Shown piece after piece: positions 1 to 64,000 of a stretch of DNA of 64,000 bases. A model generated the notes under the pieces. The model worked only from the letters and a program-made list of their open reading frames with translations, did not search any database and was not told the DNA's origin. Made by a program: the position numbers and the translations under genes. How positions within the stretch are numbered: the stretch's first letter is position 1; every line of letters starts with the position of its first letter. The stretch lies in sequence record OR234014.1. One strand, written 5' to 3'. This DNA is from Staphylococcus phage SAC.

Positions 1-175
1 CATCTACCTTTTCTGATTCACCAGACTCATTAGAGTATGCTACTTTATAAGTTCCTTTAGGATACGTAGTATCTGCTGTTAAACCACTAATAGAAATAGT
101 TGTTTTACCTGTTTGTTCAGCAGTCTTAGTACCTACTACTTCACCATCTTTATATACTTTTAGTGTTTTTTCCAT
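1..175 (-). CDS. Ig-like (Big_2-type) structural protein, N-terminal part; gene continues beyond the window start
   Basis: ATG at 175 is preceded by a GGAGG RBS (181-190 on the minus strand). Translation MEKTLKVYKDGEVVG...YKVAYSNESGESEKVD is paralogous to the ORF at 192-704. Confidence 0.5.
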   Translation of the reverse strand, partial: MEKTLKVYKDGEVVGTKTAEQTGKTTISISGLTADTTYPKGTYKVAYSNESGESEKVD

Positions 176-191
176 TGATTTTTACCTCCGA

Positions 192-704
192 TTATGCTGT
201 AATATCAGCTGTTGTTTCTTTAGGGTCTACAGTTACATCTGTAGGAGCTTCAGGTACTTTATCTTTAACAACTACAGTTACAGTATCTGTATGATTACCA
301 TCATCAGTTGTAACAGTGATTGTAGTCTGACCTTTTGCTTTAGCTTCTACTAAACCTTTACTTGATACACTAGCAACATCATCATGTTCTGAAGTAAATG
401 TATAAGTAGCTTTTGTTGCGTTACTAGGTTCAATCGTAGCTACTAAATTATGTGTTTCTCCTACTTTTAAATCTAGTGTTTCTACATCTAAAGTAACGGA
501 TGCTACTTTAATGTCCTTAGTCTTAAACGCAGGAACATCTACTTTTTCTGATTCTCCTGATTCATTAGAGAAAGATACTTTATATGTACCTTGTGGGTAG
601 TCTGTGTTAGCAGTTAAGTTATCAATTGTAATTGATGTTTTACCTGCTTGTTTCTCTTCACTTTTTAATAGCTGGTCACCTTTATATAAATTTAATTTAT
701 CCAA
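192..704 (-). CDS. Ig-like domain (Big_2) phage structural protein
   Basis: Bacterial Ig-like group 2 signature (ASVTLDVETLDLKVGETHNLVATIEP...TITVTTDDG) with a T/V-rich C-terminus ending ETTADITA. Confidence 0.6.
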   Translation of the reverse strand: MDKLNLYKGDQLLKSEEKQAGKTSITIDNLTANTDYPQGTYKVSFSNESGESEKVDVPAFKTKDIKVASVTLDVETLDLKVGETHNLVATIEPSNATKATYTFTSEHDDVASVSSKGLVEAKAKGQTTITVTTDDGNHTDTVTVVVKDKVPEAPTDVTVDPKETTADITA

Positions 705-725
705 ACTAAGTCATCCTTTATATAA

Positions 726-1358
726 TTATTCAGCTGTAATATCAGCTGTTGTTTCTTTAGCTGTTACTGTTACATTTTTAGGTACTGAAGGTTCTGAAGT
801 ATCTCCTTGACCTTCTCCTGAGTCTACTCCTTTAACGTCTTTACGTAGTGGACTAGCAGGAAACTCAGCGCTCACGTCTTCATGAGGTTTCTCATTACTA
901 TCTACTACTTTTTTAGCATCTTTACTTTCAGCATCAACTAAAGCAAAAACATCCTTCTTGTTATTAGCAAGGAATACATTGTATACTCCAAAGCTGAAAC
1001 GGTCTTCAACGAATGCTAAAAACGCTTGAATTAATTGTTTACCTTTATCTTTACCTTTAATATTTTCAGTTCTAATAAAAGCATGGTTGTAAGGGTCTTT
1101 AACAGTATTAACTACAAAATGAATTTGGTCTCCATCTGTATAAGCAACAGGAGCCTTTTTCATAATTTTAATATTTCCTCTACCATCTGTTTCAATCGGG
1201 TATAAGAATAATTCTCCCTTATTATCTACTACTTTGTAGTTATACTGACCACGGTGTGTACGTGTATAACCATCTTGCTCTACTTGAACTTGTAAATACT
1301 TATCTGCTACAGTAGTGGTATCTTGTTTTAATACTTCATTAATATTTTTCTTAGCCAT
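726..1358 (-). CDS. Structural protein with an Ig-like C-terminal segment, paralog of 192-704
   Basis: The ETTADITAE C-terminal motif is shared with the neighbouring ORF; the N-terminal domain is distinct. Confidence 0.5.
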   Translation of the reverse strand: MAKKNINEVLKQDTTTVADKYLQVQVEQDGYTRTHRGQYNYKVVDNKGELFLYPIETDGRGNIKIMKKAPVAYTDGDQIHFVVNTVKDPYNHAFIRTENIKGKDKGKQLIQAFLAFVEDRFSFGVYNVFLANNKKDVFALVDAESKDAKKVVDSNEKPHEDVSAEFPASPLRKDVKGVDSGEGQGDTSEPSVPKNVTVTAKETTADITAE

Positions 1359-1464
1359 AATAATTAAGCTCCAATCATTATTTTTTACATTATAACATAG
1401 AAAAAACCTCCCTATGTTATTATTTTTTTCACTAATAATATAACAAAAGGGAGGCTTATTCAGG

Positions 1465-2226
1465 TTATTCCCACATATGATTTTGCTTATCTACTTTATT
1501 ATCTTTGATATACCTTTTGGCATTTTGTTCATGATAAGCATTAATTTTAAATTTAACATAATCTTTAAGTTCTGTAAGCTCTCTAGCTACTTCTGAACGT
1601 TCTACCTCTAACCTATTAGCTACAGTAGACACAATAAATGCGTTGTCTTCTTTATCCGTATTAATAAGGAGCTCTTTTAGCAGTTCACTTTGTACTTCAG
1701 TAAATTGTGTATCATCAAAGACATAATTAAGTAATTCATTTTCTTCTAATCCCACATTTAACTCCTGTGTTAAGGACTCTACTGTATAATCTGTTTTACC
1801 TACAAGTTCAGTACGTTTATATTTATTGTTCTTCTTAACATAACTGTTCTGTACTCGTAGTGTTAGTTTAGTTTTAATATACCCTGGAAAATCTACTTTA
1901 CTTTGTATATCATACTCCTTAACTAACTTAATAAACTGCTCATCTATGTATTCCCGTAGCTCTTGTTTCTCAAAGTCATGACTCATACCTCTAGAGTACC
2001 TATGAAATAATGACCATCTAAGGTTCTTATACCTTTTTAAAAGCATATCTAAGTCTCTACCAAAGTCAGTAGGAATACCATCTAAGTCTATAATATATCT
2101 ATTCCCATTATTAACTTTCTTCATAAGGATGTGCTCCCTCAAATACAATCTTAATCCTGTGTACATCATTTGATACATAGATATCTGAGTAATGTATTGT
2201 TTTAGGTACTTTGACTTCAGAACCAT
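1465..2226 (-). CDS. RNA polymerase sigma factor (phage-encoded); true start is probably the internal MKKVNNG at about 2124
   Basis: C-terminal region-4-like helix-turn-helix (NAFIVSTVANRLEVERSEVARELTEL). The longest ORF overlaps the upstream gene by 116 nt, whereas the internal ATG avoids the overlap. Confidence 0.5.
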   Translation of the reverse strand: MVLKSKYLKQYITQISMYQMMYTGLRLYLREHILMKKVNNGNRYIIDLDGIPTDFGRDLDMLLKRYKNLRWSLFHRYSRGMSHDFEKQELREYIDEQFIKLVKEYDIQSKVDFPGYIKTKLTLRVQNSYVKKNNKYKRTELVGKTDYTVESLTQELNVGLEENELLNYVFDDTQFTEVQSELLKELLINTDKEDNAFIVSTVANRLEVERSEVARELTELKDYVKFKINAYHEQNAKRYIKDNKVDKQNHMWE

Positions 2227-2464
2227 TATAACGTACTAAAGAGTAACCTCCTGCCCATCTTGACTCTACATGCTCAATATACATAACTGTAGAATCAGTG
2301 TAAGGAAATCCCGACTCTTCTACAATGATAGGCTCCTTATTATCTCTAGCTTTTTTAAAACGTTCTGCTATTTCAATATAAGGTAAGGGCAATACATCAT
2401 TTGTATTAGCCCTACCTAATGCTTCTTTAACACTATTAATATTTCTATCTATTAGATTATTCAT
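2111..2464 (-). CDS. hypothetical protein
   Basis: ORF of 117 aa in the gene array directly downstream of recA exon 2. Confidence 0.4.
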   Translation of the reverse strand: MNNLIDRNINSVKEALGRANTNDVLPLPYIEIAERFKKARDNKEPIIVEESGFPYTDSTVMYIEHVESRWAGGYSLVRYNGSEVKVPKTIHYSDIYVSNDVHRIKIVFEGAHPYEES

Positions 2465-3479
2465 TTACATCTTCCTTAGTCTCTTTATTAGTAGAGCTAA
2501 GCTCTTCGTAGTAATCTTGTAATGCTTTAAACTCTTCTAATTGAGTAGTGTCTACTTTTGTATTGTTTAAAGGTGCATACTTATGAGGGAAATTCTCGTG
2601 GTAAACTCTACTAAATAATTCTAAGTATAATTCATGGTTGTCCATTAATGTCGGTACCCAATCTTTATCATATTTTTTAATTTCTTCACCATTTAACGTA
2701 ACATAATTACGCCATGTTCCTTTAGTAATTAAACCACGCTCAACGGCTTCTTTATAGATAGTATGATAAGGGTCAACACCGTTTAATTGAATAGTATCTT
2801 CATCAGAACCTACTTCATAACCTGATAATAAATCAACTTCCGCTTTTTGACCAGGTCTAGATAGCTTAGACTTCTTAGTCTCAATACGCATAACATGACC
2901 TTTATACGTAGGTTTACCTGTCATAGCATCATTCTGTTTTAATTCTGATTCTTTACCTTTAGATACTTTAATACGTAAACTAGCACCATGTTCAAAAGCT
3001 CTTCCTCCTGTAGACTTAATAGGGTCATCATAAGGATTACTCATATTTAAATTATCACGTGCTTGGTTAATAACAATTAATCCTGTATTTGTATCATTAA
3101 GCTTAGGTGAAATAGCATTTACTACTTTTTGTGTACTTGTCGCTTTCGTTCCAAGTTTTTTATGGTCTACTCCTGCATCAATTTCATCTTGTGTACGTGT
3201 AGCTCCTAGGGAATCCCAAATGAACAAAATAGGTACGCCTGGTGCTTTCTCATTAAATGTATCAATCCAGTATTCTAACTCTTTACCTACGGTTTCTACT
3301 GATAGTTCAGTAACATTTTTAAGTCTACCTTCACCTGACTGTATTGAGAACAATTTAGATACGTCTACACCTAACTGTTCCATACGTTGGTTATCCGCTG
3401 TTCCTTCAATGTCAATCCAAACTGTAATAACTCCTAATTGTGTTGCTACTCTAGATAAGTGTACTGCAAAAGTCGATTT
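2457..3479 (-). CDS. recA: RecA/UvsX-like recombinase, exon 2 (begins KSTFAVHLSRV..., before the annotated Met)
   Basis: The frame is open from 3479. KST completes the Walker A motif GLTGSG|KST with exon 1. ILFIWDSLGAT is a RecA-like core. The intron ends in G at 3480. Confidence 0.75.
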   Translation of the reverse strand, partial: KSTFAVHLSRVATQLGVITVWIDIEGTADNQRMEQLGVDVSKLFSIQSGEGRLKNVTELSVETVGKELEYWIDTFNEKAPGVPILFIWDSLGATRTQDEIDAGVDHKKLGTKATSTQKVVNAISPKLNDTNTGLIVINQARDNLNMSNPYDDPIKSTGGRAFEHGASLRIKVSKGKESELKQNDAMTGKPTYKGHVMRIETKKSKLSRPGQKAEVDLLSGYEVGSDEDTIQLNGVDPYHTIYKEAVERGLITKGTWRNYVTLNGEEIKKYDKDWVPTLMDNHELYLELFSRVYHENFPHKYAPLNNTKVDTTQLEEFKALQDYYEELSSTNKETKEDVNE

Positions 3480-4839
3480 CAGTTACTACCCCTAGTTTCC
3501 TAGTACTTTAACACTAACTTAATAGTGGGCTTAGACTATATCTTTAATTGCCTGGTATGCAAGTTTTTGTTTTCGGTCTATATGAATATTATTATCTCGA
3601 TATAATGTTTTCATTAATTTTTTAGCTTTTTTACCTGTATAACCTATTCTATAAGAGGTAGAAGTTTTAGATATTGTAGGACATTTAAAACCTAATAAGT
3701 CTTCAATCCAACTACCTACTTCTTTTAAAAATTCAGGATGATTGTTAACTAAAGTTATTGACCATCTATTATTATAACATCCAATAGAACCATCACCATC
3801 AAACAATCCTCTTAAGTAATGTTTCCTTAAATCATAAGGTATGTCTTGTGTTAACCAATCTGTTTTTTTAGTTTTCATAGGTATTATACCATATTTAGCT
3901 AAATCATTACATAGTTTTTCATCGGTAACACTAAAAGTATACGTAGAATTTTCATTTTTTATATAATCTCTTTTTCTATGAGATTCATAAATTTTACTGT
4001 CTGAATTCAATTCTTTTTGAACTCTTTCTACTATTTCTTTATCAATTAACTCTAGTGTTAAGTAACATTGACCTTCTCTTCTATATCTAACACAACCGTC
4101 AGCCATCAATAAACCTAAAATATATGCTTTCTCTTCAGTATCAATTACTTCAAAGAAATCTTTATTAATATTTCTATTAACTCTCCTAGGTTGATAGTAA
4201 GATGTATCAATACCAAAGTCTCTTAATATTTTACTTATCTCTCTTGCATGTGTTGTATAGACTGCTTTTATCTCTGCAATAGTCATAGACTCCTCAGTGT
4301 ACATTCTTAAAATATCTTGTTTTTGTTTACTAGTCCATCTTCTCTTGCTATTTGTGTCAATATTAAACTCATCTAGTACTTTTTTAATTGTAAAGTAATG
4401 TGCATTATACTTTTTTTGTATTTCACTAAATTTCTTACCTTCTTGAAAGGATTTCACTATATCTTGTTTTTCTTCATTAGACCATACTCGTTTTACCATA
4501 TTATACTACTCTCCATTTTAAATAGATTTCGTAGGCAATTCCCACGTACTTCGGTTTCCCTACTCTACTCAGTTACTCACTAATACTTCTCAATATTAGC
4601 TACCTTTTCGATAGTCGTTGAACCTTCTCCATTTTACAGGAGCTTGGATGCTGATTACCTACACTATATAATATAACAGTTTAATAACTCGTTATACCAT
4701 ATAACTCATATACTTGTTATTTTTAACATTCACGCTTACCGTTTCCAGTTACGTTGTAGTTAACAAGTCTTTAAGGCTTCCCAGCAATTCACGTGGATTT
4801 GTAATAACTCATTATAAGCCATTGTGGCTATTTAAGGTA
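3480..4839 (-). mobile_element. Group I intron in recA carrying a LAGLIDADG homing endonuclease gene
   Basis: R element GTTCAACGACTA (plus-strand 4611-4622, reverse complement) and S element AAGATATAGTCT (3526-3537, reverse complement). The 5' exon ends in U (GGT). The internal guide sequence GCCAC pairs with exon AGTGGT. Omega-G lies at 3480. Confidence 0.75.
3531..4499 (-). CDS. LAGLIDADG homing endonuclease (two-motif), intron-encoded
   Basis: Two LAGLIDADG motifs: AYILGLLMADGCV and YLRGLFDGDGSI. Confidence 0.8.
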   Translation of the reverse strand: MVKRVWSNEEKQDIVKSFQEGKKFSEIQKKYNAHYFTIKKVLDEFNIDTNSKRRWTSKQKQDILRMYTEESMTIAEIKAVYTTHAREISKILRDFGIDTSYYQPRRVNRNINKDFFEVIDTEEKAYILGLLMADGCVRYRREGQCYLTLELIDKEIVERVQKELNSDSKIYESHRKRDYIKNENSTYTFSVTDEKLCNDLAKYGIIPMKTKKTDWLTQDIPYDLRKHYLRGLFDGDGSIGCYNNRWSITLVNNHPEFLKEVGSWIEDLLGFKCPTISKTSTSYRIGYTGKKAKKLMKTLYRDNNIHIDRKQKLAYQAIKDIV

Positions 4840-5052
4840 ACCACTACCAGTTAATCCGTAAACTTCTGTAAGTCTTCCTAGAGGAATACCTCCACCTAAA
4901 ATTCTATCATATTGTGGAATCATAGTAGGAATGATATTCTTAATATCTGCTCTATTACTATCTGATAGTAAAGTTAAACCTAATTCTTTACCTAAGTCAA
5001 TAGTATTTAAATTTGTAGTATCTACTTCTTTACCTTTTTTTGCTCTAGCCAT
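4840..5052 (-). CDS. recA: RecA/UvsX-like recombinase, exon 1
   Basis: ...ILGGGIPLGRLTEVYGLTGSG ends inside the P-loop. The annotated YLK-stop tail is intron read-through. Confidence 0.75.
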
Positions 5053-5114
5053 TATATCATCCTTTTATATGAAATTTAAATAAAAGAGTGCTAAGATAGC
5101 ACTCTATAAAGTTA

Positions 5115-6290
5115 TTATAAATCTAAACCTGCTAATACATCATCTACACTCTTAGGTTGATTTTGTTTAGGTGGTTCTGGTGTTGATTCATTTGTGTTGA
5201 ATGGGATTTGAGAATCGTCAATGTTATTAGCATCAAAGTTCTCAAATGGATTACTTTGTTCTTGTTGTGTTGGTTGCTGTGATGTCTGTTGCTGTGGTGC
5301 TTGTTGCACAGGTGTTCCTTGACCAAACTGTGTATTTTGTTGTGGGGGAACTTGTGGTGTTGGTTGTTGTACAGTATTAAAGTTTGGTTGTGTGTTATTT
5401 TGCCCACCTAAATTATCTGGCAACTGCTGTTCTATGCTTTGTTGCGTAGGAGCTTGTGTTTGCTCTTGTGTTGATGGTTCTTCACCTAATGTGTTTGTTT
5501 CTCTATTGAATTTAAAATTATCATGAGAAACTTCTGTGTTATTAACATTGTTAATCAACCAGTTTACAAAGTTAGGGTTATTTTCTTCTGTTGGTGTAGC
5601 TAACTTATCTAAATCAGATAACTGCTGTTCCCAACCTTGAGGTAAAGCACCTAATTTTACTGTAGGATAAACAGTTACATTCCATGATTTTTCACCTTTT
5701 TTAGCTTTAGCAATATTAATAGGGAATGCATCATCTGCTGAAATAAAGCTATGTGTAGCAGTAGGTGATGGTGATAACATTTTATCTTTTAATCGGTCAA
5801 TCAATTGAGACAGACCTGTATTAGATAGCTCCATAGGTTGGATAACAACATTACCTTGTTCATCTGTGTTAGGAACTAATTGACCGTTTTGATTAAAGTA
5901 TTCAATAACATGAATATATGCTCGTCGTGCAGGTTTATTAGGGAAGTTACTAAATTGTACACCTTGCTTTAACCATGTATTTACATAAGGGTCTACAACA
6001 GATGAGTTAACTTTCTCGGGTAAAGTAAGCATAGAGAACTTTTGTGCTCCATCTTTTTTAACATAGTTAATACCTAGTGTTCTAAATTCCTTAAAGAACT
6101 CATTAGAACCTTCTACAGGCGGTAGTACACGTACAAGTGCAGACTCTTTATTGATTTGGTTACCGTTAGCATCTTTTACTTTACCTAAGCGCAAAACGAG
6201 TTGTTTTGGCTTGTATAATTCTACCTCATTGTCAAAACCACTTGATTGTAGCTTTTCTGATTGCTGATTAATAAATTGATTAAAATCCAT
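5115..6290 (-). CDS. putative single-stranded DNA-binding protein with a Q/P-rich linker and an acidic C-terminal tail
   Basis: The C-terminus ...DDSQIPF...VDDVLAGLDL resembles the SSB acidic tail motif (DDDIPF). A low-complexity Q/P/T linker precedes it. The gene sits beside recA and pol. Confidence 0.4.
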   Translation of the reverse strand: MDFNQFINQQSEKLQSSGFDNEVELYKPKQLVLRLGKVKDANGNQINKESALVRVLPPVEGSNEFFKEFRTLGINYVKKDGAQKFSMLTLPEKVNSSVVDPYVNTWLKQGVQFSNFPNKPARRAYIHVIEYFNQNGQLVPNTDEQGNVVIQPMELSNTGLSQLIDRLKDKMLSPSPTATHSFISADDAFPINIAKAKKGEKSWNVTVYPTVKLGALPQGWEQQLSDLDKLATPTEENNPNFVNWLINNVNNTEVSHDNFKFNRETNTLGEEPSTQEQTQAPTQQSIEQQLPDNLGGQNNTQPNFNTVQQPTPQVPPQQNTQFGQGTPVQQAPQQQTSQQPTQQEQSNPFENFDANNIDDSQIPFNTNESTPEPPKQNQPKSVDDVLAGLDL

Positions 6291-6328
6291 AATATCTTTT
6301 CTCCTTTTATTTTAAAAATTACTTAATT

Positions 6329-6357
6329 AGTATAACATGTTTTCTTTTGTTTGTCAA
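6329..6357 (-). promoter_or_regulatory. sigma-A-type promoter TTGACA-N17-TATACT upstream of 5115-6290
   Basis: Reverse complement reads TTGACAaacaaaagaaaacatgtTATACT, followed by an RBS and the ATG at 6290. Confidence 0.5.
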
Positions 6358-6360
6358 TAC

Positions 6361-6843
6361 CTAATGTGTAAATGGGTTAGTAACACCACCATTTTTATTT
6401 GTTTGTCTTAGTTCCGCACTAATCTGTACTAACATAGTTGTACGTGTTTCAAAAGCTTTTACGATATAATGTAATTGTTTTTCTCTATAATTCCATGCTT
6501 CTACAACCTTTGCTTGCTGTTGATATTCATCAGAAAGAAATACAGCAGACTCTACTTGGTCTTTTGTAGGTTTCTTTCCCTGTTGTTCGTACTGAGCTCT
6601 AATTTGTAGATTAAGTTGAGCTCCTATTTTTTCTAACTTACGTTGCTCTGCTTCGGTATAATTACTCACACGTTCTTTTAATGAAGCCCACCATGCAAAT
6701 TTAGACGACTGTTGGTACATTTCGTCTTGAATTGTATATTCACTAAGTTTTAGTTCATCATGGATATTAAAAGTCTGAGTGTTTCCATTGTTATCTTTTA
6801 AGGTTAACTCATTGAAATCTAATGTATCTAAATGTATCTCCAT
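6361..6843 (-). CDS. hypothetical protein
   Basis: ORF of 160 aa. Confidence 0.4.
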   Translation of the reverse strand: MEIHLDTLDFNELTLKDNNGNTQTFNIHDELKLSEYTIQDEMYQQSSKFAWWASLKERVSNYTEAEQRKLEKIGAQLNLQIRAQYEQQGKKPTKDQVESAVFLSDEYQQQAKVVEAWNYREKQLHYIVKAFETRTTMLVQISAELRQTNKNGGVTNPFTH

Positions 6844-6867
6844 AATACCCTCCTCTATTTTACTGTA

Positions 6868-7557
6868 CTATATAACTTTGAAACTGTCAATATTATTTTT
6901 AATATATTCCGTTTTTTGTTTGTACTGCTCTTCAGTTAGTTTATCTGATTCATAGTAGTCTTTGATTTGTTGTAAGGCTAATTTATACTTAATATATCCT
7001 TTATACGAATTAAATTGCTTTATTAACTCTTCGTTGTATTCTACCATATCATTATATGTTAATCCTATCTCTATATCTGCATCTATAGGATACTGTCTTA
7101 ACTCACCATTAATTTTTATTTTTAAGAAATCATAAGGAAGGTTCTCCATTACATGGACAATAACTTTAGCCATAATATTAACTTCTTCAGGAGGTGAGTC
7201 TACTACAATACTATCATGAACAGTAGCTACTAACTTCGATTTCATATTCTTATTTTGAATAAAGTCGTCAATATAAGTAATAGCCATGTTAGTAAGGTAA
7301 CCACCTGTACCTTGAATAATCGTGTTAAAGGACTGTCTAAGACCCTCATTTTTAATCTTTTTATCTCTAGATTGTGCTGAGTGTATATATCTTCTGTGTC
7401 CATTCATTGTTTCTACATATCCATGTTTTTGAACAAACTCATGAGTTTCATCTATAGACTTCTTAATAGCAGGTTTATTAGAATAAAACTTATTAAATAT
7501 TTCAGTAGCTTCATCAACTGTCATATTATTTTTACCTGCAAACGAAAACTCTGACTC
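6868..7557 (-). CDS. polA: DNA polymerase I family (PolA), exon 2 (begins ESEFSFAGKNN before the annotated Met)
   Basis: Contains motif C (KLVATVHDSIVVD). Upstream in frame, ESEFSFAG follows omega-G at 7558. Confidence 0.7.
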   Translation of the reverse strand, partial: ESEFSFAGKNNMTVDEATEIFNKFYSNKPAIKKSIDETHEFVQKHGYVETMNGHRRYIHSAQSRDKKIKNEGLRQSFNTIIQGTGGYLTNMAITYIDDFIQNKNMKSKLVATVHDSIVVDSPPEEVNIMAKVIVHVMENLPYDFLKIKINGELRQYPIDADIEIGLTYNDMVEYNEELIKQFNSYKGYIKYKLALQQIKDYYESDKLTEEQYKQKTEYIKNNIDSFKVI

Positions 7558-8637
7558 CGTTTATACCCTCGGTTTCCCGATATTTATTAGGGGACTAGAC
7601 TATATCTTAAGTAAATACGTTACTATCTACTTCTAGGCTATTCCATGTAGGTATGAGCTACATGTACTCTACTCGGTTATATTGCAATAAGCCCTCTCGG
7701 CGTAAAGCTCACCTTTTGATAGTCGTTCGATAAAATAATTTAAGTGTTTAAGTGTAATCAAATCGTTCTCTTTTCTCTATTTTGAATGTAATCCCATAAC
7801 AATCTTCACCGGTTTCCATTTTTCTAAAGTTAGTGCCTGACGTAGGTATATTTAGTCTCTTTAGTAGCTTAGTTTTTACTCTATCATAATCAATTTCCAC
7901 ATGATTCTTATAAGCAACATAGTGAGGTGCATAAAGTTTAGAAGGGTTTTCTACAGGTTGATAATTATATTCTTGTAGTGTTTTAAAAACCCAGTTCTTA
8001 TGATGTTTTCTTTCCCCTCTAAGAACTGCAGAAATATGGCTTTGAATTAAGTTATGTTCCTTAGCAAATTTAGACTGATTGAAGAATATATATTCTTTAC
8101 CTGTAGGGTCTATACCTAATATCTTTTTACTTCTTGAAGGTACAAATCCTAAGTTCTCTTCTCTAGTAGCCCATTTACATTTATCTAAGCTATATACTTT
8201 ATTACCTAGTTCTTTAATATCCTTATCTAACACTAACTCACCATTTTTATACTTCTCTAAACTCCAACCATCAATTAACTCTACATCCTTAAGAAAGTTA
8301 TTAAAATTATGCCATCTATCGTCTACTGTTATTCCTAGTAATCCATAATATTTATATTCCTTACATTTAGGATTATAACATCTGTCTATCATATGAGACC
8401 ATACATGAGCTAATTTAGAATATAGCTTATTGTGATTATATCTTTCTCCTATTTTAAATTCTATTTAAATCATCCTTACTTATTAAATTACACTTAAATT
8501 ATTCTACACAGGATTAGCATTTTAAAGCCTTCCCTGTTAGCATAGTTCTTAACTACCATTTCCTGTAGCTCCTAACGTGAACTATACACCCTATACTCAA
8601 TAGGTTTACCTAGTTTTACTACGGCTATATTTTGTTA
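7558..8637 (-). mobile_element. Group I intron in the DNA polymerase gene carrying an HNH homing endonuclease gene
   Basis: The internal guide sequence GCCGTA pairs with exon TACGGT. R-like CGAACGACTA (7722-7731, reverse complement) and S element AAGATATAGTC (7597-7608, reverse complement). The 3' end GGGTATAAACG is identical to tail-tube intron 1. Confidence 0.75.
7748..8392 (-). CDS. HNH homing endonuclease (I-HmuI-like), intron-encoded
   Basis: NPKCKEYKYYGLLGI...SLDKCKWATREENLG matches the HNH_3-type motif of phage homing endonucleases. Confidence 0.7.
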   Translation of the reverse strand: MIDRCYNPKCKEYKYYGLLGITVDDRWHNFNNFLKDVELIDGWSLEKYKNGELVLDKDIKELGNKVYSLDKCKWATREENLGFVPSRSKKILGIDPTGKEYIFFNQSKFAKEHNLIQSHISAVLRGERKHHKNWVFKTLQEYNYQPVENPSKLYAPHYVAYKNHVEIDYDRVKTKLLKRLNIPTSGTNFRKMETGEDCYGITFKIEKRERFDYT

Positions 8638-11160
8638 ACCGTAAATTAAACCAAAGGCTACAGCTTTACTGGCTTGTCTTTCTTCTGCTGTTACGTCCTT
8701 CATACTTTTACCATACATAATACTTGCCGTATTTTTATGAATATCTTGTCCTGTTAAAAACATCTCTAACATTTCTTTATCATCTGTATATAGTGCCGTA
8801 ATACGCATCTCTAAGGCACTATAGTCGGCTTGTAAAATTACACCATCTTTAAATCTAGAGATAAAAGAACGTTTAATAGGGTGGTGATAATCAAACTTAT
8901 TTATATCAGATGTATGAGCAGGTAATTGTTGCATATTAATGTTTGAACTACTTAATCGACCTGATGCAGTTCCTGTACTATTATAGTTACCATGTAAATT
9001 ATGTGTATTCTTATTTACTCTTTTAGGTAATTTCTTAGTAAAAGAATTTCTTTTAGTTTGCAAAGAGGCATAATAAATAAGTAAGTCTAGTAGCTTTTTA
9101 TTATCTTCATTCTCAACCAAAGATAATGCCATCTTTATAGACTTAGTATCTGTTTTGTAGTCTTTCCATGATAACTCATCTTCTTTAGTACTATTACTGA
9201 AAGGTTTATCCTTAACTGTCTCTTTACTATAAGGTAACTGTATACCTAAAATGCTATATAATACTTCACCTTTATGGTCTCCTGAGCTTGGTTTGAACTT
9301 CCAACCTTCATCTTTAAATTTAGCTCTATACTCATGTATTTCTTTGTCTCTATCAGATGGTTTCTTCTCATGTTCTGCTAGGGCTAGTTGGTATAAATTA
9401 TACCTAGTTTCTTCAAATTCTTGGATAGCCCAATGCTCTCTAATTTCTTGGTGGGTTTTTTCCATCTCATTAATATAAAATTCATCATTTTTATGCATGT
9501 ATTCTAAGTCACAATGTAAACCATTTGATTGTATTCTAGCTAATGTTCTAATTAATCTAGGGTAACTTATTGACATTAAGTTCAATGCTTTAGGTCTATT
9601 TTGTTCTTTTAACTTTTCAATAACATCACAGTATATTCTTCTACAGACATCGGTGTCACCACTGGCATAAGGATGCATAAGCTCTAATGGAATCCAATCA
9701 TAATTAAAGTCACCTCCATCTACCTCATTAATAACTTTAGTATTGTCCTTATACGTGTTAATTAAATTAATAGATGTACCTAATACATAATCTTTAGCTT
9801 TGTTAGATAAACTCATATACTCGGGTGATGATTCGGCTACTTCTTTAAATTCAGAATCCATAAGCATATTCTTTGTAATAACCTCAGGTGTTAGTTTTAA
9901 CTCTAAGTATCTTTTTTGCTCTTCTGTGATACCATAATACTTATCTTCATCTGTTAGTTCTATATCAATGTTATCGAGTTTATTTTTCAACCAAGTATCA
10001 TACTCATTTGATTTTATGTTATATTCTTTCTTAGCAACTTTTTTATTTTCTTTTTTAATCTCTTTTAGTTTATCTGATAAGAATCTTAGTAGCTTCAATA
10101 CATACCACTCTTTAAAATCTTCAAGAGGTTTGTCATATCCTCCTACATCTGTTACTTCGTAAGCAAGGTCTGATAATCTTAGAGACTCTGCTTGTTCTTG
10201 TGTTACAGCTAAATACCAACCTACCTTAGTGTCTTGATTATTTTCAAAGTCTGTGAAACCTTGTGTTGTCATTAGAAAATTTATATCATAAGTAGCATTA
10301 TGTAGTACCTTAATGTCTTCTTTGCTAGCTACCCATTCTTTTAATAAGGAAAGAATTTCATCAATATCTTGTTGTCCATTCTCCCAAGTAAAGTCTGATT
10401 TATATAAAGGTATTGTAACACCTTGACCATTTTCCCAACTCATTGATAATACTAAGGGTTTACTTCCTTCTCTATCAGGACTAAGTGAGTTAGTTTCTAA
10501 ATCCCATGCGGTAATGTCTACACCGTCATGATTATCATTCTTTACTTCTTTATTAAATATTTCTCTTACACGCTCAATACTTGTAACAAGTTCATACTTA
10601 ACTTCTTTAGGTTTAAATACGTCTTCACCTTGTTCTACAAACTTACCTAATAACTTAAGGTCAGCTACTACATGACGCTCACTATTCTTATTAACGTTTG
10701 TGTACTCTATGCTATAAGTAGGTAATACCCAAACATCATGTTTTTTATCTTCACTAGTAATAGTTACTTTATTAGGTACACCTCTAACTTTACCGATAGC
10801 TGATACATTTAATAAATATTTAACCCCTAGCTTACCTAAAGGAATAATAATATCGTACTTATTGTTTATGATTATTTGACTCATTCTTTCATAGTAAGGT
10901 TTAACTTCAGATAACTTAACGTCTTGGTACTTAATTGTTTTACCATAGTTATTCTTAATAGGTGTAGGTACTTTAGGATATAAAAAATCAATGTCATAAT
11001 CCTTTGTGCTCCTATCTCTATTAATACCAGAAATATTAGACAATAGTTGTTTTAGTACTCTACCATTAGGTGTATTTAATAGTACATTCTTAACACTACC
11101 ATCATTACTAACTGAAAAGTGTTCCTCTCTGATATAGTCGTATAAAATTAAAACTTTCAT
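8638..11160 (-). CDS. polA: DNA polymerase I family, exon 1 (3'-5' exonuclease and polymerase domains through motif B)
   Basis: Ends ...ERQASKAVAFGLIYG (motif B, RxxxKxxxFGxxYG). The last codon is GGT. Confidence 0.8.
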
Positions 11161-11220
11161 GTTATTACCAATCCCTTCTTTAACTTAAATACAGTATAGC
11201 ATATCTAATCATAGTAGTCA

Positions 11221-11249
11221 ATAAAAAAAAGAGGAACTTAATCCTCTTT
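11221..11249 (-). terminator. rho-independent terminator downstream of the HU gene
   Basis: Stem AGAGGA/TCCTCT followed by T8 on the minus strand. Confidence 0.5.
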
Positions 11250-11540
11250 GTTTAATACATCTATAACTTTATCTAATTCAGACAAAGGTTTAAACTTTAG
11301 TGCCTTTCTATTAGGTAAAGTGAAGTATGTTTTATTTAGTCCATCCCATGCTTTTTTACCCTTACGCTCTACTACTTCTATTTGAAAGTACTTATGATTC
11401 TTTACCTTATCGTAATCTTCAAGTAGTAATTCAGAAATAGCTTTTGTTTCTGCTTCTAGTATCTCTTCTACGTCTTGGATATAGTACCCTGTACTCTCAG
11501 ATATCTTTCTTGCTATATCTCTTCTATTTGCTGTACTCAC
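11238..11540 (-). CDS. HU/IHF-like DNA-binding protein
   Basis: About 100 aa with a bacterial histone-like fold signature (RRDIARKISE...). Confidence 0.6.
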   Translation of the reverse strand: MSTANRRDIARKISESTGYYIQDVEEILEAETKAISELLLEDYDKVKNHKYFQIEVVERKGKKAWDGLNKTYFTLPNRKALKFKPLSELDKVIDVLNKED

Positions 11541-11548
11541 AAAATCAC

Positions 11549-12151
11549 CTAAATCTTAATCTTTCTTTGTCTTTTTAATTCAGTAAGTAGGTCTTCTATT
11601 ATTTCATAATCTTTATTTTCTTTACTAGCAAGAATATAGATATACATTTTCCACACGGACAAAGAAACCCTTAATTTGTCTGCAAAGTCAAGCGTATACC
11701 TAGGTTTTAGTTTATAAGCTTCTTTATCATACGTGTAGTACTTACCTTGTTTAGCGTCTATAGAACTAATACGAGGGAATGATAGATGAACCTCGTCTAC
11801 ATTCGTTTTAACATCGTATAAACTTCTAATAATATCGTAAGGATTGACGTAAGGAAATACAACTGAAATATCAATAATGACTTTTGTTCCCATGAAACTC
11901 AAAGCTATATTATCCATATCTTTGTTACTAAACTTACTACGCATTCTATATACAACTGATGATTTAGGGTGAGCTGATAAATCTTTAAGCACATAGTAAG
12001 GAATTACTGAATCGGTATAGTATGTTACTTGTCCACCGTGCTTGCATATTTTTTCAATCAACTTATCATTGTTATACTTCTCATTAAATAGCATGTAATG
12101 TTTATCATCTCTTAGTATATACCTAGTTGATTTATTAGCTAAGTTGTCCAT
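11549..12151 (-). CDS. hypothetical protein
   Basis: ORF of 200 aa. Confidence 0.4.
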   Translation of the reverse strand: MDNLANKSTRYILRDDKHYMLFNEKYNNDKLIEKICKHGGQVTYYTDSVIPYYVLKDLSAHPKSSVVYRMRSKFSNKDMDNIALSFMGTKVIIDISVVFPYVNPYDIIRSLYDVKTNVDEVHLSFPRISSIDAKQGKYYTYDKEAYKLKPRYTLDFADKLRVSLSVWKMYIYILASKENKDYEIIEDLLTELKRQRKIKI

Positions 12152-12357
12152 ATCTTTTTCTATCTCATCTTCATTTAAAGTTGTAACTTTAATAGCTTTA
12201 GATAATTCATCTTTGTTTTTTACATGTATATTAAAATATCTATCACTATTATATATAGTTAATGTTTTATTTTTTGCGATAACTATTCATCCTTTCATGA
12301 AAAAACCTACTACCTTTTACTAATATAAGTATAGCATAAGTAGTAGGTAATTACAAA

Positions 12358-12690
12358 TTAAAGTAAATCTAATTCCATTAAGTTTTTAGGTGTTACTTGG
12401 TCTTCGAACTTCTTAGCAAGTTCCCCATCTTTATATCCAATAAGTACAGGTGTACTCATAATGTCAAATAACTTGACCGCTTTTTCTCTATCTACATCTT
12501 TATCATCTAAGTTAATAACATAAACAGGTTTAGTAATATCTCCTTCTGCTTCGAAAAGAGGAATCACACTTTTTAAAATTTCACATTTAGCACACTCATC
12601 TTGTGTAACCATGACAATAACATCCTGTTTTTGTCTGATTGTTGTATTTAACTCTAATAAACTATTCACTTTTTCCATTTTCTGTATCAT
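12358..12690 (-). CDS. thioredoxin/glutaredoxin-like redoxin (likely RNR electron donor)
   Basis: CxxC motif (DECAKCE), about 110 aa, adjacent to the nrd genes. Confidence 0.5.
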   Translation of the reverse strand: MIQKMEKVNSLLELNTTIRQKQDVIVMVTQDECAKCEILKSVIPLFEAEGDITKPVYVINLDDKDVDREKAVKLFDIMSTPVLIGYKDGELAKKFEDQVTPKNLMELDLL

Positions 12691-12988
12691 CCTTTTCTAG
12701 TGTGTCAATAATATCTTTAAATGTTTCAATATCAGCTACATGTGTTAACTGCACCATACCATCAGCTTTAAATAACTTCAATGTACCTTCGTATATAAGA
12801 ATGTATACATATGTATTATAAATAAACTCTAGCTGAAATTTACTGGATTTACTATCTGCTTTAGTATCATCTCCCCTATTAAACATCTTAATAGGGTCTT
12901 GTACATTACTTACTTGTGAGAAAATATCATTTGATTTGAATATATCTTCAGTTCTACTTAGTAATCCAAACGCTTCTTTTTTATTCAT
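12662..12988 (-). CDS. hypothetical protein
   Basis: ORF of 108 aa. Confidence 0.35.
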   Translation of the reverse strand: MNKKEAFGLLSRTEDIFKSNDIFSQVSNVQDPIKMFNRGDDTKADSKSSKFQLEFIYNTYVYILIYEGTLKLFKADGMVQLTHVADIETFKDIIDTLEKDDTENGKSE

Positions 12989-13000
12989 TTAGTCACCTCT

Positions 13001-13936
13001 TTAGGCTTCACAATTAATACAAATTTTAGATAAATTGAATTGTTGTGATGCATTTGTACCATGTTGATAATACAATGACTTAATACCATTAGACCATGCA
13101 AAGAGATAAAGTTCATTTAACTCCTCTGCTGTAACATGTTTAGGGTTAATCATAATGTTTATAGATTGTCCTTGGTCAATATATTTTTGTCTTGTAGAAG
13201 CTTGGTCTAATATATTATATTGATTAATTTCACCATATGTTTTAAATACTTCCTTTTCATAATCACTTAAGAAAGTTAGGTGTTGAACGGAACCATCATT
13301 GTCCCTAATACTCTCAATAACTTTTTTATTGTCCTTTCCTTTTTCTTTTAATAGTCTTTTAAGGTAAGGATTAATCATAGTTTTCTTTACTTTAGCAGTG
13401 TCTACAACGTAATAATTACTCATAAAAGGTTCAATTGATTTAGAAACTTGACCTAGGATAAATGAGCTCGAAGTCGTAGGAGCTACCGCCATCAAACACG
13501 AATTCCTTCTACCATACCCTTTAAGAATAGTAGGCTCTCCATAAAGTTTAGCTAACTGCTCACTAGCTTTATAAGTTTTTTCTTTTAATAATTTAAATAT
13601 CTCTTCATTAATTTGACTAGCTTTAATACTTTCAAAAGGTATGAGTTTTGATTGTAGGTATGAATGATATCCAAGAACGCCTATTCCTAAGGCTCTGTTC
13701 TCAACAGAAAAGTTATAAGCTCTCTCCATAAATTTAAATGCTTCTTGTTTATCTTTTTCAGCTGAGTCTCTTAGATATTCTAAGTCTCTAATAAACTCAG
13801 ACATAACAGCATCTAAAAAGTAAACAAGTGTCTCTACAGCATCCGTGTGTTTCCATTCATCATACTTAACAAGGTTCATACTAGATAGGTCACATACAAA
13901 TGACCAATCTTCTTTATTAGGTAACATAATTTCACT
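13001..13936 (-). CDS. nrdE: ribonucleotide reductase large subunit, exon 2 (begins SEI-MLPNKEDWSFVC)
   Basis: In-frame SEI precedes the Met. WSFVCDLSSMNLVKYDEW is the conserved region following NLCSEI. Omega-G at 13937. Confidence 0.75.
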   Translation of the reverse strand, partial: SEIMLPNKEDWSFVCDLSSMNLVKYDEWKHTDAVETLVYFLDAVMSEFIRDLEYLRDSAEKDKQEAFKFMERAYNFSVENRALGIGVLGYHSYLQSKLIPFESIKASQINEEIFKLLKEKTYKASEQLAKLYGEPTILKGYGRRNSCLMAVAPTTSSSFILGQVSKSIEPFMSNYYVVDTAKVKKTMINPYLKRLLKEKGKDNKKVIESIRDNDGSVQHLTFLSDYEKEVFKTYGEINQYNILDQASTRQKYIDQGQSINIMINPKHVTAEELNELYLFAWSNGIKSLYYQHGTNASQQFNLSKICINCEA

Positions 13937-14775
13937 CCTACATGTTCAATAGTGGTCGTTAATCACTACCAGTTCTCTAATTAACAATATTTATAGTTAG
14001 GGAATTTTTCAGAATTACATCTTCTGGTTAATGTATTTCTGTTTATTCCTAGCTCTTCAGAGCATATACCCATATTTTTATAAACTACGCCATCAACAAT
14101 AACTTTTTTAGCATTAGCGCTTTCTTTACCATACATCGGATTGTTTTTTCCTCGTCTATCCATTATATTCCACCCAAAACCTATCTCCATATTATAACCT
14201 TTTTTTACAGATTCGTACATGTCTATAAAAATTTGCTCTACCATGTAAGCAAACTTTTTATCCTCTGTACTAAAAGTGTATAATTCTTCTACATAAAAAT
14301 TCTCTTCACCATGTTTCATCATTGATTGGTGTAAATTAGTTGTTGAGCCTATCTTAGCTTTTCTAATATGATTTTTAAATCTATGTTGAACTGTTTTTGA
14401 TGTAATTCCGATGTATATTTTATTATTGTTTTTGTTTGTAATTTTATAAATATGGTACTCCATTTTCGACCCTCTTAATTATTATTGTTAATATGAACTT
14501 CTATATGTTTCCATATAGAGCAGACTATATCATCTTCCTTAATAAGGAAGTCCACCATTTCGATTTAAATAAGATTTACTTGATTATTACTCAATACTTA
14601 TACCACTTGGCTCTAACCTTATCCCTTCACTTATGTGAATAGGTTACGGATAGTCGTTAGGCATTTACAGATTTATAATCTGATTTAGCACGGTGTTGTC
14701 GTATATTTTAACTTAGATATTCACCGTTTAGATGGATTTTTCGATAGTAATTACTTACTAAAGGTGCAAATTTTT
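13937..14775 (-). mobile_element. Group I intron in nrdE/nrdA carrying a GIY-YIG homing endonuclease gene
   Basis: Exon 1 ends ...NLC (TGT) and exon 2 starts SEI, splitting the catalytic NLCSE motif. R-like CTAACGACTA (14651-14660, reverse complement) and S element GATATAGTCTG (14521-14531, reverse complement). Confidence 0.75.
13981..14463 (-). CDS. GIY-YIG homing endonuclease, intron-encoded
   Basis: IYKITNKNNNKIYIGIT matches the GIY-(10)-YIG motif. Confidence 0.75.
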   Translation of the reverse strand: MEYHIYKITNKNNNKIYIGITSKTVQHRFKNHIRKAKIGSTTNLHQSMMKHGEENFYVEELYTFSTEDKKFAYMVEQIFIDMYESVKKGYNMEIGFGWNIMDRRGKNNPMYGKESANAKKVIVDGVVYKNMGICSEELGINRNTLTRRCNSEKFPNYKYC

Positions 14776-15522
14776 ACACAAATTTGAGTTATTAATAGTC
14801 AATCCTTTGTCTTTATATACATCTACTGTATTACTATTTGCATTATCATGAAAGAAGATATAGGGGTATCCTATTTGTGTTCTTCTTGTTAATACTTTAG
14901 CCCATGTTTTTCTTTTTTCTTTGTCCCCATTAATCATGTCTAATAACCAATCATCAGTAACTGTTACCGCATGTGTTAAGTTTTGAATTGGATTACCTTC
15001 GGTACCAATCTCTAAAAACTCGTCAATATCTTTGTGTTCTATAGGTAGATAAGGGCTAAATCTTCCTCTTCTTTGGCTACCCTGACTTATCGTATCTGTC
15101 ATTTGCTCAAATAGCTTCATAAAATGAACGGAACCACTTGTCAGTCCATTATCAGTGATTTCTGAGCCTCTAGGTCTGATGTTACCGAAGTAACCACTTG
15201 TACCACCACCGTATTTACTCATCATACCTACTTCACTAGCAGTATTAAGTATCGATGGTATAGTATCATCTACCCAACTACCAAAACAACTAATACTAAA
15301 TCCTCTATCTTTCCCGAAATTAGACCATATAGGACTGGATAAGGAATAATAACCTTTACTCATATAATCATAAAACTTGTCAGAAAACCCATCAATACCT
15401 AAAATATCTTCAGCGTAATCTGCAATATCTTTAATTCTTTGTTCTGGTGTTTCACCATCACTTAAATAACCACGTTCTAGAAAAACTCTAGAATCATTAT
15501 TTAACCATTCAAAATTACTCAT
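14776..15522 (-). CDS. nrdE: ribonucleotide reductase large subunit, exon 1 (short N-terminus, no ATP cone)
   Basis: LSSPIWSNFG...SISCF (first catalytic Cys region) through ...NNSNLC. There is a stop codon immediately upstream of the ATG. Confidence 0.75.
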
Positions 15523-15537
15523 CTATATACACTGCCT

Positions 15538-16875
15538 TTATATCATTTTTAGTCTTAAAATAGCGTTTACTTTATCTTTAGTAACTCGTTTACCAGTATT
15601 TTCAAAATCAGATTCCGTTGAAAAAATAGTATCTTCCGTTACAGAATTACTAAATTTTGTATAGTTTACAGAACGTTTAGATAAAAAGTCCGTTAACTTA
15701 GTACTAATAACTTCATCATCAAACCATGACACTTCACTTAGTAACTCTTCATCAACATCAAAAAGTTTAGTATACCCAACAGCTACTAGAGAGTTATTAA
15801 GCCTATTTTTAATAAATTCTTGTACTACTTTCTTAGGTAAGAACTCTAGTTCCCCATCTTCATACATCCAATCAAGTAACCGTGTTTCTGATTCATAAGA
15901 TTTTTTACAGGCTGTGTAAACTGCATCTTCCATTTCTTTGTTGAACCACTCAGGTCTTTCTTCTCTAAGAATATTAATGATTTCTGTTCCAAATAATCCA
16001 TGGATTTGCTCTTCTTTAGATGTAGCTTCAATAGCATTTGATAAACCTCTAAATAAGTTTTTATATTTATTAAAACTCATCATAATTAAAAATTGACTAA
16101 ATAAAGATACATGTTCAATAAATATAGAAAATAATAAAACAGATAGTACGTAATCTCTATCATCCTCACTCTTACTTAGTTTTACATGCATCGCTAACTC
16201 ATCAACACGTTCTTTAAGAGCAGGAATATCGTCAATTGTTTTAAACTCCTCATTCAAACCTAAAATCTCTAATAAATGTGAATAAGCGTCGGCATGACGT
16301 GCTTCACTCTCACTAAAAGTTGCACCCACAGCTCCAGTTTCCCATTTAGGCATTCTATGATATAGGTCACCCCAGAAAGTCTTTACTGCTACTTCTACTT
16401 GGGCAATTGCTAGCATAGCTTTTTTAATGGTCATTTGCTCATTGTATTTAACGTTATTCTTATAGTCTTGAATATCTGATGTATAGTTAAACTCAGTGTG
16501 TACCCAGTAACTTTGGCGTATAGCATCTTTATATTCTAATAATTCAGGGTATTCATAGGGTTTTAATTCTTTTCTTGGTTTGAATAAGTCTCTTTTACGC
16601 TCTCTTTTCTTTTTATCCCTATATAAAATAAAAGCTTTAGCAGTATCTTTATACATACTACTAAATAAAACTTCTTCTACTATATCTTGTATTAATTCTA
16701 CAGTAATGATAGTGTCTTGTTCTTCTAGTAAAGAGTCTACGTCATCTACAAGAGAATCAATAACATCTTCAATATATTCTTCTGTTTCTGAGTTGGCTCT
16801 TAAAATAGCATTAGTAACTTTACTTAAATCATAATCTACAACGGAACCATCACGTTTTTTTATTTGTGTAATCAA
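15538..16875 (-). CDS. nrdB: ribonucleotide reductase small (R2) subunit with an N-terminal ATP-cone domain
   Basis: N-terminal 90 aa match the ATP-cone consensus (IKKRDGSVVDYDLSKVTNAIL...AKAFILYRDKKK). The rest is a ferritin-like R2 (FSESEARHADAYS, IEATSKEEQIHGLFG). Confidence 0.7.
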   Translation of the reverse strand: MITQIKKRDGSVVDYDLSKVTNAILRANSETEEYIEDVIDSLVDDVDSLLEEQDTIITVELIQDIVEEVLFSSMYKDTAKAFILYRDKKKRERKRDLFKPRKELKPYEYPELLEYKDAIRQSYWVHTEFNYTSDIQDYKNNVKYNEQMTIKKAMLAIAQVEVAVKTFWGDLYHRMPKWETGAVGATFSESEARHADAYSHLLEILGLNEEFKTIDDIPALKERVDELAMHVKLSKSEDDRDYVLSVLLFSIFIEHVSLFSQFLIMMSFNKYKNLFRGLSNAIEATSKEEQIHGLFGTEIINILREERPEWFNKEMEDAVYTACKKSYESETRLLDWMYEDGELEFLPKKVVQEFIKNRLNNSLVAVGYTKLFDVDEELLSEVSWFDDEVISTKLTDFLSKRSVNYTKFSNSVTEDTIFSTESDFENTGKRVTKDKVNAILRLKMI

Positions 16876-16889
16876 CTAGTATCCCTTCC

Positions 16890-17498
16890 TTATATACCAT
16901 CAAGTAAATCATCAATCAACTTATCTTCTTTTTTACTAACTTTAGATATTTTAGATTTGACAACTCTATATGGTTTAATCTCTTTTTTGTTGTAGCAAGA
17001 TATAATATAAGAAGGTGTTAAGTTAGTCAACCCATCTATCGTAGTTATAAGAACATCATAAAAATGTTTGTCTTTTCTAACATTCTCTATAATAAAATCT
17101 GTTCTCATAATAGGGTACTCTTCATCTCTTAACTTAACATATACATCTTCTATATAAGGTAATGCTACATATGACTGTGCTCTATTTCTTGTAAATATTA
17201 AACAAGGAGTTTTATTAACTTGCAAACTATCTCCTATAACTTGTTCCCACCATGTATGAGGTTCTTTATTATTAAGTAGAACATTATCCATAATCCAATT
17301 TTCTCTATGTTTACACTCTACAACTAATGGAAAATTAGACTCTAAAGGTGCTACAATGTCACCGACAGCATTATTGTTAGCTCCCCATGATGCACCTCCT
17401 GATTGTGGAGACCTACTAAAAGGATAACCCCACCAATCAGAAAGTTCTTTGGCAATCTTTCTTTCGAATACATCACCTTTTTTTTTACTATTTGTCAT
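16890..17498 (-). CDS. PD-(D/E)XK-family nuclease-like protein (possible resolvase/recombination nuclease)
   Basis: GDIVAP...VVECKHR arrangement (D...E-x-K). Confidence 0.35.
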   Translation of the reverse strand: MTNSKKKGDVFERKIAKELSDWWGYPFSRSPQSGGASWGANNNAVGDIVAPLESNFPLVVECKHRENWIMDNVLLNNKEPHTWWEQVIGDSLQVNKTPCLIFTRNRAQSYVALPYIEDVYVKLRDEEYPIMRTDFIIENVRKDKHFYDVLITTIDGLTNLTPSYIISCYNKKEIKPYRVVKSKISKVSKKEDKLIDDLLDGI

Positions 17499-17925
17499 GT
17501 TTCTTCAACTGCACTACTTTTTCATTATCTTCTTTTGCTTTATGCTCTTCTTGTTTTTTTCTTACTTCTTCTTGTTTTTCTTCTAAATACTTTTCACGTT
17601 TTTCTTTTAATTTAAGTTGCGCCTTCTCTACTTGCTCAGTAGTTACATCTAGGTTATCTTCCATAACAATCATTAACAAATCAATAGCATTAAAAGCATC
17701 ATTAAAGGCAGATGCATACTCTTGAACTGTAACGGCATTAATTGCTCGTGCAATTCTAGTAGCCTCATCTAATGATACACTACGTGCTCCAATACGATGT
17801 AATTGCTTAGCAGTGTCCTCAGTTAATTCCTTGCCTTCTACTGTTCCTTGTGTAATAGCTTCTAACCACATGTCCATATCTTTTTGTGAAATACCTTTTG
17901 TATGTGTACTAATATTTTTTTCCAT
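17488..17925 (-). CDS. hypothetical protein
   Basis: ORF of 145 aa with a charged coiled-coil C-terminus. Confidence 0.4.
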   Translation of the reverse strand: MEKNISTHTKGISQKDMDMWLEAITQGTVEGKELTEDTAKQLHRIGARSVSLDEATRIARAINAVTVQEYASAFNDAFNAIDLLMIVMEDNLDVTTEQVEKAQLKLKEKREKYLEEKQEEVRKKQEEHKAKEDNEKVVQLKKHDK

Positions 17926-18281
17926 TATTCTTCATCCTTTTCTTTTGATTCTTCAATTGCTTCCTCAATATATTTTAATACGTCATCGTTAACTAACTCA
18001 GCTTTGTATAAAGCATCAATTAGAATGTTTAAGTTTAACTCTGTATTTTGCTCTAGGTCAACCATTTGTTTATTAACACCTAACAATAAGTTAGTAATAG
18101 CTTTCATAACATCTGTTAAAGTTGCTGTTTGTTCTTTACCTAACTCTTCTAATTGGTGCATACGCTGTTCATTACCTACACGTAATGCTGTAACATACTC
18201 ATCTACAAAATGTAGAATATCTTTCTCTTCCAAAATAACACTTCCTTTATTTTTATATATGTATTGTAACATACTATACAT
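17925..18281 (-). CDS. hypothetical protein
   Basis: ORF of 118 aa. Confidence 0.4.
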   Translation of the reverse strand: MYSMLQYIYKNKGSVILEEKDILHFVDEYVTALRVGNEQRMHQLEELGKEQTATLTDVMKAITNLLLGVNKQMVDLEQNTELNLNILIDALYKAELVNDDVLKYIEEAIEESKEKDEE

Positions 18282-18293
18282 TATAATGCAAGA

Positions 18294-19370
18294 TTAAAGT
18301 TTTAACTTTTGTTGTAACTTGTAACTTTGAATACTTTCAGGTGTAACTAAAAATCTATTGTGTTTCAAAGTACTAAAAGCTTTTTCCATACCCATATCAT
18401 TAGCATCTTCATTACCATGTGGTACTAAATACACTACATTGAAATGTGAGATAAGCTTATTAGCTAAATTAATACTAAAGTCTGTAGCGTCTGTGTCTAA
18501 CATAATATATATAGGTGTTTCTTTAGGAATACTTGAAATGAGGTTATTAACTTGTATCTTTGAAACTTGTTTACCAAACGTAGCTATACCGTACTTATCA
18601 AATGTAAGGGCGTCAAAAACACCCTCAGTTATAACAACAAACTTTTGTTTACTAGCTATATTTAAATTAAATATAACATCGCTTTTACCATACTCATTAG
18701 GTTTAGAAGGTGCATTTATAGATTTAATATATGGATTTGTTTCAATACTTCTTGTATTCCAGTATATATACTTACCTTCATTGTCATAAGTAAAAAATAT
18801 AACACTATTTCTAAGTACTATTTTCTTTTTCTCATTATTAATACCATAAGAATAGCAATAACCATTTATAATATACCCTATACTATAGTCTAGGATTTGC
18901 TGTAGTGTAATACCTCTATTCTTGAGATATCTTAAATACGGTACTACTTCTTTATTATTTAAGTTATCTTTAATCAATTTAAACCCTATAGGTAGTTCAG
19001 GTGCTTTTGATTTTATACTACTATTATCTTTTGTATATCCATTAAGCCTTAGTAATAATTTCTCACTTTCAGTTAAATCTGTGTTATATATTTCTAATGT
19101 TGGTGAGAATTGTATATCAATATTCTTTGTTTCTAATAACTCAAAAGCTTGTCTACCTGTAATACTATAATAAGATTTCATAAAAGTAATAGGGTTACCA
19201 TGTTCTCCACACTTCTTACAATGATACATACCATTAGTAGAGTCTAAAGACTGCTTAACATAAAACTTGTATTTCTGTTCCCCACAAAAAGGACAACAAT
19301 ATCGTAATTCTCCTACAGTATTCTCTTTGGGTGTTCCAATCTCTTGACTTAAAAAGTCTTCAAACCTCAT
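18294..19370 (-). CDS. DNA primase (DnaG-like: zinc-binding plus Toprim)
   Basis: CCPFCGEQ...HCKKCGEHG zinc ribbon. VVITEGVFDALTFDK and IMLDTD are Toprim motifs. Confidence 0.7.
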   Translation of the reverse strand: MRFEDFLSQEIGTPKENTVGELRYCCPFCGEQKYKFYVKQSLDSTNGMYHCKKCGEHGNPITFMKSYYSITGRQAFELLETKNIDIQFSPTLEIYNTDLTESEKLLLRLNGYTKDNSSIKSKAPELPIGFKLIKDNLNNKEVVPYLRYLKNRGITLQQILDYSIGYIINGYCYSYGINNEKKKIVLRNSVIFFTYDNEGKYIYWNTRSIETNPYIKSINAPSKPNEYGKSDVIFNLNIASKQKFVVITEGVFDALTFDKYGIATFGKQVSKIQVNNLISSIPKETPIYIMLDTDATDFSINLANKLISHFNVVYLVPHGNEDANDMGMEKAFSTLKHNRFLVTPESIQSYKLQQKLKL

Positions 19371-19383
19371 TTTCAGTCACTTC

Positions 19384-19977
19384 CTATATAGAAACAATTT
19401 TCTTCATTAATAGTAACATATTATAGATTTGACTTAAATCACTATAAGTATCATCTACCAGTGTTGTACTGTACTTGAGTACTTCATTTAATTGATAATC
19501 CTCTGATTTCTTACTAAAGGTGTTAATCTCTTCAATTGTTTTATCTTTCAAGTACTCGTTTGTACTGATTGTTTTTAGTGTTTGGAAAATAACACCTAAG
19601 TCACTAAATCCTTGCTTTACATCTTTACTTGTGAAGGGTTCATCTATAGTAGGTAAACCGTACAACTTAGCTTTCTCAATAATTTTCTCATTATCTTCTT
19701 TTATTTTTTCGTTATACCATAATCCTAATTTACATTTAACAGTTTCACATTTATATAAGGTTTGGTGAGTTAACCCATAAGACACAGGTAAGCTAGAGCG
19801 TAATCTCTTTAGTTCAATATATCCAAAGTCATTACTAGCTTTATACTCGTATGCATTACTTAAAGGATACCAGTCTACTAAAGTAGAAACAGGAATATTA
19901 TCTATATGTAACTTTGCATTGTTTGTATAATTTACTGTTAAAGATGCAAACTGGTTATCTTTAATCTTTAGTTTCAT
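19384..19977 (-). CDS. hypothetical protein
   Basis: ORF of 197 aa. Confidence 0.4.
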   Translation of the reverse strand: MKLKIKDNQFASLTVNYTNNAKLHIDNIPVSTLVDWYPLSNAYEYKASNDFGYIELKRLRSSLPVSYGLTHQTLYKCETVKCKLGLWYNEKIKEDNEKIIEKAKLYGLPTIDEPFTSKDVKQGFSDLGVIFQTLKTISTNEYLKDKTIEEINTFSKKSEDYQLNEVLKYSTTLVDDTYSDLSQIYNMLLLMKKIVSI

Positions 19978-21904
19978 TATTTAATTCCTTTCTTAGTGTA
20001 GCTACACCGTTTTCTTTTACTACCGTAATTGTATTCTCAAATAAAGGTGCTAGACTCTTATTATGAGTAATAACAAAAATAGTACCTACTGTTTTTAGTC
20101 TATCTTTTAGTAGTTTAACTACGTTCTCACAACCAATAGTGTCTAGACCATCAAAGCATTCATCGTAAAGGGCTATATTTGTAGATATATCTTCTTTACT
20201 CATAATTAAGTCTTGGATAGCAAAACTAATAGCTAGGTCAATACGTTTTTGCTCTCCTGCTGAATTAGATTTGTAAGACTCTCCTCCATTGTTATTCTTA
20301 ACAATAACATCGAACTTATCTTTAAGTTCTCCCTTAGCATTTTCTACTTGTGTTTGAAATTCAATTTCGATATCCGAACCCGCTAATATTTGTAAATACT
20401 CATTAGCTTTATCATTTAAGAACGGTGTAATAAAGTCTAATATTACAGAACGTAATCCTTTATTACTAAATGCATCTACAGCTTGTTTATATTTTGTTTT
20501 CTTACTCTCTAATTGTACTATATTTTCCTTATGTTTGTCAATAGTATTGTCAATATCTTTTAGTTCTTTATTGTGTAATTCTTCATTAGGTTCTTCTATA
20601 TAAGAGTAATCATTTAATATTGGTTCTTTTAAATTAGCTTTAGTGTTTTCTAATTGGCTAATTTCATCATATACTTCTTGCTGTTCTCTGTATTGCCGTT
20701 GAATATCATCATCATGTTTTTTCTTTTCTATATCTTCTTGCTGTATAAATTGTTGTAATTCTTTAGATTTAGCTAGTAGCTCTTCTTTCTTATTAATTAT
20801 AGTCTGCTCATTATGTTCGTACTGAGATATTTTAGCTTGTTTTTCTTTAATTTGTAATTCTAAGTTTTCTTTTTCTTTTATTTTGTGTGTATTATCTATA
20901 GGAGAACCACAAACAGGACAATGGTCATTTGTATCTAGTTTATTAATAGATTGTTTTAATTGATTAATTATATTTAGAGTTGTATTCTTATTTGTTGTTT
21001 CTTGACTCAATAATGGCAATAATTTATCATTAATATTTGTGTTAATCTTTTCAATACCTTGGTTAGCTTTTGTATAATTTTCACTAAATACAAATTCAAA
21101 GTCTTCAACTTTAGGAATACTACCTTTACATACACCAATCTGATTGTCTAAATCTTTTAATTTATTCTCGTACTCTTGTTTCTTTTGATTAAACTGTTCC
21201 TCTTCTTGCTTCTTACGCTCTAATAAGTTATTATATTTATTTACTTCATTATTATATTGTTCTTGTTTTAGGTTTCTTTTATATTCTAGTTTTTCTATTT
21301 CTTGTTGTTCTTTACTTTGTTTCTCCTCTACTTCTTTAACTTTTTCTTTAGCTACTTCTTGGGCTTGCTTATAAATATCAGTCTTAGTAATAGATTCTAG
21401 TATTTCTTTTTTACCTTTGTCGGTAGCTTGTGAAAACATAGGAATGTCTCCTTGACCATATATAATAGCATTTACATATGTATTAAAAGGAATACCAAAT
21501 AACTCTTGTATTTGAGTATCCGTAACATCATTTGTAGAGCCTGTTATCTCTTTGTTATTACAGAACAGCTTAACCTTGTTCTTGTGTTCCTTGTGTTTAC
21601 GATATCTTTCGATTAAATACTCGTCTTTACCTATGTTGAAAGAAAGCTTAACGTAGGTGTCTTTCTTCTTATACTTATTAACAACATCATCTGCCTTTAA
21701 ACCTTTCTCAGTCTTTCCGAACAGTGCATATGTGATAGAGGATATCATGCTTGTTTTACTTGTTCCATTACTTTCAAAACTATCATTTGTTTTATTAATA
21801 CCTTCAATAAGTACAAGACCTTGCTTATCCAGATTTAGCTTGATATGCTCAATAGCTAAAAAGTTATTCATCTCTACATAATTAAACTTAACCATTTGTA
21901 CCAC
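19961..21904 (-). CDS. sbcC: SbcC/Rad50-like recombination ATPase
   Basis: N-terminal Walker A (GINKTNDSFESNGTSKTS). Long coiled coil with a CPVCGS zinc hook. C-terminal signature and Walker B (LYDECFDGLD). Confidence 0.7.
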   Translation of the reverse strand: MVQMVKFNYVEMNNFLAIEHIKLNLDKQGLVLIEGINKTNDSFESNGTSKTSMISSITYALFGKTEKGLKADDVVNKYKKKDTYVKLSFNIGKDEYLIERYRKHKEHKNKVKLFCNNKEITGSTNDVTDTQIQELFGIPFNTYVNAIIYGQGDIPMFSQATDKGKKEILESITKTDIYKQAQEVAKEKVKEVEEKQSKEQQEIEKLEYKRNLKQEQYNNEVNKYNNLLERKKQEEEQFNQKKQEYENKLKDLDNQIGVCKGSIPKVEDFEFVFSENYTKANQGIEKINTNINDKLLPLLSQETTNKNTTLNIINQLKQSINKLDTNDHCPVCGSPIDNTHKIKEKENLELQIKEKQAKISQYEHNEQTIINKKEELLAKSKELQQFIQQEDIEKKKHDDDIQRQYREQQEVYDEISQLENTKANLKEPILNDYSYIEEPNEELHNKELKDIDNTIDKHKENIVQLESKKTKYKQAVDAFSNKGLRSVILDFITPFLNDKANEYLQILAGSDIEIEFQTQVENAKGELKDKFDVIVKNNNGGESYKSNSAGEQKRIDLAISFAIQDLIMSKEDISTNIALYDECFDGLDTIGCENVVKLLKDRLKTVGTIFVITHNKSLAPLFENTITVVKENGVATLRKELNNETKD

Positions 21905-22154
21905 CTTCTTTTAACAATTTAAAGAAACATTGATGTGAACCATAATCTAGAATATAACAATCTTCTTGTTCAATAACCCTCGTATAATAATGAGCGTAGT
22001 TAGCTTCCTCTAGTACTTTGTTAATAAGGTACATCGCATCATCAATATTTTTAACATTACATACATCATATGTTCTTTTATTATGTAAGAACTGTAAAAT
22101 AGGTTTAGATTTATCTATACTTGGTTTAATATTCTTTATAATAATATCTATCAT
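21888..22154 (-). CDS. hypothetical protein
   Basis: ORF of 88 aa. Confidence 0.35.
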   Translation of the reverse strand: MIDIIIKNIKPSIDKSKPILQFLHNKRTYDVCNVKNIDDAMYLINKVLEEANYAHYYTRVIEQEDCYILDYGSHQCFFKLLKEGGTNG

Positions 22155-22155
22155 A

Positions 22156-23187
22156 CTACAACACCGCCTTTAAACACTCTAGAAGCTCATCTTTTGCTTC
22201 TGGATAGTATTTGTCTGCATAACTAGAAGTAATCGTTATAGGGCTGTCAGACACGTCAGCGTCGACTCTCTTTTCTACCGTGTATTCTTTCTTCATTTGT
22301 ACTTGTACATTAGATTCATCTTCTGTTTTATCTAATTCAATTACTTTAGCTTGTTCTGGAGTACCAATAAACCTAATAAAGTGACCTTGGTTTACTAAAT
22401 CATTCATGTTATCTGGTACATTGTCACCTTGCACTGTAATAAACTTTCTAGTATCTAATGGAATGAACGTTGATGTTAGCTTATCTGTATCTATTAAATG
22501 TACACCATTAGCTTCTTGTTCATCTGAAAAGGATTGTTGCATTAGAGAACCACCATACATATGATTAGGGTTATTGTTTAAATATTGTCTTCTATGATAG
22601 TGACCAAGAAGAATAAAATCATATTTTTCTGGTAATAGGTCTTGGTAACCAAATGCACCTTCTAATCTGTGTGAGCCTTTACCTGTTAAACTATTCTCTA
22701 CGCCTAAATGTGCTACTAATATATTTACTTTATCTTTTTGGTAAGATTTTTTAATATACTCCTTAATTTCTTCTGTTTCATCTCCATAAGCACACATAGT
22801 TAATTGTACTTTACTAGAAAGTGAGTCACTACGTAAATCTTTAGTTACTTCCACATTAGGTAATGTTTCAAAGATATCAATACTAGATTCCGTATATAAA
22901 GAATTAGACACAGCATCATGATTTCCTCTAACCATATATACTTTAACATCTTGATTCTTAGCAAAGGTTTCAAATACCTTATTATATACTCTAGTATCTA
23001 CCGCATTTCTCTTATGGAATAAATCTCCTCCAAATATAACTTTAGCTTTATTTTCTCTAGCTAAATCAAATACTTTTTGTAATGTCTCAATTTGTTCTTT
23101 AAATCTATCATTACCATATTCTTCATCAGGTTTACTATAATTCGTAAACATATGAAAATGGCTATCTGTAAAAAATATAAATTTCAT
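22156..23187 (-). CDS. sbcD: SbcD/Mre11-like nuclease (calcineurin-like phosphoesterase)
   Basis: FFTDSHFH, GGDLFH and VRGNHD metallophosphatase motifs. Confidence 0.7.
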   Translation of the reverse strand: MKFIFFTDSHFHMFTNYSKPDEEYGNDRFKEQIETLQKVFDLARENKAKVIFGGDLFHKRNAVDTRVYNKVFETFAKNQDVKVYMVRGNHDAVSNSLYTESSIDIFETLPNVEVTKDLRSDSLSSKVQLTMCAYGDETEEIKEYIKKSYQKDKVNILVAHLGVENSLTGKGSHRLEGAFGYQDLLPEKYDFILLGHYHRRQYLNNNPNHMYGGSLMQQSFSDEQEANGVHLIDTDKLTSTFIPLDTRKFITVQGDNVPDNMNDLVNQGHFIRFIGTPEQAKVIELDKTEDESNVQVQMKKEYTVEKRVDADVSDSPITITSSYADKYYPEAKDELLECLKAVL

Positions 23188-23217
23188 TAGTGTCCTCCTT
23201 TAGTACGTTATGATAAA

Positions 23218-23246
23218 AGTATAACCCTTAACAAACATGTTGTCAA
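23218..23246 (-). promoter_or_regulatory. sigma-A-type promoter TTGACA-N17-TATACT upstream of sbcD
   Basis: Reverse complement reads cccTTGACAacatgtttgttaagggtTATACT. The -35 and spacer region is palindromic. Confidence 0.5.
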
Positions 23247-23256
23247 GGGTTTTGTT

Positions 23257-23946
23257 TTAATTTGTATTATTTAGTAATCTATCTTGTGCCATACTGAAGT
23301 ATTCTTCTGATAATTCACAACCAATAAAATTCCTATTTAACTTTTTACATGCGACACCTGTTGTTCCGCTTCCCATGAAGCAGTCTAGAACAATGTCTCC
23401 TTCATTAGTTAAGCACTCTAACAACCATTCCATAGCATATAAAGGTTTCTGTGTTGGGTGTCCTTTGCCCTGCTTTTCACTTCTAGGTGTTACACTTGTT
23501 TTAATACAAGGTCTTTCATATTTTTCATCTAAACGGTTAAAAGTCCATTTAGCTCCTTTTTTAACAAAATAAAGAGCAAATTCAGTATCAAAAATAAATC
23601 GTCTATCCCTATTACGAGGCATAGGGATAGATTTTTTCAGACGAATAACATCTTTAAATTCACAGCCTAATTCTTCCATAGTATTAATGATGAGTGTGAA
23701 TTGTCTCATGTCACAAAACACAACGATATTACCACCTTTTTTAACTTTTGGTATAGCTTTATTAATCCATAAAGTAGCTTCAAAATTTTTATCCCATTCC
23801 CCAAAATCAATACCAGCTCTACCCATAGTTGTGAACCTGTTCTCTTTTGCAATATTGTATGGTGGGTCTGTGATAATAGCATCTACACTACTATCTTCAA
23901 TTGTATCTAATAACTCTAAGCAATCCCCCTGTAATAATTTTATCAT
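23257..23946 (-). CDS. DNA methyltransferase (N6-adenine/N4-cytosine, beta class)
   Basis: DPPY (motif IV) lies N-terminal. FMGSGTT (motif I) and GHPTQKP lie C-terminal. Confidence 0.7.
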   Translation of the reverse strand: MIKLLQGDCLELLDTIEDSSVDAIITDPPYNIAKENRFTTMGRAGIDFGEWDKNFEATLWINKAIPKVKKGGNIVVFCDMRQFTLIINTMEELGCEFKDVIRLKKSIPMPRNRDRRFIFDTEFALYFVKKGAKWTFNRLDEKYERPCIKTSVTPRSEKQGKGHPTQKPLYAMEWLLECLTNEGDIVLDCFMGSGTTGVACKKLNRNFIGCELSEEYFSMAQDRLLNNTN

Positions 23947-24194
23947 TATTTTACTCCCTCTTCACTAATTTCTATAACATCATGATTAGCAAACTCCTGT
24001 AATTTAAACATATGATTGTCATTAATCTCATTTAGTAGCTTACTTGAATAAAAATGTATCAATTCACATACCTCATCTGTGTAAGGCTCTCCTCTTAATA
24101 TATCTTCAAGGATATCCATTGCTTCTTCCGTATCTACCTTTACGTGTCTTAAAAATTCAGTCTTATCTTGTAGTTCCTGTATTGTCATTTTCAT
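23946..24194 (-). CDS. hypothetical protein
   Basis: ORF of 82 aa. Confidence 0.35.
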   Translation of the reverse strand: MKMTIQELQDKTEFLRHVKVDTEEAMDILEDILRGEPYTDEVCELIHFYSSKLLNEINDNHMFKLQEFANHDVIEISEEGVK

Positions 24195-24645
24195 TGTTTA
24201 GTATCTCCTTATGTTTTTCTATTCTTTCACTGGCTAAATTATAGTATTCTTCGTCTAATTCAAAACCAATGTAATTGCGGTTAGTACTCATACAAGCAAT
24301 AGCAGTAGTGCCACTACCAATAAACCCATCTAAAACCACATCTCCTTTATTACTATGCTTCATAATACATTGTTTTATTAAATCTAATGGTTTTTCATTT
24401 TGGTGTAATTGTTTTTTACCACTTACCCTATCAAATTCCCATACATCAGTTAATCTTCTCCCATTAAAATGTTTTTTGCCCTTTACTACTAAAAATAAGA
24501 TTTCGTATTTTCTACCAAAAGAACCTTTTAAATCTCCTGCTGTATGATTGTTTTTTACCCATATAATCATATTTTTTATTTTAAATTTCTTCTCTAATTG
24601 TTGTTTAAAAAAATCTACTTTCTCTGATGAGCAGAACATATACAT
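24163..24645 (-). CDS. truncated DNA methyltransferase paralog lacking the catalytic DPPY motif
   Basis: Aligns to the C-terminal two thirds of 23257-23946 (MIIWVK, HQNEKPLDL, FIGSGTT). A stop codon lies immediately upstream of the ATG. Confidence 0.5.
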   Translation of the reverse strand: MYMFCSSEKVDFFKQQLEKKFKIKNMIIWVKNNHTAGDLKGSFGRKYEILFLVVKGKKHFNGRRLTDVWEFDRVSGKKQLHQNEKPLDLIKQCIMKHSNKGDVVLDGFIGSGTTAIACMSTNRNYIGFELDEEYYNLASERIEKHKEILNNENDNTGTTR

Positions 24646-24649
24646 AGCG

Positions 24650-24886
24650 CTAGTGTTTAATTTTATTGTTTGTTAATTCTAACTCTATAATACTTCTTTT
24701 AGGCTTAATATTAAACAATTTACAACCATACTTATCTATTACGTAATTATCCAATGTATTAAATATATCGGTTGAGACATCCTCTAACTCCTTTTCAGAG
24801 TACTTTGTGTTTATAGTCTCTATAAATCCGTGCTTATTAATGACTTTAAAGTTTTTTAATTTTACTTTTGCTTCATTTAAGTTCAA
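24650..24886 (-). CDS. hypothetical protein
   Basis: ORF of 78 aa with an RBS. Confidence 0.35.
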   Translation of the reverse strand: MNLNEAKVKLKNFKVINKHGFIETINTKYSEKELEDVSTDIFNTLDNYVIDKYGCKLFNIKPKRSIIELELTNNKIKH

Positions 24887-24917
24887 ATCTTACCACCTCT
24901 TTATTGTTTATAATAAA

Positions 24918-24946
24918 AGTATAAGCCTTAACAAATACATTGTCAA
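24918..24946 (-). promoter_or_regulatory. sigma-A-type promoter TTGACA-N17-TATACT (repeat of the 23218-23246 element)
   Basis: Reverse complement reads gccTTGACAatgtatttgttaaggctTATACT. Compensatory C/G to G/C change in the palindrome relative to the copy at 23218. Confidence 0.5.
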
Positions 24947-24955
24947 GGCTTTTTC

Positions 24956-25213
24956 TCAATTTTTTAACTTATATTCAATTGCTTTAATTACTTCTTGATG
25001 TGTATTGCAAGGTATAGCAGGTACTTTATTAGACATAACGTTGTACTTATATCCTGTTGTATTATTCCTTGCTATAGAGTCTAGTAATGTAACACATACA
25101 TTAGTTCCTTTTAATTGGAAGGTTCTTAATCCTGTATTTGTATAATCCCATTCTGCTTTATTACGTGTAAATGTTCTACGTACTTTTTTATAAAGCTTAG
25201 TAAAGTCATCCAT
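24956..25213 (-). CDS. hypothetical protein
   Basis: ORF of 85 aa. Confidence 0.35.
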   Translation of the reverse strand: MDDFTKLYKKVRRTFTRNKAEWDYTNTGLRTFQLKGTNVCVTLLDSIARNNTTGYKYNVMSNKVPAIPCNTHQEVIKAIEYKLKN

Positions 25214-26661
25214 TAAAAACTCAGCCCTCCAAAAGAATTATTAATAGCTTCAGCTTTATTAGGTTTTTCTTTAAATCTACTTTTATCTTCACCATTAAGT
25301 TCCGCTAGTATTTGCTTATGTTCTTCTGCCTCTTCTGGTGTTTCATCTCTAACAACCATTTTAGTAGGCTCTACTTTAAGATTAACAAATCTCTCACCTG
25401 TGTTTGAACTGTTTCTTACTTTGTCTAAGTACAATCTTAAAAAACCATTTTTAAATTCTTCATCTTTTTGGTTAACGGCAAAAGCAACCTCTACAGCATT
25501 GACAATCTTTCTACTTCCCTCAACATGTTCACTTGTAATAATTTCTGAACCATAAGCTGTTCTGTTTGTTTGTGCTAATGTCCAACAAACAAAATTGTAT
25601 TCTTGTGATAATTTTCGAATATCTTCAAAGATACGACCACCAGCATCTGATTCACTTTGATACTTAAGGTAAGGGTTACGCATAAGTTTAGGATAATCAA
25701 TAATAACAACATCTATATGCTTATCTTTCTTAATTGTTGTATTAATTATAATTTGTTCTAATTGGTTTGGTGTTACCTCACCAGGCATATGTTTAACGAT
25801 ATAAAAGTTACCTAGCAGTTGTCTATTCTTTTTATAATGTTCTTGTATCTTATTATAAGCATCTGTGTTTAAAGATAAGTCACCATTAAGTAATTGATTC
25901 TTTTGTACACCTACCATTTGTTGTTCCGCTCTTAATACCATTCTATCCATCTTTTCCTCTAGGGCAATATATAAAACATTTAAACCTTGTTTAACATAGT
26001 TCTTACCTAAATTACTTGCCATAAGAGACTTACCTCTACCTGTAGGTGCGATAACTAATCCTACTTCCCCTCTACCTATACCACCTTCAATTTGCTGGTC
26101 TATAGAATGGAAACCTGTAGAGTACTTATTAATACTTAAGTTGCTTAATAGTTCTCTCTTTTTATCTACGTCTTCAAAGAAGTCAATAAATTCTCCGTCA
26201 GTACCATTAATGTCACTGACTTCTATTTGTTTTAGTTTCTCTACTAGTTCAGGTAAGTTATCTGAGTCCTCTTGCTTATTCTCAGCTATGAACTTAACTA
26301 ATACTTCTTTAGACATTTCTGTTTTAATATACTTTTCTACTTCATAGTTTACAGAATCGTCTTTATTATTCATGTCTACTGTATATAAGCTATCTAAATA
26401 TTTTAATGTTTGTGTTACTTTTTCATCATCTTGTTTATCACTACCCATTAATTGCTCTACTTTAATAGCTAAAGATTCATTTGACATTTTATCAGCAATG
26501 TGTGCTGTTCTTTTTATAGCTGTGAATAAGTAACCCATGTTTTCCGATTCTGTAGCAAATAGACTTTTAGGTAACTTATCTAGTACTTCTCTTGCAAAAT
26601 GTATATCCTTCATAGACTTATGTAGGATAATCTCCTTAATTCGTTTACTCATATGTGTCAT
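25213..26661 (-). CDS. DnaB-like replicative DNA helicase
   Basis: RecA-fold C-terminal domain with Walker A (GLVIAPTGRGKS), preceded by a DnaB-like N-terminal domain. Confidence 0.6.
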   Translation of the reverse strand: MTHMSKRIKEIILHKSMKDIHFAREVLDKLPKSLFATESENMGYLFTAIKRTAHIADKMSNESLAIKVEQLMGSDKQDDEKVTQTLKYLDSLYTVDMNNKDDSVNYEVEKYIKTEMSKEVLVKFIAENKQEDSDNLPELVEKLKQIEVSDINGTDGEFIDFFEDVDKKRELLSNLSINKYSTGFHSIDQQIEGGIGRGEVGLVIAPTGRGKSLMASNLGKNYVKQGLNVLYIALEEKMDRMVLRAEQQMVGVQKNQLLNGDLSLNTDAYNKIQEHYKKNRQLLGNFYIVKHMPGEVTPNQLEQIIINTTIKKDKHIDVVIIDYPKLMRNPYLKYQSESDAGGRIFEDIRKLSQEYNFVCWTLAQTNRTAYGSEIITSEHVEGSRKIVNAVEVAFAVNQKDEEFKNGFLRLYLDKVRNSSNTGERFVNLKVEPTKMVVRDETPEEAEEHKQILAELNGEDKSRFKEKPNKAEAINNSFGGLSF

Positions 26662-28231
26662 CCTTTACTATATCAATAACCTTATTATAGTTCAACATAC
26701 CTTCTTTTGTCAATGGTATTTTATCAATTAAATTATATTTTTCAATTATAGACTTAACTTCTTTTAAATTAACCTCATAACCTAAGTAATTACTATACAT
26801 TTGTAGAATATATGATGTTGAAGTAAATCTTCTCATATGTAGATAATTCATTGTTGTTTGTTCTATATTTACAATATCTTGTTTACTTAAGTCTGTAGTG
26901 TTTACTAAACTTATACCTATTAAGTCTCTTCTATCTATACCACCATTTAATTCTGCGATATTTGCTTTATACTCTTTTTGCATTAAAAACATAGATAGTC
27001 TAGCATTGTTAGGTATTGTAGTAGGTGAATACTCATTTACAATACATTGTTTAATAAATTTATTTAATAAGTTTTTATGTTTACTAGGTAATTTTTCTAT
27101 TAGATGTTCTATATATTTATTATATGATAAAAGTATAATATGTTTCATGCCATTAAATATACCATAAATAGTATCTTCTATATCTAAAGCTGTTTTAAAC
27201 ATTGTATCAATATCATGTATCTCTTCATTTAAAGGTGTTGTATATAATTGATGTAATTGTGCTACAGCAGGATTTAATAGGTAATCAGATGACTTAATTA
27301 AAGACTCTACTTCCCCAATTTGTCTATTTGTTTTATTTACACCTCGTTTAATACCTTTTACATAATTTTCATAATTAGTTAGATATTTATCTGAACTAAA
27401 AAAGTTAGGTGCAGGTATAGGATAAGGTTGTGTTTTATTCTCAAACCCAAATGTGGTATTCTTAAAAACATTTTGCATATATTTAAAAACATTAATGTTC
27501 TTATCTTTTATCTTTAAGTAAAAGTTGTAGAATGTATTAAATGTCTTACTACCAAAGAAGTCTTTACAAATACTATCTCGTGATAAATTCTGTAACATTT
27601 TCTTTCTGTAGTACTCAGATAAATGCTTATGTCTATCTACGTCTTCATTACCATTTGATAATGTTAAATGTTGTATATATTTAGCATTCATGTGTGCTAT
27701 AGCATATTGGTCATATAACTTACATAAGATATAAGATTTATAAAAACCCTCGGGGTCATAAGACATATTAAAAATATCTTTAGTAGGGTAAGGTAAACTA
27801 CTATTATAAAAATTCATATCTGATATTATTTTCCTGTTTTTATCTTTACTAGCATTATATTGAACCATTTCTAGTTTTGTTCTACGTTTATTTTCTTTTC
27901 TTTCATATACGTAGCTAGGAAAAAATCTATTTCGTAATTCAGTAGCGTATTCTAGATTAGAAGTAATAACATTGTCATCTGTATCATTAAAATGTAAGAG
28001 ACTATCTGTATCATAGTCTCTTACTAGTGATATAACAATACCACCTTTATTTCCTCTTTTAGAAACAACATTAATTTTGTTATCCTGCTCTAATCTTTTA
28101 AGGTTTTTAGATAAAGTAGAGACTGAGACATCTAGCTCTTCTGCTAACTCTTTTTTAGTAGCTATTTGATAAGTATTATTTTTTGATTTTTTTTCAATGT
28201 AATCATATAATCTTCTTTCTGTCTTAGTCAC
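26645..28231 (-). CDS. replication initiator (Rep)-like protein with an N-terminal wHTH
   Basis: The N-terminal winged-helix region (ATKKELAEELDVSVSTLSKNLKRLEQDNKI) resembles MarR/Rep HTH domains. It sits between two helicases. Confidence 0.4.
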   Translation of the reverse strand: MTKTERRLYDYIEKKSKNNTYQIATKKELAEELDVSVSTLSKNLKRLEQDNKINVVSKRGNKGGIVISLVRDYDTDSLLHFNDTDDNVITSNLEYATELRNRFFPSYVYERKENKRRTKLEMVQYNASKDKNRKIISDMNFYNSSLPYPTKDIFNMSYDPEGFYKSYILCKLYDQYAIAHMNAKYIQHLTLSNGNEDVDRHKHLSEYYRKKMLQNLSRDSICKDFFGSKTFNTFYNFYLKIKDKNINVFKYMQNVFKNTTFGFENKTQPYPIPAPNFFSSDKYLTNYENYVKGIKRGVNKTNRQIGEVESLIKSSDYLLNPAVAQLHQLYTTPLNEEIHDIDTMFKTALDIEDTIYGIFNGMKHIILLSYNKYIEHLIEKLPSKHKNLLNKFIKQCIVNEYSPTTIPNNARLSMFLMQKEYKANIAELNGGIDRRDLIGISLVNTTDLSKQDIVNIEQTTMNYLHMRRFTSTSYILQMYSNYLGYEVNLKEVKSIIEKYNLIDKIPLTKEGMLNYNKVIDIVKDDTYE

Positions 28232-28240
28232 TACCCATAC

Positions 28241-29551
28241 CTACTTTCCTAATTCTTTAATTTCAAATTTTTCTTCTTCATATATTTTTCTACGCTCATT
28301 AGAATGTTTATATAAAAACTTATGTGTCATATCATTAAAATCAAATATCTGTGTTGTATTATCTTCTTTCTTTTTACGTAACGCACGACCTACACGTTGT
28401 AGTGTTTGTCGTAAAGATTTACCACCTGCACCTAGGATTAATGAACGAATACCACTGATATCAACACCCTCATCAATAAGGCTTGTAGCAATCATAACTT
28501 TAAGTTTACCATTACGCATTTCATCTAACTTTTGTTTACGCATATCCGACTCTATTTCACCATGTAAAAAGAAATTCTCTACACCCATTTCATTCAACAT
28601 AGTGGATAGTATTTCACCATGCTCAACAAAATTAATAATAATAAGCGTAGCTTTATCTTGATTATACCACTTAGCTGTTAGTTTTGCAATAAGTTTATTT
28701 CTAAACTCGTTATGTACAATACCTTTATTATATGCATCCCTGTAATCCTTAATATTATCTATATCATCAGGGTTAGCAATAGGGATAATATTTATTGTAG
28801 GTCTAGCTGAATAGCCATTCTCGATTAAAAACTCATTAGATGTTCTTACAATAATATCTCCGAATAATGCTTGCATACGCATCCATAGTAGCTCATCTTT
28901 CATGTCTATGGAGCCTGTTAGTGCTATCCTGTATAGTGCATTCTCACAGGACATTAAACTTGTATACCATGAATCTGATTTACTGTGATGTGCTTCATCA
29001 ACTATCATTACAGCTATAGAGTCTAGGAACTCACGCATTTTATGATATTTATCATAGCTCTTTTGATTTTTCTTTCTTACTTCTTTTTGGAAAATAACAT
29101 TATGATTGTTTAATGCCATTAATACTTCAGCATCCGTCTTTGAATTATGATAAATATCTTGAAGTATATCAAGCACATTCTGCTCTACTTTAGTTTTAGG
29201 TGTTGTACTTTCTAATAATAACTTAAGTAACCTTTTTTGATTTTTACCACCTTCAAATTTAGGAAGTATCTCTTTAGCTATCTTTTTACTTAAGTTTACT
29301 TTAGCAGATACTTTTACTCCTTCTGTAGGGTCTTTTAAGTTAGAGTTAACAGTAGGAATCATAACTACAGTTACTTGTTTAACATCAAACTTACCAGAAC
29401 CTACTTTACCTACTGATATATTCAATCGTTCACTTAAACGGTCAGCAGATTGATTAAAAATCTCAGTAGAACTTGTAAAAAAAGCTACACGCTCTCCTTT
29501 TTCTAGTTGTGGTAATAGTTGGTCTATGATACCGCTAGCAACCTCTGTTTT
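28241..29551 (-). CDS. SF2 (DEAH-type) DNA helicase, exon 2 (begins KTEVASG...)
   Basis: DEAH box (MIVDEAHHS) and helicase-C motif (QRVGRALR). The annotated TTG start codon is the end of the intron (omega-G at 29552). Confidence 0.7.
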   Translation of the reverse strand, partial: KTEVASGIIDQLLPQLEKGERVAFFTSSTEIFNQSADRLSERLNISVGKVGSGKFDVKQVTVVMIPTVNSNLKDPTEGVKVSAKVNLSKKIAKEILPKFEGGKNQKRLLKLLLESTTPKTKVEQNVLDILQDIYHNSKTDAEVLMALNNHNVIFQKEVRKKNQKSYDKYHKMREFLDSIAVMIVDEAHHSKSDSWYTSLMSCENALYRIALTGSIDMKDELLWMRMQALFGDIIVRTSNEFLIENGYSARPTINIIPIANPDDIDNIKDYRDAYNKGIVHNEFRNKLIAKLTAKWYNQDKATLIIINFVEHGEILSTMLNEMGVENFFLHGEIESDMRKQKLDEMRNGKLKVMIATSLIDEGVDISGIRSLILGAGGKSLRQTLQRVGRALRKKKEDNTTQIFDFNDMTHKFLYKHSNERRKIYEEEKFEIKELGK

Positions 29552-29798
29552 CAATTATGTTACGATTAGGTTCGTTACTCCTAACCTTCTTGTAGTCTCC
29601 TACAAAGTTCAGACTATATCTTAACCATATCTAATGAGACTTAGGTTCTCCCTGTTTCCAATCACTTGATTGTACATAATAGTCGTTGCACCTTCCTAGT
29701 AATTTATTAAGCTTGGCTCATGATTGTCTCAAATGAGAGAGTTCCCATGAATTAAAGGAGTTACACTTATAATATTTCTACTATAAGGGGCAAAATTT
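29552..29798 (-). mobile_element. ORF-less group I intron in the helicase Walker A codons
   Basis: Exon 1 ends ATNAG (GGT) and exon 2 starts KTEV, restoring GxxxxGKT. R element GTTCAACGACTA (29680-29690 region, reverse complement) and S element GATATAGTCTG (29610-29623, reverse complement). The 5' end resembles the nrdE intron. Confidence 0.7.
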
Positions 29799-30236
29799 AC
29801 CTGCATTGGTAGCTTGCTTACATATACCATTATAATTGACTAAACTATTAAACACAGCTTCATACTGATAGTCACGTAATGTAATCTTACCTACGTTATT
29901 ATCTAGTAGCTGTATTTCATCATCAATATCTTCTTCAGCTAAAAAGCTTTCAGATTTTTCATCAATAATTTCGTATTGAAAGTTATGTCTTGATTGTAAC
30001 TCACCTAGTAATGTTATCATCTTAGGTAACAACCCACTAGGGAATTTGTTCTCAGCATAATCGTAGAAATCCACATAACCATCCCACACACCTCGTTTAA
30101 AAGCTAAGCTATGTTGATAGCCCTCTTTCTTAGCTCCTAACGTTTTATGAACACGCTTAAGTATGATATCTTTAATATACCCGTCACTTTCATCAAAATC
30201 TACATATGTATATATATTCTGTTGTCTTAATTGCAT
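29799..30236 (-). CDS. SF2 helicase, exon 1
   Basis: RDYQYEAV (Q/Ia-like motif) followed by ...KQATNAG (first half of Walker A). The annotated KFCPL-stop tail is intron read-through. Confidence 0.7.
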
Positions 30237-30294
30237 ATATTCTCCTTTCTTTTTATTCCTTTATTATCTTACCATATTTATTAAAGTTAGTCAA

Positions 30295-30325
30295 GAAAAA
30301 AAAAGACTAGGAATTATCCTAGTCT
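30295..30325 (-). terminator. rho-independent terminator
   Basis: Perfect 8-bp stem AGACTAGG/CCTAGTCT followed by T9 on the minus strand. Confidence 0.55.
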
Positions 30326-31688
30326 ATGGTAAAGAGATACCTACAACACGTGTAACATATTGGTCTTTATTATTATTTACTGCACTATCTTTAATTGTCC
30401 ATGTATCACCAGTAATAGATAAAGTTACTCGATAGTACTCTACTCCAATATTAGAGTCTCCTGATACATAAGCTCCTGAACATGTGTAAATACCATCTCC
30501 ATCTATATAAAACTTATGACATAAAGTACCTGTTTTATCCGTACCTTTTGTGTTTTGTAAGGCTCTGTATCTTGTGTATATCTCTACGTATTGGTAGTTA
30601 GATATAGAATCAGACATAGTTTCTTTTTTATTTGTATCTTTAAAGTTATGTGCTCCATTCCATAGTTCTTTAAAACCAGGTAATGTTTTTGTTGTGTTCC
30701 ATGTATTACCATTTACGGAACCATTAATAGTTCTACCGTCAGTACCTATTGCGGTATATACACCATATAAATTAGTATAGTTGTTTGAGTCTGATATAAA
30801 TATACCTCTGCAACTAACCGTAGACGGAGAGCCTGAAACACCACCTTGTATATAGAAAGTAAAAACAGTTTTACTCGTTTCTTCAATATGTTTAGCTATA
30901 GCTTGTTGGAATGTTATATTGTCTGCTGTATATACGGATAATGAGTAATTATTGTTTTCCGCATCTCCATTTACATTAGATACAAGATATTTGCTTATCT
31001 TTTGTACGTCTAAATCAGTTCTCCAAGCACCCCAATTGTCATACGATTTCTTAACATTAAGATATTCTTTTCCCGTGCTACTATCCGTTAATCTTAACAT
31101 TCTATTATCATTACTGTCTATGGAAACTTGTAAGAATCCTTCATAAACACCACTAGGCATATCCGACATATTAGACACGTAATATGTACCTTGTGTATTA
31201 ATATCAAAAGGACTTCCACCTATATGTGATGTATATTTATTATTAGGTAAACTTTGTACTACTTGCCATTGTGATGTTTGGTAGTTAGTAACGAATCGGT
31301 GCATCACTTTTGATTTACTGTCCGCCGTTGACAATGTATACAATATTTGTATTACTCTATCCTCAGTATCTAATGTTAATACTTGCAGTAATACATCTAT
31401 ATTTTCCATATCTGGTTTATCATACATAGTAGCCAATGTACGTGCTCCTATGTAATATAAACCTACTTTTTTAATGTCTCTTAAGTAATTGGTATAATCT
31501 ATATCTTTAGCTAATCCTCTATCCGTTGTTAACTTAACTTTCTGTGCTTTACTTACGTCTAATTGTAAGTCTGTAGTTACTTCAAAGATATTTCTATCCT
31601 CAGTTAATACACTACCTATGTTATTAACTTGTTTTGTTAGGTCTGCTATTGTACTGTTTTCCGTAATAGGTGTAAAATTTAGTGCCAT
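30324..31688 (-). CDS. receptor-binding/tail fibre protein
   Basis: 454 aa, S/T/N/Y-rich beta-rich protein at the distal end of the baseplate module. Confidence 0.45.
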   Translation of the reverse strand: MALNFTPITENSTIADLTKQVNNIGSVLTEDRNIFEVTTDLQLDVSKAQKVKLTTDRGLAKDIDYTNYLRDIKKVGLYYIGARTLATMYDKPDMENIDVLLQVLTLDTEDRVIQILYTLSTADSKSKVMHRFVTNYQTSQWQVVQSLPNNKYTSHIGGSPFDINTQGTYYVSNMSDMPSGVYEGFLQVSIDSNDNRMLRLTDSSTGKEYLNVKKSYDNWGAWRTDLDVQKISKYLVSNVNGDAENNNYSLSVYTADNITFQQAIAKHIEETSKTVFTFYIQGGVSGSPSTVSCRGIFISDSNNYTNLYGVYTAIGTDGRTINGSVNGNTWNTTKTLPGFKELWNGAHNFKDTNKKETMSDSISNYQYVEIYTRYRALQNTKGTDKTGTLCHKFYIDGDGIYTCSGAYVSGDSNIGVEYYRVTLSITGDTWTIKDSAVNNNKDQYVTRVVGISLP

Positions 31689-31693
31689 ACTAT

Positions 31694-32050
31694 TTATCCT
31701 TTCTTAGATAACAATTCTTGTAACATTCTTTTTAGTTCCTCTACTTCACTCTCTAATTTTTTGTAGTCTTCTTTAGGTACAAACTCTTCTGGTGGTTGGT
31801 ATTCTATGTCCTCTACACTCTTCGAGTTATCTTCAAAGCTTTTATTATATATTACTTCGTTAGTGTTCTTATAATACGCATACTTATTACTAACAAAATC
31901 AACAAAGAATCCATCAGGTAGAATAGACCTTGATACTTTTACATCACCATTGTTCTCTTCATATCCACCTACAATAGTATATCCCATAATATACTTATTA
32001 TCTTTTAAGTGTAACACAATTTCATCTTTACCAATGTCATACTTTATCAT
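31694..32050 (-). CDS. hypothetical protein (possible tail-fibre chaperone)
   Basis: 118 aa with a coiled-coil C-terminus, lying between two receptor-binding protein genes. Confidence 0.3.
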   Translation of the reverse strand: MIKYDIGKDEIVLHLKDNKYIMGYTIVGGYEENNGDVKVSRSILPDGFFVDFVSNKYAYYKNTNEVIYNKSFEDNSKSVEDIEYQPPEEFVPKEDYKKLESEVEELKRMLQELLSKKG

Positions 32051-32067
32051 CTATAAAACCTCTTCTC

Positions 32068-33993
32068 TTAAATATATGTTAACCCTATTACTCTTAGTAC
32101 TTCAATGTGACCTGTTTGATTGAATTGTGCGACTGTTGTGGTATTTCTATTTCCATCTAGGTTAATTGTTTTTGACATTTTAGCAGTGACATTTATCTTA
32201 TCAGTAATGTCACAATATCCTTCAAAGAAATCTACGCTAGAATTAGAGCCATCATTTACTAAGTTAAAGTCTCTAATTACAATACTAGATGTAGTAGCAG
32301 GGAATCTTCTAGTTGTATTATGTCCAGAACTTCTAGTCCAATATACTACGTCAATAAAATCATAGTTATATAACGAATCTGATAGATTTACTGTGTTTCC
32401 TGAAGCAAGGTCAAGCGTTCCTTCCCAAAGGCTAGTACTAGCCATTTGAACTTTCATGGCTTGCCAACCATTATTATCTTTATTATATGTTAAAGAATAT
32501 TTCTTGCCTTTAGTATCACTAAAATCCATTTGTATTACTTTATTTGTAGTGTTTATATTATTATTTTTATACGCTACTTGTATTGTGCCTTGTATTGTTT
32601 TATTACTAGGAGTTCCACTTATAGAACCATCACAGTAGAAGGTATAAAAACCTTGAGGTACAGACATTGCTAATTGTTGCAGACTTCTACCATTCGAGCT
32701 TTGGTAATCCCATACGTATTTATAGTAGTCATTACTATATGTATCTACGCTACTGTGTGATTGAAGCTCATCTTTACTTGTTGTCTCAGTCCAATTACTC
32801 CATATTTCATCATATTTTCTTTTATCATAAGTATGAGTAATAAAAGGAGTTACCGAGTATGATTTTTCTAATTTTGGTAGTGCATAATACACAATAGCTC
32901 CATTATTAGTAGAATTAGAGCAGTTAAATCTTAGTAGGGCTGATATATAATTAACCCTATCATTACTAGACTCTTGGTTATATGATTGTAAAGTAAAAGT
33001 AAAGGAGAACTTTTTCCACTCCGTAGATAAGTCATAATAGTTAACCTCTCTCCTACCTCCTGTGTATGGGTTATTGTCTTGATAAACATAATTATACCCA
33101 GCAATCTCAAAGTAGGGGAAATTACCATTTAACAAATTAGGGTCATTTACTTTAATATAAACAGACATTGTAACAGTATCCCCTACATATAGTTCGTCTC
33201 CTATTCTAAATCGTTTTGACATAACTGTAGGATATGATTCCCCTCCATCATCTAATTGAATAGTATTTTCACCCATATATCTAACTGTTGAGGTAGATGC
33301 ATTATTAGTAAAACCCCAAAAAGATGTATTATCTATATAATCCGTTCTTATATTAGCTACATCCGTCATTGGTAATGTGAATAAACTATCTCTTAATAAG
33401 TTAGGTTGTTGGTCTTGGCGTGGTAACTTTCTAATCATTTTAAATGTTAAAGTAGAATTAATAGGATTAAATTCAGCTAAAGCTGAGGTACCATTTTTAC
33501 TTTCCTTATAATTTATCCATCCTGTGTTTAAATTACTTTTAGGGGGATTTATGAGTGTTGCAAATTGAGTTGTGGACTCTGTTAAATTTTTTACATTAAT
33601 TGTATTTCCTGAATCGTATAATGTACCTTCATCTAGTTTAAAACTAACCCAATCATAGACAGTACCATTATAATAAGTTTTCACAAACAATTTATTTGTG
33701 TTAGACGGGGCATAATATAACTTATAATAAGTACTACCCTTTTTATCTAAGTGTAAAAACCCTATATTACTTACACCTTGCGGGGTGTTTCTTGCTTGTG
33801 TTACAAAGTAGTCACCTGAGTCTTGTATGAAATTTAAAACATTATTTAAATCAGGATAACTAATCGTTTTTAAATCAGATAAGTTAACTTCTTCTTTTAA
33901 GTATTTACCCATTTCATTTACTTTAGGGTACATATCCTTTAATCTTTGTGATTCTGTTAGAGGTGTGTAGTTAAACGTCATGTGTGTAATCAC
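32068..33993 (-). CDS. receptor-binding protein
   Basis: 641 aa, N/S/T/Y-rich. The annotated start is GTG; an ATG at 33981 is an alternative start. Confidence 0.45.
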   Translation of the reverse strand: MITHMTFNYTPLTESQRLKDMYPKVNEMGKYLKEEVNLSDLKTISYPDLNNVLNFIQDSGDYFVTQARNTPQGVSNIGFLHLDKKGSTYYKLYYAPSNTNKLFVKTYYNGTVYDWVSFKLDEGTLYDSGNTINVKNLTESTTQFATLINPPKSNLNTGWINYKESKNGTSALAEFNPINSTLTFKMIRKLPRQDQQPNLLRDSLFTLPMTDVANIRTDYIDNTSFWGFTNNASTSTVRYMGENTIQLDDGGESYPTVMSKRFRIGDELYVGDTVTMSVYIKVNDPNLLNGNFPYFEIAGYNYVYQDNNPYTGGRREVNYYDLSTEWKKFSFTFTLQSYNQESSNDRVNYISALLRFNCSNSTNNGAIVYYALPKLEKSYSVTPFITHTYDKRKYDEIWSNWTETTSKDELQSHSSVDTYSNDYYKYVWDYQSSNGRSLQQLAMSVPQGFYTFYCDGSISGTPSNKTIQGTIQVAYKNNNINTTNKVIQMDFSDTKGKKYSLTYNKDNNGWQAMKVQMASTSLWEGTLDLASGNTVNLSDSLYNYDFIDVVYWTRSSGHNTTRRFPATTSSIVIRDFNLVNDGSNSSVDFFEGYCDITDKINVTAKMSKTINLDGNRNTTTVAQFNQTGHIEVLRVIGLTYI

Positions 33994-34141
33994 CTTTCAA
34001 TTTTTTAAGCTCATCAATAAGCTCATTAACTTCTTGTAGTTTATCTTTATATGTTTGTTCCATTTCTTTTATAGCTTTTTCTTCTACAGTAGGAATAAAG
34101 AGTTTAGCTTGTGAGTAAGGGTCTCTATATTCTGTAGGCAT
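33971..34141 (-). CDS. small hypothetical protein (56 aa)
   Basis: ATG at 34141 with a GGAAG RBS. Reads MPTEYRDPYSQAKLF...KKLKGDYTHDV. Not in the ORF track because it is under 60 aa. Confidence 0.3.
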   Translation of the reverse strand: MPTEYRDPYSQAKLFIPTVEEKAIKEMEQTYKDKLQEVNELIDELKKLKGDYTHDV

Positions 34142-34192
34142 AATATCACTTCCTTAGTTAAATAAAAAGAGGGTATGAAACCCTCTTTAAAC

Positions 34193-37100
34193 TTACTCAT
34201 CTCTTGTTGTAACCATAAGTCTACGTACACGAGGTCTTAAGAAACTATTTTCAGTTGATAAGTCTAATCTTACTTGTAATTTGTTATTCTTAGTAGAGTG
34301 ATTTACTTTCTCATCAATAGCATATCTATTAAAGTCTCTATTAGCCTTAACTACCTGAGCAGACTTAGTAAATGTTTTCCAAGTTTTACCATCATCGTCT
34401 GAATACTTAGGAATAACATTAGTGCCCTTAGGTAAGAATGCTTCATAACTAAATCTTATTGTGTTGTATGGAGCTTCTGTCATATCAATAGCTCTACCGA
34501 TATATGAACCTTTTAACTCAGTTAAGAATGTAGTAAACGTTAAGTCATTAGAACTTAATAAAGGTGAAATATACTTATTAGACTCAAATGTAGCTTTTAA
34601 TTTAACTTGTTTAGCTAAACCTAATACCTCTAAATCTTGGTAGTTACCAATAGGTTCCCATTTTAATTGGTCAAATGTAGTAGATGTAGCCATGCCATCT
34701 AAAATCATTTTAATTTCCCAAGTACAACCTGTTCTTTCAGGAGTTAAGTACGTAGACATTAAAACTAATCTATCTGCTGATACATTCTTAATAGGTTCAA
34801 ATTCAATTGTAGCTGTTTCATTAAACTTAGAAGTATATACACCAAATTTTAAATCTGAATTTTGGTGTGGAGTCCAAGTACTAGCGTTAGATGAACTAAA
34901 TAGAACGCCTTGTACATATGGATTACCGCTAATAACTTCATTAGGTTTATCAATCTTAGGTTTTGTTCTTGTTCCGACCCACATAGTATAATCACTATTT
35001 TCTGTAATAATGACAATAGCATACTCTTTACCTGCTTCAGCCATCATAGGGTCATCAAAGTATACTCTAGTTTCAGCACTAGCATTATTAGATACTTTAA
35101 TATCATCTGAGTTGATTACTGTTTCAGCATATACCGTCTTGTTAGGGTAACCTGTATCTCCCATACCACGAATTTGTACAGTTACATTACTAGACTTATC
35201 TCCTTTACTAGCAAAGTATAAACCTAAAGAACTAATAGTTCTACTTTCATCATATTGGAATGATTGTGCTAATGGGTCTACTAAGTTTACTGTAACACGT
35301 GTTTTGATAATAACATCTTGTACAGTCTTCTTACGTCCTTGAGCTGTATATGTTGTAGCACTTGTAGAGTTAGCATTTTTCAATGTTACTTCTCTATTAC
35401 CGCAACGAATACCTGCTGGAATTGTAAATGTACCTTTAGCTGTGCCTTTAGCATCAGACATAATTGTACCATCTTCAGAACCTTTTCTATAACCTGTTGC
35501 TGGTGTAATAGCACAACGAACACCATCAAATAAAATATACAAATTATTATCATTAGGATTTAAACCATTAACTTCGAAAGATACGTCACGAACACGAATA
35601 AATTCAATCATTTCTTCAAGTGTACGCTGTCCTACAGCCTCTAATAGAGTACCTGTTCTACCATGTTCTCTATCATATGCGTATGACTTACCTTTCCACT
35701 CTTGTCCTTTATCTAACTGTAAGTTAGAATATAAGTAATGTTCTGTTTCTCCATAATAACTTTCATTATGTCTCCAGAATCTTTTCATTGTTACTTTTTT
35801 AGTTTTCTGTTCTGTGATTGTTACATTCTGAGTATCTATCCAGTTATCTTCACTAGGAGTTAATTTTAACACACCTTGTTTATTTGGTATATTATAAGGG
35901 TTTACATTTAAAGTTTCTGATGCTTGTCCTTGGTAAATTGTACGCTCTTCTGTAAATGGTGCGGAAATTAGTCGACCCCATACATGAGCTGTAGTGTCTC
36001 CTTGAATAATCTTAGGTTGGTTTACAGCTTCCTTATAGGCTAAAGTAGCCTCCGCATCATCAAAACTAAACACAATACCAAAGTCAGGGTGTGTAATATC
36101 AGCTTTATCTAAAGATATAAAACCTTCACTAAATACAGAACGTAATGTTAATGGGTTTTGTTTTTCCATTGCGCCATCATCCAAAGCATTAACAGCTTGG
36201 TTATACTCTAAATTATCTACTCTAGTTTTTACTTTTTGTAAGTCTTCCATAGATAATCTAGTAATAGCATATGAAATACATACTGCTTCGTTAGAATCAG
36301 GTAATACTGTTACAGTACCTAATTGTAAGTTCTCAGGGTCTGTATTTAAAGGTGGTGTTACTAATCTCATAATATTAGGTTCACCTTTAAGAATAGCAAT
36401 ATCACCAAACTTATTAATAAAAACAGCATCTTTACGAGCTAAGTAGTAAGTATAGTCTACAAGTACAACACTTTGGTCAATAGGCTTAGTACCATTAACA
36501 GGTGTGAAATTAATAGACCAGCGTTTACCTTCTCCCTCACCTACTGTAGATACTTCATAATCTTTACCTACTTCCATCTTTCTGTTGTACTTATACGAAA
36601 CATAATAAGATGTACCTCCATTAGGTTCTTGACCTGAAGGAGACCAGTCTATTGTTTGACCATCAGTAAGTCTATAGTCTTCTCCTTGTTTGTATTCTTT
36701 TGTTGTCTGACCTGGACTTGTTTCTGTCCATACTCTAACCACTTCAAAAGCTGTTTTATTAGATAAATAGTCTTGAGAATCTCCTGTTGAACTTCTTGTA
36801 ACACGCTCTTTATCTACTAATACTTGCGCTGTTACACGTTGAACATCTTTTACAGGGGTATTAGCTAAAGTAATATTATTTGATGATTTATTAAATACAG
36901 TACTTTCATTTTCTGCTTTACCTAGTTCCCTTGACTTCTCTACACTAATTCTAGTAGAAACTGGTTTATCTACTTTATAACCTTTTACATATGCCTTACC
37001 AGCATCTACAACAACAGATACATGATTATCATCTTCGGCGTTTCCTTCTGAAAATAGCTCAAATCCACTAACTTTATATGAACCCGACTCATCATAAGTA

Positions 37101-37651
37101 CGCTCTGCTAATACTTTGTTGATTTTATCCATCTCAGCATTAGTAGATTGGATATAGAGGTCTCCATCCATAAAAGTATAAATAGTAGCAGAAGTAGGGT
37201 CATTGACTGTTAAAGATAACTTCTCTTCTAGACGGTCTGCACCCTTAGAAAAATAACTAGGAACTCCGCTTGTTTGGTCTAATAAGCTATTATCTTCATC
37301 AGGTGTAATAATTCTTTCTGTTAGTTTAATACCTACTGTTTCTTTACCTACACCCGTAATTTTAACAGTGTCTTCACTACTATAGTAACGTATCTTACCA
37401 TTTATATACACATAACCTGGGTTAACTTGTAGTACATTATCTTTAGTTAATGTAAAACCTAATCCTGATTGTTTATCCCCATCTTTAAAAATAGAATCCC
37501 CTAAATTTTTTAAGTAATATTGTTCAATAGACTGCATTTCATTTAGTTCTGATTGTTGTAGTGGTCTATCTGGATTAAATAGTACTCTTGTTCTATCTTT
37601 TGTAGGGTCAAATCTATCTAAGTATGGAGAACTTTTAAAATTAATTGCCAT
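34193..37651 (-). CDS. large adsorption-associated tail/baseplate protein (1152 aa)
   Basis: Size, position and beta-rich composition. Confidence 0.5.
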   Translation of the reverse strand: MAINFKSSPYLDRFDPTKDRTRVLFNPDRPLQQSELNEMQSIEQYYLKNLGDSIFKDGDKQSGLGFTLTKDNVLQVNPGYVYINGKIRYYSSEDTVKITGVGKETVGIKLTERIITPDEDNSLLDQTSGVPSYFSKGADRLEEKLSLTVNDPTSATIYTFMDGDLYIQSTNAEMDKINKVLAERTYDESGSYKVSGFELFSEGNAEDDNHVSVVVDAGKAYVKGYKVDKPVSTRISVEKSRELGKAENESTVFNKSSNNITLANTPVKDVQRVTAQVLVDKERVTRSSTGDSQDYLSNKTAFEVVRVWTETSPGQTTKEYKQGEDYRLTDGQTIDWSPSGQEPNGGTSYYVSYKYNRKMEVGKDYEVSTVGEGEGKRWSINFTPVNGTKPIDQSVVLVDYTYYLARKDAVFINKFGDIAILKGEPNIMRLVTPPLNTDPENLQLGTVTVLPDSNEAVCISYAITRLSMEDLQKVKTRVDNLEYNQAVNALDDGAMEKQNPLTLRSVFSEGFISLDKADITHPDFGIVFSFDDAEATLAYKEAVNQPKIIQGDTTAHVWGRLISAPFTEERTIYQGQASETLNVNPYNIPNKQGVLKLTPSEDNWIDTQNVTITEQKTKKVTMKRFWRHNESYYGETEHYLYSNLQLDKGQEWKGKSYAYDREHGRTGTLLEAVGQRTLEEMIEFIRVRDVSFEVNGLNPNDNNLYILFDGVRCAITPATGYRKGSEDGTIMSDAKGTAKGTFTIPAGIRCGNREVTLKNANSTSATTYTAQGRKKTVQDVIIKTRVTVNLVDPLAQSFQYDESRTISSLGLYFASKGDKSSNVTVQIRGMGDTGYPNKTVYAETVINSDDIKVSNNASAETRVYFDDPMMAEAGKEYAIVIITENSDYTMWVGTRTKPKIDKPNEVISGNPYVQGVLFSSSNASTWTPHQNSDLKFGVYTSKFNETATIEFEPIKNVSADRLVLMSTYLTPERTGCTWEIKMILDGMATSTTFDQLKWEPIGNYQDLEVLGLAKQVKLKATFESNKYISPLLSSNDLTFTTFLTELKGSYIGRAIDMTEAPYNTIRFSYEAFLPKGTNVIPKYSDDDGKTWKTFTKSAQVVKANRDFNRYAIDEKVNHSTKNNKLQVRLDLSTENSFLRPRVRRLMVTTRDE

Positions 37652-37670
37652 ATATATTCAATTCTCCTTT

Positions 37671-38210
37671 TTAAACTTCAATGATAAAGCGCTCTTTTAC
37701 AGTTGTTTGTTCACTTCTATTTTGGAACTGTTTATTATCATAAAATAATAAAGTTCCTGTAGATTGCACTTCACTAGGTAGTAAGTTAAATTTAGAAATA
37801 CTATCTTTAGCTAACAAATCCATAACAAATCCTACTTGTCTATATGTACCTAAGGGTAACTCATCCCCAACAATACTACTTTCTAAGTACACCCACTTAG
37901 CACCTTCAGCAACTGCATTAGCTGAGTCAATTTCTACCCATCGTTTATTACCATATGTAATTTCTTTTTTACTTTCATCACCCGTTGTTTTTGCAGGTCT
38001 AACTAATGCTACCTTAGTTGCTTTTTTATATCCGATAACTTCTTGTAATGATGTTGCTGTTTCTTCAGGTTGAGGTGGGCTTGTTTCATTAGCCCACGCT
38101 GTACTTTTACCAATTGTTAAATAAATAGAATCAGCCTTACTTACAATGTATTTAGCTAACTCTACATGTGAAGCATTTGTTGCTATAGCCATATTTTTTA
38201 TTCCTTTCAT
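37671..38210 (-). CDS. hypothetical structural protein
   Basis: ORF of 179 aa with its own promoter upstream. Confidence 0.4.
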
Positions 38211-38261
38211 GTCTAGTATTCTGTATTAATATAACAAGGTATACTATAATACGCATACCTT

Positions 38262-38290
38262 ACTATATCATATTAATACTTTATTGTCAA
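38262..38290 (-). promoter_or_regulatory. sigma-A-type promoter TTGACA-N17-TATAGT
   Basis: Reverse complement reads TTGACAataaagtattaatatgaTATAGT, upstream of 37671-38210. Confidence 0.45.
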
Positions 38291-38295
38291 TATCT

Positions 38296-40998
38296 TTACT
38301 GTACTTCTGTGTACGTATCTATTACTTTAATTTTATTATCTACTGTGAATGTATCACTTGATAGTAACATATCCCGTAAGTCATAAATAAATCTATTTGA
38401 ACCTAATGTAATATTCTCGTTATATAGAGTAGTAGACGTTAGCAATCTATCTACATCAGTATATCCTTGGTATATCTTAGGTGCTAATTTTATTACCTGT
38501 CCTGTTGAACTATCAAATACATTACCTTCACTATCAGTAAGTATGCTCATGCTACTTAATGTAGTGTTATATATCATATCTACCTCTTGCCACACAGCAT
38601 TGAAATAGTTATTACTCATGTTAGAAATACTACCTTTTTTATTTGTTAAATTATTCAGGTTAGCATTCCATATAGTTTTAAGTATAACCCTAGAGAAAGG
38701 TGTAATACTTGAATAATCTATTGTTTCTAAGCCATATAAATCTACTAAGTTATTAGGTGTTATTGTTTCACCTTGACTTAAATTACTTATTGTTTTTAGG
38801 TTTGTCCAATTATCCCCATAGTAAGAATAACTTAGCTCAATATTTTTAAGAGGTGTTGTTGTATTTATTCCTATTGTTTGTATATCTGTTAATATGTTAT
38901 CAAACACAATAGCTTTGTCTATAACATTAGTTACATCTTCAGGTGCTACCGTGTAGTCCTTCTTAGTAGCTCCTTCTTTTAATTGAAGGTTTGTTACTTT
39001 TACCATATTAGAAGCAATAGGTGTTTTAGAGGCAGTACCATCTGCTGTATATCTACCTGTGTAAACAACAAGTCTATGGTCTGTAATTGTAGGTGCTGTA
39101 AATGTGATAGATACCTCAATCTTATTACCTATCTTTCTTTGCATGCTTTTAACACCATTAGCAACAATACCTTTAGTACTACTATATAAATATATACCAT
39201 GATTGTCAGAATATGTTTTTAAGTCCATATTAGCATCTGTGATTTCCATCTCGAATGACAAAGTATATAATTTTTGTGGTTCTAGTACTTTAGATAAATA
39301 CGTTGAATTATATAAGGTGTCAGCCCATGATGAGATATAAAACTCTTTTGTGCTTACAACACCCTTGAATATATTACTATCACCTTTATATGATTGCAAT
39401 AAGTTTCTATTAGTTGTATTTTTATATAAATCTATAGGTGTATTATTTTGTACCTCATTATTGCTGTTTTTACCTGTAATACTTACAATAGGTTTAGTTG
39501 AATCATAAGTAGCATGTAACCTTAAATATTTTATGGGTTGATATCCATTTTTATTAATTATGTCTCCATTTAATAATGATGCTACTTTAAAGCCTTCAAT
39601 ATAAGTATCTTTAGTCAAATCTATGTAGTTTTCAACTAGTGCCTTAAAAGGTTTGATAGTATACACATCTTTTTTATAATTATAAAAATGTAAATCCATG
39701 TAGTTAATACTTATATCTTTTTGCTCATCTTTACCTATATTAACCTCTAATCTTGTAAATAAATTAAGGTCATCATTTAAGTAATCTCTTATATAACCTA
39801 TGTTTACACCTATGTTTTTCTCGTAAAAAGATAGTTCTGTTTCTGATACAGTTAACCATTCATTAGTACGAAAATCAAATATTTGTAACTTAATAGGTAA
39901 TGATTCATCAGGTGAAACTAAAGCTTTTGCAAAGAAATCAATTGTTAGTTCTCCTATAAAATCGGATATTTGTTTTTTAGCATTATCTCTAGTTATATCT
40001 ATATTAGGTTTGTATCTACTGATAAACTCACTTACATTAAAGTTATTGTATAAATAAGATACACCATAAGCAGTTTCCATTGATATATTTATATCATTAG
40101 TATTCTTTAAGGATGTATATAAGTAATAATCTAAAGGTGCTTCTTTTCCTTTATCATTTAAAGAAGCTATATGTGTGACGGCTGATGTACTAGTAGGTTC
40201 ATATGCATATGTCGTAACATAAGCATAATTTATAAATCTACGTCCAATATTAGAAGAGCCTGATAGAATATCTTCACTATTTAATGTACTCTTATTTGTT
40301 CTGAACCTTGTTTTATCAGATTGTTCAGCTGTTGCTTCACTCATGTTTAAATGTCCATAGAAAGTTTCATCATAACCTAATAATCTATCTAAATCCGTAT
40401 ATGTTTCAATTTTAGGTAGATTTTTAAGCCATTTAACAACACCATCACCCTTTATGGTAGTAGCACCATCATAAGTTAAATATAACTTAACACCTGCGGG
40501 TTTAAATTCATTTATTACATCTATAATCTCTAAAGGAAAGTAACCATCAACAGAAACATTTATCACAGCAAATCTATAATAATAACCCATTAAATAATCT
40601 TCACCATTTAATTTTGATTTATTGGTATAAAATATATTTTTAAAAGGTTCATATACACTAACATTTATATTCTCATTATCTAAGTAATCTTTAATAGCAC
40701 TAATAATAGCGTTGTTAGTACCTCTTTTTAATAATAAGTATTTTATAATTCTTTTTCTATAGCTGTCATCATTCTCATTTATTCTTCTGTATACACCAAA
40801 CCAATCCCCAAACTTATCTAAGTAATCTCCTGTGGCAGTTTTTAATGATGATTGAAGTTTGCTTTTAATGGTGTCTGACTCTATATTGTTCATCTCATCA
40901 TTAAGTGCTGTTATTAAAGCATAGTTAGGGTCTTGGTTATCTTTATTATTCTTATTTCTTCTTAATAAAGGGTGTAAATTTCTTAAAAAATTAGCCAT
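38296..40998 (-). CDS. baseplate/tail fibre structural protein (900 aa)
   Basis: Position directly after baseplate J and N/Y/T-rich composition. Confidence 0.45.
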   Translation of the reverse strand: MANFLRNLHPLLRRNKNNKDNQDPNYALITALNDEMNNIESDTIKSKLQSSLKTATGDYLDKFGDWFGVYRRINENDDSYRKRIIKYLLLKRGTNNAIISAIKDYLDNENINVSVYEPFKNIFYTNKSKLNGEDYLMGYYYRFAVINVSVDGYFPLEIIDVINEFKPAGVKLYLTYDGATTIKGDGVVKWLKNLPKIETYTDLDRLLGYDETFYGHLNMSEATAEQSDKTRFRTNKSTLNSEDILSGSSNIGRRFINYAYVTTYAYEPTSTSAVTHIASLNDKGKEAPLDYYLYTSLKNTNDINISMETAYGVSYLYNNFNVSEFISRYKPNIDITRDNAKKQISDFIGELTIDFFAKALVSPDESLPIKLQIFDFRTNEWLTVSETELSFYEKNIGVNIGYIRDYLNDDLNLFTRLEVNIGKDEQKDISINYMDLHFYNYKKDVYTIKPFKALVENYIDLTKDTYIEGFKVASLLNGDIINKNGYQPIKYLRLHATYDSTKPIVSITGKNSNNEVQNNTPIDLYKNTTNRNLLQSYKGDSNIFKGVVSTKEFYISSWADTLYNSTYLSKVLEPQKLYTLSFEMEITDANMDLKTYSDNHGIYLYSSTKGIVANGVKSMQRKIGNKIEVSITFTAPTITDHRLVVYTGRYTADGTASKTPIASNMVKVTNLQLKEGATKKDYTVAPEDVTNVIDKAIVFDNILTDIQTIGINTTTPLKNIELSYSYYGDNWTNLKTISNLSQGETITPNNLVDLYGLETIDYSSITPFSRVILKTIWNANLNNLTNKKGSISNMSNNYFNAVWQEVDMIYNTTLSSMSILTDSEGNVFDSSTGQVIKLAPKIYQGYTDVDRLLTSTTLYNENITLGSNRFIYDLRDMLLSSDTFTVDNKIKVIDTYTEVQ

Positions 40999-41008
40999 TG
41001 TTTACCCC

Positions 41009-42055
41009 CTATATTAATTCTACCTTAATATCCCCTGCTCTAATAATACCTTTCGAAGATACTTCTATATTTGTAGATAAATTCTTAAATGCTACATCAT
41101 AAATTAAATTATCATCTATATTCATAATAGCTTGAATTAAATCGTTAATAATTAAGTCATCAGAAGTAGTCAGACTATTTAGGTATCCTCTAATAACACT
41201 TTCAATATGTCTTTGTAATGTATCACCTATCCTAGCTTTATTAGATATTGTTACTACTGCAGACACATCTATTTCCTCTTTCTCTACGCCTACAACATCT
41301 AACTTTATACCACTAGGTCTGTAATCTTCTAATGCCGTTATTATGTCATTTTTTAGAGTAGCAGATAAATTTCCGTTTTTATCATGCGCATATACAGTAA
41401 CATGACCTACTTCTTCATAAACATAAACACCATCAACATCAGGTACTTGTAATGTACCATATCTAATAGATTTATTAGTAGCTCTTCCTCTCGATTCTAC
41501 AAACATATGGAACCTACGTTTAAAATCCTCTTGAGATTCTTCTTTTGTTCCTGTATTAAAGGAAGTCGGGTTTGTAATTGTACGAATTAAACTAGAGCCT
41601 GAGGCTATTGTATTAATGATATCTTCAGGTATATTACCTACAATACCAACTTCTTTACAGTAAACTTCTACTGTAATTTCAGTGGTTCCTTCTTCAGCAT
41701 AGTAATCAACTAATGTTTCAAACTGTTGAGGGTATTCTTGCCTAGTAGATGAGAATGTAGTACCTGCAGGTATATACATTCTCATGTCTAAAGGTTGGTA
41801 AAATTGAATGTTTACATTACCATAAGCACGCTTAGCTTTTCTTTTTTGAAAATCAAAAGCTTCAATAATCCCTTCTTGAATGCCCCAATTAATGTTTTCT
41901 CTTGTTAATATATAATACTGTTCTATTTCTAAAGCTACTGCTTCTAAAAGAGAGCGTACAGCTGAACCAGGTGTAAAGTCTGTTATTTTGCTTGTACCTT
42001 GTATCGTCTTATCCATTAACCTAGATAATATCTGTGTTAACTTTCTTGTTCTCAT
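41009..42055 (-). CDS. baseplate J-like protein
   Basis: Size (348 aa) and position in the baseplate gene block. Confidence 0.45.
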   Translation of the reverse strand: MRTRKLTQILSRLMDKTIQGTSKITDFTPGSAVRSLLEAVALEIEQYYILTRENINWGIQEGIIEAFDFQKRKAKRAYGNVNIQFYQPLDMRMYIPAGTTFSSTRQEYPQQFETLVDYYAEEGTTEITVEVYCKEVGIVGNIPEDIINTIASGSSLIRTITNPTSFNTGTKEESQEDFKRRFHMFVESRGRATNKSIRYGTLQVPDVDGVYVYEEVGHVTVYAHDKNGNLSATLKNDIITALEDYRPSGIKLDVVGVEKEEIDVSAVVTISNKARIGDTLQRHIESVIRGYLNSLTTSDDLIINDLIQAIMNIDDNLIYDVAFKNLSTNIEVSSKGIIRAGDIKVELI

Positions 42056-42069
42056 ATAAATTTCCTTTC

Positions 42070-42774
42070 TTAGTCAAATAAAGCAAAGACACCTGAATCA
42101 TCTTGACCTAATACAAAGTCTATAGATTCTTCTACGGACTTGATTTCTACATTAAATGACCCATAGTATTCATTACCTTTTATCTCCCAACCTTTTAAGT
42201 TAGCTGATTTAACTCTACTATCTGATGTTAGAGTCTTTAATACATCTACTTCAATTAACGTAGCTTGTTCAGGTATATTTAAACCAAATAAATTATGAAT
42301 GTTAGAACCATATTCAGGATGTAATAATAAAGAACCTTTAGGTGTCAATAGTCTAGCTCTTAAAGATTGCTTAATGTTATCTATGCCTTTAACTATATCA
42401 AGGTCTCCTCTACCATCTGAAGATAGGGCTAATATTTCATCATCTGTTCCATGAGCGTCTATATACTCTTTATTATCCGTCATATTTAGGTCTCTACCTA
42501 AAGCTAATTCTACTAATACATCTTTATCTCTTGATGTTATTTCTTTAGAAACCGAGTCTGTTAACTCAGCATCTAAAGGTATAATAATAATATCACCCTT
42601 AGTTATTAAGTGTTCAGGGTTCCTTTTCTTTTCTTCATCTGTATCTACAATATAAGGATATTGTAAGTTGTTATGTTCTATTAAATCTAACCAATAACTA
42701 ACATCACCATAATACCTTTGTGATATAGCTTGTAAGGTTTCTTCTGGTTGGACTTCATGCTTTCTAAATCTCAT
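42070..42774 (-). CDS. baseplate wedge component (LysM-like N-terminus)
   Basis: N-terminal TLQAISQRYYGDVSYWLDLIEHNNL resembles a LysM domain. Confidence 0.4.
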   Translation of the reverse strand: MRFRKHEVQPEETLQAISQRYYGDVSYWLDLIEHNNLQYPYIVDTDEEKKRNPEHLITKGDIIIIPLDAELTDSVSKEITSRDKDVLVELALGRDLNMTDNKEYIDAHGTDDEILALSSDGRGDLDIVKGIDNIKQSLRARLLTPKGSLLLHPEYGSNIHNLFGLNIPEQATLIEVDVLKTLTSDSRVKSANLKGWEIKGNEYYGSFNVEIKSVEESIDFVLGQDDSGVFALFD

Positions 42775-43295
42775 TATACCACCTCACTCTTAATTAGCGG
42801 TAGTTGTAATTCCAAAGAGCCAAAACATAAGTCTAAGTCTCTTAAATCGAGAACAATACTATTGTATTCTTCATAATCACTTAAGTAGTCAGCTACATAG
42901 TTAACATTACTTCTCACTATAGATACATCTTTTTCTGTTAAATATTTTAAGTATTCAGGACTTTCTACAAAGCAGTTTACAATAGCGTAAGCTTCCATTA
43001 CGATAGATTGCATAATTAAATACATTCTAGGTGATTGTAACTTTAAACTTGTTTGTTCTACTTTATTAACTATTGTATTGTTGTTAAATGTTCTTTCTAA
43101 AGTAGGGATATCAGTAGACTTAATCTCTTTTAATTTTACTCTTGCAAGTTCACTTAGTTGTATTTGTGGTGTATAAAATTTAGAAACAAAAGGTACTTCC
43201 TCATCTAATAAGTTCATATGTGTGTAAGACATGTCTAACTCTAATCCATTTAAAAACCTTAATAGTCCTTGTGGTTGAGGTATATAATTATTCAT
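42774..43295 (-). CDS. hypothetical baseplate protein
   Basis: ORF of 173 aa, translationally coupled to its neighbours. Confidence 0.35.
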   Translation of the reverse strand: MNNYIPQPQGLLRFLNGLELDMSYTHMNLLDEEVPFVSKFYTPQIQLSELARVKLKEIKSTDIPTLERTFNNNTIVNKVEQTSLKLQSPRMYLIMQSIVMEAYAIVNCFVESPEYLKYLTEKDVSIVRSNVNYVADYLSDYEEYNSIVLDLRDLDLCFGSLELQLPLIKSEVV

Positions 43296-44146
43296 TACCT
43301 AGATACACCTCCATCACCGTATCCTATTTTAAGTGCCATATCATCAACAGTACTACTAAGACCGTTAGTATTCTGTCTAGGGTTATATATACCTATATTA
43401 CTCATACCGTCTCTATTACCTTCAGAACCACCTGTTCTTATGCCACTACCTCCTCTTAATGTTCCTGCCGTTCCATATCGTGAACCACTACTACTAGAAT
43501 TAGAAGAGCTTTTACTACTTTTATTTTCAAATTGTGATACTATTTGATTATTCTTGTTTCTTGTTTTTCGTGCGTTACTATCTAAATCATTAACACCCTC
43601 ATCAACTCTTTGTTTAGCATTAGGTTTTACATTACCAAACTCAGCAGATGTTACGGAACCTCTATCTGCTTCAGCAAGGTTACCTATCACAACTAAAGTT
43701 ATTTCATATCTATATAACAAGGATTCATCTTTAGACCTTGTTATTTTTAAACCTTGCGGTGCTAGATGTACTTTGTAATATTTATCATCAGTAAAGTTAT
43801 AGAACTCTATATAAGCTCCTGCTACGCTACCATCTCCACCCTGCTTAGCGTATGCTTCTACTTGTTCTTGTAGTTCCTCTATTTTTTGTTTTCCTGTTTT
43901 AGTACCATCTACTTCTTTTACAGGTCTAAATCCAGTAGTACCAGAAAAAGTTATTGTCTCTATATCTTTACCATAGTCTTCAACAATAATGTCTGATTTA
44001 GTTTTAGTTATAGATGTTCTTTGTGGTGCATCTATTTCATAACTTTCAGGGTTTACTTTGAAACGGTACATATTATATTTACCGCTTGCTGTTGGAAAAC
44101 GTAATGCAATACGTCTTATTGTATTCTTTCCATCTGATTGAGGCAT
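43295..44146 (-). CDS. hypothetical baseplate/tail protein
   Basis: ORF of 283 aa with a G/S-rich C-terminus. Confidence 0.35.
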   Translation of the reverse strand: MPQSDGKNTIRRIALRFPTASGKYNMYRFKVNPESYEIDAPQRTSITKTKSDIIVEDYGKDIETITFSGTTGFRPVKEVDGTKTGKQKIEELQEQVEAYAKQGGDGSVAGAYIEFYNFTDDKYYKVHLAPQGLKITRSKDESLLYRYEITLVVIGNLAEADRGSVTSAEFGNVKPNAKQRVDEGVNDLDSNARKTRNKNNQIVSQFENKSSKSSSNSSSSGSRYGTAGTLRGGSGIRTGGSEGNRDGMSNIGIYNPRQNTNGLSSTVDDMALKIGYGDGGVSR

Positions 44147-44257
44147 AACTTACCACCTTTCTATATCGTATTATATCATATATAGTATTTAAATACAACT
44201 ACTTTCTCAAGTTTAATATAACATGACATATATAAAAAAGCCCTATTAATAGGACTT

Positions 44258-46714
44258 TTAAACTTTTTTAAACTCTAATATTTTATTTGTTTCTACACCA
44301 TCTATACCATATAAAATAAGCTTATTTATAATATCACTTGTCATATCACCACTAGCATATATAGATAGGTTATTATTATGTGCTGTATTTACTGTATCTT
44401 GAGTGATGCTAGTATATGGTAGTAGTACTCCGTATATATTTGTATATATACCTTTGTTAATATCTGTACTTGTTAGATAGGAAGTATTATATAATACTGG
44501 TAAGTTAGAAAAATTATTTAATACTTCTTGTGTGATTGTTAAATCTTTAACTTTCAAATACACTTGATTCCTAGGTGCTCTTATACCAATTAAATTATAT
44601 TTTTTCAGTAGTTCTACTATGTTTGCAGTAGTTGGTAAATTAATACTATATCTAATAGAATTTTTATATTTAGCTAATACATCTTCTAAAGATAAAATAC
44701 TCTCACCATTCTTAGCTGAAAATGACTTTATTTGTTGTAGAGTGTAATCAGACACATTACCTTTACCTGTTGTTATAGTATCTAATTTAGAATCATTAAG
44801 ACAGACTAACTGATTGTCTTTAGTAACTTGTGTTGTCAAACTCAATAAATCAACATTAGAATTTACAAGTGTTTGTAGTTGCTTATCTGTTTGTTCGGAT
44901 ACTATACCTAATAACTCAGTGTTAGTAGGTGCTAAAGTAGTTTCTAATACTTCTATACTAAACATTGTATTATCTTGTAGTAATGTAAGGTTAATATCAT
45001 TATCTTGTTGTACTTCTACTGTGAATGTATCTCCTTGTTTAACAGGTATAACATTTGTAATTATATTATCGTGTGTATTACCATTAGTTATAGTTTTGTA
45101 TGTATTACTATTCTTCTTGACTGTAATAGTTTTTACTTTATCTTGTAATATATCCCATTTAAGATTAATAGAAACTTTAACTTTAGATACACCTAACGGA
45201 ATAACAAAAGCATCCTTAGTCTTATTTACAAACTCAGAATTATTAAAAACTATCTTATTCCATGTAATACGTGTAGGTGTGTATGGATAAATAGTAAGGT
45301 TACTATCTAATTGCAGTAATGAACCTAGATAATTACTACTAACACTTTGAGAACTGTTATTAACATAGGTCTTACTTGATTTCTCTAATAAGGTATTATT
45401 AATGTTAGGTAATGTAATTGTATCTAGAGTATTCAATCTACTTTTTAACTCAGGTATTTCTTGGTTGTATTTATTTATCATAGTAGAAGCATCTTCATAT
45501 AAGCCTTTAAATGTTTTGTCTCTAAACTCTTGAAACTGTGTAATAATACCCTCAGCTCTACTACTTACATTAGATATTTGAGATTTCATAGTCGTAACAT
45601 CGCTACTTGCCTTACTAGAAACTTCTATAGATTTTTTAGTCTCTTGGATTAACTCCTCTAAGTTTTCTTTACCTACACCTTCAAGTAAGTAGTTAATGTC
45701 ATCTAATTCTTTCTGTACTTCCTTAAGTCTATCTATAGACTCTGTAATGCTAGCATCTAACGTATCTAAAATTGGCTTATCATCTAAATATATACCTTTA
45801 TCATTAAATTCAAACATATGCTTAGGGTTTTTTATGTAAAACACATTATTATCATTTATACCAAACTCTACCCATACTTGCGCTGAGTCTAATAATAGGT
45901 CATCATCTTGCTTTATAACTCTATAAGAACCATCGTGAGACATCTCTTGTGTTGTTCTTTTTTGTGTGCTTTTGTCTAATACTGAAGCTCTTACATCACC
46001 TTTTTCGGAAATAAATAAAGTTGTAACATGATTATCTCCAGAACCATCATCAAAGTATAGACCCTGGTGTTTAAATAACATGTTAGGTGCCTTTTGTATT
46101 CTAGGTTCTATTAAATTTTTGTTACTATAGTATGATGGAAATAAGTCTTGGTATTCAGTACCTGTATAAAAGTCTGAAGATAAAGGTTTTTCTTTATCAC
46201 CTGAAGTAATGGATAAGAAAGATTTACCATTGAATGTTTTTATAGATGTACCTTCACCATCTTTATATGTATAAGTTAGGTCAGGTAATATAGAATACAA
46301 AGCACTACTATATTTATAAACATCATCATTACTCATTTTACCACCCTCTAAAGGATTCGTATTTATGAGTTGGTTTGCTTCTGTATTACCATAGATAGCT
46401 AGTATAATAGGGTAATTAATGTCATCATTAATAAATCCTAACAGTACAGTAGTTCCTTCCGTTATTAAAGTATTACTGCCATACATGCTACCTTCAGGTG
46501 TTCTCCCTACATAATCTTTAGGATAAGGAACAGCTAACTTACCGTCATCACTAGGGTTACGTCCTAGTGTTAAACTATTTATTTTAACTTCTACAGTTTG
46601 GTACTTATAATTTATTTTGCTTACTGTACCTAATAATAGACCCTTAACATTAAGTTCTTCAGAGTCTATCTTTTTTAAACTTCTACCTAAAGAAGACTGT
46701 AATCTTACCACCAT
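44258..46714 (-). CDS. large tail-associated protein (possible glycerophosphodiesterase-type tail enzyme)
   Basis: 818 aa. The C-terminal LYGIDGVETNK resembles the end of a GDPD fold. Follows the CHAP lysin as in Twort-like phages. Not verified at motif level. Confidence 0.35.
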   Translation of the reverse strand: MVVRLQSSLGRSLKKIDSEELNVKGLLLGTVSKINYKYQTVEVKINSLTLGRNPSDDGKLAVPYPKDYVGRTPEGSMYGSNTLITEGTTVLLGFINDDINYPIILAIYGNTEANQLINTNPLEGGKMSNDDVYKYSSALYSILPDLTYTYKDGEGTSIKTFNGKSFLSITSGDKEKPLSSDFYTGTEYQDLFPSYYSNKNLIEPRIQKAPNMLFKHQGLYFDDGSGDNHVTTLFISEKGDVRASVLDKSTQKRTTQEMSHDGSYRVIKQDDDLLLDSAQVWVEFGINDNNVFYIKNPKHMFEFNDKGIYLDDKPILDTLDASITESIDRLKEVQKELDDINYLLEGVGKENLEELIQETKKSIEVSSKASSDVTTMKSQISNVSSRAEGIITQFQEFRDKTFKGLYEDASTMINKYNQEIPELKSRLNTLDTITLPNINNTLLEKSSKTYVNNSSQSVSSNYLGSLLQLDSNLTIYPYTPTRITWNKIVFNNSEFVNKTKDAFVIPLGVSKVKVSINLKWDILQDKVKTITVKKNSNTYKTITNGNTHDNIITNVIPVKQGDTFTVEVQQDNDINLTLLQDNTMFSIEVLETTLAPTNTELLGIVSEQTDKQLQTLVNSNVDLLSLTTQVTKDNQLVCLNDSKLDTITTGKGNVSDYTLQQIKSFSAKNGESILSLEDVLAKYKNSIRYSINLPTTANIVELLKKYNLIGIRAPRNQVYLKVKDLTITQEVLNNFSNLPVLYNTSYLTSTDINKGIYTNIYGVLLPYTSITQDTVNTAHNNNLSIYASGDMTSDIINKLILYGIDGVETNKILEFKKV

Positions 46715-47598
46715 GTTATATCATCCTCATCAAACCTCATAACCCTGCCATTAAAGTCATCCCAATAATCGTCTAACTCATAGGTACTAATAGAGGTGTT
46801 ATCTTTAGGAAATGTACCTATAAGAGAAATAAACTTCTTATCTCCTATGTATATCCCTATATTATCATCACTACGTCCAAAGAATAGTATATCACCTATT
46901 TTGAATTTGTCAATATCAACTTTATATTTGTGTCCCTTACCAAATATAGTATAGAAGCTTTTACCTGTGAAGAAGTAGTTAACTGTTAATGGATTTTTTA
47001 GCTCTACATTTCTCTTTTTATACATCCAATATAATAAGTTGTATGTATCTAAAGGTACTATATCCTTACTTTCAAAAGGGTTTTTATCCGTATTCCCTTT
47101 AAACATATACTGTATATGTTTATAATTATTTAAATTCTCTTTCAAGTCTAATGTTACTAATGTACTAACTGGAACATCTTCATCAAATATATGCTCATTC
47201 TCCATGTAGCTACCATACAGTATGTTCTGTAACTCATCAAAGTAATCTATAACAAGTACACCATTTCTTTCTACCATATGTACCATACAAGTTGATAATG
47301 CATCAGTAGGTACTGTGAGATTATCAGTAGTATAACTTATTTTTCTAAGTGTGAGTTTAGCTTCTATATCTGTACCATTATTAGTAAAACTATCATATGT
47401 TACTTGTCTAGGTGTTATACTTTGTATAACACCTACATATGGTCTAATATAAACAACTTTATTATATACGTCTTCTGTAGTTATCTTTTTAACTTCCTTA
47501 TCTTTTTCTTCAACCTTTTCTTTGGTTAATACTTCAAAATTGAAAAGATTATCTATAAATTTATCTATAACATCTTTAACTTGTTTATCCGTTGCCAT
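46705..47598 (-). CDS. hypothetical tail protein
   Basis: ORF of 297 aa. Confidence 0.4.
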   Translation of the reverse strand: MATDKQVKDVIDKFIDNLFNFEVLTKEKVEEKDKEVKKITTEDVYNKVVYIRPYVGVIQSITPRQVTYDSFTNNGTDIEAKLTLRKISYTTDNLTVPTDALSTCMVHMVERNGVLVIDYFDELQNILYGSYMENEHIFDEDVPVSTLVTLDLKENLNNYKHIQYMFKGNTDKNPFESKDIVPLDTYNLLYWMYKKRNVELKNPLTVNYFFTGKSFYTIFGKGHKYKVDIDKFKIGDILFFGRSDDNIGIYIGDKKFISLIGTFPKDNTSISTYELDDYWDDFNGRVMRFDEDDITWW

Positions 47599-47603
47599 AT
47601 CAA

Positions 47604-50036
47604 TTATCCTTTATCATATATAAATTGAGCACCTTTACCTATTGCTGAACTCATGTCTATTGTTCTTGTACCATAGCCATTAGGAGTTGCATAATTATGT
47701 TCTGATATAAATATACTAGCGCCACCGTCTAATACTTTTTCTACAAAAGCAACATGTCCATACTGAGGGCTTCCGCCAGGAGCGCCTCTCTGCCATATAA
47801 CACAAGCTCCTTGTTTAGGTGTTCTACCTACACTATAACCAGCACTTTTAGCACCACCAATCCAATCCGCCGCGTCTCCCCATAACGGAACAGGAATACC
47901 TAACTCACCACGTCTATTATAAGCATACCATGTACATTGATATTTGTAATGCCTGTTTCCTGGTTGAACAAAATTTGGGTCGTGTTTAGGCAACTTACCA
48001 TTATATTTTTCTAGTGAAGCTAAGGTACCTCCATCTTGTGCGCCTCCGTCAGAATCTCCATCTTTATTTCCTTTTGTTTTCTTCTCGGCTACACCTTTTT
48101 CTTTTAATTCTTTAGATGTCTCTTCACCCATAAGACCACCCATAAAGTCAGATGACTGATTCCATAGTCCTTTAAACCTATGTTTGCTTCCTTCACCATC
48201 TTTTATAATAGCATCTTTTAGTCCTCTTGTTACTCCTATTGTAGTAAAGTATCCTTGTTTATAATCAAACTTATGTTCTATGGACTCTATGTAAAACTCC
48301 CATATATCCCCTCGTTGTTTATCTTTTATAAATAACCGTTTACCTAGGTCATACTTAGGGTCACCTAATACAACAATATTACCTGCATAAAAATTAGGGT
48401 TTGAGTGATACCAATTAAATAGCATTTTAGTAAATATAATTAAAGGGTCATCACTTGCGTCAGAACCTGTATCTCTAGCAACATTAGCTACTCCTTCTAC
48501 GGCTTTAAGATACTTATCATAAATATCACCTGTGGTACTTGTAGGTGGGTTACCTTTAAATCTAGTGTAATCCTCTAGTAGTTTCTTAGCATGTGTAGGA
48601 TTACCATATTTATAATTCTTTGTAATATCATCTATTACAGCTTTTGTTGTTTTCTTATTTAAATCTTTATCATCAAAAGTTTCTTTTTTATTAAACTTTT
48701 CCGCTAATATAGACTTTAATTTTTCTTTTGTTAACTTTGGTCTAGTATCAGATACTGATTCTCTTGAAGTATTATTCTTTGTTATCTTTTCATAATCTTC
48801 TTTACTTAAATTACCTTTTTTTATGTAAGACTCTAAAATACTCTTTACTTCAGGTTTAGTAATATTGTTGTACTTTGATGATATCTTACTAGAGTATTTA
48901 TCTAATCCTTTAGATATGGACTCTCTACCATAGTTATTTAAATCTTTAAGTAGTCTGTCATAAGTTACTCGTTCATGACCGTTATCTCCACCTGTAGTTT
49001 CACTATCTTCTGTAGCACTACCACTCTTAGTTCCTATGTATAGGTTTTCTGTTTCATATTTAGAATACCCGTATCTATCTACTAATTCTTGGTGGAATTG
49101 AGGTTTAGAGAATACATCCCCTGTTAATTCTTTTAACATACCTGCTGGTTTTACTGTAAAGATAGAGTAGGTTTCTACATCACTCTTACCTACATCCTCC
49201 TCTATAAAATCATCAGTTGGTACAACTATGTATTCTAGTGCTTTCCATTCAGTTGGATTAAAAGGAGTTTTTCTTAATACTAGCTGTGCTTTACCTTTAT
49301 GTTTATCTGAATTTCTAAAGAATAACTCATTAAAAGGTCTAGCAGTTACTAAGTCCATAAGTTGTTTTAATGTACCATCGAAGTTAGTAAAAGCGGAAAC
49401 TTCAGTTAACTTTTCATACTCATCCCAACTAGATAAATCATCATACTCTAAGTAACTCTCTAATGTGTTGTATGTTTTATCCGTATAATTGTACTTCATG
49501 TAAGGAATAAATCGTTGTATAATACCTTGCATTACATCTTTAGCGGAACTACCTGTAAATTTAACCTGATTCTCTCCATCGCCATCAACTAACCAACCAA
49601 CAGTTGGTAATACAGCTTGTACCTCTTGAATAACACCTAAACCAAACTTCATAAAAGGTTTTACAAATGATTGACCTGTTATTCTAAATTGTACTTGGTC
49701 ATTACCATAACTACCTACTTTAGATACTTGAGATACCATACCTACTTGTATAAGTTTCTCTTGGTTTCCCTCTTTATCTTTATGGTCATTATTAGGCGTA
49801 ATATATATCTTAATAATATCATTTGCCATTACTAGCTTATCCCAATACGTATCCCCTGCCATAGTTATTTGGAATACAGCACTATCATCTTCCATAGCAT
49901 TCTTAGTTTGAAAACTAAGTAACTTTGAAGCAAATTGATTGCCGTTGTAATCTTTAGTATCTTCAAACTTTAATGTAAATGTATTATCATCTGTTACTAT
50001 TTCTATTCGTATCTTAGGACGTCTAATTCTATACAT
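47604..50036 (-). CDS. tail-associated murein hydrolase with a C-terminal CHAP domain
   Basis: C-terminal YQCTWYAY...GHVAFVE gives a Cys/His CHAP peptidase signature. Confidence 0.7.
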   Translation of the reverse strand: MYRIRRPKIRIEIVTDDNTFTLKFEDTKDYNGNQFASKLLSFQTKNAMEDDSAVFQITMAGDTYWDKLVMANDIIKIYITPNNDHKDKEGNQEKLIQVGMVSQVSKVGSYGNDQVQFRITGQSFVKPFMKFGLGVIQEVQAVLPTVGWLVDGDGENQVKFTGSSAKDVMQGIIQRFIPYMKYNYTDKTYNTLESYLEYDDLSSWDEYEKLTEVSAFTNFDGTLKQLMDLVTARPFNELFFRNSDKHKGKAQLVLRKTPFNPTEWKALEYIVVPTDDFIEEDVGKSDVETYSIFTVKPAGMLKELTGDVFSKPQFHQELVDRYGYSKYETENLYIGTKSGSATEDSETTGGDNGHERVTYDRLLKDLNNYGRESISKGLDKYSSKISSKYNNITKPEVKSILESYIKKGNLSKEDYEKITKNNTSRESVSDTRPKLTKEKLKSILAEKFNKKETFDDKDLNKKTTKAVIDDITKNYKYGNPTHAKKLLEDYTRFKGNPPTSTTGDIYDKYLKAVEGVANVARDTGSDASDDPLIIFTKMLFNWYHSNPNFYAGNIVVLGDPKYDLGKRLFIKDKQRGDIWEFYIESIEHKFDYKQGYFTTIGVTRGLKDAIIKDGEGSKHRFKGLWNQSSDFMGGLMGEETSKELKEKGVAEKKTKGNKDGDSDGGAQDGGTLASLEKYNGKLPKHDPNFVQPGNRHYKYQCTWYAYNRRGELGIPVPLWGDAADWIGGAKSAGYSVGRTPKQGACVIWQRGAPGGSPQYGHVAFVEKVLDGGASIFISEHNYATPNGYGTRTIDMSSAIGKGAQFIYDKG

Positions 50037-50087
50037 ACTTGTACTTCCTTTTTCTTTATATAAAGGGTAGTACTTAATAATACTACC

Positions 50088-50912
50088 CTAGTAATTACGT
50101 TTATATGTGTTTGAGAAAATATCTAAGTCATCTCCAAAAGTAGACTTAATGCCTTTACCTATTTCTTCAGCATCCCTTTTGTCATTTGTTCCTGTAATGC
50201 TAACATTCACAGATACATTATTTTGAGATGCAGTACTTCCTGAAGCACTACTAAGTATCGGGTTTCTTAATACGGACGTATATGATGATGGTATAGCTCC
50301 ACCGCCACCGCCACCTGACTTACCGTATTTGCTTACATAACTTTTAGCGTTATTTACTCGAGTACTCATCATAGCCTCTCCAGCACCCATACGCTCAAAA
50401 CCTTGTGCAAAAGCTTTTGTATTTTTTTCTAAACTACCACTTTTACTCCATCCTGCATTTTTAAGCATATCACTATTTTGACCAGAACTCATTTCTTTCC
50501 ATAAGAAATCTAACTGTGCGTCTAAGTCATTAGACTTCTTACCTTTAGATTTAGCAAAGCTATCAAGGTCTGATTTCCTACTACCTAACCATTGTGCAAT
50601 GCCAAAAGCACCACTAGAGGCGTTCTTTGCATTAGGGTCAAGCCCTGATTCTTGCTTAAGGTTACCCATAACGGCACCTACTTGGTTATCGGATAAACCT
50701 TTACCTTTAAGGAATTTGTAAATCTTACCCGCACCTTCTCCATCTACATCGGAAGCTGAACCCCCTGAGTCAGAACTACTGTCTGAACCTCCTGAGTCTA
50801 GCGCTTTAGCATCTTCTATAATTTGTTGTGCTCTATCTAATAGGTTACTGTAAGTTTTTAAGTTTTTAGTTTCTGATTTATTATTCTTTTCTCTTAGTTG
50901 TTCTGTAGACAT
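50088..50912 (-). CDS. tail lysozyme-like / lytic transglycosylase-like protein
   Basis: GNLKQESGLDPNAKNASSGAFGIAQW is a lysozyme-like motif. The protein is G/S-rich. Confidence 0.5.
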   Translation of the reverse strand: MSTEQLREKNNKSETKNLKTYSNLLDRAQQIIEDAKALDSGGSDSSSDSGGSASDVDGEGAGKIYKFLKGKGLSDNQVGAVMGNLKQESGLDPNAKNASSGAFGIAQWLGSRKSDLDSFAKSKGKKSNDLDAQLDFLWKEMSSGQNSDMLKNAGWSKSGSLEKNTKAFAQGFERMGAGEAMMSTRVNNAKSYVSKYGKSGGGGGGAIPSSYTSVLRNPILSSASGSTASQNNVSVNVSITGTNDKRDAEEIGKGIKSTFGDDLDIFSNTYKRNY

Positions 50913-50970
50913 TTTCTGTTTTTTATTATTTATACCATTTGTTAAAATATATAAGTATTATAATTGTATT

Positions 50971-51840
50971 CTAAAAATTAGATTCTAATAATTGTTTTAA
51001 TTTTCTACCTATTGCTTTCCCTGTTTCATTAGGGTTTTTACTTTTAGGTACTTCTATGTTATATTTAAGATTCTTTGGTTGATGGTCGTTTTTTAGAGCA
51101 TGTCTAGGCATAACATCACTGCCTCCACCTCCGCCACCTATGAACTTGTCTGAACCTTTCATAATACTGGCAATCATAGTATCCCAATTACCTGCTGTTG
51201 CATATTCATGAACACCATTGTTGTGTCTCATATCGTGTAAGTTCTTTTGTCCTTTGTTGTAGAAGTTGTCTCTAATCCATTTAGCACCACCAACAATACC
51301 CAAACCATAGTTAAAACCATTATTAGGATTGTTATCAAAAGCACCTATACCGAACCAGTTACCTTTGTTAGGGTCTCCTCCTTTGGAAAGATTTGATGTT
51401 CCCCAGCCTGTCTCAACAGCACTATGTGCTACTAAATACCTTGGGTCAAGTCCTGACTCTTTACCTGCTTTCATATAAAGCTCACCTAAACCACGCATTT
51501 TAGAATTACTAGGTGCTTGAGACTCAATCCATTTATTTAACATTTCGGCGTTTACACCTTTAGCAGTTTTACCTAAGTCATGCTTAGTTACGTCTTTATC
51601 CGTAAAGTTTTTACCATCAAGGTAGTCAAGTGTTCCTCCTGATGAACTGTCGTTAGAACTACTACCTTTATTTGTTAGGTTATCTGCTAAATGGTCTAAG
51701 AAATGTGAGTATACTGTTACATTTCCTTCTCTAGAATCATTATTCTTTTCTCTTTTTTCTTCTGCTTTTTGCCTGTCTTTACTTTGTGATTTATCATTAA
51801 TACCATAAGTTAAAACATATAAACAATAGTATACTTTCAT
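50971..51840 (-). CDS. N-acetylglucosaminidase-like peptidoglycan hydrolase (start uncertain)
   Basis: AHSAVETGWGTS...NWFGIGAFD is a glucosaminidase-like motif. The hydrophobic N-terminus MKVYYCLYVL may be spurious. Confidence 0.5.
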   Translation of the reverse strand: MKVYYCLYVLTYGINDKSQSKDRQKAEEKREKNNDSREGNVTVYSHFLDHLADNLTNKGSSSNDSSSGGTLDYLDGKNFTDKDVTKHDLGKTAKGVNAEMLNKWIESQAPSNSKMRGLGELYMKAGKESGLDPRYLVAHSAVETGWGTSNLSKGGDPNKGNWFGIGAFDNNPNNGFNYGLGIVGGAKWIRDNFYNKGQKNLHDMRHNNGVHEYATAGNWDTMIASIMKGSDKFIGGGGGGSDVMPRHALKNDHQPKNLKYNIEVPKSKNPNETGKAIGRKLKQLLESNF

Positions 51841-51989
51841 ATATAACCTATCGTATTAGTTATGTATATTTATTTAATAACAAGTTTACCTTACAAAATA
51901 AGAAAGGTTTATATGCAGAAGTAGAATACAAATTTTAATTATTTATATATTTTAACAATGTTTAAATATACACGCTACTGTATATTCTC

Positions 51990-52358
51990 TAGTTATTTCT
52001 AGACACTACCTTTCGGTACGTGCGCAGACTATTTGTTATCCCTATTAGTATAGGGTGAGTATTTTTCTTCCACCAATCACTTGTGGCTTTACTTCCGTCA
52101 CCTATACGGAATAGTCGTTGAACGTGTTCCGTAGACCTTTCAGGTCTTTAGGACTTTCGATGCTATACACCCATTGTACTTCTCCTTAGGATTTAACCTT
52201 AGAGTATCTAACTAATTTTTTCTGATTTCTCAACATTCAAGCCTAGTCTTTCGACTTACTTTGTAGTTTAGTTAGCTTTAGTAGTTTCATAGCAGTTAAC
52301 ACTCGGTACTTACAGATTGCTCTATAAGCAAGGCAATTAGTATATAACTAATTATGTT
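51990..52358 (-). mobile_element. group I intron-like element at the 3' end of the TMP gene
   Basis: R element GTTCAACGACTAT (52111-52123, reverse complement), S-like AATAGTCTGCGC, GAAA-tetraloop hairpins, and a 65-nt block (52216-52280) nearly identical to tail-tube intron 1 (58072-58135). The internal guide sequence GCCTT pairs with exon AAGGT. Confidence 0.5.
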
Positions 52359-55289
52359 ACCTTTTTTATTTTTCACTGTCTCGTCTAATTTAGAAGGGTT
52401 ATCTGGTGTGAAGAAATCTGTTATGCCACCCCATAGTTTACCTACAGGAGAGTCTTGGAATTTATTCTTACCATCTTTATCTCCATTAGACCATAATTTC
52501 CAACCATCACTTGTCATAGAACCTTCCGCTGTTTTCGTAGCATAATCTCTTAAGCCATCTCCATAGCCTAAATTTAACGGGTCTATAATACTTCCTATAG
52601 TATTACCAAATTTAGAAGAAGCTTCTTTAGTATCTCCTTGTATTAAAGAACTACCTATATCAAACGCCGATAGACCTGCACCAATCCAACCTAGCTTACT
52701 TGTAAGACCACCTAGTTTACCAAGACCTCCTGCGTTAGCAGTAGGTGCTTGTGACATAAAACCTAAGTCAGAACCTTTACCGCTAAATTTACCTTTAGCT
52801 TTACCAAAAGCTCCCTTACCTTTGTTCCATGCACCTTTACCTAGGTCTTTGGTTCTTCCCATATATTCACCAAAAGTAAAATCTCTTTTTCCAAAGGTAT
52901 CAAATAAGGTTTTACCCATGCCTTTAGCAGTTTGTCCTGCTCCTTTTGCTTGGTCTTTAAATGGTCGGTCTCCACCTCTAGGGTTATCACCTAGTATAGT
53001 GTCAGCTAAGTTTTTAAGTCCTCCAAAGCGTCCACCACCGTTAGGATTACCACCAGGTTTACCACCACCAGTCTTACCTGTTGAACCTCCTTTACGGTTA
53101 TTAAACCAATCTTTTAGTCCTTTTTGACCTTTACCTAATAAAGAACCACCAGCCATCATGGCAGTAGATTTAGCTAAAGATGCTACAAAGGCAAGTACTG
53201 CTCCTGAAGCTAGGTATAAAGGAGCTGGCAAGCTTGCCATAGCACTATGAACATCTCTAATAGGTTGAGCTAAGTCATAAATATCCTCAGCTTTATCATC
53301 TGTCTTAGCTTTGTTATGGTCATTTCTACCTGCTTTAGACTCGGAATACTTATCCTTATTTTTATCTCCTGCTTTAGAGCCCTCTTGTTCCATGCTCTTA
53401 GCTTTACTAGCTAACTCTTCTTTAGATAGTTTACCTGAGGCGTAAAGATTGTACAACTCATCTGTTTGCTCTTGTGTTAAGTTAGCTCCCATGCTTTCAA
53501 AGCCTTTTTTAGCTATGGCTTGTTTTTCTTTTGTTGTACTTCCTATATTATTAGCTTGGTCAAATATATTAACTAAGTTATTAGGGTCTGATATACCTTT
53601 ATCCATTTGTGCTTGTAAGTCATGCATACCTTCTAATCCTTGGTACTTAGTACCCCATCCCATTGCTAATCTAGTATAAGAATTACCCATACCATTTTTA
53701 ATACCTTGGTCAATACTACTTAAGGCTTGAGCTCCTTGTGCACCTTGTAGACCTTTACTACCTGTACCCGCTACTTGAGCTTGTAGAGAAGTAAGATTAG
53801 ACATTTCTCCTTTAGATAATGTTCTACCTTGTCCTGACTGCTCGGCAATAGTACTTAAAGCTCTTAATTGCTCGTCTTGTCTACCAACCATATCAGATTC
53901 ACGTATACCACCTAAGAAAGCATCTTGCATAGCTTTCATATTATCTGAGTTTACGCCACCTGTATGCATAAGTTGTGACATGGATTGCTGATAAGCTTCT
54001 TGGTCTTGTATACCTAATGAACGACCACCTACAGCTAACTGTTTAGCTCCTTTATACGTATCTGCATCGCTTTTATGTCCTATAGAACTTTCATATGACG
54101 TAGCCATTTTTAGCATGTCAGTTGAATTATAACCAAGCTTATTATCTATTGACAAATCTCCATATGTATTTCTTACTGCGTCTATATCCATATTATCTGA
54201 ATTTTGTCCTAATGATGTTACCATAGGTCTATTTGCCTCGGATAAGGAGGCACCTTTCATATACATACCACCTGCAAGAGCAGTTACTGCCATAGTAGCA
54301 TGTGCACCAATAGATGGTAATCTATCTTGGAACAATTTACCCATTGTTCCTCGTTGCTGTTCTATCTCACGCTGAGCAAACTGTTTTTTAGCACTATTTT
54401 TATAGTAGTTGATTGACTTGTCTAATTCAGCACCTGTTTTTCTATAAACTTCAGAAAGCTTTTCACTTTCATCAATCATCATTTTAATAGAAGCTGATTG
54501 TTTTTTATAATCCTCAGAACTTATTTCACCACGAGCTCTTTTGCCTACTAAATCTTGTTGTTGTTGTCTATAACCTCTATATCTATCTTGGTTTTCTTTT
54601 ATTCTTCTATTGTTAGCTTCTCGTTGCTTTTCAAAAGTGTCTACTTTACCTAATTCAGAACGTACTCTAGCACCTTGGTCATAGGACATTCTATTAGAGC
54701 CTTCAGACCTAGATATATGACCTCTAACCATATTACGATTAGCTCTTAGTTGCTTTGTGTACTCCTTAGCTGAACTGGCATCTTTTACTAATTTATTATA
54801 CTCTTCTGTAACTTGGTTCAGTGTTTTCATTTCTTTTATTCTGTTTGTTATATCTGAGTCTGAACCAATCTTTTGAGATGCTACTTTCTCTAGTTCTGTT
54901 TGTGTATTATTTAGTGTCTTATTAAGTTTACTATATACTTTCTCTACTTCAGGGTCAGGAGCTATACCCTTTGTAATATTATCTGTTTGTATGTCATTTA
55001 AAGCTTTCTTTAGGTCGTTTATATTCTTAGTTACATTCTGTGTAGAACTAATAGCCTCATCCATAGCTTTTGGTGATATTAAAGACTTATCACTTTGTTT
55101 ATCCATAATGTTTTGTACAGATTTTACTTCTTTTGCTATTACTTTTAATTTCTCTAAGAAGTTTGTTAATGGTGCATCTATGTTTTTAGACTCTAACGCA
55201 TCCATGTACATCTCTATAGCTTTTAAACTTTGTTCTAAGCTAGAACTATCACCAGTCAAGACCAACCTATAATCGTCATTCATTGCCAA
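52296..55289 (-). CDS. tail tape-measure protein (the true exon 1 may end at 52359 after ...KNKKG)
   Basis: 997 aa, G-rich, a long alpha-helical protein placed after the tail chaperones. The hydrophobic tail NIISYILIALLIEQSVSTEC is probably intron read-through. Confidence 0.65.
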   Translation of the reverse strand: MAMNDDYRLVLTGDSSSLEQSLKAIEMYMDALESKNIDAPLTNFLEKLKVIAKEVKSVQNIMDKQSDKSLISPKAMDEAISSTQNVTKNINDLKKALNDIQTDNITKGIAPDPEVEKVYSKLNKTLNNTQTELEKVASQKIGSDSDITNRIKEMKTLNQVTEEYNKLVKDASSAKEYTKQLRANRNMVRGHISRSEGSNRMSYDQGARVRSELGKVDTFEKQREANNRRIKENQDRYRGYRQQQQDLVGKRARGEISSEDYKKQSASIKMMIDESEKLSEVYRKTGAELDKSINYYKNSAKKQFAQREIEQQRGTMGKLFQDRLPSIGAHATMAVTALAGGMYMKGASLSEANRPMVTSLGQNSDNMDIDAVRNTYGDLSIDNKLGYNSTDMLKMATSYESSIGHKSDADTYKGAKQLAVGGRSLGIQDQEAYQQSMSQLMHTGGVNSDNMKAMQDAFLGGIRESDMVGRQDEQLRALSTIAEQSGQGRTLSKGEMSNLTSLQAQVAGTGSKGLQGAQGAQALSSIDQGIKNGMGNSYTRLAMGWGTKYQGLEGMHDLQAQMDKGISDPNNLVNIFDQANNIGSTTKEKQAIAKKGFESMGANLTQEQTDELYNLYASGKLSKEELASKAKSMEQEGSKAGDKNKDKYSESKAGRNDHNKAKTDDKAEDIYDLAQPIRDVHSAMASLPAPLYLASGAVLAFVASLAKSTAMMAGGSLLGKGQKGLKDWFNNRKGGSTGKTGGGKPGGNPNGGGRFGGLKNLADTILGDNPRGGDRPFKDQAKGAGQTAKGMGKTLFDTFGKRDFTFGEYMGRTKDLGKGAWNKGKGAFGKAKGKFSGKGSDLGFMSQAPTANAGGLGKLGGLTSKLGWIGAGLSAFDIGSSLIQGDTKEASSKFGNTIGSIIDPLNLGYGDGLRDYATKTAEGSMTSDGWKLWSNGDKDGKNKFQDSPVGKLWGGITDFFTPDNPSKLDETVKNKKGNIISYILIALLIEQSVSTEC

Positions 55290-55342
55290 ACAGTATTCAC
55301 CACCTAATCAAAAAATAAGGGTATTGGTGTTATACCATTACC

Positions 55343-55801
55343 CTACATGTACCAATCATCTACATCTTCTATTGCTTTGTTTATATCTTCTTGTGTTGTT
55401 TCTTTGTTATCAATACCTAAACTTTCATCAAGCTCTTTTTGTTTTTGTCTTATGTGTTCCATCATAGCTAAATGTTGAGTTGTTAATCCCTCGGTTTCAT
55501 CTTCTAACTCAGCTTCAACTCGTCTATCTCTTTCTATCTTTTCTTTCTCACTTAAACTTTTATCTACTTGTGTATTTAAATCATCTAAGTCTAAGAAATC
55601 AGGAACAACATCAAATTCATCTGTCGGCGCTTCGAACCATGATGTGTCTACGTCTTCCGCTTTCATATCATAGTTTTTACCGTCTCTAGCTTCCATCATT
55701 TCTTTTGTATCTAAATTCATGTTAGCTATAATAAACTCTATTTGATAGTCATCTAAATCTTTAAAACGTTGTTCGGTAGGTAGCACATTAAACTCACGCA
55801 T
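55343..55801 (-). CDS. tail assembly chaperone-like acidic protein
   Basis: 152 aa, very acidic, directly upstream of TMP. Confidence 0.4.
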   Translation of the reverse strand: MREFNVLPTEQRFKDLDDYQIEFIIANMNLDTKEMMEARDGKNYDMKAEDVDTSWFEAPTDEFDVVPDFLDLDDLNTQVDKSLSEKEKIERDRRVEAELEDETEGLTTQHLAMMEHIRQKQKELDESLGIDNKETTQEDINKAIEDVDDWYM

Positions 55802-55892
55802 GATAGCCCATAAGTTTCTTGATAAAGGCTCTCTAGCTATATGTGAAAGTCCACCTAACCGTTCTATATCTTCATTTAACTTCTTTACGTTA

Positions 55893-56321
55893 CTAGTAAC
55901 GAAAGGACGTCATAAAGTCTAACCAATCATCCCACATAATAGCAAGTGGAGTTAGGTTATAAATCTCTTCAGGGTCTCTAAATTCTTTAGGTACTTCTAC
56001 CCCTACTTCTTGTAGAGTAGCTAACATCTGATAAGCATTAATAACTTGGTCAGATTGATAAGCATCCATTCCACCTAAGTATGCAGAACGTAAAGCCATG
56101 ATATTACCTTGTTCTCTAGCATTAGGTAATCTAATTTTTACTTTGAATTTTAAATCTAATTCTTCAAAGTTGTATCCTTTCTCCCATACATCATTAACAC
56201 CTTTAATTACTTTGTTAATAACACGCTCTTTATCTTTTCGTTGCTGATATTTTAACTCATCAATTTCTTCAGGTGTCATATCTTTAATATCTTTTTGTTC
56301 TTTTTCCAATTCTTTATCCAT
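55893..56321 (-). CDS. tail assembly chaperone-like protein
   Basis: 142 aa, lying between the tail tube and TMP. Confidence 0.4.
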   Translation of the reverse strand: MDKELEKEQKDIKDMTPEEIDELKYQQRKDKERVINKVIKGVNDVWEKGYNFEELDLKFKVKIRLPNAREQGNIMALRSAYLGGMDAYQSDQVINAYQMLATLQEVGVEVPKEFRDPEEIYNLTPLAIMWDDWLDFMTSFRY

Positions 56322-56409
56322 CCTTTATTATTTTCTCATAATTAATATAACAGCTAACTTATGTTTTTTATACACATACAGTATAACATAATGTGGTTAT
56401 AACTCCAAA

Positions 56410-56718
56410 TTACTTAACATATTCAGCTACTCTTTTTTCAATTTCTTGTAACCTTTGTTCAATTGTTTCACTATTTTTAAGTAAGTAAATGTAGTAATCT
56501 TGAAGTGAGTCATAATATTCAAAATCAATCGTCAAAATCTCTTGACCCTCAAAATACTTTTTAGTGATTTTACCTGCTTGTTCCGTTAAGGTTTTAAACT
56601 TGTCAAGAATTTGATTGATTGCAATAGCAGTTGTCTTACTTGTTAAATCTACATTCTGTGGGAATTTATGTAACTCAATTTTCATTTCTTCATGGATAGC
56701 TCTTAATTTATTTGTCAT
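56410..56718 (-). CDS. hypothetical protein
   Basis: ORF of 102 aa with a promoter upstream. Confidence 0.4.
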   Translation of the reverse strand: MTNKLRAIHEEMKIELHKFPQNVDLTSKTTAIAINQILDKFKTLTEQAGKITKKYFEGQEILTIDFEYYDSLQDYYIYLLKNSETIEQRLQEIEKRVAEYVK

Positions 56719-56748
56719 TTTTTATTCTCCTCTTTATTAATGTAACCT

Positions 56749-56778
56749 TAGTATATATTATGTATTTACTTATGTCAA
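56749..56778 (-). promoter_or_regulatory. sigma-A-type promoter TTGACA-N18-TATACT
   Basis: Reverse complement reads TTGACAtaagtaaatacaataataTATACT, upstream of 56410-56718. Confidence 0.4.
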
Positions 56779-57224
56779 TACTTTATTTTTAAATTTTTAT
56801 CATAATAATCATTTAAATTTAATGTTTTGTGGTTATCTGTGACTCTGTTATAGTACATAGTTACAACTTCACCTGTTTCAACTTCTATAACTAAATATTG
56901 GTAAGATAATTTATTATTTACTTTTACTACATAAGGGTGTCTAACAACTACCCTACGTTGTATTTTGTTATTGTATAATGTTTCATTATATTCTATAATA
57001 TCTAAGTTCTTATTATGTATATAATGAACAAACGCTTTAAAATTTACTGGTTTCTTACATTTACCTTTGAAGTGATTTGTTAACTTAAAGTAATTATTTT
57101 TATTATAAGCCTCTTTTAGTAAGTTCCTACATATAATTATTTCTTGATTAGTCATTTGTTTATAATGCTTCTTTACTTGCCTGTTTTTACTTGTTGTTCT
57201 TCTGCCTGAATAAAAAGTTTTCAC
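56775..57224 (-). CDS. hypothetical basic protein
   Basis: 149 aa, lysine- and asparagine-rich. Confidence 0.35.
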   Translation of the reverse strand: MKTFYSGRRTTSKNRQVKKHYKQMTNQEIIICRNLLKEAYNKNNYFKLTNHFKGKCKKPVNFKAFVHYIHNKNLDIIEYNETLYNNKIQRRVVVRHPYVVKVNNKLSYQYLVIEVETGEVVTMYYNRVTDNHKTLNLNDYYDKNLKIKY

Positions 57225-57248
57225 AGTTCATCATCTCCTTATATAACT

Positions 57249-57278
57249 ATAGTATTACAGTTATTTATAATTGTCAAT
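57249..57278 (-). promoter_or_regulatory. sigma-A-type promoter TTGACA-N18-TACTAT
   Basis: Reverse complement reads TTGACAattataaataactgtaaTACTAT, upstream of 56775-57224. Confidence 0.35.
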
Positions 57279-57398
57279 ACCTTTATGCTTATTTTTTCTA
57301 GAATATTTTGTTTTATCTTTTTTAATTCTTGTTGTTGGTTTAATTTTCCATGTTGCCCTTGAATTACTTACTTTACCTATTGTTTTCCTGTTTGTCAT
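57261..57398 (-). CDS. small basic protein (45 aa)
   Basis: GGAGG RBS six nt upstream of the ATG at 57398. Reads MTNRKTIGKVSNSRATWKIKPTTRIKKDKTKYSRKNKHKGIDNYK. Confidence 0.3.
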   Translation of the reverse strand: MTNRKTIGKVSNSRATWKIKPTTRIKKDKTKYSRKNKHKGIDNYK

Positions 57399-57451
57399 TT
57401 AGTACACCTCCTTTTATTTTTAATTATAATACAGTACTTCTAATAAAACAA

Positions 57452-57487
57452 GTATAAAAAAAGACCTAACTTTTATTGTTAGGTCTT
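57452..57487 (-). terminator. rho-independent terminator after the tail-tube gene
   Basis: Stem AAGACCTAAC/GTTAGGTCTT followed by T7 on the minus strand. Confidence 0.6.
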
Positions 57488-57497
57488 AATACGAAAT

Positions 57498-57524
57498 TTA
57501 AGTTCTAGCCTTATCTGATGCTGT
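57498..57524 (-). CDS. tail tube protein, exon 3 (TASDKART-stop)
   Basis: Follows omega-G at 57525 (...GGGTATAGAGG|ACAGCA). It completes a 142-aa protein. Confidence 0.65.
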   Translation of the reverse strand, partial: TASDKART

Positions 57525-57822
57525 CCTCTATACCCTATCTTTCGATATATTTTAAAGGGAGTAGACTATACCATAATCTTAATGTGTAACTAAGACTCAC
57601 TTATTATAGTCGTTGAAGCTTCCCACTCTCGTAGGCTTGCCTGCGTATCATCTATTTTACTGTACTTAGGGTTTAACCTTATACTATACTAGATATTTTT
57701 TCTGATTTCTCAACATTCAAGCTTACCCTTTCAGGTTACTTTGTAGTTATCTAGTCTTTAAGACTTTCACGCAATTTAAAGTGTTTTCTATGCTTGTCAC
57801 CAAACATAGCCTCTATTAGTTA
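57525..57822 (-). mobile_element. group I intron 2 of the tail-tube gene (no ORF)
   Basis: The 5' end TAACTAATAGAGG resembles intron 1. The internal guide sequence GAGG pairs with exon CCTT. R element GCTTCAACGACTATAA (57585 region, reverse complement). S-like element TATAGTCTAC (57555 region, reverse complement). Confidence 0.65.
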
Positions 57823-57896
57823 AAGGTAGCTAAACTCAATTTCTTCTGTTACAATTTCATTTGTCTGCCAAGTCTCGTTGTAGTTGTTTGCTGAAC
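57823..57896 (-). CDS. tail tube protein, exon 2 (74 nt: C-SANNYNETWQTNEIVTEEIEFSYL)
   Basis: Open frame flanked by intron ends. Joining with exon 1 creates a TGT Cys codon across the splice junction. Confidence 0.65.
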
Positions 57897-58198
57897 CGTT
57901 TATACCCTATCTTTCGATATATTTTAAAGGGACTAGACTATACCATAATCTTAATATGTAACTAAGACTTACCTATTATAGTCGTTGAACCTTCTCCATT
58001 TTACAGGAGCTTGGATGCTAATTACCAATTATGTAGTACTTAGGATTTAACCTTATACCATCTAACTAATTTTTTCTGATTTCTCAACATTCAAGCCTAG
58101 TCTTTCGACTTACTTTGTAGTTTAGTTAGCTTTACGGTGTTCTAGCAATTTAAGGTATTATTCAATGCACATCACTGTACAAGGGGTCTATTTAGTTA
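57897..58198 (-). mobile_element. group I intron 1 of the tail-tube gene (no ORF)
   Basis: The internal guide sequence GACC pairs with exon TGGTT. R element GTTCAACGACTA (57981-57992, reverse complement). GAAA-tetraloop hairpins. The 3' end GGGTATAAACG is identical to the pol intron. Confidence 0.65.
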
Positions 58199-58526
58199 AA
58201 CCATGGTAACTAATAATAACTTGTTTCGTTAAGTTATCTACTACTAAGATATCAATAATATCTTTCTTAAGAATTTCTTCACCAAGTGAAGCATATCCTA
58301 AATCTGCGAAGTTTTCTTTTTTCATACGTAAACGTTCTAGTGTAATTGTACCAGCATATTTTAAGTAAACATGCTCTTGTGGCATAATACTACCAATTTC
58401 GTATACACCAGTAGTTCCGTATTCACGTTGACCTTTAGCAGATTGTGCTCTTCCAACTGGTTTACCTTTTACCATTAGCATAACGGTATTACCAGTATGG
58501 ACAGACTGCTTAGCCTCTGAAGCCAT
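58199..58526 (-). CDS. tail tube protein, exon 1 (109 codons plus 1 nt)
   Basis: MASEAKQSVHTGNTVMLMVKGKPVGRAQS...ISYHG lies directly downstream of the sheath gene. The annotated LTK-stop tail is intron read-through. Confidence 0.7.
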
Positions 58527-58588
58527 ATTAATTCACTCTCCTATTAAATTTAATAGGAGTACCTAAACTAGGTACTCCTTGTCCTAGT

Positions 58589-60349
58589 TTAGGCTCTTAA
58601 TGTTTGTTGTTGGTATACCAAGCTAACAGAAATTTTCTTGAAGCTTCTGATAGGGTATACAACCATTGAGATTCTAGCTTCATTACCCTCGACAATAACT
58701 TGTACGTCTTCAGGTGGGAAGTCTTGAATTTCGTTATCTCGTTTCTTGCGTCCTAAGAATGACTGTACAAAGTCTTTGATAATTGAAGCACTTGTATTGA
58801 TAGTACGAGTACCAATAAAGTTATTTTCAAGCTCAAGTTTTAACTCAGAACATAAGAAGTCATTTGCTTCCCCAACAGCCATTTCTGACTTAACAGGGTC
58901 ATTTTTATCATTAAATGTCGTAACATCGTCTGTTAATCTAAAGAATGTATTAGCTCTATTACGAACATATTGTACGGTGATAATACCGTTTTCATTTAAC
59001 TCATCTAAGTCTAATGATTCATATAATTGGTCTACATTATTAATACGTAGTTGCTTAAAGGTAATAGACTCACCTATAGCTAAACCACTTACCAAACCTC
59101 CGATAGCAGAAGCTACCATATAAGCTGGTACATGTAACTTACGACCATTGTCCATTGTGAATATACCTGAGTTAGCTACTAAAGCAACTCGTGGGCTAGA
59201 TAATGATGATTGACGACCAAATAATTGTTCTTTCGTTTCATTAAATCCTCCACCTAGAATAGCACGCATAGGTTCACCTGCATCAGAACGTTCTTTAACA
59301 AAAGAAGCTACTTCTGCATGAACAGATTGTTTAGAGGATAGTGGTACCATGTAGTATCCACCTTCATGTGCAAATTTTTCGATTTTATCCGCCCATGTAG
59401 CAGGAGGTTCACCATTTGTACCACCTGAAAGTTTTGTTAATTCAAAAGGTGTGATTTCTTGAATTGGGGACACAGCTGTTACAGTAGCAGATTCTTCATG
59501 TGCGTCTACTTCTACGTTTTTAGGTGCTTGTTCAGATACTAATCGTTCAAATGAAACAAGTCCGTTATAGGCTGTTTGTTTCTCTAAATCACCAAATACT
59601 GCTTTTACATACTCAGCTTTATCCTTAATGTTAACATCTGTCATAGGGTCTAATAAGTAAGACTCTAAGTTCTTATCTCCAAAAGGTGATAACTTAGCTT
59701 CAAAATCAGGTAATTGGTTAATATCGTTAATGATGGCATTAGTAGTAGCGTAAGCTCCTCCTGTTAAGTCATAAGACTTAACTTCTGTGCTATTAGCTTT
59801 TAATACTAATCTTTTTGCTTTTTGTGTCTCTTTATCGTGCTCTACAGAAAAAGTAGCTGTACTTTCACTACCTTTATATTTGATAGTGAAGATATTACCA
59901 ATATTATCATATGTTTCATTAAATCTATCATCTTGGAAGATTAAATGTAAACGTAATGAATTACTGATTGTATTTTTTTCTAATCCTACTTGAATGTTGT
60001 TAGCTACGTTACCATAAATCTGTGAAGTAACTTTCAATCCGCCTACTTCAGCTGTAGCTGGTTTAGCATCCTCTACACGCATAGCAAAAATCTTACCTGC
60101 TGTGTATTGTGGATTAGAACCCCAAGCTAATTCAATTGCATCAAGTAATTCACCTGAGCGGAATAGTCTTTTAGCTTGTGCGTAGTTTCTTAATTCATAT
60201 ACGGTATCAGGTTTACCACCTTCAGCTTGTCCAATTAAACATAAAATCTTTTCACTGGAGCTAGCTGATTTACCGATACCTGTACTGTCTACATTAATGA
60301 CTGCATGTGGACGAGTGACAGGTCTTCGTGGAAACGGTTCAACTGCCAT
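58589..60349 (-). CDS. tail sheath protein
   Basis: 586 aa. MAVEPFPRRPVTRP... is strongly similar to Twort-like myovirus sheath proteins. Confidence 0.8.
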   Translation of the reverse strand: MAVEPFPRRPVTRPHAVINVDSTGIGKSASSSEKILCLIGQAEGGKPDTVYELRNYAQAKRLFRSGELLDAIELAWGSNPQYTAGKIFAMRVEDAKPATAEVGGLKVTSQIYGNVANNIQVGLEKNTISNSLRLHLIFQDDRFNETYDNIGNIFTIKYKGSESTATFSVEHDKETQKAKRLVLKANSTEVKSYDLTGGAYATTNAIINDINQLPDFEAKLSPFGDKNLESYLLDPMTDVNIKDKAEYVKAVFGDLEKQTAYNGLVSFERLVSEQAPKNVEVDAHEESATVTAVSPIQEITPFELTKLSGGTNGEPPATWADKIEKFAHEGGYYMVPLSSKQSVHAEVASFVKERSDAGEPMRAILGGGFNETKEQLFGRQSSLSSPRVALVANSGIFTMDNGRKLHVPAYMVASAIGGLVSGLAIGESITFKQLRINNVDQLYESLDLDELNENGIITVQYVRNRANTFFRLTDDVTTFNDKNDPVKSEMAVGEANDFLCSELKLELENNFIGTRTINTSASIIKDFVQSFLGRKKRDNEIQDFPPEDVQVIVEGNEARISMVVYPIRSFKKISVSLVYQQQTLRA

Positions 60350-60371
60350 GTATAATTCTCCTATCTATATA

Positions 60372-60578
60372 TTAAATTTCTAATTCTCTACCTAAATACT
60401 TTTCTAAAAATGGAATAAAGTCTTTTTCATTGAACAGGTAGTGTTTACCTTCCATGTAGGCTTTAAAACCTGCTACCTGTGACTCTTTCATATTAAACAA
60501 GGTCTGTGCTGTTTTTAAAAATGTATCTATATGTACATAACCTGTAAAGGTTTTACCTTTAGGTGTTTTCTTAGCCAT
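60372..60578 (-). CDS. hypothetical protein
   Basis: ORF of 68 aa immediately upstream of the sheath gene. Confidence 0.4.
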   Translation of the reverse strand: MAKKTPKGKTFTGYVHIDTFLKTAQTLFNMKESQVAGFKAYMEGKHYLFNEKDFIPFLEKYLGRELEI

Positions 60579-61414
60579 TATCTTTTTGCTCCTTTATTCT
60601 TGAAAGTAATCTTATTAATATCTTGTGTTATTGTATAATCTAAATCTAATGAACTTGTGTATTTAATTATAGTAGGTCTACCAAAGATAGATGACTCACC
60701 GTCTTGGAATATAGGTGCGATATCTCCAAATGCAAGATTTTGTAGCTGGAATGTTTGTTGTTCTTCTATACTGTCTCTCATAGATATCAATATCATTTTT
60801 AATACGGCATCTAAACATCTAGCAACATCTACATTATACGACATACCCACAATTGTTACTTGTTCTTCTATGGTAATACCTTTTACTAACCCTTTACTAT
60901 CATTTGTTTTTTCTACATATACAATATTTGCGTTGTAGCCTTCATAAGTCTCATTGTTAGTATAATTAAAAGATACAGTGTTATCTGATACTTTAACATC
61001 ATCGTAAGAATCAAACGCTATGTCTTCTACTCTTATTACATTAGAAATAGGTTTAGATACATGAAATACTAAACGATTACCTTCTCTTTTAGCTACTGAT
61101 TGTTCACTATATGTGTTACCCGAAGCTTCTAGATAAGACCCTTGTATACTACCTAAAGAGTTTTTAACCTCTTGACCTTGTCCTAGTTGTATTAGGTAAT
61201 GAGCTTCGTAGTTGTTTTTAAAGCTAGGGAAATTGAACCCTACTGTTACTTCGTGCTTTGCGTTCTTACCGCAAAAAGCCTCTTTGAACATTTCCCTAGT
61301 TTGATAATCAAAGTCTTTTAAAACTTCATCTATAATATAACAATTACTTAGTACTGTATGTAATCTGGGCTTTATTTGCTCTAGTAAATATGAGTCTACT
61401 GATGTTATTGCCAT
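60578..61414 (-). CDS. head-tail joining / neck structural protein
   Basis: 278 aa, positioned between the head genes and the sheath gene. Confidence 0.4.
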   Translation of the reverse strand: MAITSVDSYLLEQIKPRLHTVLSNCYIIDEVLKDFDYQTREMFKEAFCGKNAKHEVTVGFNFPSFKNNYEAHYLIQLGQGQEVKNSLGSIQGSYLEASGNTYSEQSVAKREGNRLVFHVSKPISNVIRVEDIAFDSYDDVKVSDNTVSFNYTNNETYEGYNANIVYVEKTNDSKGLVKGITIEEQVTIVGMSYNVDVARCLDAVLKMILISMRDSIEEQQTFQLQNLAFGDIAPIFQDGESSIFGRPTIIKYTSSLDLDYTITQDINKITFKNKGAKR

Positions 61415-61432
61415 CCTACTTCCATAACCTTT

Positions 61433-62053
61433 CTACATTAAATTCTTAATCTTCCAGTTCATAAGATTTCTAACATACTTTAATGTTGTTTTAGAGAAGT
61501 TGTTTTCATTAACCTTATCTCTATTTAATATCCATGAACTTGCAGGGGATTTACTAGATACTGTTCTAAACATAAAGTAACTAGATTTTTTACCATTTCT
61601 TACTTTAGTAATTCTACTTGATTTACTAGCAGGATTTAGTGATGGATGACTAATATTACTTCGTCTACCCTCTAGATAATCAGTAAGAGTAGATACTGAA
61701 TTACTTGAACTGTCTATTTTTAAAGACCTTAAGTCTTGGTATGTTTTATTATTCATCTTACTTGTTTTTATTCTTATAGGCACCGTTAGATACCAACCAC
61801 CATCTTTAGTCTTTTTCTTTTTAGATGAATGAGCAAAAGCTTTCTTAAGGTCTATTACACCTTTCTTCTCTAGCTTTTTCTCAGTTATTTGTAAATAAGT
61901 AGGCATACGTTTGACACTCACATTATCTACTTGTAATGCTGTAGCTTGTAATCTATCTAAAATATCAGAACGCATAGCATCTACTGTTCTCTTACCTACA
62001 TTTTTATAGCTCTTGTCTCTAAATAACTTAGGTCTAGTTGCTTTTATAGGCAT
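61433..62053 (-). CDS. structural protein (basic)
   Basis: ORF of 206 aa. Confidence 0.4.
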   Translation of the reverse strand: MPIKATRPKLFRDKSYKNVGKRTVDAMRSDILDRLQATALQVDNVSVKRMPTYLQITEKKLEKKGVIDLKKAFAHSSKKKKTKDGGWYLTVPIRIKTSKMNNKTYQDLRSLKIDSSSNSVSTLTDYLEGRRSNISHPSLNPASKSSRITKVRNGKKSSYFMFRTVSSKSPASSWILNRDKVNENNFSKTTLKYVRNLMNWKIKNLM

Positions 62054-62928
62054 TATAGCATTCCCCCAAAGAAACCACCTGAATGATTATCTTTAGATTC
62101 TTTTTTAGGGTCTTCTACCTGTATCTCTAAGTCCTCTTCTATACCATCATTAACTTTAAATGGCTCAGGTAGTACAATAACGTCTTCCCTTTTTAATAAT
62201 AGCTTCTGAGGTAAATTTTCAAACTTTGTATTAGGTTGATTAAATTTAGTATATTGGTATCGACTTTCTTTTAATATATCTGATACTACATATCTAAGTA
62301 CCATTAAAATATTTAAGGATATAGTTTTGTTTTCAAACTTAGCGTCCATGAATAATCTATTGTTCTCTATATTATAGTCATCTTCATAAACATTACCATC
62401 GTTAGATGTAATAAAGGTTACTTCTTTGACATCATAGTATAGAGGTATACCTTTTTGTATACGCTCTTTAGTAACATGGTATATAAGTTGTTGTGGCATC
62501 AATACTTCAGGAACAGTAAACCTGTCTCTATAAGATACTCGTTTTTCTAATTGTGTAGTTCCTATAGCTGTACCAGTATCTAAAATTCCTATATCTAAAT
62601 TGTTAGTTCCTTTTTCTTGAGATTGGATAGCCATTATTGTCTCTTTAGGAGGTAAATAGGCAATACCTTTACCGTGACACCTAGGACAATCTACTCTAGG
62701 ATGTCCTGTGTCAGGGTTAAGGCAAGGACAAAAGTAAGCCCTTTCCCACAGTACCTTTATACCTCTATCATTGACAAATCTTCTCATATCCTTAGTGTCA
62801 AACTCTAGTCTAGCTGTAGATAACTTTTGTTCTTGTTCATCTGCTTGTGTTGTAGATGTATACATAGTAGACTTATTAATTATATTAGAAGTATTATTAT
62901 TAGTACCTATCATAAAAGGTTTTTGCAT
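62053..62928 (-). CDS. structural protein with a Cys4 zinc-ribbon-like motif
   Basis: CPCLNPDTGHPRVDCPRCHG motif; 291 aa. Confidence 0.4.
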   Translation of the reverse strand: MQKPFMIGTNNNTSNIINKSTMYTSTTQADEQEQKLSTARLEFDTKDMRRFVNDRGIKVLWERAYFCPCLNPDTGHPRVDCPRCHGKGIAYLPPKETIMAIQSQEKGTNNLDIGILDTGTAIGTTQLEKRVSYRDRFTVPEVLMPQQLIYHVTKERIQKGIPLYYDVKEVTFITSNDGNVYEDDYNIENNRLFMDAKFENKTISLNILMVLRYVVSDILKESRYQYTKFNQPNTKFENLPQKLLLKREDVIVLPEPFKVNDGIEEDLEIQVEDPKKESKDNHSGGFFGGML

Positions 62929-62929
62929 T

Positions 62930-63146
62930 TAATATCTCCTTCCTACTATATGCCTATCATATTGGAGCCAAAGTAAGATTTTAACCCAGCTAATAGCTCT
63001 TTTATATCTTCATTAATTTGTAGTATTTGAGCACTTGCTCCACCATACATAGCAGATTGTGTAGTACCTATTGTTTCTGTAATACCATCTACATCTAGAG
63101 TTTTGTTTGCTATTCCTGCACCGATAATGAGATTACCATATGTTAA
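62930..63146 (-). other. orphan C-terminal coding fragment (about 65 codons, no start codon), possible 3' exon of a gene interrupted by the TnpB element
   Basis: Open frame ...LTYGNLIIGAGIANKTLDVDGITETIGTTQSAMYGGASAQILQINEDIKELLAGLKSYFGSNMIGI-stop. It begins right after a TAA inside the palindrome GTTAATTTAATTAAC at the edge of the TnpB downstream region. Confidence 0.35.
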
Positions 63147-63219
63147 TTAAATTAACTTCCTTTGTAAAATAAAAGGCATTATACATTCGGGTTATGGAAC
63201 CCTACTAAAAGCAAACATA
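63147..63219 (-). ncRNA. candidate IS200/IS605 right-end / TnpB-associated omega (re)RNA scaffold region
   Basis: Located immediately 3' of the tnpB stop codon. Contains hairpin GGGTTCCATAACCC and the palindrome GTTAATTTAATTAAC. Assigned by position and structure only. Confidence 0.3.
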
Positions 63220-64000
63220 TTATTGGTTTTGTTCTTTTAACCATTGGGAATTATGGTAGTTTTTTAAATTAATACTTGCATTTATATCCCTATCTTCTTC
63301 ATATCCACAAGCATTACATTTAAAGACTTTATCACCTAACTGTAATTTTAAAGCATTTCTTTTTCTTTCTCCGCAATTACTGCATATTTGTGATGATGGA
63401 TAATAAGTACTAGCTACTGTAAATTTTATACCTCTATCTTCACATTTATATTGTAATTGCTGTCTAATCATATAGAAATTAGAAAACTGTATTTGTTTTC
63501 TTTTTTGTCCTGTATATCCTTTGTCTTTTATTAAATCACGAACTCTTATATCCTCTACAATAATCTCTTTAGGATACTTTTCAACAATTTCTTTTGTTAT
63601 TTCATGTACATGATTTTTAAGGATATTTGACATTTTTCTATAAACTTTAGCTATCTTATTTTCTAGCTTTAAAACATTATTTGTTTTGGTGTGGTTAATA
63701 TCATATTTATTACTTAATCTTTTCTGTAGGTCAGCTAATTTTTTTTCTAACCTTTTCATTTTCTTGGAATAAATAATATTACCATATATTTTTCTGTTAG
63801 AACAAATTACGTGTTTTTTACCACTACCTAAGTCTATACCTATGACTTCGTTAGTATTATCCTTTTCTTTCTTGTATTGATTATCTACTTCAATTGAAAA
63901 AGATATATACCAATATTTACCATCATAGTAACATTTAGGGTTTAAAGGTTTAATGCTTTCATTCTCTAGTACTGATTTATTATTTTTATATGTACCATTA
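63220..64000 (-). CDS. tnpB: IS200/IS605-family TnpB (OrfB) RNA-guided nuclease homolog, 3' part; the ORF continues past the window end
   Basis: RuvC-I motif VIGIDLGSG, CYYDGKYWYISF, a C-terminal zinc finger CSNCG...CNACG, and RuvC-III-like DRDINASINL. The frame is open to 64000. Confidence 0.75.
   Translation of the reverse strand, partial: NGTYKNNKSVLENESIKPLNPKCYYDGKYWYISFSIEVDNQYKKEKDNTNEVIGIDLGSGKKHVICSNRKIYGNIIYSKKMKRLEKKLADLQKRLSNKYDINHTKTNNVLKLENKIAKVYRKMSNILKNHVHEITKEIVEKYPKEIIVEDIRVRDLIKDKGYTGQKRKQIQFSNFYMIRQQLQYKCEDRGIKFTVASTYYPSSQICSNCGERKRNALKLQLGDKVFKCNACGYEEDRDINASINLKNYHNSQWLKEQNQ

What the first reader, a model, noticed from the sequence alone, without database searches (positions are those of the whole stretch)
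2457..30236. Seven group I introns in 64 kb, inserted in catalytic motifs of replication/recombination genes and carrying three different homing-endonuclease families
recA is split in its P-loop (GSG|KST) by a 1360-nt intron encoding a LAGLIDADG endonuclease. The SF2 helicase is also split in its P-loop (NAG|KTEV) by a 247-nt ORF-less intron. The DNA polymerase is split right after motif B (YG|ESEF) by an intron encoding an HNH endonuclease. The RNR large subunit is split inside NLC|SEI by an intron encoding a GIY-YIG endonuclease. Two more introns lie in the tail-tube gene and one element at the TMP gene. Every 5' splice site follows a U (GGT in four cases, GGTT in one, TGT and CTT in the other two). 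The helicase and nrdE introns share nearly identical 5' ends (AAATTTTGCCCCTTATAGTAG versus AAAATTTGCACCTTTAGTAAG). The pol and tail-tube introns share the 3' end GGGTATAAACG. This points to a small number of ribozyme lineages spreading within one genome and targeting the most conserved codons.
Basis: partly seen in the sequence, partly recalled or inferred. Interest (0 to 1): 0.7.

Follow-up and report, generated by a model that had tools for sequence, protein, structure and literature searches.

The report
Phage introns, one transposon-type, dual-ended
This stretch of a known Staphylococcus phage genome does carry seven self-splicing RNA elements in essential genes, as already known for this phage group, but the one in the tail tape-measure gene is a transposon-derived intron (IStron type) that appears able to join the gene to either of two alternative enzyme-bearing ends.

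Summary
The window is a Silviavirus (99.5-100% to Staphylococcus phages StAP1/Stau2). Six are canonical group I introns: recA, DNA polymerase, RNR alpha, SF2 helicase and tail tube (two). Each has a unique U|...G| boundary solution matching uninterrupted homologues. Rfam's whole-window scan found only one; region-wise scans recover the others, though pol stays weak.

Split genes and introns in this phage group are already published, so this part is ordinary.

Three corrections:
- The pol-intron ORF is an I-HmuI-like protein without a recognisable HNH motif.
- The tape-measure (TMP) element is not canonical. It is an ORF-less derivative of an IS607-type "group B" IStron, inserted after GG, with U as its first base.
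- An eighth element, an IStron carrying TnpB, is cut by the window edge.

The unexpected part: the TMP element has one 5' inverted repeat and two 3' ends. Each 3' end has a matching repeat plus GG, and each is in frame with a different TMP C-terminal lysin module. This layout is conserved in Silviavirus and Sepunavirus. Alternative 3' splicing is the best reading, but it is untested.

The parts
4840..5052 (-). recA/UvsX-like recombinase exon 1 (ends ...YGLTGSG)
   Evidence: GH15 RecA reads ...YGLTGSGKSTFAVHL...
3480..4839 (-). recA group I intron, 1360 nt. P1 is GUGGU/GCCAC with a U.G pair, and the intron ends in G.
   Evidence: RF00028 gives partial hits at 4790-4599 (23.8 bits, E 0.0016) and 3603-3513 (17.6 bits). 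Empty site in RP15. The same intron is present in many Twortvirinae.
3531..4499 (-). LAGLIDADG homing-endonuclease ORF (322 aa), lying between P7 and J8/7. Its last codons form J8/7-P7'.
   Evidence: LAGLIDADG_3, E 4e-16
2457..3479 (-). recA exon 2 (starts KSTFAVHL)
8638..11160 (-). DNA polymerase I exon 1 (ends ...AFGLIYG, motif B)
7558..8637 (-). pol group I intron, 1080 nt. P1 is UACGGU/GCCGUA with a U.G pair, and the intron ends in G. The ORF sits in the P6 loop (P6 arms at 8503 and 7746).
   Evidence: RF00028 gives only 17.7 bits, E 0.09. Natural ORF-deleted and intron-less alleles exist.
7748..8392 (-). I-HmuI-like intron ORF (214 aa). It has a NUMOD-like DNA-binding domain. The N-terminal domain carries an invariant LDKDIK...N motif in place of H-N-H.
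6868..7557 (-). DNA polymerase I exon 2 (starts ESEFSFAGKNNM)
14776..15522 (-). RNR alpha subunit exon 1 (ends ...NNSNLC, the catalytic Cys)
13937..14775 (-). RNR alpha group I intron, 839 nt. The ribozyme core is at 14785-14501, and the ORF lies in the 3' extension after P9.
   Evidence: RF00028 63.7 bits, E 1e-15
13981..14463 (-). GIY-YIG homing-endonuclease ORF (160 aa) with an I-TevI-type DNA-binding domain
13001..13936 (-). RNR alpha exon 2 (starts SEIMLPNKEDW)
29799..30236 (-). SF2 helicase exon 1 (ends ...ATNAG)
29552..29798 (-). helicase group I intron, 247 nt, without an ORF
   Evidence: RF00028 91 bits, E 5e-22. Present in all Silviavirus records matched.
28241..29551 (-). SF2 helicase exon 2 (starts KTEVASGII)
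58199..58526 (-). tail tube gene exon 1 (ends ...ISYHG plus the T of the Cys codon)
57897..58198 (-). tail tube intron 1, 302 nt, without an ORF
   Evidence: RF00028 37.8 bits, E 6e-8
57823..57896 (-). tail tube exon 2 ((C)SANNYNETWQTNEIVTEEIEFSYL)
   Evidence: 100% identity to GH15
57525..57822 (-). tail tube intron 2, 298 nt, without an ORF
   Evidence: RF00028 50.7 bits, E 8e-12
57498..57524 (-). tail tube exon 3 (TASDKART, then stop)
52360..55289 (-). tape measure protein (TMP) exon 1. It ends ...VKNKKG with GG as its last two bases.
51943..52359 (-). Group B IStron-type ribozyme of the TMP element. It starts with U. P1 is AAGG+U / GCCUU, and the core runs P3-P9.2. It ends with the 5' inverted repeat GTTAAAATATATAA (51956-51943).
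   Evidence: RF00028 24.8 bits, E 4e-4. Covariation with 4 related copies: 36 of 94 pairs show double changes, and 0 of 500 shuffles reach this..
51803..51822 (-). 3' end A: the 3' inverted repeat TTATATGTTTTAAC, then TTATGG. Excision 52359..51803 removes 557 nt.
   Evidence: (duplex -19.3 kcal/mol against -7.9 +/- 2.5 for shuffles)
50971..51802 (-). TMP alternative exon 2A. It is in frame with exon 1 (KKG|INDK...), runs 277 aa and carries a glucosaminidase domain. This module type is the TMP C-terminus in Listeria phage A511.
50935..50954 (-). 3' end B: the 3' inverted repeat TTATATATTTTAAC (a perfect complement of the 5' repeat), then AAATGG. Excision 52359..50935 removes 1425 nt.
50088..50934 (-). 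TMP alternative exon 2B. It is in frame with exon 1 (KKG|INNKKQKM...), runs 282 aa and carries a Phage_lysozyme2 domain. It is the orthologue of the Kayvirus TMP C-terminus.
   Evidence: 65% identity to GH15 TMP aa 1059-1352
63136..64000 (-). The 3' part of an eighth element, cut by the window edge. It is a group B IStron holding the TnpB gene C-terminus (stop at 63220), the 3' repeat GGAAGTTAATTTAATTAAC and a terminal ...ATATGG.
   Evidence: Cas12f1-like TNB and OrfB_IS605 domains; the full copy in StAP1 has the ribozyme plus a 402-aa TnpB..
62946..63135 (-). Exon 2 of the virion gene homologous to GH15 ORF094 ((G)NLIIGAGIANKTLDVDG...NMIGI, then stop), which the eighth element interrupts
   Evidence: 84% identity to GH15 ORF094 aa 233-302
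47870..47890 (-). Empty IStron target in the tail lysin gene (...CCGTTATGGGG|TGATGCG...). Phage CIFT_MFB_MRSA16 has this site filled by ribozyme + TnpB + RAGATH-18.
21440..21470 (-). Empty IStron target in the SbcC-like exonuclease gene (TATGGT|CAAGGA). StAP1 has this site filled (TATGGG|T...ACGG|CAGGGA).

Best explanation
The window is part of a Silviavirus genome (Staphylococcus phage of the Stau2/StAP1 type). It holds two kinds of self-splicing elements.

**(1) Six canonical group I introns.** They sit in recA, DNA polymerase I, RNR alpha, an SF2 helicase and the tail tube gene (two introns).
- Each has a conserved P3-P9 core and a terminal G.
- Removing each one restores the reading frame of a conserved protein.
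- Three carry a homing-endonuclease gene in a different peripheral loop: an I-HmuI-like ORF in P6 of the pol intron, LAGLIDADG between P7 and J8/7 of the recA intron, and GIY-YIG after P9 of the RNR intron.
- These genes explain the presence/absence pattern of the introns among related phages, and why the introns sit at the most conserved codons. Such sites are the ones that endonucleases can recognise across diverged phages.

**(2) The element in the tape measure gene.** Its ribozyme belongs to the same broad family, but the element is of the IS607-type 'group B IStron' class.
- It is inserted after GG and its first base is U, which forms the U.G pair one position past the splice site. It is excised after G.
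- It ends with a long AU-rich inverted-repeat stem followed by ...GG.
- This copy has lost TnpB. Full copies with TnpB sit at the window edge and in related phages.
- Uniquely, it has one 5' repeat arm and two 3' ends (A and B). Each 3' end is a 3' repeat arm plus GG, and each is followed in frame by a different TMP C-terminal peptidoglycan-hydrolase module.

**Proposed mechanism (inferred, not shown).** The 5' arm pairs with either 3' arm, so the ribozyme ligates exon 1 to module A or to module B. That would give two TMP isoforms of about 1253 and 1258 aa.

**Sub-confidences.**
- Six canonical introns: 0.95.
- IStron class for the TMP and edge elements: 0.85.
- Splicing to module A occurs: 0.8.
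- Both isoforms are made by alternative 3' splicing: about 0.5.
For: **Identity.** The window is 99.5-100% identical to StAP1/Stau2.

**Junctions.**
- Uninterrupted GH15 proteins span every junction.
- RP15 supplies empty sites for recA and pol, with only synonymous changes around them.
- Each of the six canonical introns has a unique boundary solution, after U and after G.

**Ribozyme.**
- RF00028 hits: helicase 91 bits, nrdE 63.7, tube I2 50.7 and tube I1 37.8, TMP 24.8, recA 23.8 + 17.6.
- The P7 motif occurs 7 times, once per element.
- The pol core, once its P6 insert is removed, folds into P1-P2-P4/5-P6-P8-P9.

**Endonucleases.**

**IStron class.**
- Published definition: GG target, U as first base, BcISt1 spliced after G, AU-rich inverted-repeat stem, ISBth15-like ORF B (PMC4227781). 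A TGGG target is reported for CboIStrons (bioRxiv 10.1101/2023.11.20.567912).
- An exact filled/empty pair shows the element is T...GG inserted after GG.
- TnpB is present in the paralogous copies.
- The inverted-repeat duplexes are -19.3 kcal/mol against -7 to -8 for shuffles, and the repeat arms covary between copies.
- Ribozyme covariation: 36 of 94 pairs show double changes, against 4-9 in slid controls; 0 of 500 shuffles reach this.

**Dual 3' ends.**
- Cutting after GG leaves exon 1 open for 277 aa (A) and 282 aa (B) in the window, and for 284 aa (A) and 276 aa (B) in Sepunavirus phage 110.
- Cutting after U gives a stop within 0-4 codons in all four cases.
- In phage 110, module A has 90 conserved codons after the junction with no ATG, GTG or TTG.
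- The codons between junction B and the first ATG evolve as coding sequence.
- The 3' terminal motif occurs exactly twice, at A and at B, in every TMP::IStron genome fetched, and not at all in intron-free TMP genomes.
- A-type and B-type modules are normal TMP C-termini in A511 and in Kayvirus respectively.
Against: - No RNA or protein data were available, so splicing is inferred for every element.
- The pol intron reaches only 17.7 bits (E 0.09) against RF00028, even in a natural ORF-deleted variant.
- The TMP ribozyme scores only 24.8 bits, and its J8/7 reads ACAAAUAGUC rather than the usual AGAUAUAGUC.
- In the window, module A has an upstream in-frame ATG (51840) with a weak Shine-Dalgarno sequence, and the Romulus authors predicted promoters just upstream. 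Module B has an ATG 8 codons after the junction. Independent translation of either module is therefore not excluded.
- Silviavirus genomes are 94-100% identical, so conservation within the genus carries little weight. The cross-genus argument rests on one Sepunavirus genome.
- The TMP copy has no TnpB or TnpA, so it fails one defining IStron feature.
Confidence: 0.8

Rival explanations
1. One reading: seven canonical group I introns, every one spliced after a U, derived from a few ribozyme lineages copied within this genome.
For: - The sequence GGT is present at the TMP 5' junction, and the IGS GCCUU pairs with AAGGU to form a U.G pair.
- The TMP ribozyme is clearly related to the tube and recA introns.
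Against: - Splicing after the U gives a stop within 0-4 codons at both TMP 3' ends, in two genera.
- The filled/empty pair in the tail lysin gene proves that the T belongs to the element.
- Published group B IStrons behave in exactly this way.
- The introns are shared with, or missing from, other phage genera.
- The helicase/nrdE and pol/tube similarities are weak.
Confidence: 0.05
2. Only 3' end B is used in the TMP gene. On this view the intron is 1425 nt long, and module A is an intron-borne cargo gene expressed on its own, as endonuclease genes are. The A junction would be a relic of the recombination that brought module A in.
For: - 3' repeat B is the perfect complement of the 5' repeat, whereas A needs one G.U pair.
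- B is the orthologue of the Kayvirus TMP C-terminus.
- The window has an ATG at 51840, and promoters were predicted upstream in Romulus.
- In full IStrons the ORF lies between the repeat arms.
Against: - In phage 110 the module A frame is open and conserved from the junction onward, but has no start codon for 90 codons.
- In phage 110 it is repeat A that is perfect and repeat B that has the mismatch.
- Module A is in frame with exon 1 in both genera, despite indels between them.
- A-type modules are covalent TMP C-termini in A511 and P200.
Confidence: 0.15
3. Only 3' end A is used in the TMP gene (557-nt intron). Module B is then translated separately from its own ATG, and the conserved repeat and GG in front of it are leftovers.
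For: - End A is transcribed first and lies close to the ribozyme, so it is kinetically favoured.
- Module B has an ATG 8-11 codons after the junction in both genera.
- GenBank records annotate B as a separate CDS.
Against: - There is no Shine-Dalgarno sequence before the window's B ATG.
- The codons between the junction and the ATG stay open and GH15-like while varying (DELF3 TNKKKEKM, phage 110 GDKKKKGKM, GH15 GDTKKKEKM).
- 3' repeat B and the ...AYGG end are conserved across genera while the rest of the spacer has diverged.
- B is in frame with exon 1 under the same rule in both genera.
Confidence: 0.25
4. There is no splicing. The split genes are translated as separate polypeptides that assemble, or the downstream parts are pseudogenes.
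For: Most GenBank records annotate the pieces as separate CDSs.
Against: - The splits fall inside Walker A loops, pol motif B and the RNR catalytic motif.
- The second exons lack start codons at the junction.
- Ribozyme cores are present in all seven elements.
- Intron-free alleles are colinear.
- Homologous Twort and Sepunavirus introns are reported as self-splicing (cited in PMC11878797 and PMC6597688).
Confidence: 0.02

Closest known systems
Group I introns of Twort-like staphylococcal phages (Twort orf142/tail tube with three introns, Twort nrdE introns, K/812 recA and pol introns, Romulus/Remus split genes)
   Same: - Same phage subfamily and same host genes: helicase, RNR, recA and pol are reported split in Romulus/Remus (PMC7497331).
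- The tail tube gene is multiply interrupted (Twort CDS is a 4-piece join).
- The ribozymes are IA2-like, with HNH-type, LAGLIDADG and GIY-YIG ORFs.
- The recA intron with its LAGLIDADG ORF is 87-90% identical in Kayvirus 812-type phages.
   Different: - The window's two tail-tube introns sit at other codons (110 and 134/135) than Twort's three. Those lie roughly after codons 115, 129-130 and 136, judged from tblastn HSP ends.
- Neither the tail-tube introns nor the TMP element are annotated in the Romulus record.
Group B (IS607-family) IStrons: BcISt1 of Bacillus cereus, CbISt/CboIStron of Clostridium botulinum and its phages (Tourasse 2014, PMC4227781; Zedaveinyte 2023, bioRxiv 10.1101/2023.11.20.567912)
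   Same: - The target ends in GG (TGGG/TGGGG at three sites).
- U is the first base of the element, and excision is after G.
- The U.G pair in P1 is followed by an unpaired stretch.
- The IA2-type core has P7.1/7.2 and P9.1/9.2.
- A long AU-rich inverted-repeat stem encloses the IS part.
- Full copies carry an ISBth15-like TnpB.
- ORF-less derivatives exist.
   Different: - The host is a virulent Staphylococcus myophage. No paper on this was found.
- No serine-recombinase TnpA was seen.
- The TMP copy has no TnpB.
- The TMP copy has two alternative 3' ends, each fused in frame to a different exon. This is not described for any IStron in the papers read.
Alternative splicing by phage group I introns (exon skipping in Twort orf142; exon skipping in the SIOphi polymerase gene, PMC11878797)
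   Same: A phage group I ribozyme system that yields more than one mRNA from a single gene.
   Different: - The known cases skip an exon lying between two introns.
- Here a single ribozyme would choose between two 3' splice sites and produce mutually exclusive C-terminal domains.
- This is inferred only, not shown.
I-HmuI (SPO1 DNA polymerase intron HNH nicking endonuclease, PDB 1u3e)
   Same: - It is also an intron ORF in a family A DNA polymerase gene of a Herelleviridae phage.
- It shares the NUMOD-like DNA-binding domain.
   Different: - The catalytic His residues of the HNH motif are absent. The family-invariant residues are D56/D58/K60 and N80.
- No HNH Pfam domain is found in any of the 19 homologues.

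Membership tests
Group I intron (Rfam RF00028) | Covariance-model match to the P1-P9 core | tested here: met
   - At or above the gathering score of 50: helicase 91, nrdE 63.7, tube I2 50.7.
- Below gathering but significant: tube I1 37.8, E 6e-8; TMP 24.8, E 4e-4; recA 5' half 23.8, E 0.0016.
Group I intron (Rfam RF00028) | Covariance-model match for the pol intron specifically | tested here: inconclusive
   - Score is 17.7 bits, E 0.09, and 16.9 bits in the ORF-deleted SapYZU04 allele.
- The core is split by a P6 insertion.
- Structural support comes only from the fold after in-silico deletion and from the P7 and J8/7 motifs.
Group I intron | Precise interruption of a conserved gene, where removal restores the colinear protein | tested here: met
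   GH15 proteins span all junctions. RP15 supplies empty sites for recA and pol.
Group I intron | 5' splice site after a U that forms a U.G pair with the internal guide sequence in P1 | tested here: met
   - Six introns meet this: recA GUGGU/GCCAC, pol UACGGU/GCCGUA, tube I1 GGUU/GACC, tube I2 CCUU/GAGG, and helicase and nrdE (P1 in the Rfam alignments).
- The TMP element does not: its U is the first intron base.
Group I intron | Terminal G (omega G) at the 3' splice site | tested here: met
   All seven elements, and both TMP 3' ends, end in G.
Group I intron | Self-splicing with guanosine cofactor | not testable with these tools
   Requires in vitro transcription and splicing, or RT-PCR from infected cells.
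Group B (IS607-type) IStron | GG-ending target, with U as the first base of the element and excision after G | tested here: met
   - Exact filled/empty pair in the tail lysin gene.
- sbcC and ORF094 copies.
- The TMP frame test in two genera.
- Definition taken from PMC4227781.
Group B (IS607-type) IStron | Group IA2-type ribozyme forming the 5' part of the element | tested here: met
   RF00028 hit. The consensus structure has P7.1/7.2 and P9.1/9.2, with 36 compensatory pairs.
Group B (IS607-type) IStron | [quoted passage not shown] | tested here: met
   The 5' repeat at 51956 pairs with 3' repeat A (51822) or 3' repeat B (50954) over 14-19 bp, at -19.3 kcal/mol against about -7 for shuffles. 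The arms covary between copies.
Group B (IS607-type) IStron | IS component (TnpB/ORF B, with or without serine recombinase TnpA) between the repeat arms | tested here: not met
   - The TMP copy has no tnpB or tnpA. Between the arms lie 115 nt (end A) or the module A ORF (end B). It is therefore filed as an ORF-less derivative, not a full IStron.
- The edge copy and the StAP1/CIFT paralogues do carry TnpB.
- No TnpA was seen.
LAGLIDADG homing endonuclease | LAGLIDADG domain(s) | tested here: met
   PF14528, E 4e-16, in two stretches.
GIY-YIG homing endonuclease (I-TevI type) | GIY-YIG catalytic domain plus an I-TevI-like DNA-binding domain | tested here: met
   PF01541, E 4e-9, and PF20987, E 4e-7.
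HNH homing endonuclease (I-HmuI type) | HNH (beta-beta-alpha-metal) catalytic motif with conserved His/Asn/His | tested here: inconclusive
   - No Pfam HNH hit, even at E <= 10, and none in the 19 homologues.
- The invariant residues are LDKDIK...N80.

The most novel reading that the evidence does not exclude
A single transposon-derived group I ribozyme (an ORF-less IS607-type IStron) in the tape measure gene of Silviavirus and Sepunavirus phages works as a natural alternative-splicing switch. Its one 5' inverted-repeat arm pairs with either of two 3' arms, so exon 1 is ligated to either a glucosaminidase module or a lysozyme-like module. The virions would then carry tape measure proteins with two different cell-wall-degrading tips.
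Probability: 0.45. Interest if true: 0.7.

Novelty: new member of a known kind. Interest (0 to 1): 0.42.

Why it matters
The six canonical introns add nothing new. Twort-like phages are the textbook case of intron-rich phage genomes, and introns at catalytic codons are well documented.

Three things are useful beyond that:

1. **A practical warning.** A whole-genome Rfam scan at default settings found 1 of 7 ribozymes here. GenBank records of these therapeutic phages therefore annotate many essential genes as fragments, and mark 'promoters' inside ribozymes.

2. **IStrons in virulent staphylococcal phages.** IS607-type IStrons with TnpB RNA-guided nucleases are active residents of virulent staphylococcal phages used for therapy. 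They have filled and empty sites in structural and repair genes. This is not mentioned in the IStron surveys read, and it explains why TMP intron boundaries 'could not be determined'.

3. **A possible splicing switch.** If the dual 3' ends are both used, this would be a compact, experimentally tractable example of mutually exclusive exon choice by a bacterial-type ribozyme. It would also affect how these phages breach the cell wall.

Tried and rejected
- **RF00028 on the whole window**, at gathering threshold and at E <= 10. It found only the helicase intron. I rejected this as evidence of absence after region-wise scans.
- **The natural ORF-deleted pol intron (SapYZU04)**, used to rescue the CM score. 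It stayed at 16.9 bits.
- **Canonical boundaries for the TMP element** (cut after GGU, omega G). All combinations give stops.
- **An alternative IGS, GUGUU pairing with AACAU**, which would have given an in-frame product with a U at -1. I rejected it because it is not conserved in the paralogues and is inconsistent with the P2 layout. The GG rule explains all five copies.
- **A homopolymer sequencing error in StAP1**, as an explanation for the odd sbcC junction. It became unnecessary once the group B rule was recognised.
- **An intron-less TMP allele within Silviavirus.** None was found among 46 records.
- **Pfam HNH detection on the N-terminal 100 aa at E <= 10.** Nothing was found. A PDB sequence search matched only the C-terminal domain.
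- **Primary papers not held in the library:** Vandersteegen 2013, Landthaler & Shub 1999, Landthaler 2002. Statements about them are taken from citing papers or from my own knowledge, and are marked as such.
- **A technical point.** Reverse-oriented or back-to-back fetched loci were not copied to the script machine, so I re-fetched them by accession.

Full report
**What the window is.** Megablast places the window in genus Silviavirus (Herelleviridae, Twortvirinae). It is 99.5-100% identical to Staphylococcus phages StAP1 and Stau2, and 98% identical to Remus/Romulus. All genes discussed lie on the minus strand.

**Checking the observation.**
- I read every junction and compared the conceptual exon joins with intron-free Kayvirus GH15.
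- GH15 RecA reads ...YGLTGSGKSTFAVHL... and GH15 Pol reads ...FGLAFGESPFSFAGKNNM.... GH15 helicase reads ...ATNGGKTEVASGII..., and the GH15 tail tube protein ends ...ISYHGCSANNYNETWQTNEIVTEEIEFSYLTASDKART.
- Exact intron coordinates and lengths come: recA 4839..3480 (1360 nt), pol 8637..7558 (1080), RNR alpha 14775..13937 (839), helicase 29798..29552 (247), tube I1 58198..57897 (302) and tube I2 57822..57525 (298).
- For each of these six, only one pair of cut points gives the right protein. That pair has a U before the 5' cut and a G before the 3' cut.
- Silviavirus RP15 has uninterrupted recA and pol genes. Its sequences at the predicted joins match, apart from 5 and 4 synonymous changes clustered within 36 nt of each site. 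Such clustering is the usual footprint around homing-endonuclease targets.

**Are they group I introns?**
RF00028 on the whole window finds only the helicase intron (91 bits), even at E <= 10. This is a filter effect.
- Scanning each region alone gives RNR 63.7 bits and tube I2 50.7 and tube I1 37.8. It also gives the TMP element 24.8 bits, E 4e-4, and recA 23.8 plus 17.6 bits for the two halves around its ORF.
- The pol intron stays weak (17.7 bits, E 0.09). It is still weak in a natural allele that has lost most of the ORF (16.9 bits), because a large insertion sits in P6.
- With that insertion removed in silico, the pol sequence folds unaided into P1 (UUACGGU paired with GCCGUAG), P2/P2.1, P4-P5, a 17-bp P6, P8 and P9.
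- The P7 strand AACGACTA occurs exactly seven times in the window, once in each element, against 1.5 expected.
- The three ORFs sit in three different peripheral positions: the P6 loop (pol), between P7 and J8/7 (recA), and after P9 (RNR).

**The endonucleases.**
- Pfam confirms LAGLIDADG (recA intron), and GIY-YIG with an I-TevI-type DNA-binding domain (RNR intron).
- The pol-intron ORF matches only the I-HmuI NUMOD-like DNA-binding domain.
- It belongs to PHROG 2081, labelled 'HNH endonuclease'. However, no HNH Pfam domain is found in it or in its 19 homologues.
- The homologues are all about 214-270 aa, so this is a conserved family and not a truncated remnant.
- The invariant residues are R4 C5 Y6 ... 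D56 K57 D58 I59 K60 ... N80.
- I therefore call it an I-HmuI-family relative with a non-canonical active site. 'HNH' is only partly supported.

**What is already known.**
- A 2020 paper on Silviavirus KSAP7/KSAP11 summarises Vandersteegen 2013. In Remus and Romulus, the terminase, portal, helicase, RNR, DNA-repair and polymerase genes are split and/or contain group I introns with homing nucleases, and endonuclease content varies between strains (PMC7497331).
[quoted passage not shown] - My own recollection, not checked here, is that Landthaler et al. 2002 already stressed that the Twort nrdE introns lie next to codons for functionally important residues.
- The presence/absence pattern is rich:
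  - The tail tube gene has 0 to 4 introns across Twortvirinae.
  - The recA intron with its LAGLIDADG gene is also in Kayvirus 812-type phages and in phiIPLA-C1C.
  - The helicase intron is in all Silviavirus records.
- The core of the finding is therefore real but ordinary.

**Lineages.**
- Pairwise alignment of the seven cores gives one strong family: tube I1, tube I2, recA and TMP (z 10-37).
- Pol is weakly attached (z 5-6), and helicase/RNR similarity is weak (z 4).
- Inside the strong family there are short blocks of 97-98% identity: 49 nt shared by recA and tube I1, and 96 nt shared by TMP and tube I1. The rest is about 80% identical. This indicates recombination between introns.

**The TMP element is a different kind of thing.**
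- GH15 TMP aligns to exon 1 only up to ...KNKKG, which is 20 codons before the ORF's stop.
- Its C-terminal 294 aa align best to the second downstream ORF (module B, 65% identity).
- The first downstream ORF (module A) matches GH15 only at its two ends.
- Canonical boundaries give stop codons.
- StAP1 carries two paralogous copies of this ribozyme, one in sbcC and one in the homologue of GH15 ORF094. Each is followed by a full TnpB gene.
- CIFT_MFB_MRSA16 has another copy in the tail lysin gene, and the window holds the exact empty site...TTATGGGG|TGATGCG... against ...TTATGGGG|TAACAAT...TTAACTTACGG|TGATGCG....
- The element is therefore T...GG, inserted after GG.
- This is the published signature of group B (IS607-type) IStrons: a GG-ending target, a U that belongs to the element, BcISt1 shown to splice after G, a long AU-rich inverted-repeat stem, and an ISBth15-like ORF B (PMC4227781). 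A TGGG target motif is reported for CboIStrons.
- The ribozyme is under structural selection. Across five copies, 36 of 94 predicted pairs show compensatory double changes, against 4-9 in slid controls, and 0 of 500 shuffles reach this.
- The 3' part of the ORF094 copy, with the end of tnpB, lies at 64000..63136 in the window, followed by exon 2 (63135..62946).
- I found no paper describing IStrons in Staphylococcus phages.

**Two 3' ends.**
- The TMP element has one 5' repeat arm (GTTAAAATATATAA, starting at 51956) and two 3' arms. One is TTATATGTTTTAAC, followed by TTATGG and ending at 51803. The other is TTATATATTTTAAC, followed by AAATGG and ending at 50935.
- Both 3' arms pair with the 5' arm at -19.3 kcal/mol, against about -7 for shuffles.
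- Cutting after GG joins exon 1 in frame to module A (KKG|INDK..., 277 aa, glucosaminidase). It likewise joins exon 1 in frame to module B (KKG|INNKKQKM..., 282 aa, Phage_lysozyme2).
- The same layout exists in Sepunavirus phage 110, whose module A is only 61% identical.
  - Both junctions there are again in frame under the GG rule and hit stops under the U rule.
  - Module A there has 90 conserved codons after the junction with no possible start codon.
  - The base after the GG of end B is C, not T, which removes the boundary ambiguity.
- In DELF3, the codons between junction B and the ATG vary but stay open and GH15-like.
- The 3' terminal motif TTTAAC-NN-AYGG occurs exactly twice, at A and at B, in all five other TMP::IStron genomes fetched. 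It occurs at the ends of the TnpB-carrying copies, and nowhere in GH15, Twort or RP15.
- A-type modules are the normal TMP C-terminus in Listeria phages A511 and P200, and B-type modules are the normal one in Kayvirus.
- Sepunavirus authors noted TMP introns whose boundaries they could not determine (PMC6597688).

**Mechanism.**
- Shown: the anatomy, the frames, the covariation, and the filled and empty sites.
- Inferred: the ribozyme excises T...GG, and the 5' arm can pair with either 3' arm, so two TMP isoforms are made.
- Splicing to A seems necessary, at least in phage 110.
- Whether B is reached by splicing or by independent initiation is open. I put alternative 3' splicing at roughly even odds.

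**Verdict.**
- The main phenomenon is already known.
- The IStron identity of the TMP and edge elements is a new member of a known kind.
- The dual 3' ends are the one point that deserves an experiment.

Noticed in passing
window 63136-64000 (and exon 2 at 62946-63135): The window edge cuts through a full IStron: a group I ribozyme plus the TnpB RNA-guided nuclease. It interrupts the virion gene homologous to GH15 ORF094. Only the end of tnpB, the 3' inverted repeat and the ...ATATGG end lie inside the window.
   Followed up: yes
window ~47880 and ~21455: These are empty target sites for IStron copies that are filled in other Silviaviruses: the tail lysin gene in CIFT_MFB_MRSA16, and the sbcC-like gene in StAP1. 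At the sbcC site the empty allele reads TGGT-CAA where the filled one reads TGGG-CAG. The differences are synonymous and remove the TGGG target motif.
   Followed up: partly
window 14776-14784 (NLC codons); locus L012 2025-4706: In phage RP15 a 333-aa intein (CVAPYTKI...GILTGQ, ending in Gln) sits between L and C of the RNR catalytic NLC motif. That is one codon from where this window has its GIY-YIG intron. StAP1 has yet another intein after G148, plus a second (HNH) intron, both absent here.
   Followed up: partly
window 13001-16875: The RNR here is unusual. The spliced alpha subunit is only 560 aa and has no ATP cone. The beta subunit ORF (15538-16875, 445 aa) starts with an ATP-cone-like sequence (MITQIKKRDGSVVDYDLSKV...). 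Kayvirus GH15 has a standard 704-aa NrdE instead.
   Followed up: no
window 24645-24660: Compared with StAP1, the window lacks 245 nt at the start of a DNA methylase gene, flanked by a 7-nt overlap. The ORF at 24163-24645 (160 aa) is therefore N-terminally truncated relative to the 239-aa StAP1 protein.
   Followed up: no
window 58132-58037 vs 52284-52189; 4671-4623 vs 58024-57976: Blocks of 96 nt (97% identity) and 49 nt (98% identity) are shared between otherwise ~80% similar ribozymes (TMP element/tube I1, and recA intron/tube I1). This suggests recent gene conversion between introns, including between an IStron-type and a canonical intron.
   Followed up: partly
whole window (method): Rfam cmscan on the full 64 kb reports 1 of 7 ribozymes. 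The same model on sub-kilobase slices reports 6 with E < 0.002. GenBank records of this genus accordingly annotate fragments, and in Romulus 'promoters' are annotated inside the tail-tube introns and the TMP element.
   Followed up: yes
locus L001 20430-21583 (CIFT_MFB_MRSA16), L013 8802-10093 (Twort): The last ~33 codons of the tail tube gene are an intron hotspot. At least five or six different insertion sites are used across Twortvirinae. The four CIFT introns have helicase-type P7 contexts (GTGCAACGACTA), unlike the window's two.
   Followed up: partly

Follow-up and report, generated by a model that had tools for sequence, protein, structure and literature searches.

A probable class Id ribonucleotide reductase with an ATP-cone on its small subunit in Silviavirus phages of Staphylococcus

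The ribonucleotide reductase (RNR) locus of the Staphylococcus phage analyzed here is, with a probability of roughly 0.8, an aerobic class Id (NrdAi/NrdBi) operon, ordered beta then alpha, in which overall activity would be controlled from the small subunit. The window, a stretch of 64,000 nucleotides from Staphylococcus phage SAC (OR234014.1), belongs to a Silviavirus of the Romulus/Remus/Stau2 type. GenBank product names for the Silviavirus RNR read, for example, 'ribonucleotide reductase of class Ia (aerobic), beta subunit'. The comparisons presented here support a correction of this annotation for Silviavirus and related Staphylococcus and Mammaliicoccus phages, from class Ia to class Id, probably manganese-dependent and with the predicted switch on beta.

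Results

Organization of the locus

The initial annotation proposed an ATP-cone on NrdB and a short, cone-less NrdA, and this layout was borne out by the Pfam domains, by the exact exons, and by the coordinates, at which all features of the RNR locus were found on the minus strand (Table 1). The nrdB gene lies upstream of nrdA, with 15 nt separating its stop codon from the nrdA ATG. A partner NrdA without a cone and a beta-then-alpha order are the arrangement of an ATP-cone::NrdB operon, and beta-borne cones are known to accompany beta-then-alpha operons (PMC9669993). The same arrangement occurs in 61 phage records, and an ATP-cone on NrdB is the norm across the genus Silviavirus and the related Staphylococcus and Mammaliicoccus phages.

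Table 1. Features of the RNR locus and its downstream neighbours, with positions in the window.
Feature	Coordinates	Strand	Basis
nrdB, radical-generating subunit (NrdBi / class Id type), ATP-cone::R2 fusion, 445 aa	15538..16875	minus	Pfam PF03477 + PF00268; 5OLK match
ATP-cone domain, NrdB residues 4-91	16603..16866	minus	Pfam PF03477
Ferritin-like R2 core with predicted dimetal site, NrdB residues 102-375	15751..16572	minus	PF00268; ligand alignment to L. blandensis
C-terminal extension, 27 residues, NrdB 419-445	15541..15621	minus	beyond canonical ...DDLF end
nrdA exon 1, residues 1-249, ends at thiyl-radical Cys codon (C249 of NLC)	14776..15522	minus	Pfam Ribonuc_red_lgN + lgC
Group I intron, 839 nt, ORF 3' of ribozyme core	13937..14775	minus	Rfam RF00028
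Intron-encoded GIY-YIG homing endonuclease, 160 aa, I-TevI-like	13981..14463	minus	Pfam
nrdA exon 2, residues 250-560: E251, C264, YY538-539, C-terminal CINC redox pair	13001..13936	minus	6DQX alignment
108-aa ORF, directly downstream of nrdA	12662..12988	minus	phrog_2797, E 2e-46
Thioredoxin-like protein, CAKC motif	12358..12678	minus	Pfam Thioredoxin E 4.8e-5, at cutoff

The ATP-cone of NrdB

Translation of nrdB begins with a TTG codon preceded by a strong Shine-Dalgarno sequence, a start that is common to Stau2, Romulus, and Nosocomiicoccus, and the peptides that had been quoted for this open reading frame are found in its translation. The ATP-cone suspected at its N-terminus is recovered by Pfam (PF03477, E 8.3e-19, 68 bits against a cutoff of 25.8) as a full-length match to profile positions 2–88 of 88, and AF2 predicts the expected region as a beta-hairpin and four helices with pLDDT 80–93. 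The cone shares 46% identity with that of L. blandensis; identity between the cones of Facklamia ignava and L. blandensis is just 28%, and the two nonetheless behave alike (PMC6187632), so sequence identity is a poor guide either way. By alignment, the interface of the dATP tetramer is mostly conserved in the phage protein: D64, E67, K80, I83, and R86 correspond to D73, E76, K89, I92, and R95 of L. blandensis, and the two substitutions, F71 for Met80 and L84 for Ile93, are conservative. Across 48 homologs, cone residues K7, R8, K19, E60, D64, E67, Y85, R86, and R93 are invariant.

The mechanism proposed for this domain, like that of the radical chemistry below, is transferred from the enzymes characterized in L. 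blandensis and F. ignava. With ATP on the cone, NrdB would remain a dimer and form an active alpha2beta2 complex. With dATP, two molecules per cone, the cones of two dimers would pair via helices 3 and 4 through D64, E67, F71, K80, I83, L84, and R86, and the resulting beta4 tetramer would bind alpha2 solely in the non-productive forms alpha2beta4 or alpha4beta4, following the mechanism of the L. blandensis homolog (PMC5794259, PMC8350387).

An improbable alternative is that the cone binds adenine nucleotides and is no dATP off-switch, acting by ATP activation alone or through a different oligomer, perhaps by way of the C-terminal extension. The two interface residues that differ from L. blandensis, which would favor this reading, stand against an interface and cone core that are otherwise mostly conserved or conservatively replaced and invariant in the 48 homologs; the extra C-terminal helix, conserved only in this lineage, is also consistent with it, and by our own reasoning a lytic phage profits from unrestrained dNTP synthesis. 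Some phage RNRs, such as that of phage T4, are not shut off by dATP. Both characterized beta-borne cones, however, are dATP off-switches acting via beta4 (PMC5794259, PMC6187632), and a dATP off-switch is the preferred reading for the phage cone as well. Far less probable is that the cone is a decaying, functionless relic, retained since it came with an acquired gene. Inactive or truncated cones do occur in other RNRs, including the B. subtilis case (PMC9669993), but the phage cone matches its profile along the full length, its fold is predicted with confidence, its basic and acidic residues are invariant among homologs that are only ~60% identical overall, and it is kept in 61 of the 61 phage records bearing the arrangement. 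Further, one phage lineage carries a nearly identical cone recombined onto a diverged NrdB core, which argues for selection on the cone as a unit.

The R2 core and its subclass

Behind the cone, the R2 domain that had been described as fused to it is matched by Ribonuc_red_sm (PF00268) with an E-value of 4.9e-53. Among solved structures, L. blandensis NrdBi (PDB 5OLK) matches the phage protein along its full length (E 6e-151, 506 bits), with 56–57% identity over the modelled chain and 62% in the core. The next matches are all NrdBi / class Id proteins (6SF4, 456 bits; 8DQ3, 379; 6CWO, 308), while other RNR subclasses reach at most 77 bits. The AF2 model of the whole protein (mean pLDDT 81) gives the same result: the top Foldseek matches are the chains of 5OLK, with TM 0.85–0.90 and 391–395 aligned columns (99–100% of each chain's length), followed by class Id betas, and the core superposes on L. 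blandensis NrdBi at TM 0.96–0.97.

The NrdBi proteins are marked by a Glu/Glu/His/Glu/Glu/His ligand set, a Lys in the helix B loop, a Trp, and a Tyr kept off the metal by a Thr (PMC5794259, PMC6754362). In the phage protein the metal ligands align as E161, E191, H194, E254, E289, and H292 (L. blandensis E170, E200, H203, E263, E298, and H301) and the signature residues as K165, W168, Y198, and T285 (L. blandensis K174, W177, Y207, and T294), all of which are invariant in the 48 homologs. A Tyr thus occupies the radical position, and a Thr is found where the L. blandensis Thr keeps the Tyr away from the metal site. Class Ib was considered and rejected, with scores of 55 bits for the NrdF model TIGR04171 (cutoff 355) and 142 for the NrdE model TIGR04170 (cutoff 750). 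A conventional class Ia enzyme (Fe-tyrosyl NrdAB), the assignment in most GenBank records, has database product names in its favor and is the least probable reading of all, contradicted by the sequence comparisons, in which the class Ia models fall far under their cutoffs (NF006576, 28.5 against 346 bits; NF006578, 87 against 813), R2 and R1 structures of the E. coli type match only distantly, and the first metal ligand is Glu, not Asp, with the class Id-typical Lys and Trp present.

As a class Id enzyme, the NrdB core would assemble a Mn2(IV,III) cofactor with superoxide and no flavodoxin activase, as described for this class (PMC6754362). The cofactor, and not a tyrosyl radical, would generate the radical, which would leave beta by Y405 in its tail and reach C249 of alpha by way of Y538/Y539. 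C79 and C264 would then be re-reduced via the C-terminal C555/C558 pair by a phage or host thioredoxin.

The cone-less NrdA

Spliced NrdA is 560 aa long (the median length for NrdAi is 564 aa; PMC9669993) and passes the 602-bit cutoff of TIGR02510 ('NrdE-prime') with a score of 727.5 and an alignment that spans profile positions 14–560 of 560. Both exons find their best PDB relatives in the class Id alphas 6DQX and 6DQW, exon 1 aligning with residues 29–275 of the 6DQX chain and exon 2 with residues 279–573 (E 1e-105). The NrdAi/NrdBi assignment suggested initially is therefore upheld by the best solved relatives of each subunit, NrdBi / class Id proteins for beta and class Id alphas for alpha. 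The catalytic set is present (C79, N247, C249, E251, C264, Y538, Y539, C555, and C558), and the first catalytic Cys, recognized earlier in the motif SISCF, is C79.

The Pfam scan found no ATP-cone in NrdA, and PF03477 is present in 0 of its 120 best homologs. The two exons had been delimited exactly, and the spliced junction is the same as in uninterrupted homologs: NSNLC/SEIMLPNKED (the slash marks the junction) is identical in uninterrupted 560-aa proteins such as those of P0121, whose NrdA is 88% identical, and phage vB_SurM-PSU4. No extra upstream exon supplying an N-terminal domain, which would have contradicted the cone-less reading, exists; the N-terminus starts at the same residues in ten uninterrupted homologs compared.

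The interruption between the exons is matched by the Rfam group I intron model at 14501–14785 (63.7 bits against a gathering threshold of 50, E 1.1e-15, full model positions 1–253). The insertion lies between the codons for C249 and S250 (14776/13936), exon 1 ending in ...UGU, with the last U pairing in P1, and the intron ending in ...AGG before exon 2, and the nrdA mRNA must consequently be spliced. Thirty-one phage records contain the intron with 100% identity. Its open reading frame matches GIY-YIG (PF01541, E 3.5e-9) and I-TevI_DNA-bd (PF20987, E 3.9e-7).

A C-terminal extension of NrdB

After the canonical alpha-binding peptide, phage NrdB continues into a predicted amphipathic helix ending K..VNxxLRxRML, and the motif is conserved among homologs as K..VNxxLR[LM][RK]M[LI]. 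AF2 models a helix at residues 433–444 following a disordered tail (block means of pLDDT 56–67). Of the 120 best NrdB homologs, 90 carry the extension, 27 end in the canonical tail, and 3 were not scorable; the extension is limited to a lineage of Staphylococcaceae phages, a phage-like Nosocomiicoccus locus, and uncultured relatives. The studied class Id enzymes are without it. That class Id RNRs gain a novel functional element from the extension, such as a second NrdA anchor or a contact for the cone, is a tentative and rather unlikely proposal; should it hold, the extension would alter the tightness or reversibility of subunit association and so modify the dATP switch in the phage enzymes. 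It could shift subunit affinity or regulation relative to the enzymes studied.

Neighbouring genes and the equivalent slot in sister genera

The 108-aa ORF downstream of nrdA has no Pfam or NCBIfam match, and the Kayvirus-type phage vB_Sau_Clo6 (Clo6) has a counterpart, 46% identical, on the downstream side of its NrdF gene. Two genes downstream of the RNR, the thioredoxin-like gene (E 3e-10 to the phrog_22 thioredoxin domain, with weak similarity to thioredoxins of solved structure) encodes a protein 75% identical to the Clo6 thioredoxin and is a candidate reductant of the C-terminal cysteines of NrdA. The earlier remark that no NrdI is visible near the RNR genes agrees with Pfam scans of the neighbouring and other replication-module ORFs of the window, which found no NrdI, NrdE, NrdF, or extra cone, and with tblastn of a Kayvirus-type NrdI, which has no match (best E 1.6) in either the window or the remainder of the Stau2 genome, 99% identical to the source phage.

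The equivalent slot in Clo6 and in the Sepunavirus SEP1 reads resolvase-NrdI-NrdE-NrdF-hyp-Trx. The Silviavirus arrangement had been called atypical for Twort-like phages, rightly so given the NrdI-NrdE-NrdF of Clo6 and SEP1; in GenBank, the Silviavirus proteins bear the label 'class Ia'. Flanking genes are 75–79% identical to their Clo6 counterparts, but the RNR genes are of different subclasses. With sister genera keeping NrdI-NrdE-NrdF at the same locus, the gene comparisons indicate that a class Id cassette has replaced it in Silviavirus.

Discussion

It should be noted that the ATP-cone-on-NrdB architecture of the Silviavirus RNR is already known. Both the ATP-cone::NrdB architecture and the way it works were described in 2018 (eLife, Rozman Grinberg et al., PMC5794259), with "viruses and bacteria" given as carriers of such NrdBs, and the phage NrdB protein was already present in public databases. 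The present understanding of RNR regulation is unchanged by the Silviavirus result. For RNR research, the phage proteins provide natural variants of the ATP-cone on beta that are compact and well sampled, among them a cone swapped onto a diverged core, and they also offer a C-terminal extension that the studied enzymes lack. Additionally, Silviavirus and the sister genera, as two groups of therapeutic phages of staphylococci, would be expected to have different metal and activase needs for their dNTP supply and different feedback control of it.

The closest characterized system is the L. blandensis NrdAi/NrdBi (5OLK, 6SF4/6SF5), which likewise combines an N-terminal cone on NrdB with a short, cone-less NrdA and shares the metal ligands and the equivalents of Lys174, Trp177, Tyr207, and Thr294. 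The phage enzyme differs in the 27 additional C-terminal residues and shorter cone loops of NrdB, the two interface substitutions, and the group I intron of nrdA; the hosts differ as well, L. blandensis being a marine flavobacterium and the phage infecting a Firmicute. The F. ignava Grx::ATP-cone::NrdBi is also a Firmicute-associated class Id enzyme with its cone on beta, and combines a dATP off-switch via beta4 with a Mn2(IV,III) cofactor (PMC6187632, PMC6754362). In F. ignava a glutaredoxin is fused ahead of the cone, whereas the phage has no such fusion and a separate thioredoxin-like gene. The class Id RNRs of Flavobacterium johnsoniae, Actinobacillus ureae, and Aggregatibacter (6CWO, 6DQW, 6DQX, 8DQ3) have the same minimal alpha and the same beta core at 44–53% identity, but carry an ATP-cone on neither subunit.

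The class Ib cassette of Clo6 and SEP1 occupies the same slot, bounded by the PDDEXK resolvase gene on one side and the hyp-109/thioredoxin genes on the other. Unlike the Silviavirus operon, it is ordered alpha then beta, needs the NrdI activase, and is without an ATP-cone; its NrdE is 20–27% identical to the NrdA described here over parts of the protein, and its NrdF has no significant match.

The nrdA intron also has counterparts, as T4 nrdB, T4 nrdD, and Twort nrdE likewise contain a group I intron with a homing endonuclease in an RNR gene, and insertion in the most conserved RNR active-site motif is common to these phage introns and that of Silviavirus nrdA (PMC1865063 for T4). The Silviavirus intron differs from them in its host gene, a class Id nrdA interrupted at C249/S250, and in the position of its endonuclease ORF, 3' of the ribozyme core.

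An ATP-cone-bearing small subunit of the class Id type

In the small subunit NrdB, Pfam places a complete ATP-cone at residues 4-91 (PF03477; E 8.3e-19; 2-88 of 88 profile positions matched), fused to a ribonucleotide reductase (RNR) small-chain domain at residues 102-375 (PF00268; E 4.9e-53), as the initial annotation had proposed for this 445-aa ORF. The best relative amongst solved structures is the cone-bearing NrdB of Leeuwenhoekiella blandensis (Lb; 5OLK), aligned over residues 2-418 (E 6e-151), ahead of a construct of that protein without the cone and of the β subunits of the class Id enzymes from Aggregatibacter and Flavobacterium johnsoniae; matches to other RNR subclasses do not exceed 77 bits. 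Mapped residue by residue onto the Lb protein, 46% of the positions are identical in the cone and 62% in the core. The six metal ligands (E161, E191, H194, E254, E289, and H292) are accompanied by K165 and W168 of class Id, the non-radical Y198, and T285, which holds Y198 (significance of the positions from PMC5794259 and PMC6754362), and all of these are invariant in a 48-homolog alignment. At the dATP-dependent tetramer interface of the 5OLK cone, D64, E67, K80, I83, and R86 are identical in the phage protein, with substitutions at Lb M80 (F71) and Lb I93 (L84).

In an AlphaFold model derived from the alignment of 48 sequences (mean pLDDT 81), the cone forms a hairpin and four helices (pLDDT 80-93). 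A Foldseek search with this model has the four 5OLK chains as its top matches (TM 0.85-0.90, target-normalised; 56-57% identity) and class Id β subunits next. The start codon is a TTG, preceded by AAGGAAGGGA, and is shared with Stau2, Romulus, and one Nosocomiicoccus homolog; in a related phage contig, an ATG lies two codons before the equivalent TTG. NCBI already contains the protein, clustered at 90% identity with that of SAP6 and usually named 'class Ia beta subunit', a name contradicted by the NCBIfam scores.

Features of the RNR locus and of other interrupted genes in the window
Feature	Position	Strand	Remarks
RecA/UvsX-like gene	2457-5052	-	split by LAGLIDADG ORF
LAGLIDADG ORF	3531-4499		
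Family A DNA polymerase gene	6868-11160	-	split by I-HmuI-like ORF
I-HmuI-like ORF	7748-8392		
108-aa ORF	12662-12988	-	hypothetical, phrog_2797; directly after RNR genes in both cassette types
Thioredoxin-like protein			CAKC motif; downstream of nrdA
nrdA exon 2	13001-13936	-	
nrdA insert	13937-14775		839 nt
GIY-YIG endonuclease	13981-14463	-	160 aa; I-TevI-type DNA-binding domain (Pfam); 3' of ribozyme core
Group I intron core	14501-14785	-	Rfam model full length, 63.7 bits, gathering score 50, E 1.1e-15
nrdA exon 1	14776-15522	-	
Intein site in other alleles	15078/15079		between nrdA G148 and S149 codons
nrdB	15538-16875	-	445 aa
NrdB C-terminal extension	15541-15621	-	27 aa, residues 419-445; past canonical class Id/α-binding end

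A cone-less catalytic subunit interrupted by a group I intron

The RNR large-chain domains are found by Pfam in two ORFs, and alignment to the class Id α structure 6DQX assigns residues 29-275 to exon 1 and residues 279-573 to exon 2. The three residues absent between the two alignments, SEI, are encoded by AGTGAAATT, just before the ATG of exon 2. Joining 14776 to 13936 produces a 560-aa NrdA whose junction (NSNLC/SEIMLPNKED) is identical in uninterrupted 560-aa homologs, such as P0121, at 88% identity, and NrdA of phage vB_SurM-PSU4. The insert is preceded by U, ends in G, and sits immediately 3' of the thiyl-radical cysteine codon; P1 of the intron is built from the last exon bases. An Rfam scan of 12000-17500 (5.5 kb, E <= 1) returned no RNA family, while the intron was found in 13900-14800 (0.9 kb); the miss in the longer scan was due to filtering. 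The exon boundaries are exactly those originally read from the DNA.

Spliced NrdA scores 727.5 bits against TIGR02510 ('NrdE-prime', the short α family; curated cutoff 602) over profile positions 14-560 and has a complete set of catalytic residues (C79, N247, C249, E251, C264, Y538/Y539, and the C-terminal C555/C558). PF03477 matches neither NrdA itself nor any of its best 120 homologs. The uninterrupted homologs with a checked N-terminus share the identical start (M..FEWLN..SR.FLERGYL), and the gap between nrdB and nrdA is only 15 nt. These findings rule out a hidden upstream exon, and the catalytic subunit lacks an ATP-cone, as first suggested.

Several related alleles contain further insertions. 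A 323-aa intein (C...GN/S; 3959-5692 of comparison locus L001) is present in most Silviavirus records, Stau2 and Romulus among them; the window lacks it, and so do 11 records (MR003, RP15, V1SA20/22, the CIFT_MFB_MRSA series, and St1.CM). In the intein-carrying alleles, the 100 nt adjoining the site are only 88-89% identical, which looks like the result of co-conversion. Romulus/Remus-type nrdA has an additional ~1-kb insertion with an HNH endonuclease within the second exon (2838-3554 of the Romulus locus, L002), equivalent to a position inside 13001-13936 and absent from the window. The RecA/UvsX-like and DNA polymerase genes, too, are interrupted by mobile elements.

Exchange of the RNR cassette

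Positions 12300-17500 share 99% nucleotide identity with Stau2, Romulus, Remus, StAP1/SAP6, and other Silviavirus (Herelleviridae, Twortvirinae), and all genes of the RNR region are among the 64 of 68 non-overlapping ORFs in the window that were called on the minus strand. Pfam scans of the neighbouring and other replication-module ORFs of the window identified no NrdI, NrdE, NrdF, or other RNR. Likewise, the remainder of the near-identical Stau2 genome yielded neither an NrdI nor a second RNR, based on its annotation and on tblastn with NrdI, NrdE, and NrdF of the Kayvirus-type phage vB_Sau_Clo6 (Clo6), in agreement with the initial annotation, which saw no NrdI-like flavodoxin gene nearby.

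At the equivalent position, Clo6 and the Sepunavirus SEP1 have the order resolvase-NrdI-NrdE-NrdF-hyp109-thioredoxin. Between Clo6 and the window, identity is 75-79% for the flanking resolvase, thioredoxin, 198-aa protein, and HU-like protein, whereas Clo6 NrdE aligns with NrdA in parts, at only 20-27% identity, and Clo6 NrdF has no significant match (tblastn); thus the RNR cassette has been swapped at a fixed locus. The 108-aa ORF is 46% identical between the two, compared to the 75-79% of its neighbours.

Full-length cone-bearing NrdB occurs in 61 records of the phage collection, those listed all being Staphylococcus or Mammaliicoccus phages, compared to 340 Staphylococcus phage records with the neighbouring resolvase; Rhizobium, Flavobacterium, Maribacter, and other phages in the collection have the cone-less core only. 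Many Patescibacteria genomes encode full-length cone-bearing homologs (53-58% identity), and cone-less homologs occur in Pasteurellaceae. The nearest named 'bacterial' NrdB is from Nosocomiicoccus (64-65% identity), with both cone and C-terminal extension. In Nosocomiicoccus ampullae (L007; CP079109.1, 1128917-1146251), this gene neighbours PolA, DNA methylases, an HNH-split nrdA, and thioredoxin, with nucleoside deoxyribosyltransferase and dUTPase genes also present, and the module is probably an integrated phage-like element. Given these surroundings, the homolog is not clear evidence of derivation from a cellular Staphylococcaceae RNR.

Another Twort-like phage lineage (L008 and L009) has the gene order resolvase-Trx-NrdB-NrdA. 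The cone of its NrdB (P0089, gene 8001-9263; residues 1-85) is 97-100% identical to that of a Mammaliicoccus phage NrdB, but the core is only 50-80% identical and the tail is canonical. A near-identical cone beside a diverged core places the recombination joint at the cone/core border.

Predicted mechanism and regulation

The kind of system encoded here is already known, its architecture having been described by Rozman Grinberg et al. (eLife 2018; PMC5794259). In that work, ATP leads to β2 and an active α2β2 complex, and dATP, at two molecules per cone, leads to a β4 tetramer and inactive α2β4 or α4β4 complexes (PMC5794259). The Facklamia ignava enzyme has equivalent ATP/dATP behaviour (PMC6187632), and SAXS and cryo-EM work proposes a steric block of the asymmetric active complex (PMC8350387). 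In class Id, the Mn2(IV,III) cofactor is formed using superoxide, and no NrdI-like activase is involved (PMC6754362). Burnim et al. report that β-borne cones occur almost only in β-then-α operons and that the median NrdAi length is 564 aa (PMC9669993); the phage locus fits with its β-then-α order and 560-aa α.

Carried over by homology, the phage NrdB would hold an Mn2(IV,III) cofactor, and the radical would pass from β Y405 through α Y538/Y539 to α C249. Re-reduction may proceed via C555/C558 by the CAKC thioredoxin-like protein encoded at 12358-12678 or a host thioredoxin, and the ATP/dATP switch would act through β2/β4. The architecture alone is nearly certain, and the whole picture, inclusive of this predicted mechanism, is given a probability of about 0.8; that the dATP switch operates in the phage enzyme is likely, if slightly less so. 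The cone-on-NrdB observation is confirmed, and the comparisons support its interpretation as class Id/NrdBi-type activity regulation. No paper connecting Silviavirus to the ATP-cone or class Id was found in the literature searched. The analysis provides a corrected RNR classification for this therapeutic phage group and documents the cassette swap.

C-terminal extension of NrdB

The only element here beyond the published enzymes is the NrdB extension, which is missing in characterized class Id enzymes. The canonical class Id end (...DDLF) is seen in L. blandensis, Bacillus infantis, and Erysipelothrix. Amongst the best 120 NrdB homologs, 90 have the extension and 27 the canonical tail, with three not scorable. 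Compared with 6DQX, NrdA contains 12 inserted residues (beginning RDLEYLRDSAEK), and this insertion does not correlate with the extension; a link between them was rejected, as the insertion also occurs in the α P0238, the inferred partner of the canonical-tail β P0097, the two having been paired solely because their contigs are equally long. The extension occurs in Staphylococcus/Mammaliicoccus phages, many uncultured or metagenomic contigs, and the phage-like module of Nosocomiicoccus, and it has a conserved end motif, K..VNxxLR[LM][RK]M[LI]. AlphaFold renders it as a disordered tail followed by a predicted helix at residues 433-444, of modest confidence.

Follow-up and report, generated by a model that had tools for sequence, protein, structure and literature searches.

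A Proposed Composite Terminator/Promoter Element Flanking a Methyltransferase Cassette in Staphylococcus Phage SAC

Why would a phage promoter carry its −35 box within a palindrome, and why would the same arrangement recur on either side of a small group of DNA methyltransferase genes? These questions are raised by a locus of Staphylococcus phage SAC (OR234014.1), from which a stretch of 64,000 nucleotides was analyzed (hereafter, the window). The window is from a Stau2-like Staphylococcus Silviavirus and is 99.8–99.9% identical to Stau2 and HM01. The locus proves to be an accessory (“moron”-like) two-methyltransferase cassette, and its palindromes are probably composite terminator/promoters that mark the cassette borders. 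Methylase cassettes and terminator/promoter signals are both ordinary features for phages.

The cassette and its two methyltransferase genes

The features named in the original prediction all exist, but the cassette genes, both flanks, and both promoters are carried on the minus strand. The cassette genes occur in the order ORF62, MT63, ORF64, and MT65, and they reside between the genes for ORF61, which is preceded by the replicative helicase gene, and for an SbcD-like nuclease. In the direction of transcription, the features are:

24956–25213, minus strand: homolog of Stau2 ORF61, 85 aa, upstream flank (PHROG 11461); its stop codon is 5 nt before hairpin copy 2, described below
24650–24886, minus strand: ORF62′, 78 aa, with a TTG start and a good Shine-Dalgarno sequence (PHROG 12198)
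24646–24652, minus strand: junction of a 251-bp deletion relative to Stau2, sense ...AAACACT/AGCGCT...
24163–24645, minus strand: MT63 remnant, 160 aa, from a Stau2 ORF63 homolog (Pfam match and alignment to Stau2)
23946–24194, minus strand: ORF64, 82 aa (PHROG 9725)
23257–23946, minus strand: MT65, intact beta-class DNA methyltransferase, 229 aa (matches to Pfam PF01555 and PDB 5HFJ/5HEK)
22156–23187, minus strand: SbcD/Mre11-like recombination nuclease, 343 aa, downstream flank (Pfam Metallophos match)

Three small ORFs had been counted in the module, but only two conserved small ORFs (78 and 82 aa) are found inside the cassette. The 3′ end of MT63 and ORF64 share 32 nt, and ORF64 ends on the first base of the MT65 start codon. 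No function could be assigned to ORF61, ORF62, or ORF64 from Pfam, PHROGs, or NCBIfam.

The proposal that the ORF at 23257–23946 is a complete methyltransferase, with DPPY followed by FxGxG, is borne out. MT65 matches Pfam PF01555 (N6_N4_Mtase) over positions 1–220 of the 221-position profile (E = 7e-45, 154 bits, above the gathering score), and its motif IV (TDPPY) is followed on the C-terminal side by motif I (FMGSGTT), which is the beta order. The closest solved relative is M1.HpyAVI (PDB 5HFJ/5HEK), which is matched over its full length (E = 7e-64). No NCBIfam model, equivalogs included, reached its cut-off. By these criteria of homology, MT65 is a complete beta-class DNA methyltransferase. 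M1.HpyAVI from H. pylori is a dimeric beta-class N6-adenine enzyme that acts on GAGG (PMC5173035). The phage protein can be aligned with it from end to end, with DPPY, FxGxG, and an identical motif order. MT65 differs in being an orphan: no restriction gene lies close to it. This resemblance suggests that MT65 probably methylates N6 of adenine, and we offer GAGG as a guess for its target site. Its role would be to protect phage DNA against a host restriction enzyme. The MT65 gene is broken in three of 12 Silviavirus genomes.

The second ORF has a different history. Its full-length counterpart is Stau2 ORF63, a 239-aa protein with DPPY, whereas the 160-aa product predicted here matches only profile positions 53–220 of PF01555 (E = 7e-32, 111 bits). 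It retains motif I (FIGSGTT) and, as originally noted, has no DPPY: the pattern [DNS]PP[YFWH] is absent from every frame of 24500–25100. The ORF had been taken for a paralog of MT65. However, BLASTP aligns the two proteins only over the last 73 aa with 47% identity, and therefore MT63 is a different methyltransferase and not a recent paralog.

Alignment with Stau2 and HM01 reveals a clean gap of 251 nt. The deletion took the end of the preceding gene (...LRK*) and, from MT63, the ribosome-binding site together with the start codon and the initial ∼79 codons (MELELNKIY...TDPPY...KNNS), or about a third of the protein. ORF62′ thereby lost its last three codons, and a new TAG stop arose at the junction. 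The junction exhibits an imperfect 7-nt microhomology, AAACA[C/A]T (6 of 7 nt), and no record among 50,697 phage genomes contains it in one piece. MT63 is intact in four of 12 Silviavirus genomes and is broken in the window and, by different lesions, in at least seven others. Deletions affect the gene in the window, Remus, SapYZU04, and LSA2308; CIFT32 and Koomba-kaat_1 carry frameshifts at DPPY; HM01 has a nonsense codon; and motif I of Stau2 is mutated (FIGSD). EW15 and StAP1 retain both methyltransferases intact, whereas SapYZU04 and LSA2308 have both broken. As judged from these alignments, MT63 is a pseudogene remnant that has been destroyed in this phage by a microhomology-mediated deletion of 251 bp.

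The original prediction had left two choices for this ORF: an inactive remnant, which the data favor, or a functional noncatalytic subunit serving MT65 in DNA binding, specificity, or dimerization. We consider such a subunit extremely improbable. The reading frame is open, it preserves both the AdoMet-binding FIGSGTT and some of the target-recognition region, and beta-class enzymes such as M1.HpyAVI are dimers. Re-initiation is also conceivable, because the ATG is only 4 nt past the new ORF62 stop codon, but no Shine-Dalgarno sequence precedes this ATG. Moreover, the catalytic loop has been lost with motif IV, the truncating deletion is present in no other deposited genome, at least seven unrelated lesions disrupt the gene in sister phages, phage MR003 lacks it entirely, and its similarity to MT65 is limited to 47% identity over 73 aa. 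A DPPY exon located upstream and joined by splicing, which had been named as evidence that would overturn the prediction, was sought and rejected: motif IV occurs in no frame, and relatives show a simple deletion. Rfam gave a single match in the window, a group I intron located at 29589–29808, far from the cassette.

Anatomy and covariation of the repeated element

Direct repeats of ∼50 nt had been proposed to bracket the module. The repeats are confirmed and span 59 nt with 80% identity, and each includes the following predicted signals:

24908–24966, minus strand: repeat copy 2, cassette-proximal composite terminator/promoter (repeat family D10)
24923–24951, minus strand: hairpin copy 2, AAGCCUUGACAA-UGUAU-UUGUUAAGGCUU, then AUACUUUUAU; 12 pairs including one G·U
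24918–24946, minus strand: sigma-A-type promoter copy 2, predicted to drive ORF62 through MT65
23208–23266, minus strand: repeat copy 1, SbcD-proximal composite terminator/promoter (identified by direct-repeat comparison)
23223–23251, minus strand: hairpin copy 1, AACCCUUGACAA-CAUGU-UUGUUAAGGGUU, then AUACUUUUAU; begins 6 nt past the stop codon of MT65
23218–23246, minus strand: sigma-A-type promoter copy 1, TTGACA-N17-TATACT, predicted to drive the SbcD-like nuclease gene and genes downstream

In both copies, the −35 TTGACA lies inside the palindrome as originally described, occupying the 5′ arm of a 12-bp stem that is capped by a 5-nt loop and has a predicted stability of −15 to −17 kcal/mol. 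For copy 2, the −35 box corresponds to positions 24946–24941, and the −10 box (TATACT, 24923–24918) is in the U-rich tail. The paired C-G to G-C swap between the copies is likewise real. Both promoters match the consensus at 11 of 12 positions, and each precedes a gene that has a Shine-Dalgarno sequence. Six exact matches to the promoter pattern were observed versus 0.37 expected.

Relative to shuffled sequences, the hairpins fold with z scores of −3.5 (copy 1) and −4.2 (copy 2), and in the promoter-spanning geometry the values are −4.4 and −4.5, respectively. The window has 12 promoter-like sites, and the two that fold strongly in this geometry are the two copies; a plus-strand site at 62426 gives z = −3.1. 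We therefore rejected the idea that such hairpins are a general property of promoters in the window. The pattern CCTTGACAA-N5-TTGTTAAGG occurs without mismatch at two minus-strand sites, the only such pair in the window, with 0.09 expected by chance. The same search lists both sites again on the plus strand with two mismatches, for four matches in all. Five exact matches to this pattern in IMG/VR were dismissed as chance occurrences, as they reside in unrelated contexts and have no −10 box.

The geometry of the element is common to Silviavirus, Twortvirus, Kayvirus, Sepunavirus, a Mammaliicoccus phage, and the siphovirus SEP9, whereas the stem sequences differ. Among 15 distinct element sequences, a small set of related examples in which paired ones are favored because some were selected both by promoter match and by a fold at least as stable as −10 kcal/mol, 97.8% of cells pair, compared with 80% in shuffles and at most 46% when the partner is slid. 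Five of the 12 stem pairs have changed on both sides in a compensatory manner, and three more vary through G·U wobbles only. Most copies carry wobbles, and they are found on the coding strand only. On the opposite strand they would be A·C mismatches, and therefore this pattern points to RNA made from the coding strand. The covariation across Twortvirinae genera indicates that the hairpin itself is under selection, beyond the promoter hexamers, as the original prediction had proposed. Loss of the palindrome in related phages would have argued otherwise, but the palindrome is conserved.

The 55-nt core of copy 1 (23208–23262) is at least 99% identical in 40 phage records, and Silviavirus genomes other than MR003 carry about two copies of the element each. 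The swapped pair is not maintained in copy 2 of Remus, where G faces A. No such hairpin is present at the helicase/sbcD junction of Golestan-100 or of IMG/VR locus L008. A protein search with SbcD recovered six related loci (80–84% identity) in which sbcD is directly coupled to the upstream gene with no element before it; at five of these six, Sepunavirus-type hairpin promoters are located on both sides of the block that contains sbcD.

Proposed function as terminator and promoter

Our preferred explanation, which we consider probable, is that each element is a composite terminator/promoter at a border of the accessory cassette. Transcripts arriving from upstream would form the RNA hairpin, and the hairpin with its U-rich tail would terminate or attenuate them. 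The same DNA would restart transcription as a promoter for host sigma-A, with the −35 box in the 5′ arm and the −10 box in the U-rich tail. Copy 2 would thus terminate the ORF61 transcript and drive the cassette, and copy 1 would terminate the cassette transcript and drive sbcD. In agreement with this scheme, a terminator scan flagged both hairpins, each of which begins 5–6 nt past a stop codon and precedes a U-rich tract. Because this tract (UUAUACUUUUAU) contains interruptions, termination may be only partial.

An orthologous element provides transcript data. In the RNA-seq tables for Kayvirus vB_SauM-515A1, the element between the helicase gene and sbcD corresponds to both terminator t129 and early promoter p130 (Kornienko et al. 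2020, PMC7698491), and p130 heads transcription unit TU26 (PMC7698491). The Kayvirus element occupies the equivalent helicase/sbcD position, its stem spans the −35 box and is closed by a 5-nt loop, and its −10 box is found at the stem's 3′ foot. The Kayvirus element differs in that its stem (TATACCACTTGACAT / ATGTTAGGTGGTATA) has 15 pairs with two wobbles, and in that a single copy is present at a junction with no methyltransferase cassette. From this ortholog, we infer that termination and initiation occur at the exact sites in the SAC phage. The palindrome is not described in the Kayvirus transcriptome papers, and PMC7698491 is silent on the overlap of terminator and promoter. In the GenBank records of Remus and Romulus, both sites are annotated as “promoter” (“discovered using MEME”, a motif search only); these annotations cover the 28–29-nt promoter alone and assign no hairpin or terminator role. 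The original account of the palindrome was correct on selection but incomplete, since the stem would also be the terminator of the upstream gene, overlapping the promoter, and the two copies would be the cassette borders.

Several consequences follow for annotation and use. The 160-aa “DNA methyltransferase” ORF should be relabeled as a pseudogene fragment and the two “promoters” as bifunctional terminator/promoters. The conserved overlap of stem and promoter would illustrate the tight packing of transcription signals in a large lytic phage of a Gram-positive host, and the element offers a compact, insulated part for expression. For phage therapy, working anti-restriction methylases vary among Silviavirus isolates, which may affect host range. 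We found nothing specific on Silviavirus methylases in the literature searched.

A link between a DNA cruciform and the neighboring SbcD palindrome nuclease was also considered and rejected; the stem has just 12 bp, and it includes G·T pairs, whose stability holds for RNA and not for DNA.

Alternative readings, cassette borders, and PeSLs

Two other explanations for the palindromes deserve consideration. A near-perfect inverted repeat centered in a promoter could be an operator, covering the −35 box and spacer, at which a dimeric phage or host regulator switches both promoters. Copy 1 of CIFT32 is a perfect 26-nt palindrome, and the symmetric C/G swap would also be expected of a site with twofold symmetry. 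However, a protein-binding site should conserve its bases, whereas the stem sequence shifts across genera by compensatory change with pairing kept. The wobbles in most copies, which pair only in coding-strand RNA, and the terminator assignment of the Kayvirus ortholog by RNA-seq likewise disfavor an operator. In Baoshanvirus BS1, moreover, the hairpin is positioned differently: its loop contains the −35 box, and a T-run comes after it. An operator is thus very unlikely.

A stronger contender, although still one we doubt, is that the repeats are primarily recombination joints in which the hairpin acts as DNA to permit gain, loss, or exchange of cassettes, with transcription signals being secondary. 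In MR003 the whole cassette is absent, exactly the DNA between the elements, and one element remains between ORF61 and sbcD. This empty site is found in one of 65 matching records, and the other cassette deletions lie within genes. In siphovirus SEP9 and in Sepunavirus Quidividi, an MT63 gene with 91% identity likewise sits behind a hairpin promoter, and other genera have different insertions directly downstream of the same element. A precedent is provided by the promoter-early stem-loops (PeSLs) of T4-type phages, which combine a strong sigma-70-type promoter with a stem-loop terminator and undergo such exchanges (Arbiol et al. 2010, PMC2839356; Comeau et al. 2014, PMC4122927). However, the MR003 junction, which marks the stem's 5′ base, is within a run of four A residues and not in the identical blocks of 9–12 nt expected for homologous exchange. 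Because this junction is at the edge of the repeat, MR003 could also be an ancestral empty site. The coding-strand-specific wobbles favor RNA over DNA, and the element is far less abundant than PeSLs (see below). Recombination at these sites is nevertheless compatible with the terminator/promoter explanation, and the two are not exclusive.

A broader combined reading can be proposed tentatively, and we regard it as unlikely to hold in full. In phages of the Twortvirinae and other staphylococcal phages, module boundaries might be portable, each consisting of a covarying hairpin that places a terminator within a promoter. Accessory cassettes, including those with methyltransferases, would travel with one element between myoviruses and siphoviruses and be gained or lost at the hairpin foot. 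The two methyltransferases might be a strand-specific pair for an asymmetric GAGG/CCTC-like site, which, if true, would account for the frequent dispensability of one enzyme.

The closest known system is that of the PeSLs, a term that was not found together with staphylococcal or Herelleviridae phages in the literature searched. The SAC element differs in belonging to a Herelleviridae phage of a Gram-positive host and in having a stem that is not polyG/polyC. PeSLs are also defined by many dispersed copies that concentrate in hyperplastic regions, about 50 in T4-type genomes, versus about two per Silviavirus genome (two in the 64-kb window), and by recombination between elements into mini-circles. 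The likeness, which is drawn here from sequence, is otherwise close. Both are small intergenic composites located between a stop codon and the Shine-Dalgarno sequence of the next gene. In either system, the stem-loop can include G·T pairs and can extend over the −35 or −10 box. Both also flank variable, nonessential genes. Indels that separate closely related T4-type phages terminate at PeSLs, and the cassette-free site of MR003, whether it reflects a loss or the absence of a gain, may be a parallel case. If the SAC elements are also exchange points, the PeSL idea would extend past the T4-type phages, and a portable hairpin boundary, if true, would be a Gram-positive counterpart of the T4-type PeSL system.

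Methyltransferase genes of the cassette

The 2.4 kb around the cassette is 99.8–99.9% identical to Staphylococcus phages Stau2 and vB_SauM-HM01 (Herelleviridae, Twortvirinae, Silviavirus). Every gene of this region lies on the minus strand, and the features are given below in the direction of transcription.

26661..25213, minus strand, DnaB-like helicase
25213..24956, minus strand, ORF61
between ORF61 and ORF62, minus strand, repeat copy 2
24886..24650, minus strand, ORF62
24645..24163, minus strand, truncated methyltransferase
24194..23946, minus strand, ORF64
23946..23257, minus strand, intact methyltransferase
between intact methyltransferase and SbcD-like nuclease, minus strand, repeat copy 1
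23187..22156, minus strand, SbcD-like nuclease

The original prediction had the wrong strand, counted three small ORFs in the module where there are two, and called the methyltransferases paralogs. Otherwise its observation holds; it is genuine and for the most part accounted for.

The intact methyltransferase (MT65, 229 aa) is complete as predicted, matching Pfam PF01555 end to end (E 7e-45) with TDPPY followed by FMGSGTT. It aligns over its whole length (E 7e-64) with H. pylori M1.HpyAVI (PDB 5HFJ/5HEK), a dimeric beta-class N6-adenine methyltransferase that acts on GAGG and related sites (PMC5173035). No curated NCBIfam model matched MT65 at cut-off. On these matches, MT65 is predicted to be an intact orphan methyltransferase. 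In the window, GAGG/CCTC is present at the expected frequency (204 observed versus 209 expected). Restriction sites are strongly avoided: GATC (0 versus about 132 expected), GGCC (0 versus 15), GGNCC (0), CCGG (1 versus 20) and CGCG (1). Such counts would be in keeping with avoidance of some restriction sites by the phage and methylation of others.

The second methyltransferase ORF (160 aa) matches PF01555 only at profile positions 53–220, and no motif-IV-like peptide is found near it in any frame. The reported absence of DPPY is thus borne out. Paralogy is not: the two proteins align only over their last 73 residues (47% identity), which makes them distinct enzymes and not paralogs of recent origin. 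The locus spans 2,401 bp in the window versus 2,652 bp in every close relative, and alignment to Stau2 and HM01 leaves a single clean gap of 251 nt. The corresponding gene in Stau2, ORF63, encodes a 239-aa enzyme with the N-terminus MELELNKIYNEDYLEGMKKIPDNSIDLIVTDPPY. Lost with the deletion are three codons at the end of ORF62, the ribosome-binding site between the genes, and the start codon and first ∼79 codons of ORF63, including DPPY; the loss reaches to the internal Met at which the ORF now starts. No Shine-Dalgarno sequence precedes this ATG. Microhomology at the junction is imperfect and 7 nt long (AAACA[C/A]T), as is typical of slippage or illegitimate recombination. The junction is absent from all records in 50,697 phage genomes. 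By this comparison, the 160-aa ORF is a predicted pseudogene created by a private 251-bp deletion.

Integrity of the methyltransferase genes in 12 Silviavirus genomes, window included
ORF63 intact: EW15, SSP49, StAP1, phiRNIID
ORF63 broken, nonsense codon: HM01
ORF63 broken, frameshift at DPPY: CIFT32, Koomba-kaat_1
ORF63 broken, different deletions: Remus, SapYZU04, LSA2308
ORF63 broken, motif I changed to FIGSD: Stau2
ORF63 broken, 251-bp deletion: window
MT65 broken: SapYZU04, CIFT32, LSA2308
MT65 intact: remaining nine genomes

The original prediction allowed either an inactive remnant or a specialized non-catalytic partner. The deletion bears out the former, whereas breakage of both genes across the genus argues against the latter; judged from these sequences, the two genes decay as accessory genes do when they are dispensable and only weakly selected. 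The Stau2 copy (locus L001, 2764-3483) is full-length, yet its AdoMet motif reads FIGSD rather than FIGSG. Even the “complete” ORF63 of this type genome may be inactive.

Predicted composite terminator/promoters at the cassette borders

The direct repeats extend for 59 nt and are 80% identical. Each carries TTGACA-N17-TATACT and a 12-bp stem with a 5-nt loop, and the -35 hexamer lies within the palindrome as originally described. The core CCTTGACAA-N5-TTGTTAAGG is found at exactly two sites, the two repeats (0.09 chance matches expected). Read on the coding strand, the hairpins start 5–6 nt past the preceding stop codon, and AUACUUUUAU follows each of them. The 5′ arm includes the -35 hexamer, and the U-rich tail includes the -10 hexamer. 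Fold z-scores for both copies are -3.5 to -4.5, and a terminator scan rates both hairpins as terminator-like. A strong promoter-spanning hairpin forms at only these two of the window's 12 promoter-like sites, so the hairpin is not general to promoters of this phage. The repeats are predicted in this phage to be composite terminator/promoters.

Experimental support for such a reading may be drawn from a relative. In RNA-seq tables for Kayvirus vB_SauM-515A1 (PMC7698491), GTTTAATTTTTTAAAATATACCACTTGACATTTTATATGTTAGGTGGTATAATTATTTTATAAAGAA is terminator t129 (Table S3), and TTGACA-TTTTATATGTTAGGTGG-TATAAT inside it is early promoter p130 (Table S2), the head of transcription unit TU26. Neither the text of that paper nor a later review mentions the palindrome or overlap. 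In GenBank records for Remus, both Silviavirus sites carry a promoter annotation derived from MEME.

At the same junction in other genera, the architecture is kept and stem sequences differ.

Elements at the corresponding junction
Kayvirus: TATACCACTTGACAT-N5-ATGTTAGGTGGTATAAT
Sepunavirus: ATACCACTTGACTT-N5-AAGTTAAGTGGTATAAT
Twort: AAGCCTTGACA-N7-TGTCAGGGCTTATAAT
Mammaliicoccus phage: GATACCACTTGACAT-N5-ATGTTGAGTGGTATAAT
Baoshanvirus BS1: shifted hairpin with the -35 box in its loop, then a T-run

Among 15 distinct sequences, a small sample of related elements partly chosen for folding, 97.8% of cells are paired, versus 80% in column shuffles and ≤46% with the partner slid. Five of the 12 stem pairs change on both sides, and three more vary solely between Watson–Crick and G·U. 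On the other strand these wobbles would become A·C mismatches, so the pairing fits an RNA hairpin of coding-strand transcripts better than it fits a protein operator or a DNA cruciform. The original prediction suggested that the hairpin, and not the hexamers alone, is selected, and looked to related phages for the palindrome; the pairing kept across genera indicates that the stem of both copies is under selection. One variant runs against this: in Remus copy 2, the C/G pair swapped between the window's copies is broken.

Elsewhere in the window, 11193-11235 (minus strand) holds a TTGACT-N17-TATACT promoter immediately preceded by a T8 run (TTCCTCTTTTTTTTATTGACT) that looks like a terminator tail abutting the -35 box; t126/p127 and t144/p145 in the Kayvirus tables (PMC7698491) have the same juxtaposition. 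An Rfam search of the window at gathering threshold returned only a group I catalytic intron (RF00028, 29589-29808, minus strand, 91 bits, full model). The ORF-free stretch 57225-58187 (about 960 bp), without an Rfam match, carries a tandem repeat of about 372 bp (57515 / 57887 / 58170) whose 94-nt cores are 95% identical and share GGTATAGTCTAGTCCC...GGGTATA; partial copies lie at 7557-7610, 3520-3546 and 4611-4659.

Possible module exchange and known composite elements

MR003, alone among 65 matching records, has an empty site: its flanks are 98.5% identical, the cassette is absent, and a single element lies between ORF61 and sbcD. Other Silviavirus genomes have two copies each, only at the cassette borders. 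Kayvirus and Twort have one, between the helicase and sbcD genes, and in other lineages unrelated small genes are inserted immediately downstream of the element. Homologs of ORF63 (91% DNA identity) in siphovirus SEP9 (locus L026, 2158-2888) and Sepunavirus Quidividi (L025, 1-2900) each lie directly behind a hairpin promoter, ACACCACTTGACTT-ATTAA-AAGTTGAGTGGTATAAT. This distribution suggests that methylase genes moved horizontally among staphylococcal phages, and the elements appear to mark the borders of exchangeable modules. Quidividi has four methyltransferase genes in a run. Sepunavirus-type genomes (SEP1, L014 228-263 and 2208-2243; loci L003-L007) carry two near-identical hairpin promoters, which flank the block ORF49-ORF50-sbcD and parallel the Silviavirus layout.

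The closest described concept is the PeSL of T4-type phages, a composite sigma-70 promoter and stem-loop terminator whose stem-loop sometimes overlaps the -35 or -10 box, and which flanks variable genes and mediates modular shuffling (PMC2839356, PMC4122927). We do not file the element as a member of the PeSL family because PeSLs have many copies per genome, whereas this element does not; in MR003 the junction falls within a 4-nt A-run where the stem has its foot, not in longer identical blocks; and its empty site can be read as cassette loss or as a state that never had it. The methyltransferases and the terminator/promoters are both examples of kinds already known. Two points are modestly new: a terminator stem formed around a -35 box covaries across genera, and it has a PeSL-like placement at methylase-cassette borders in a phage of Gram-positive bacteria.
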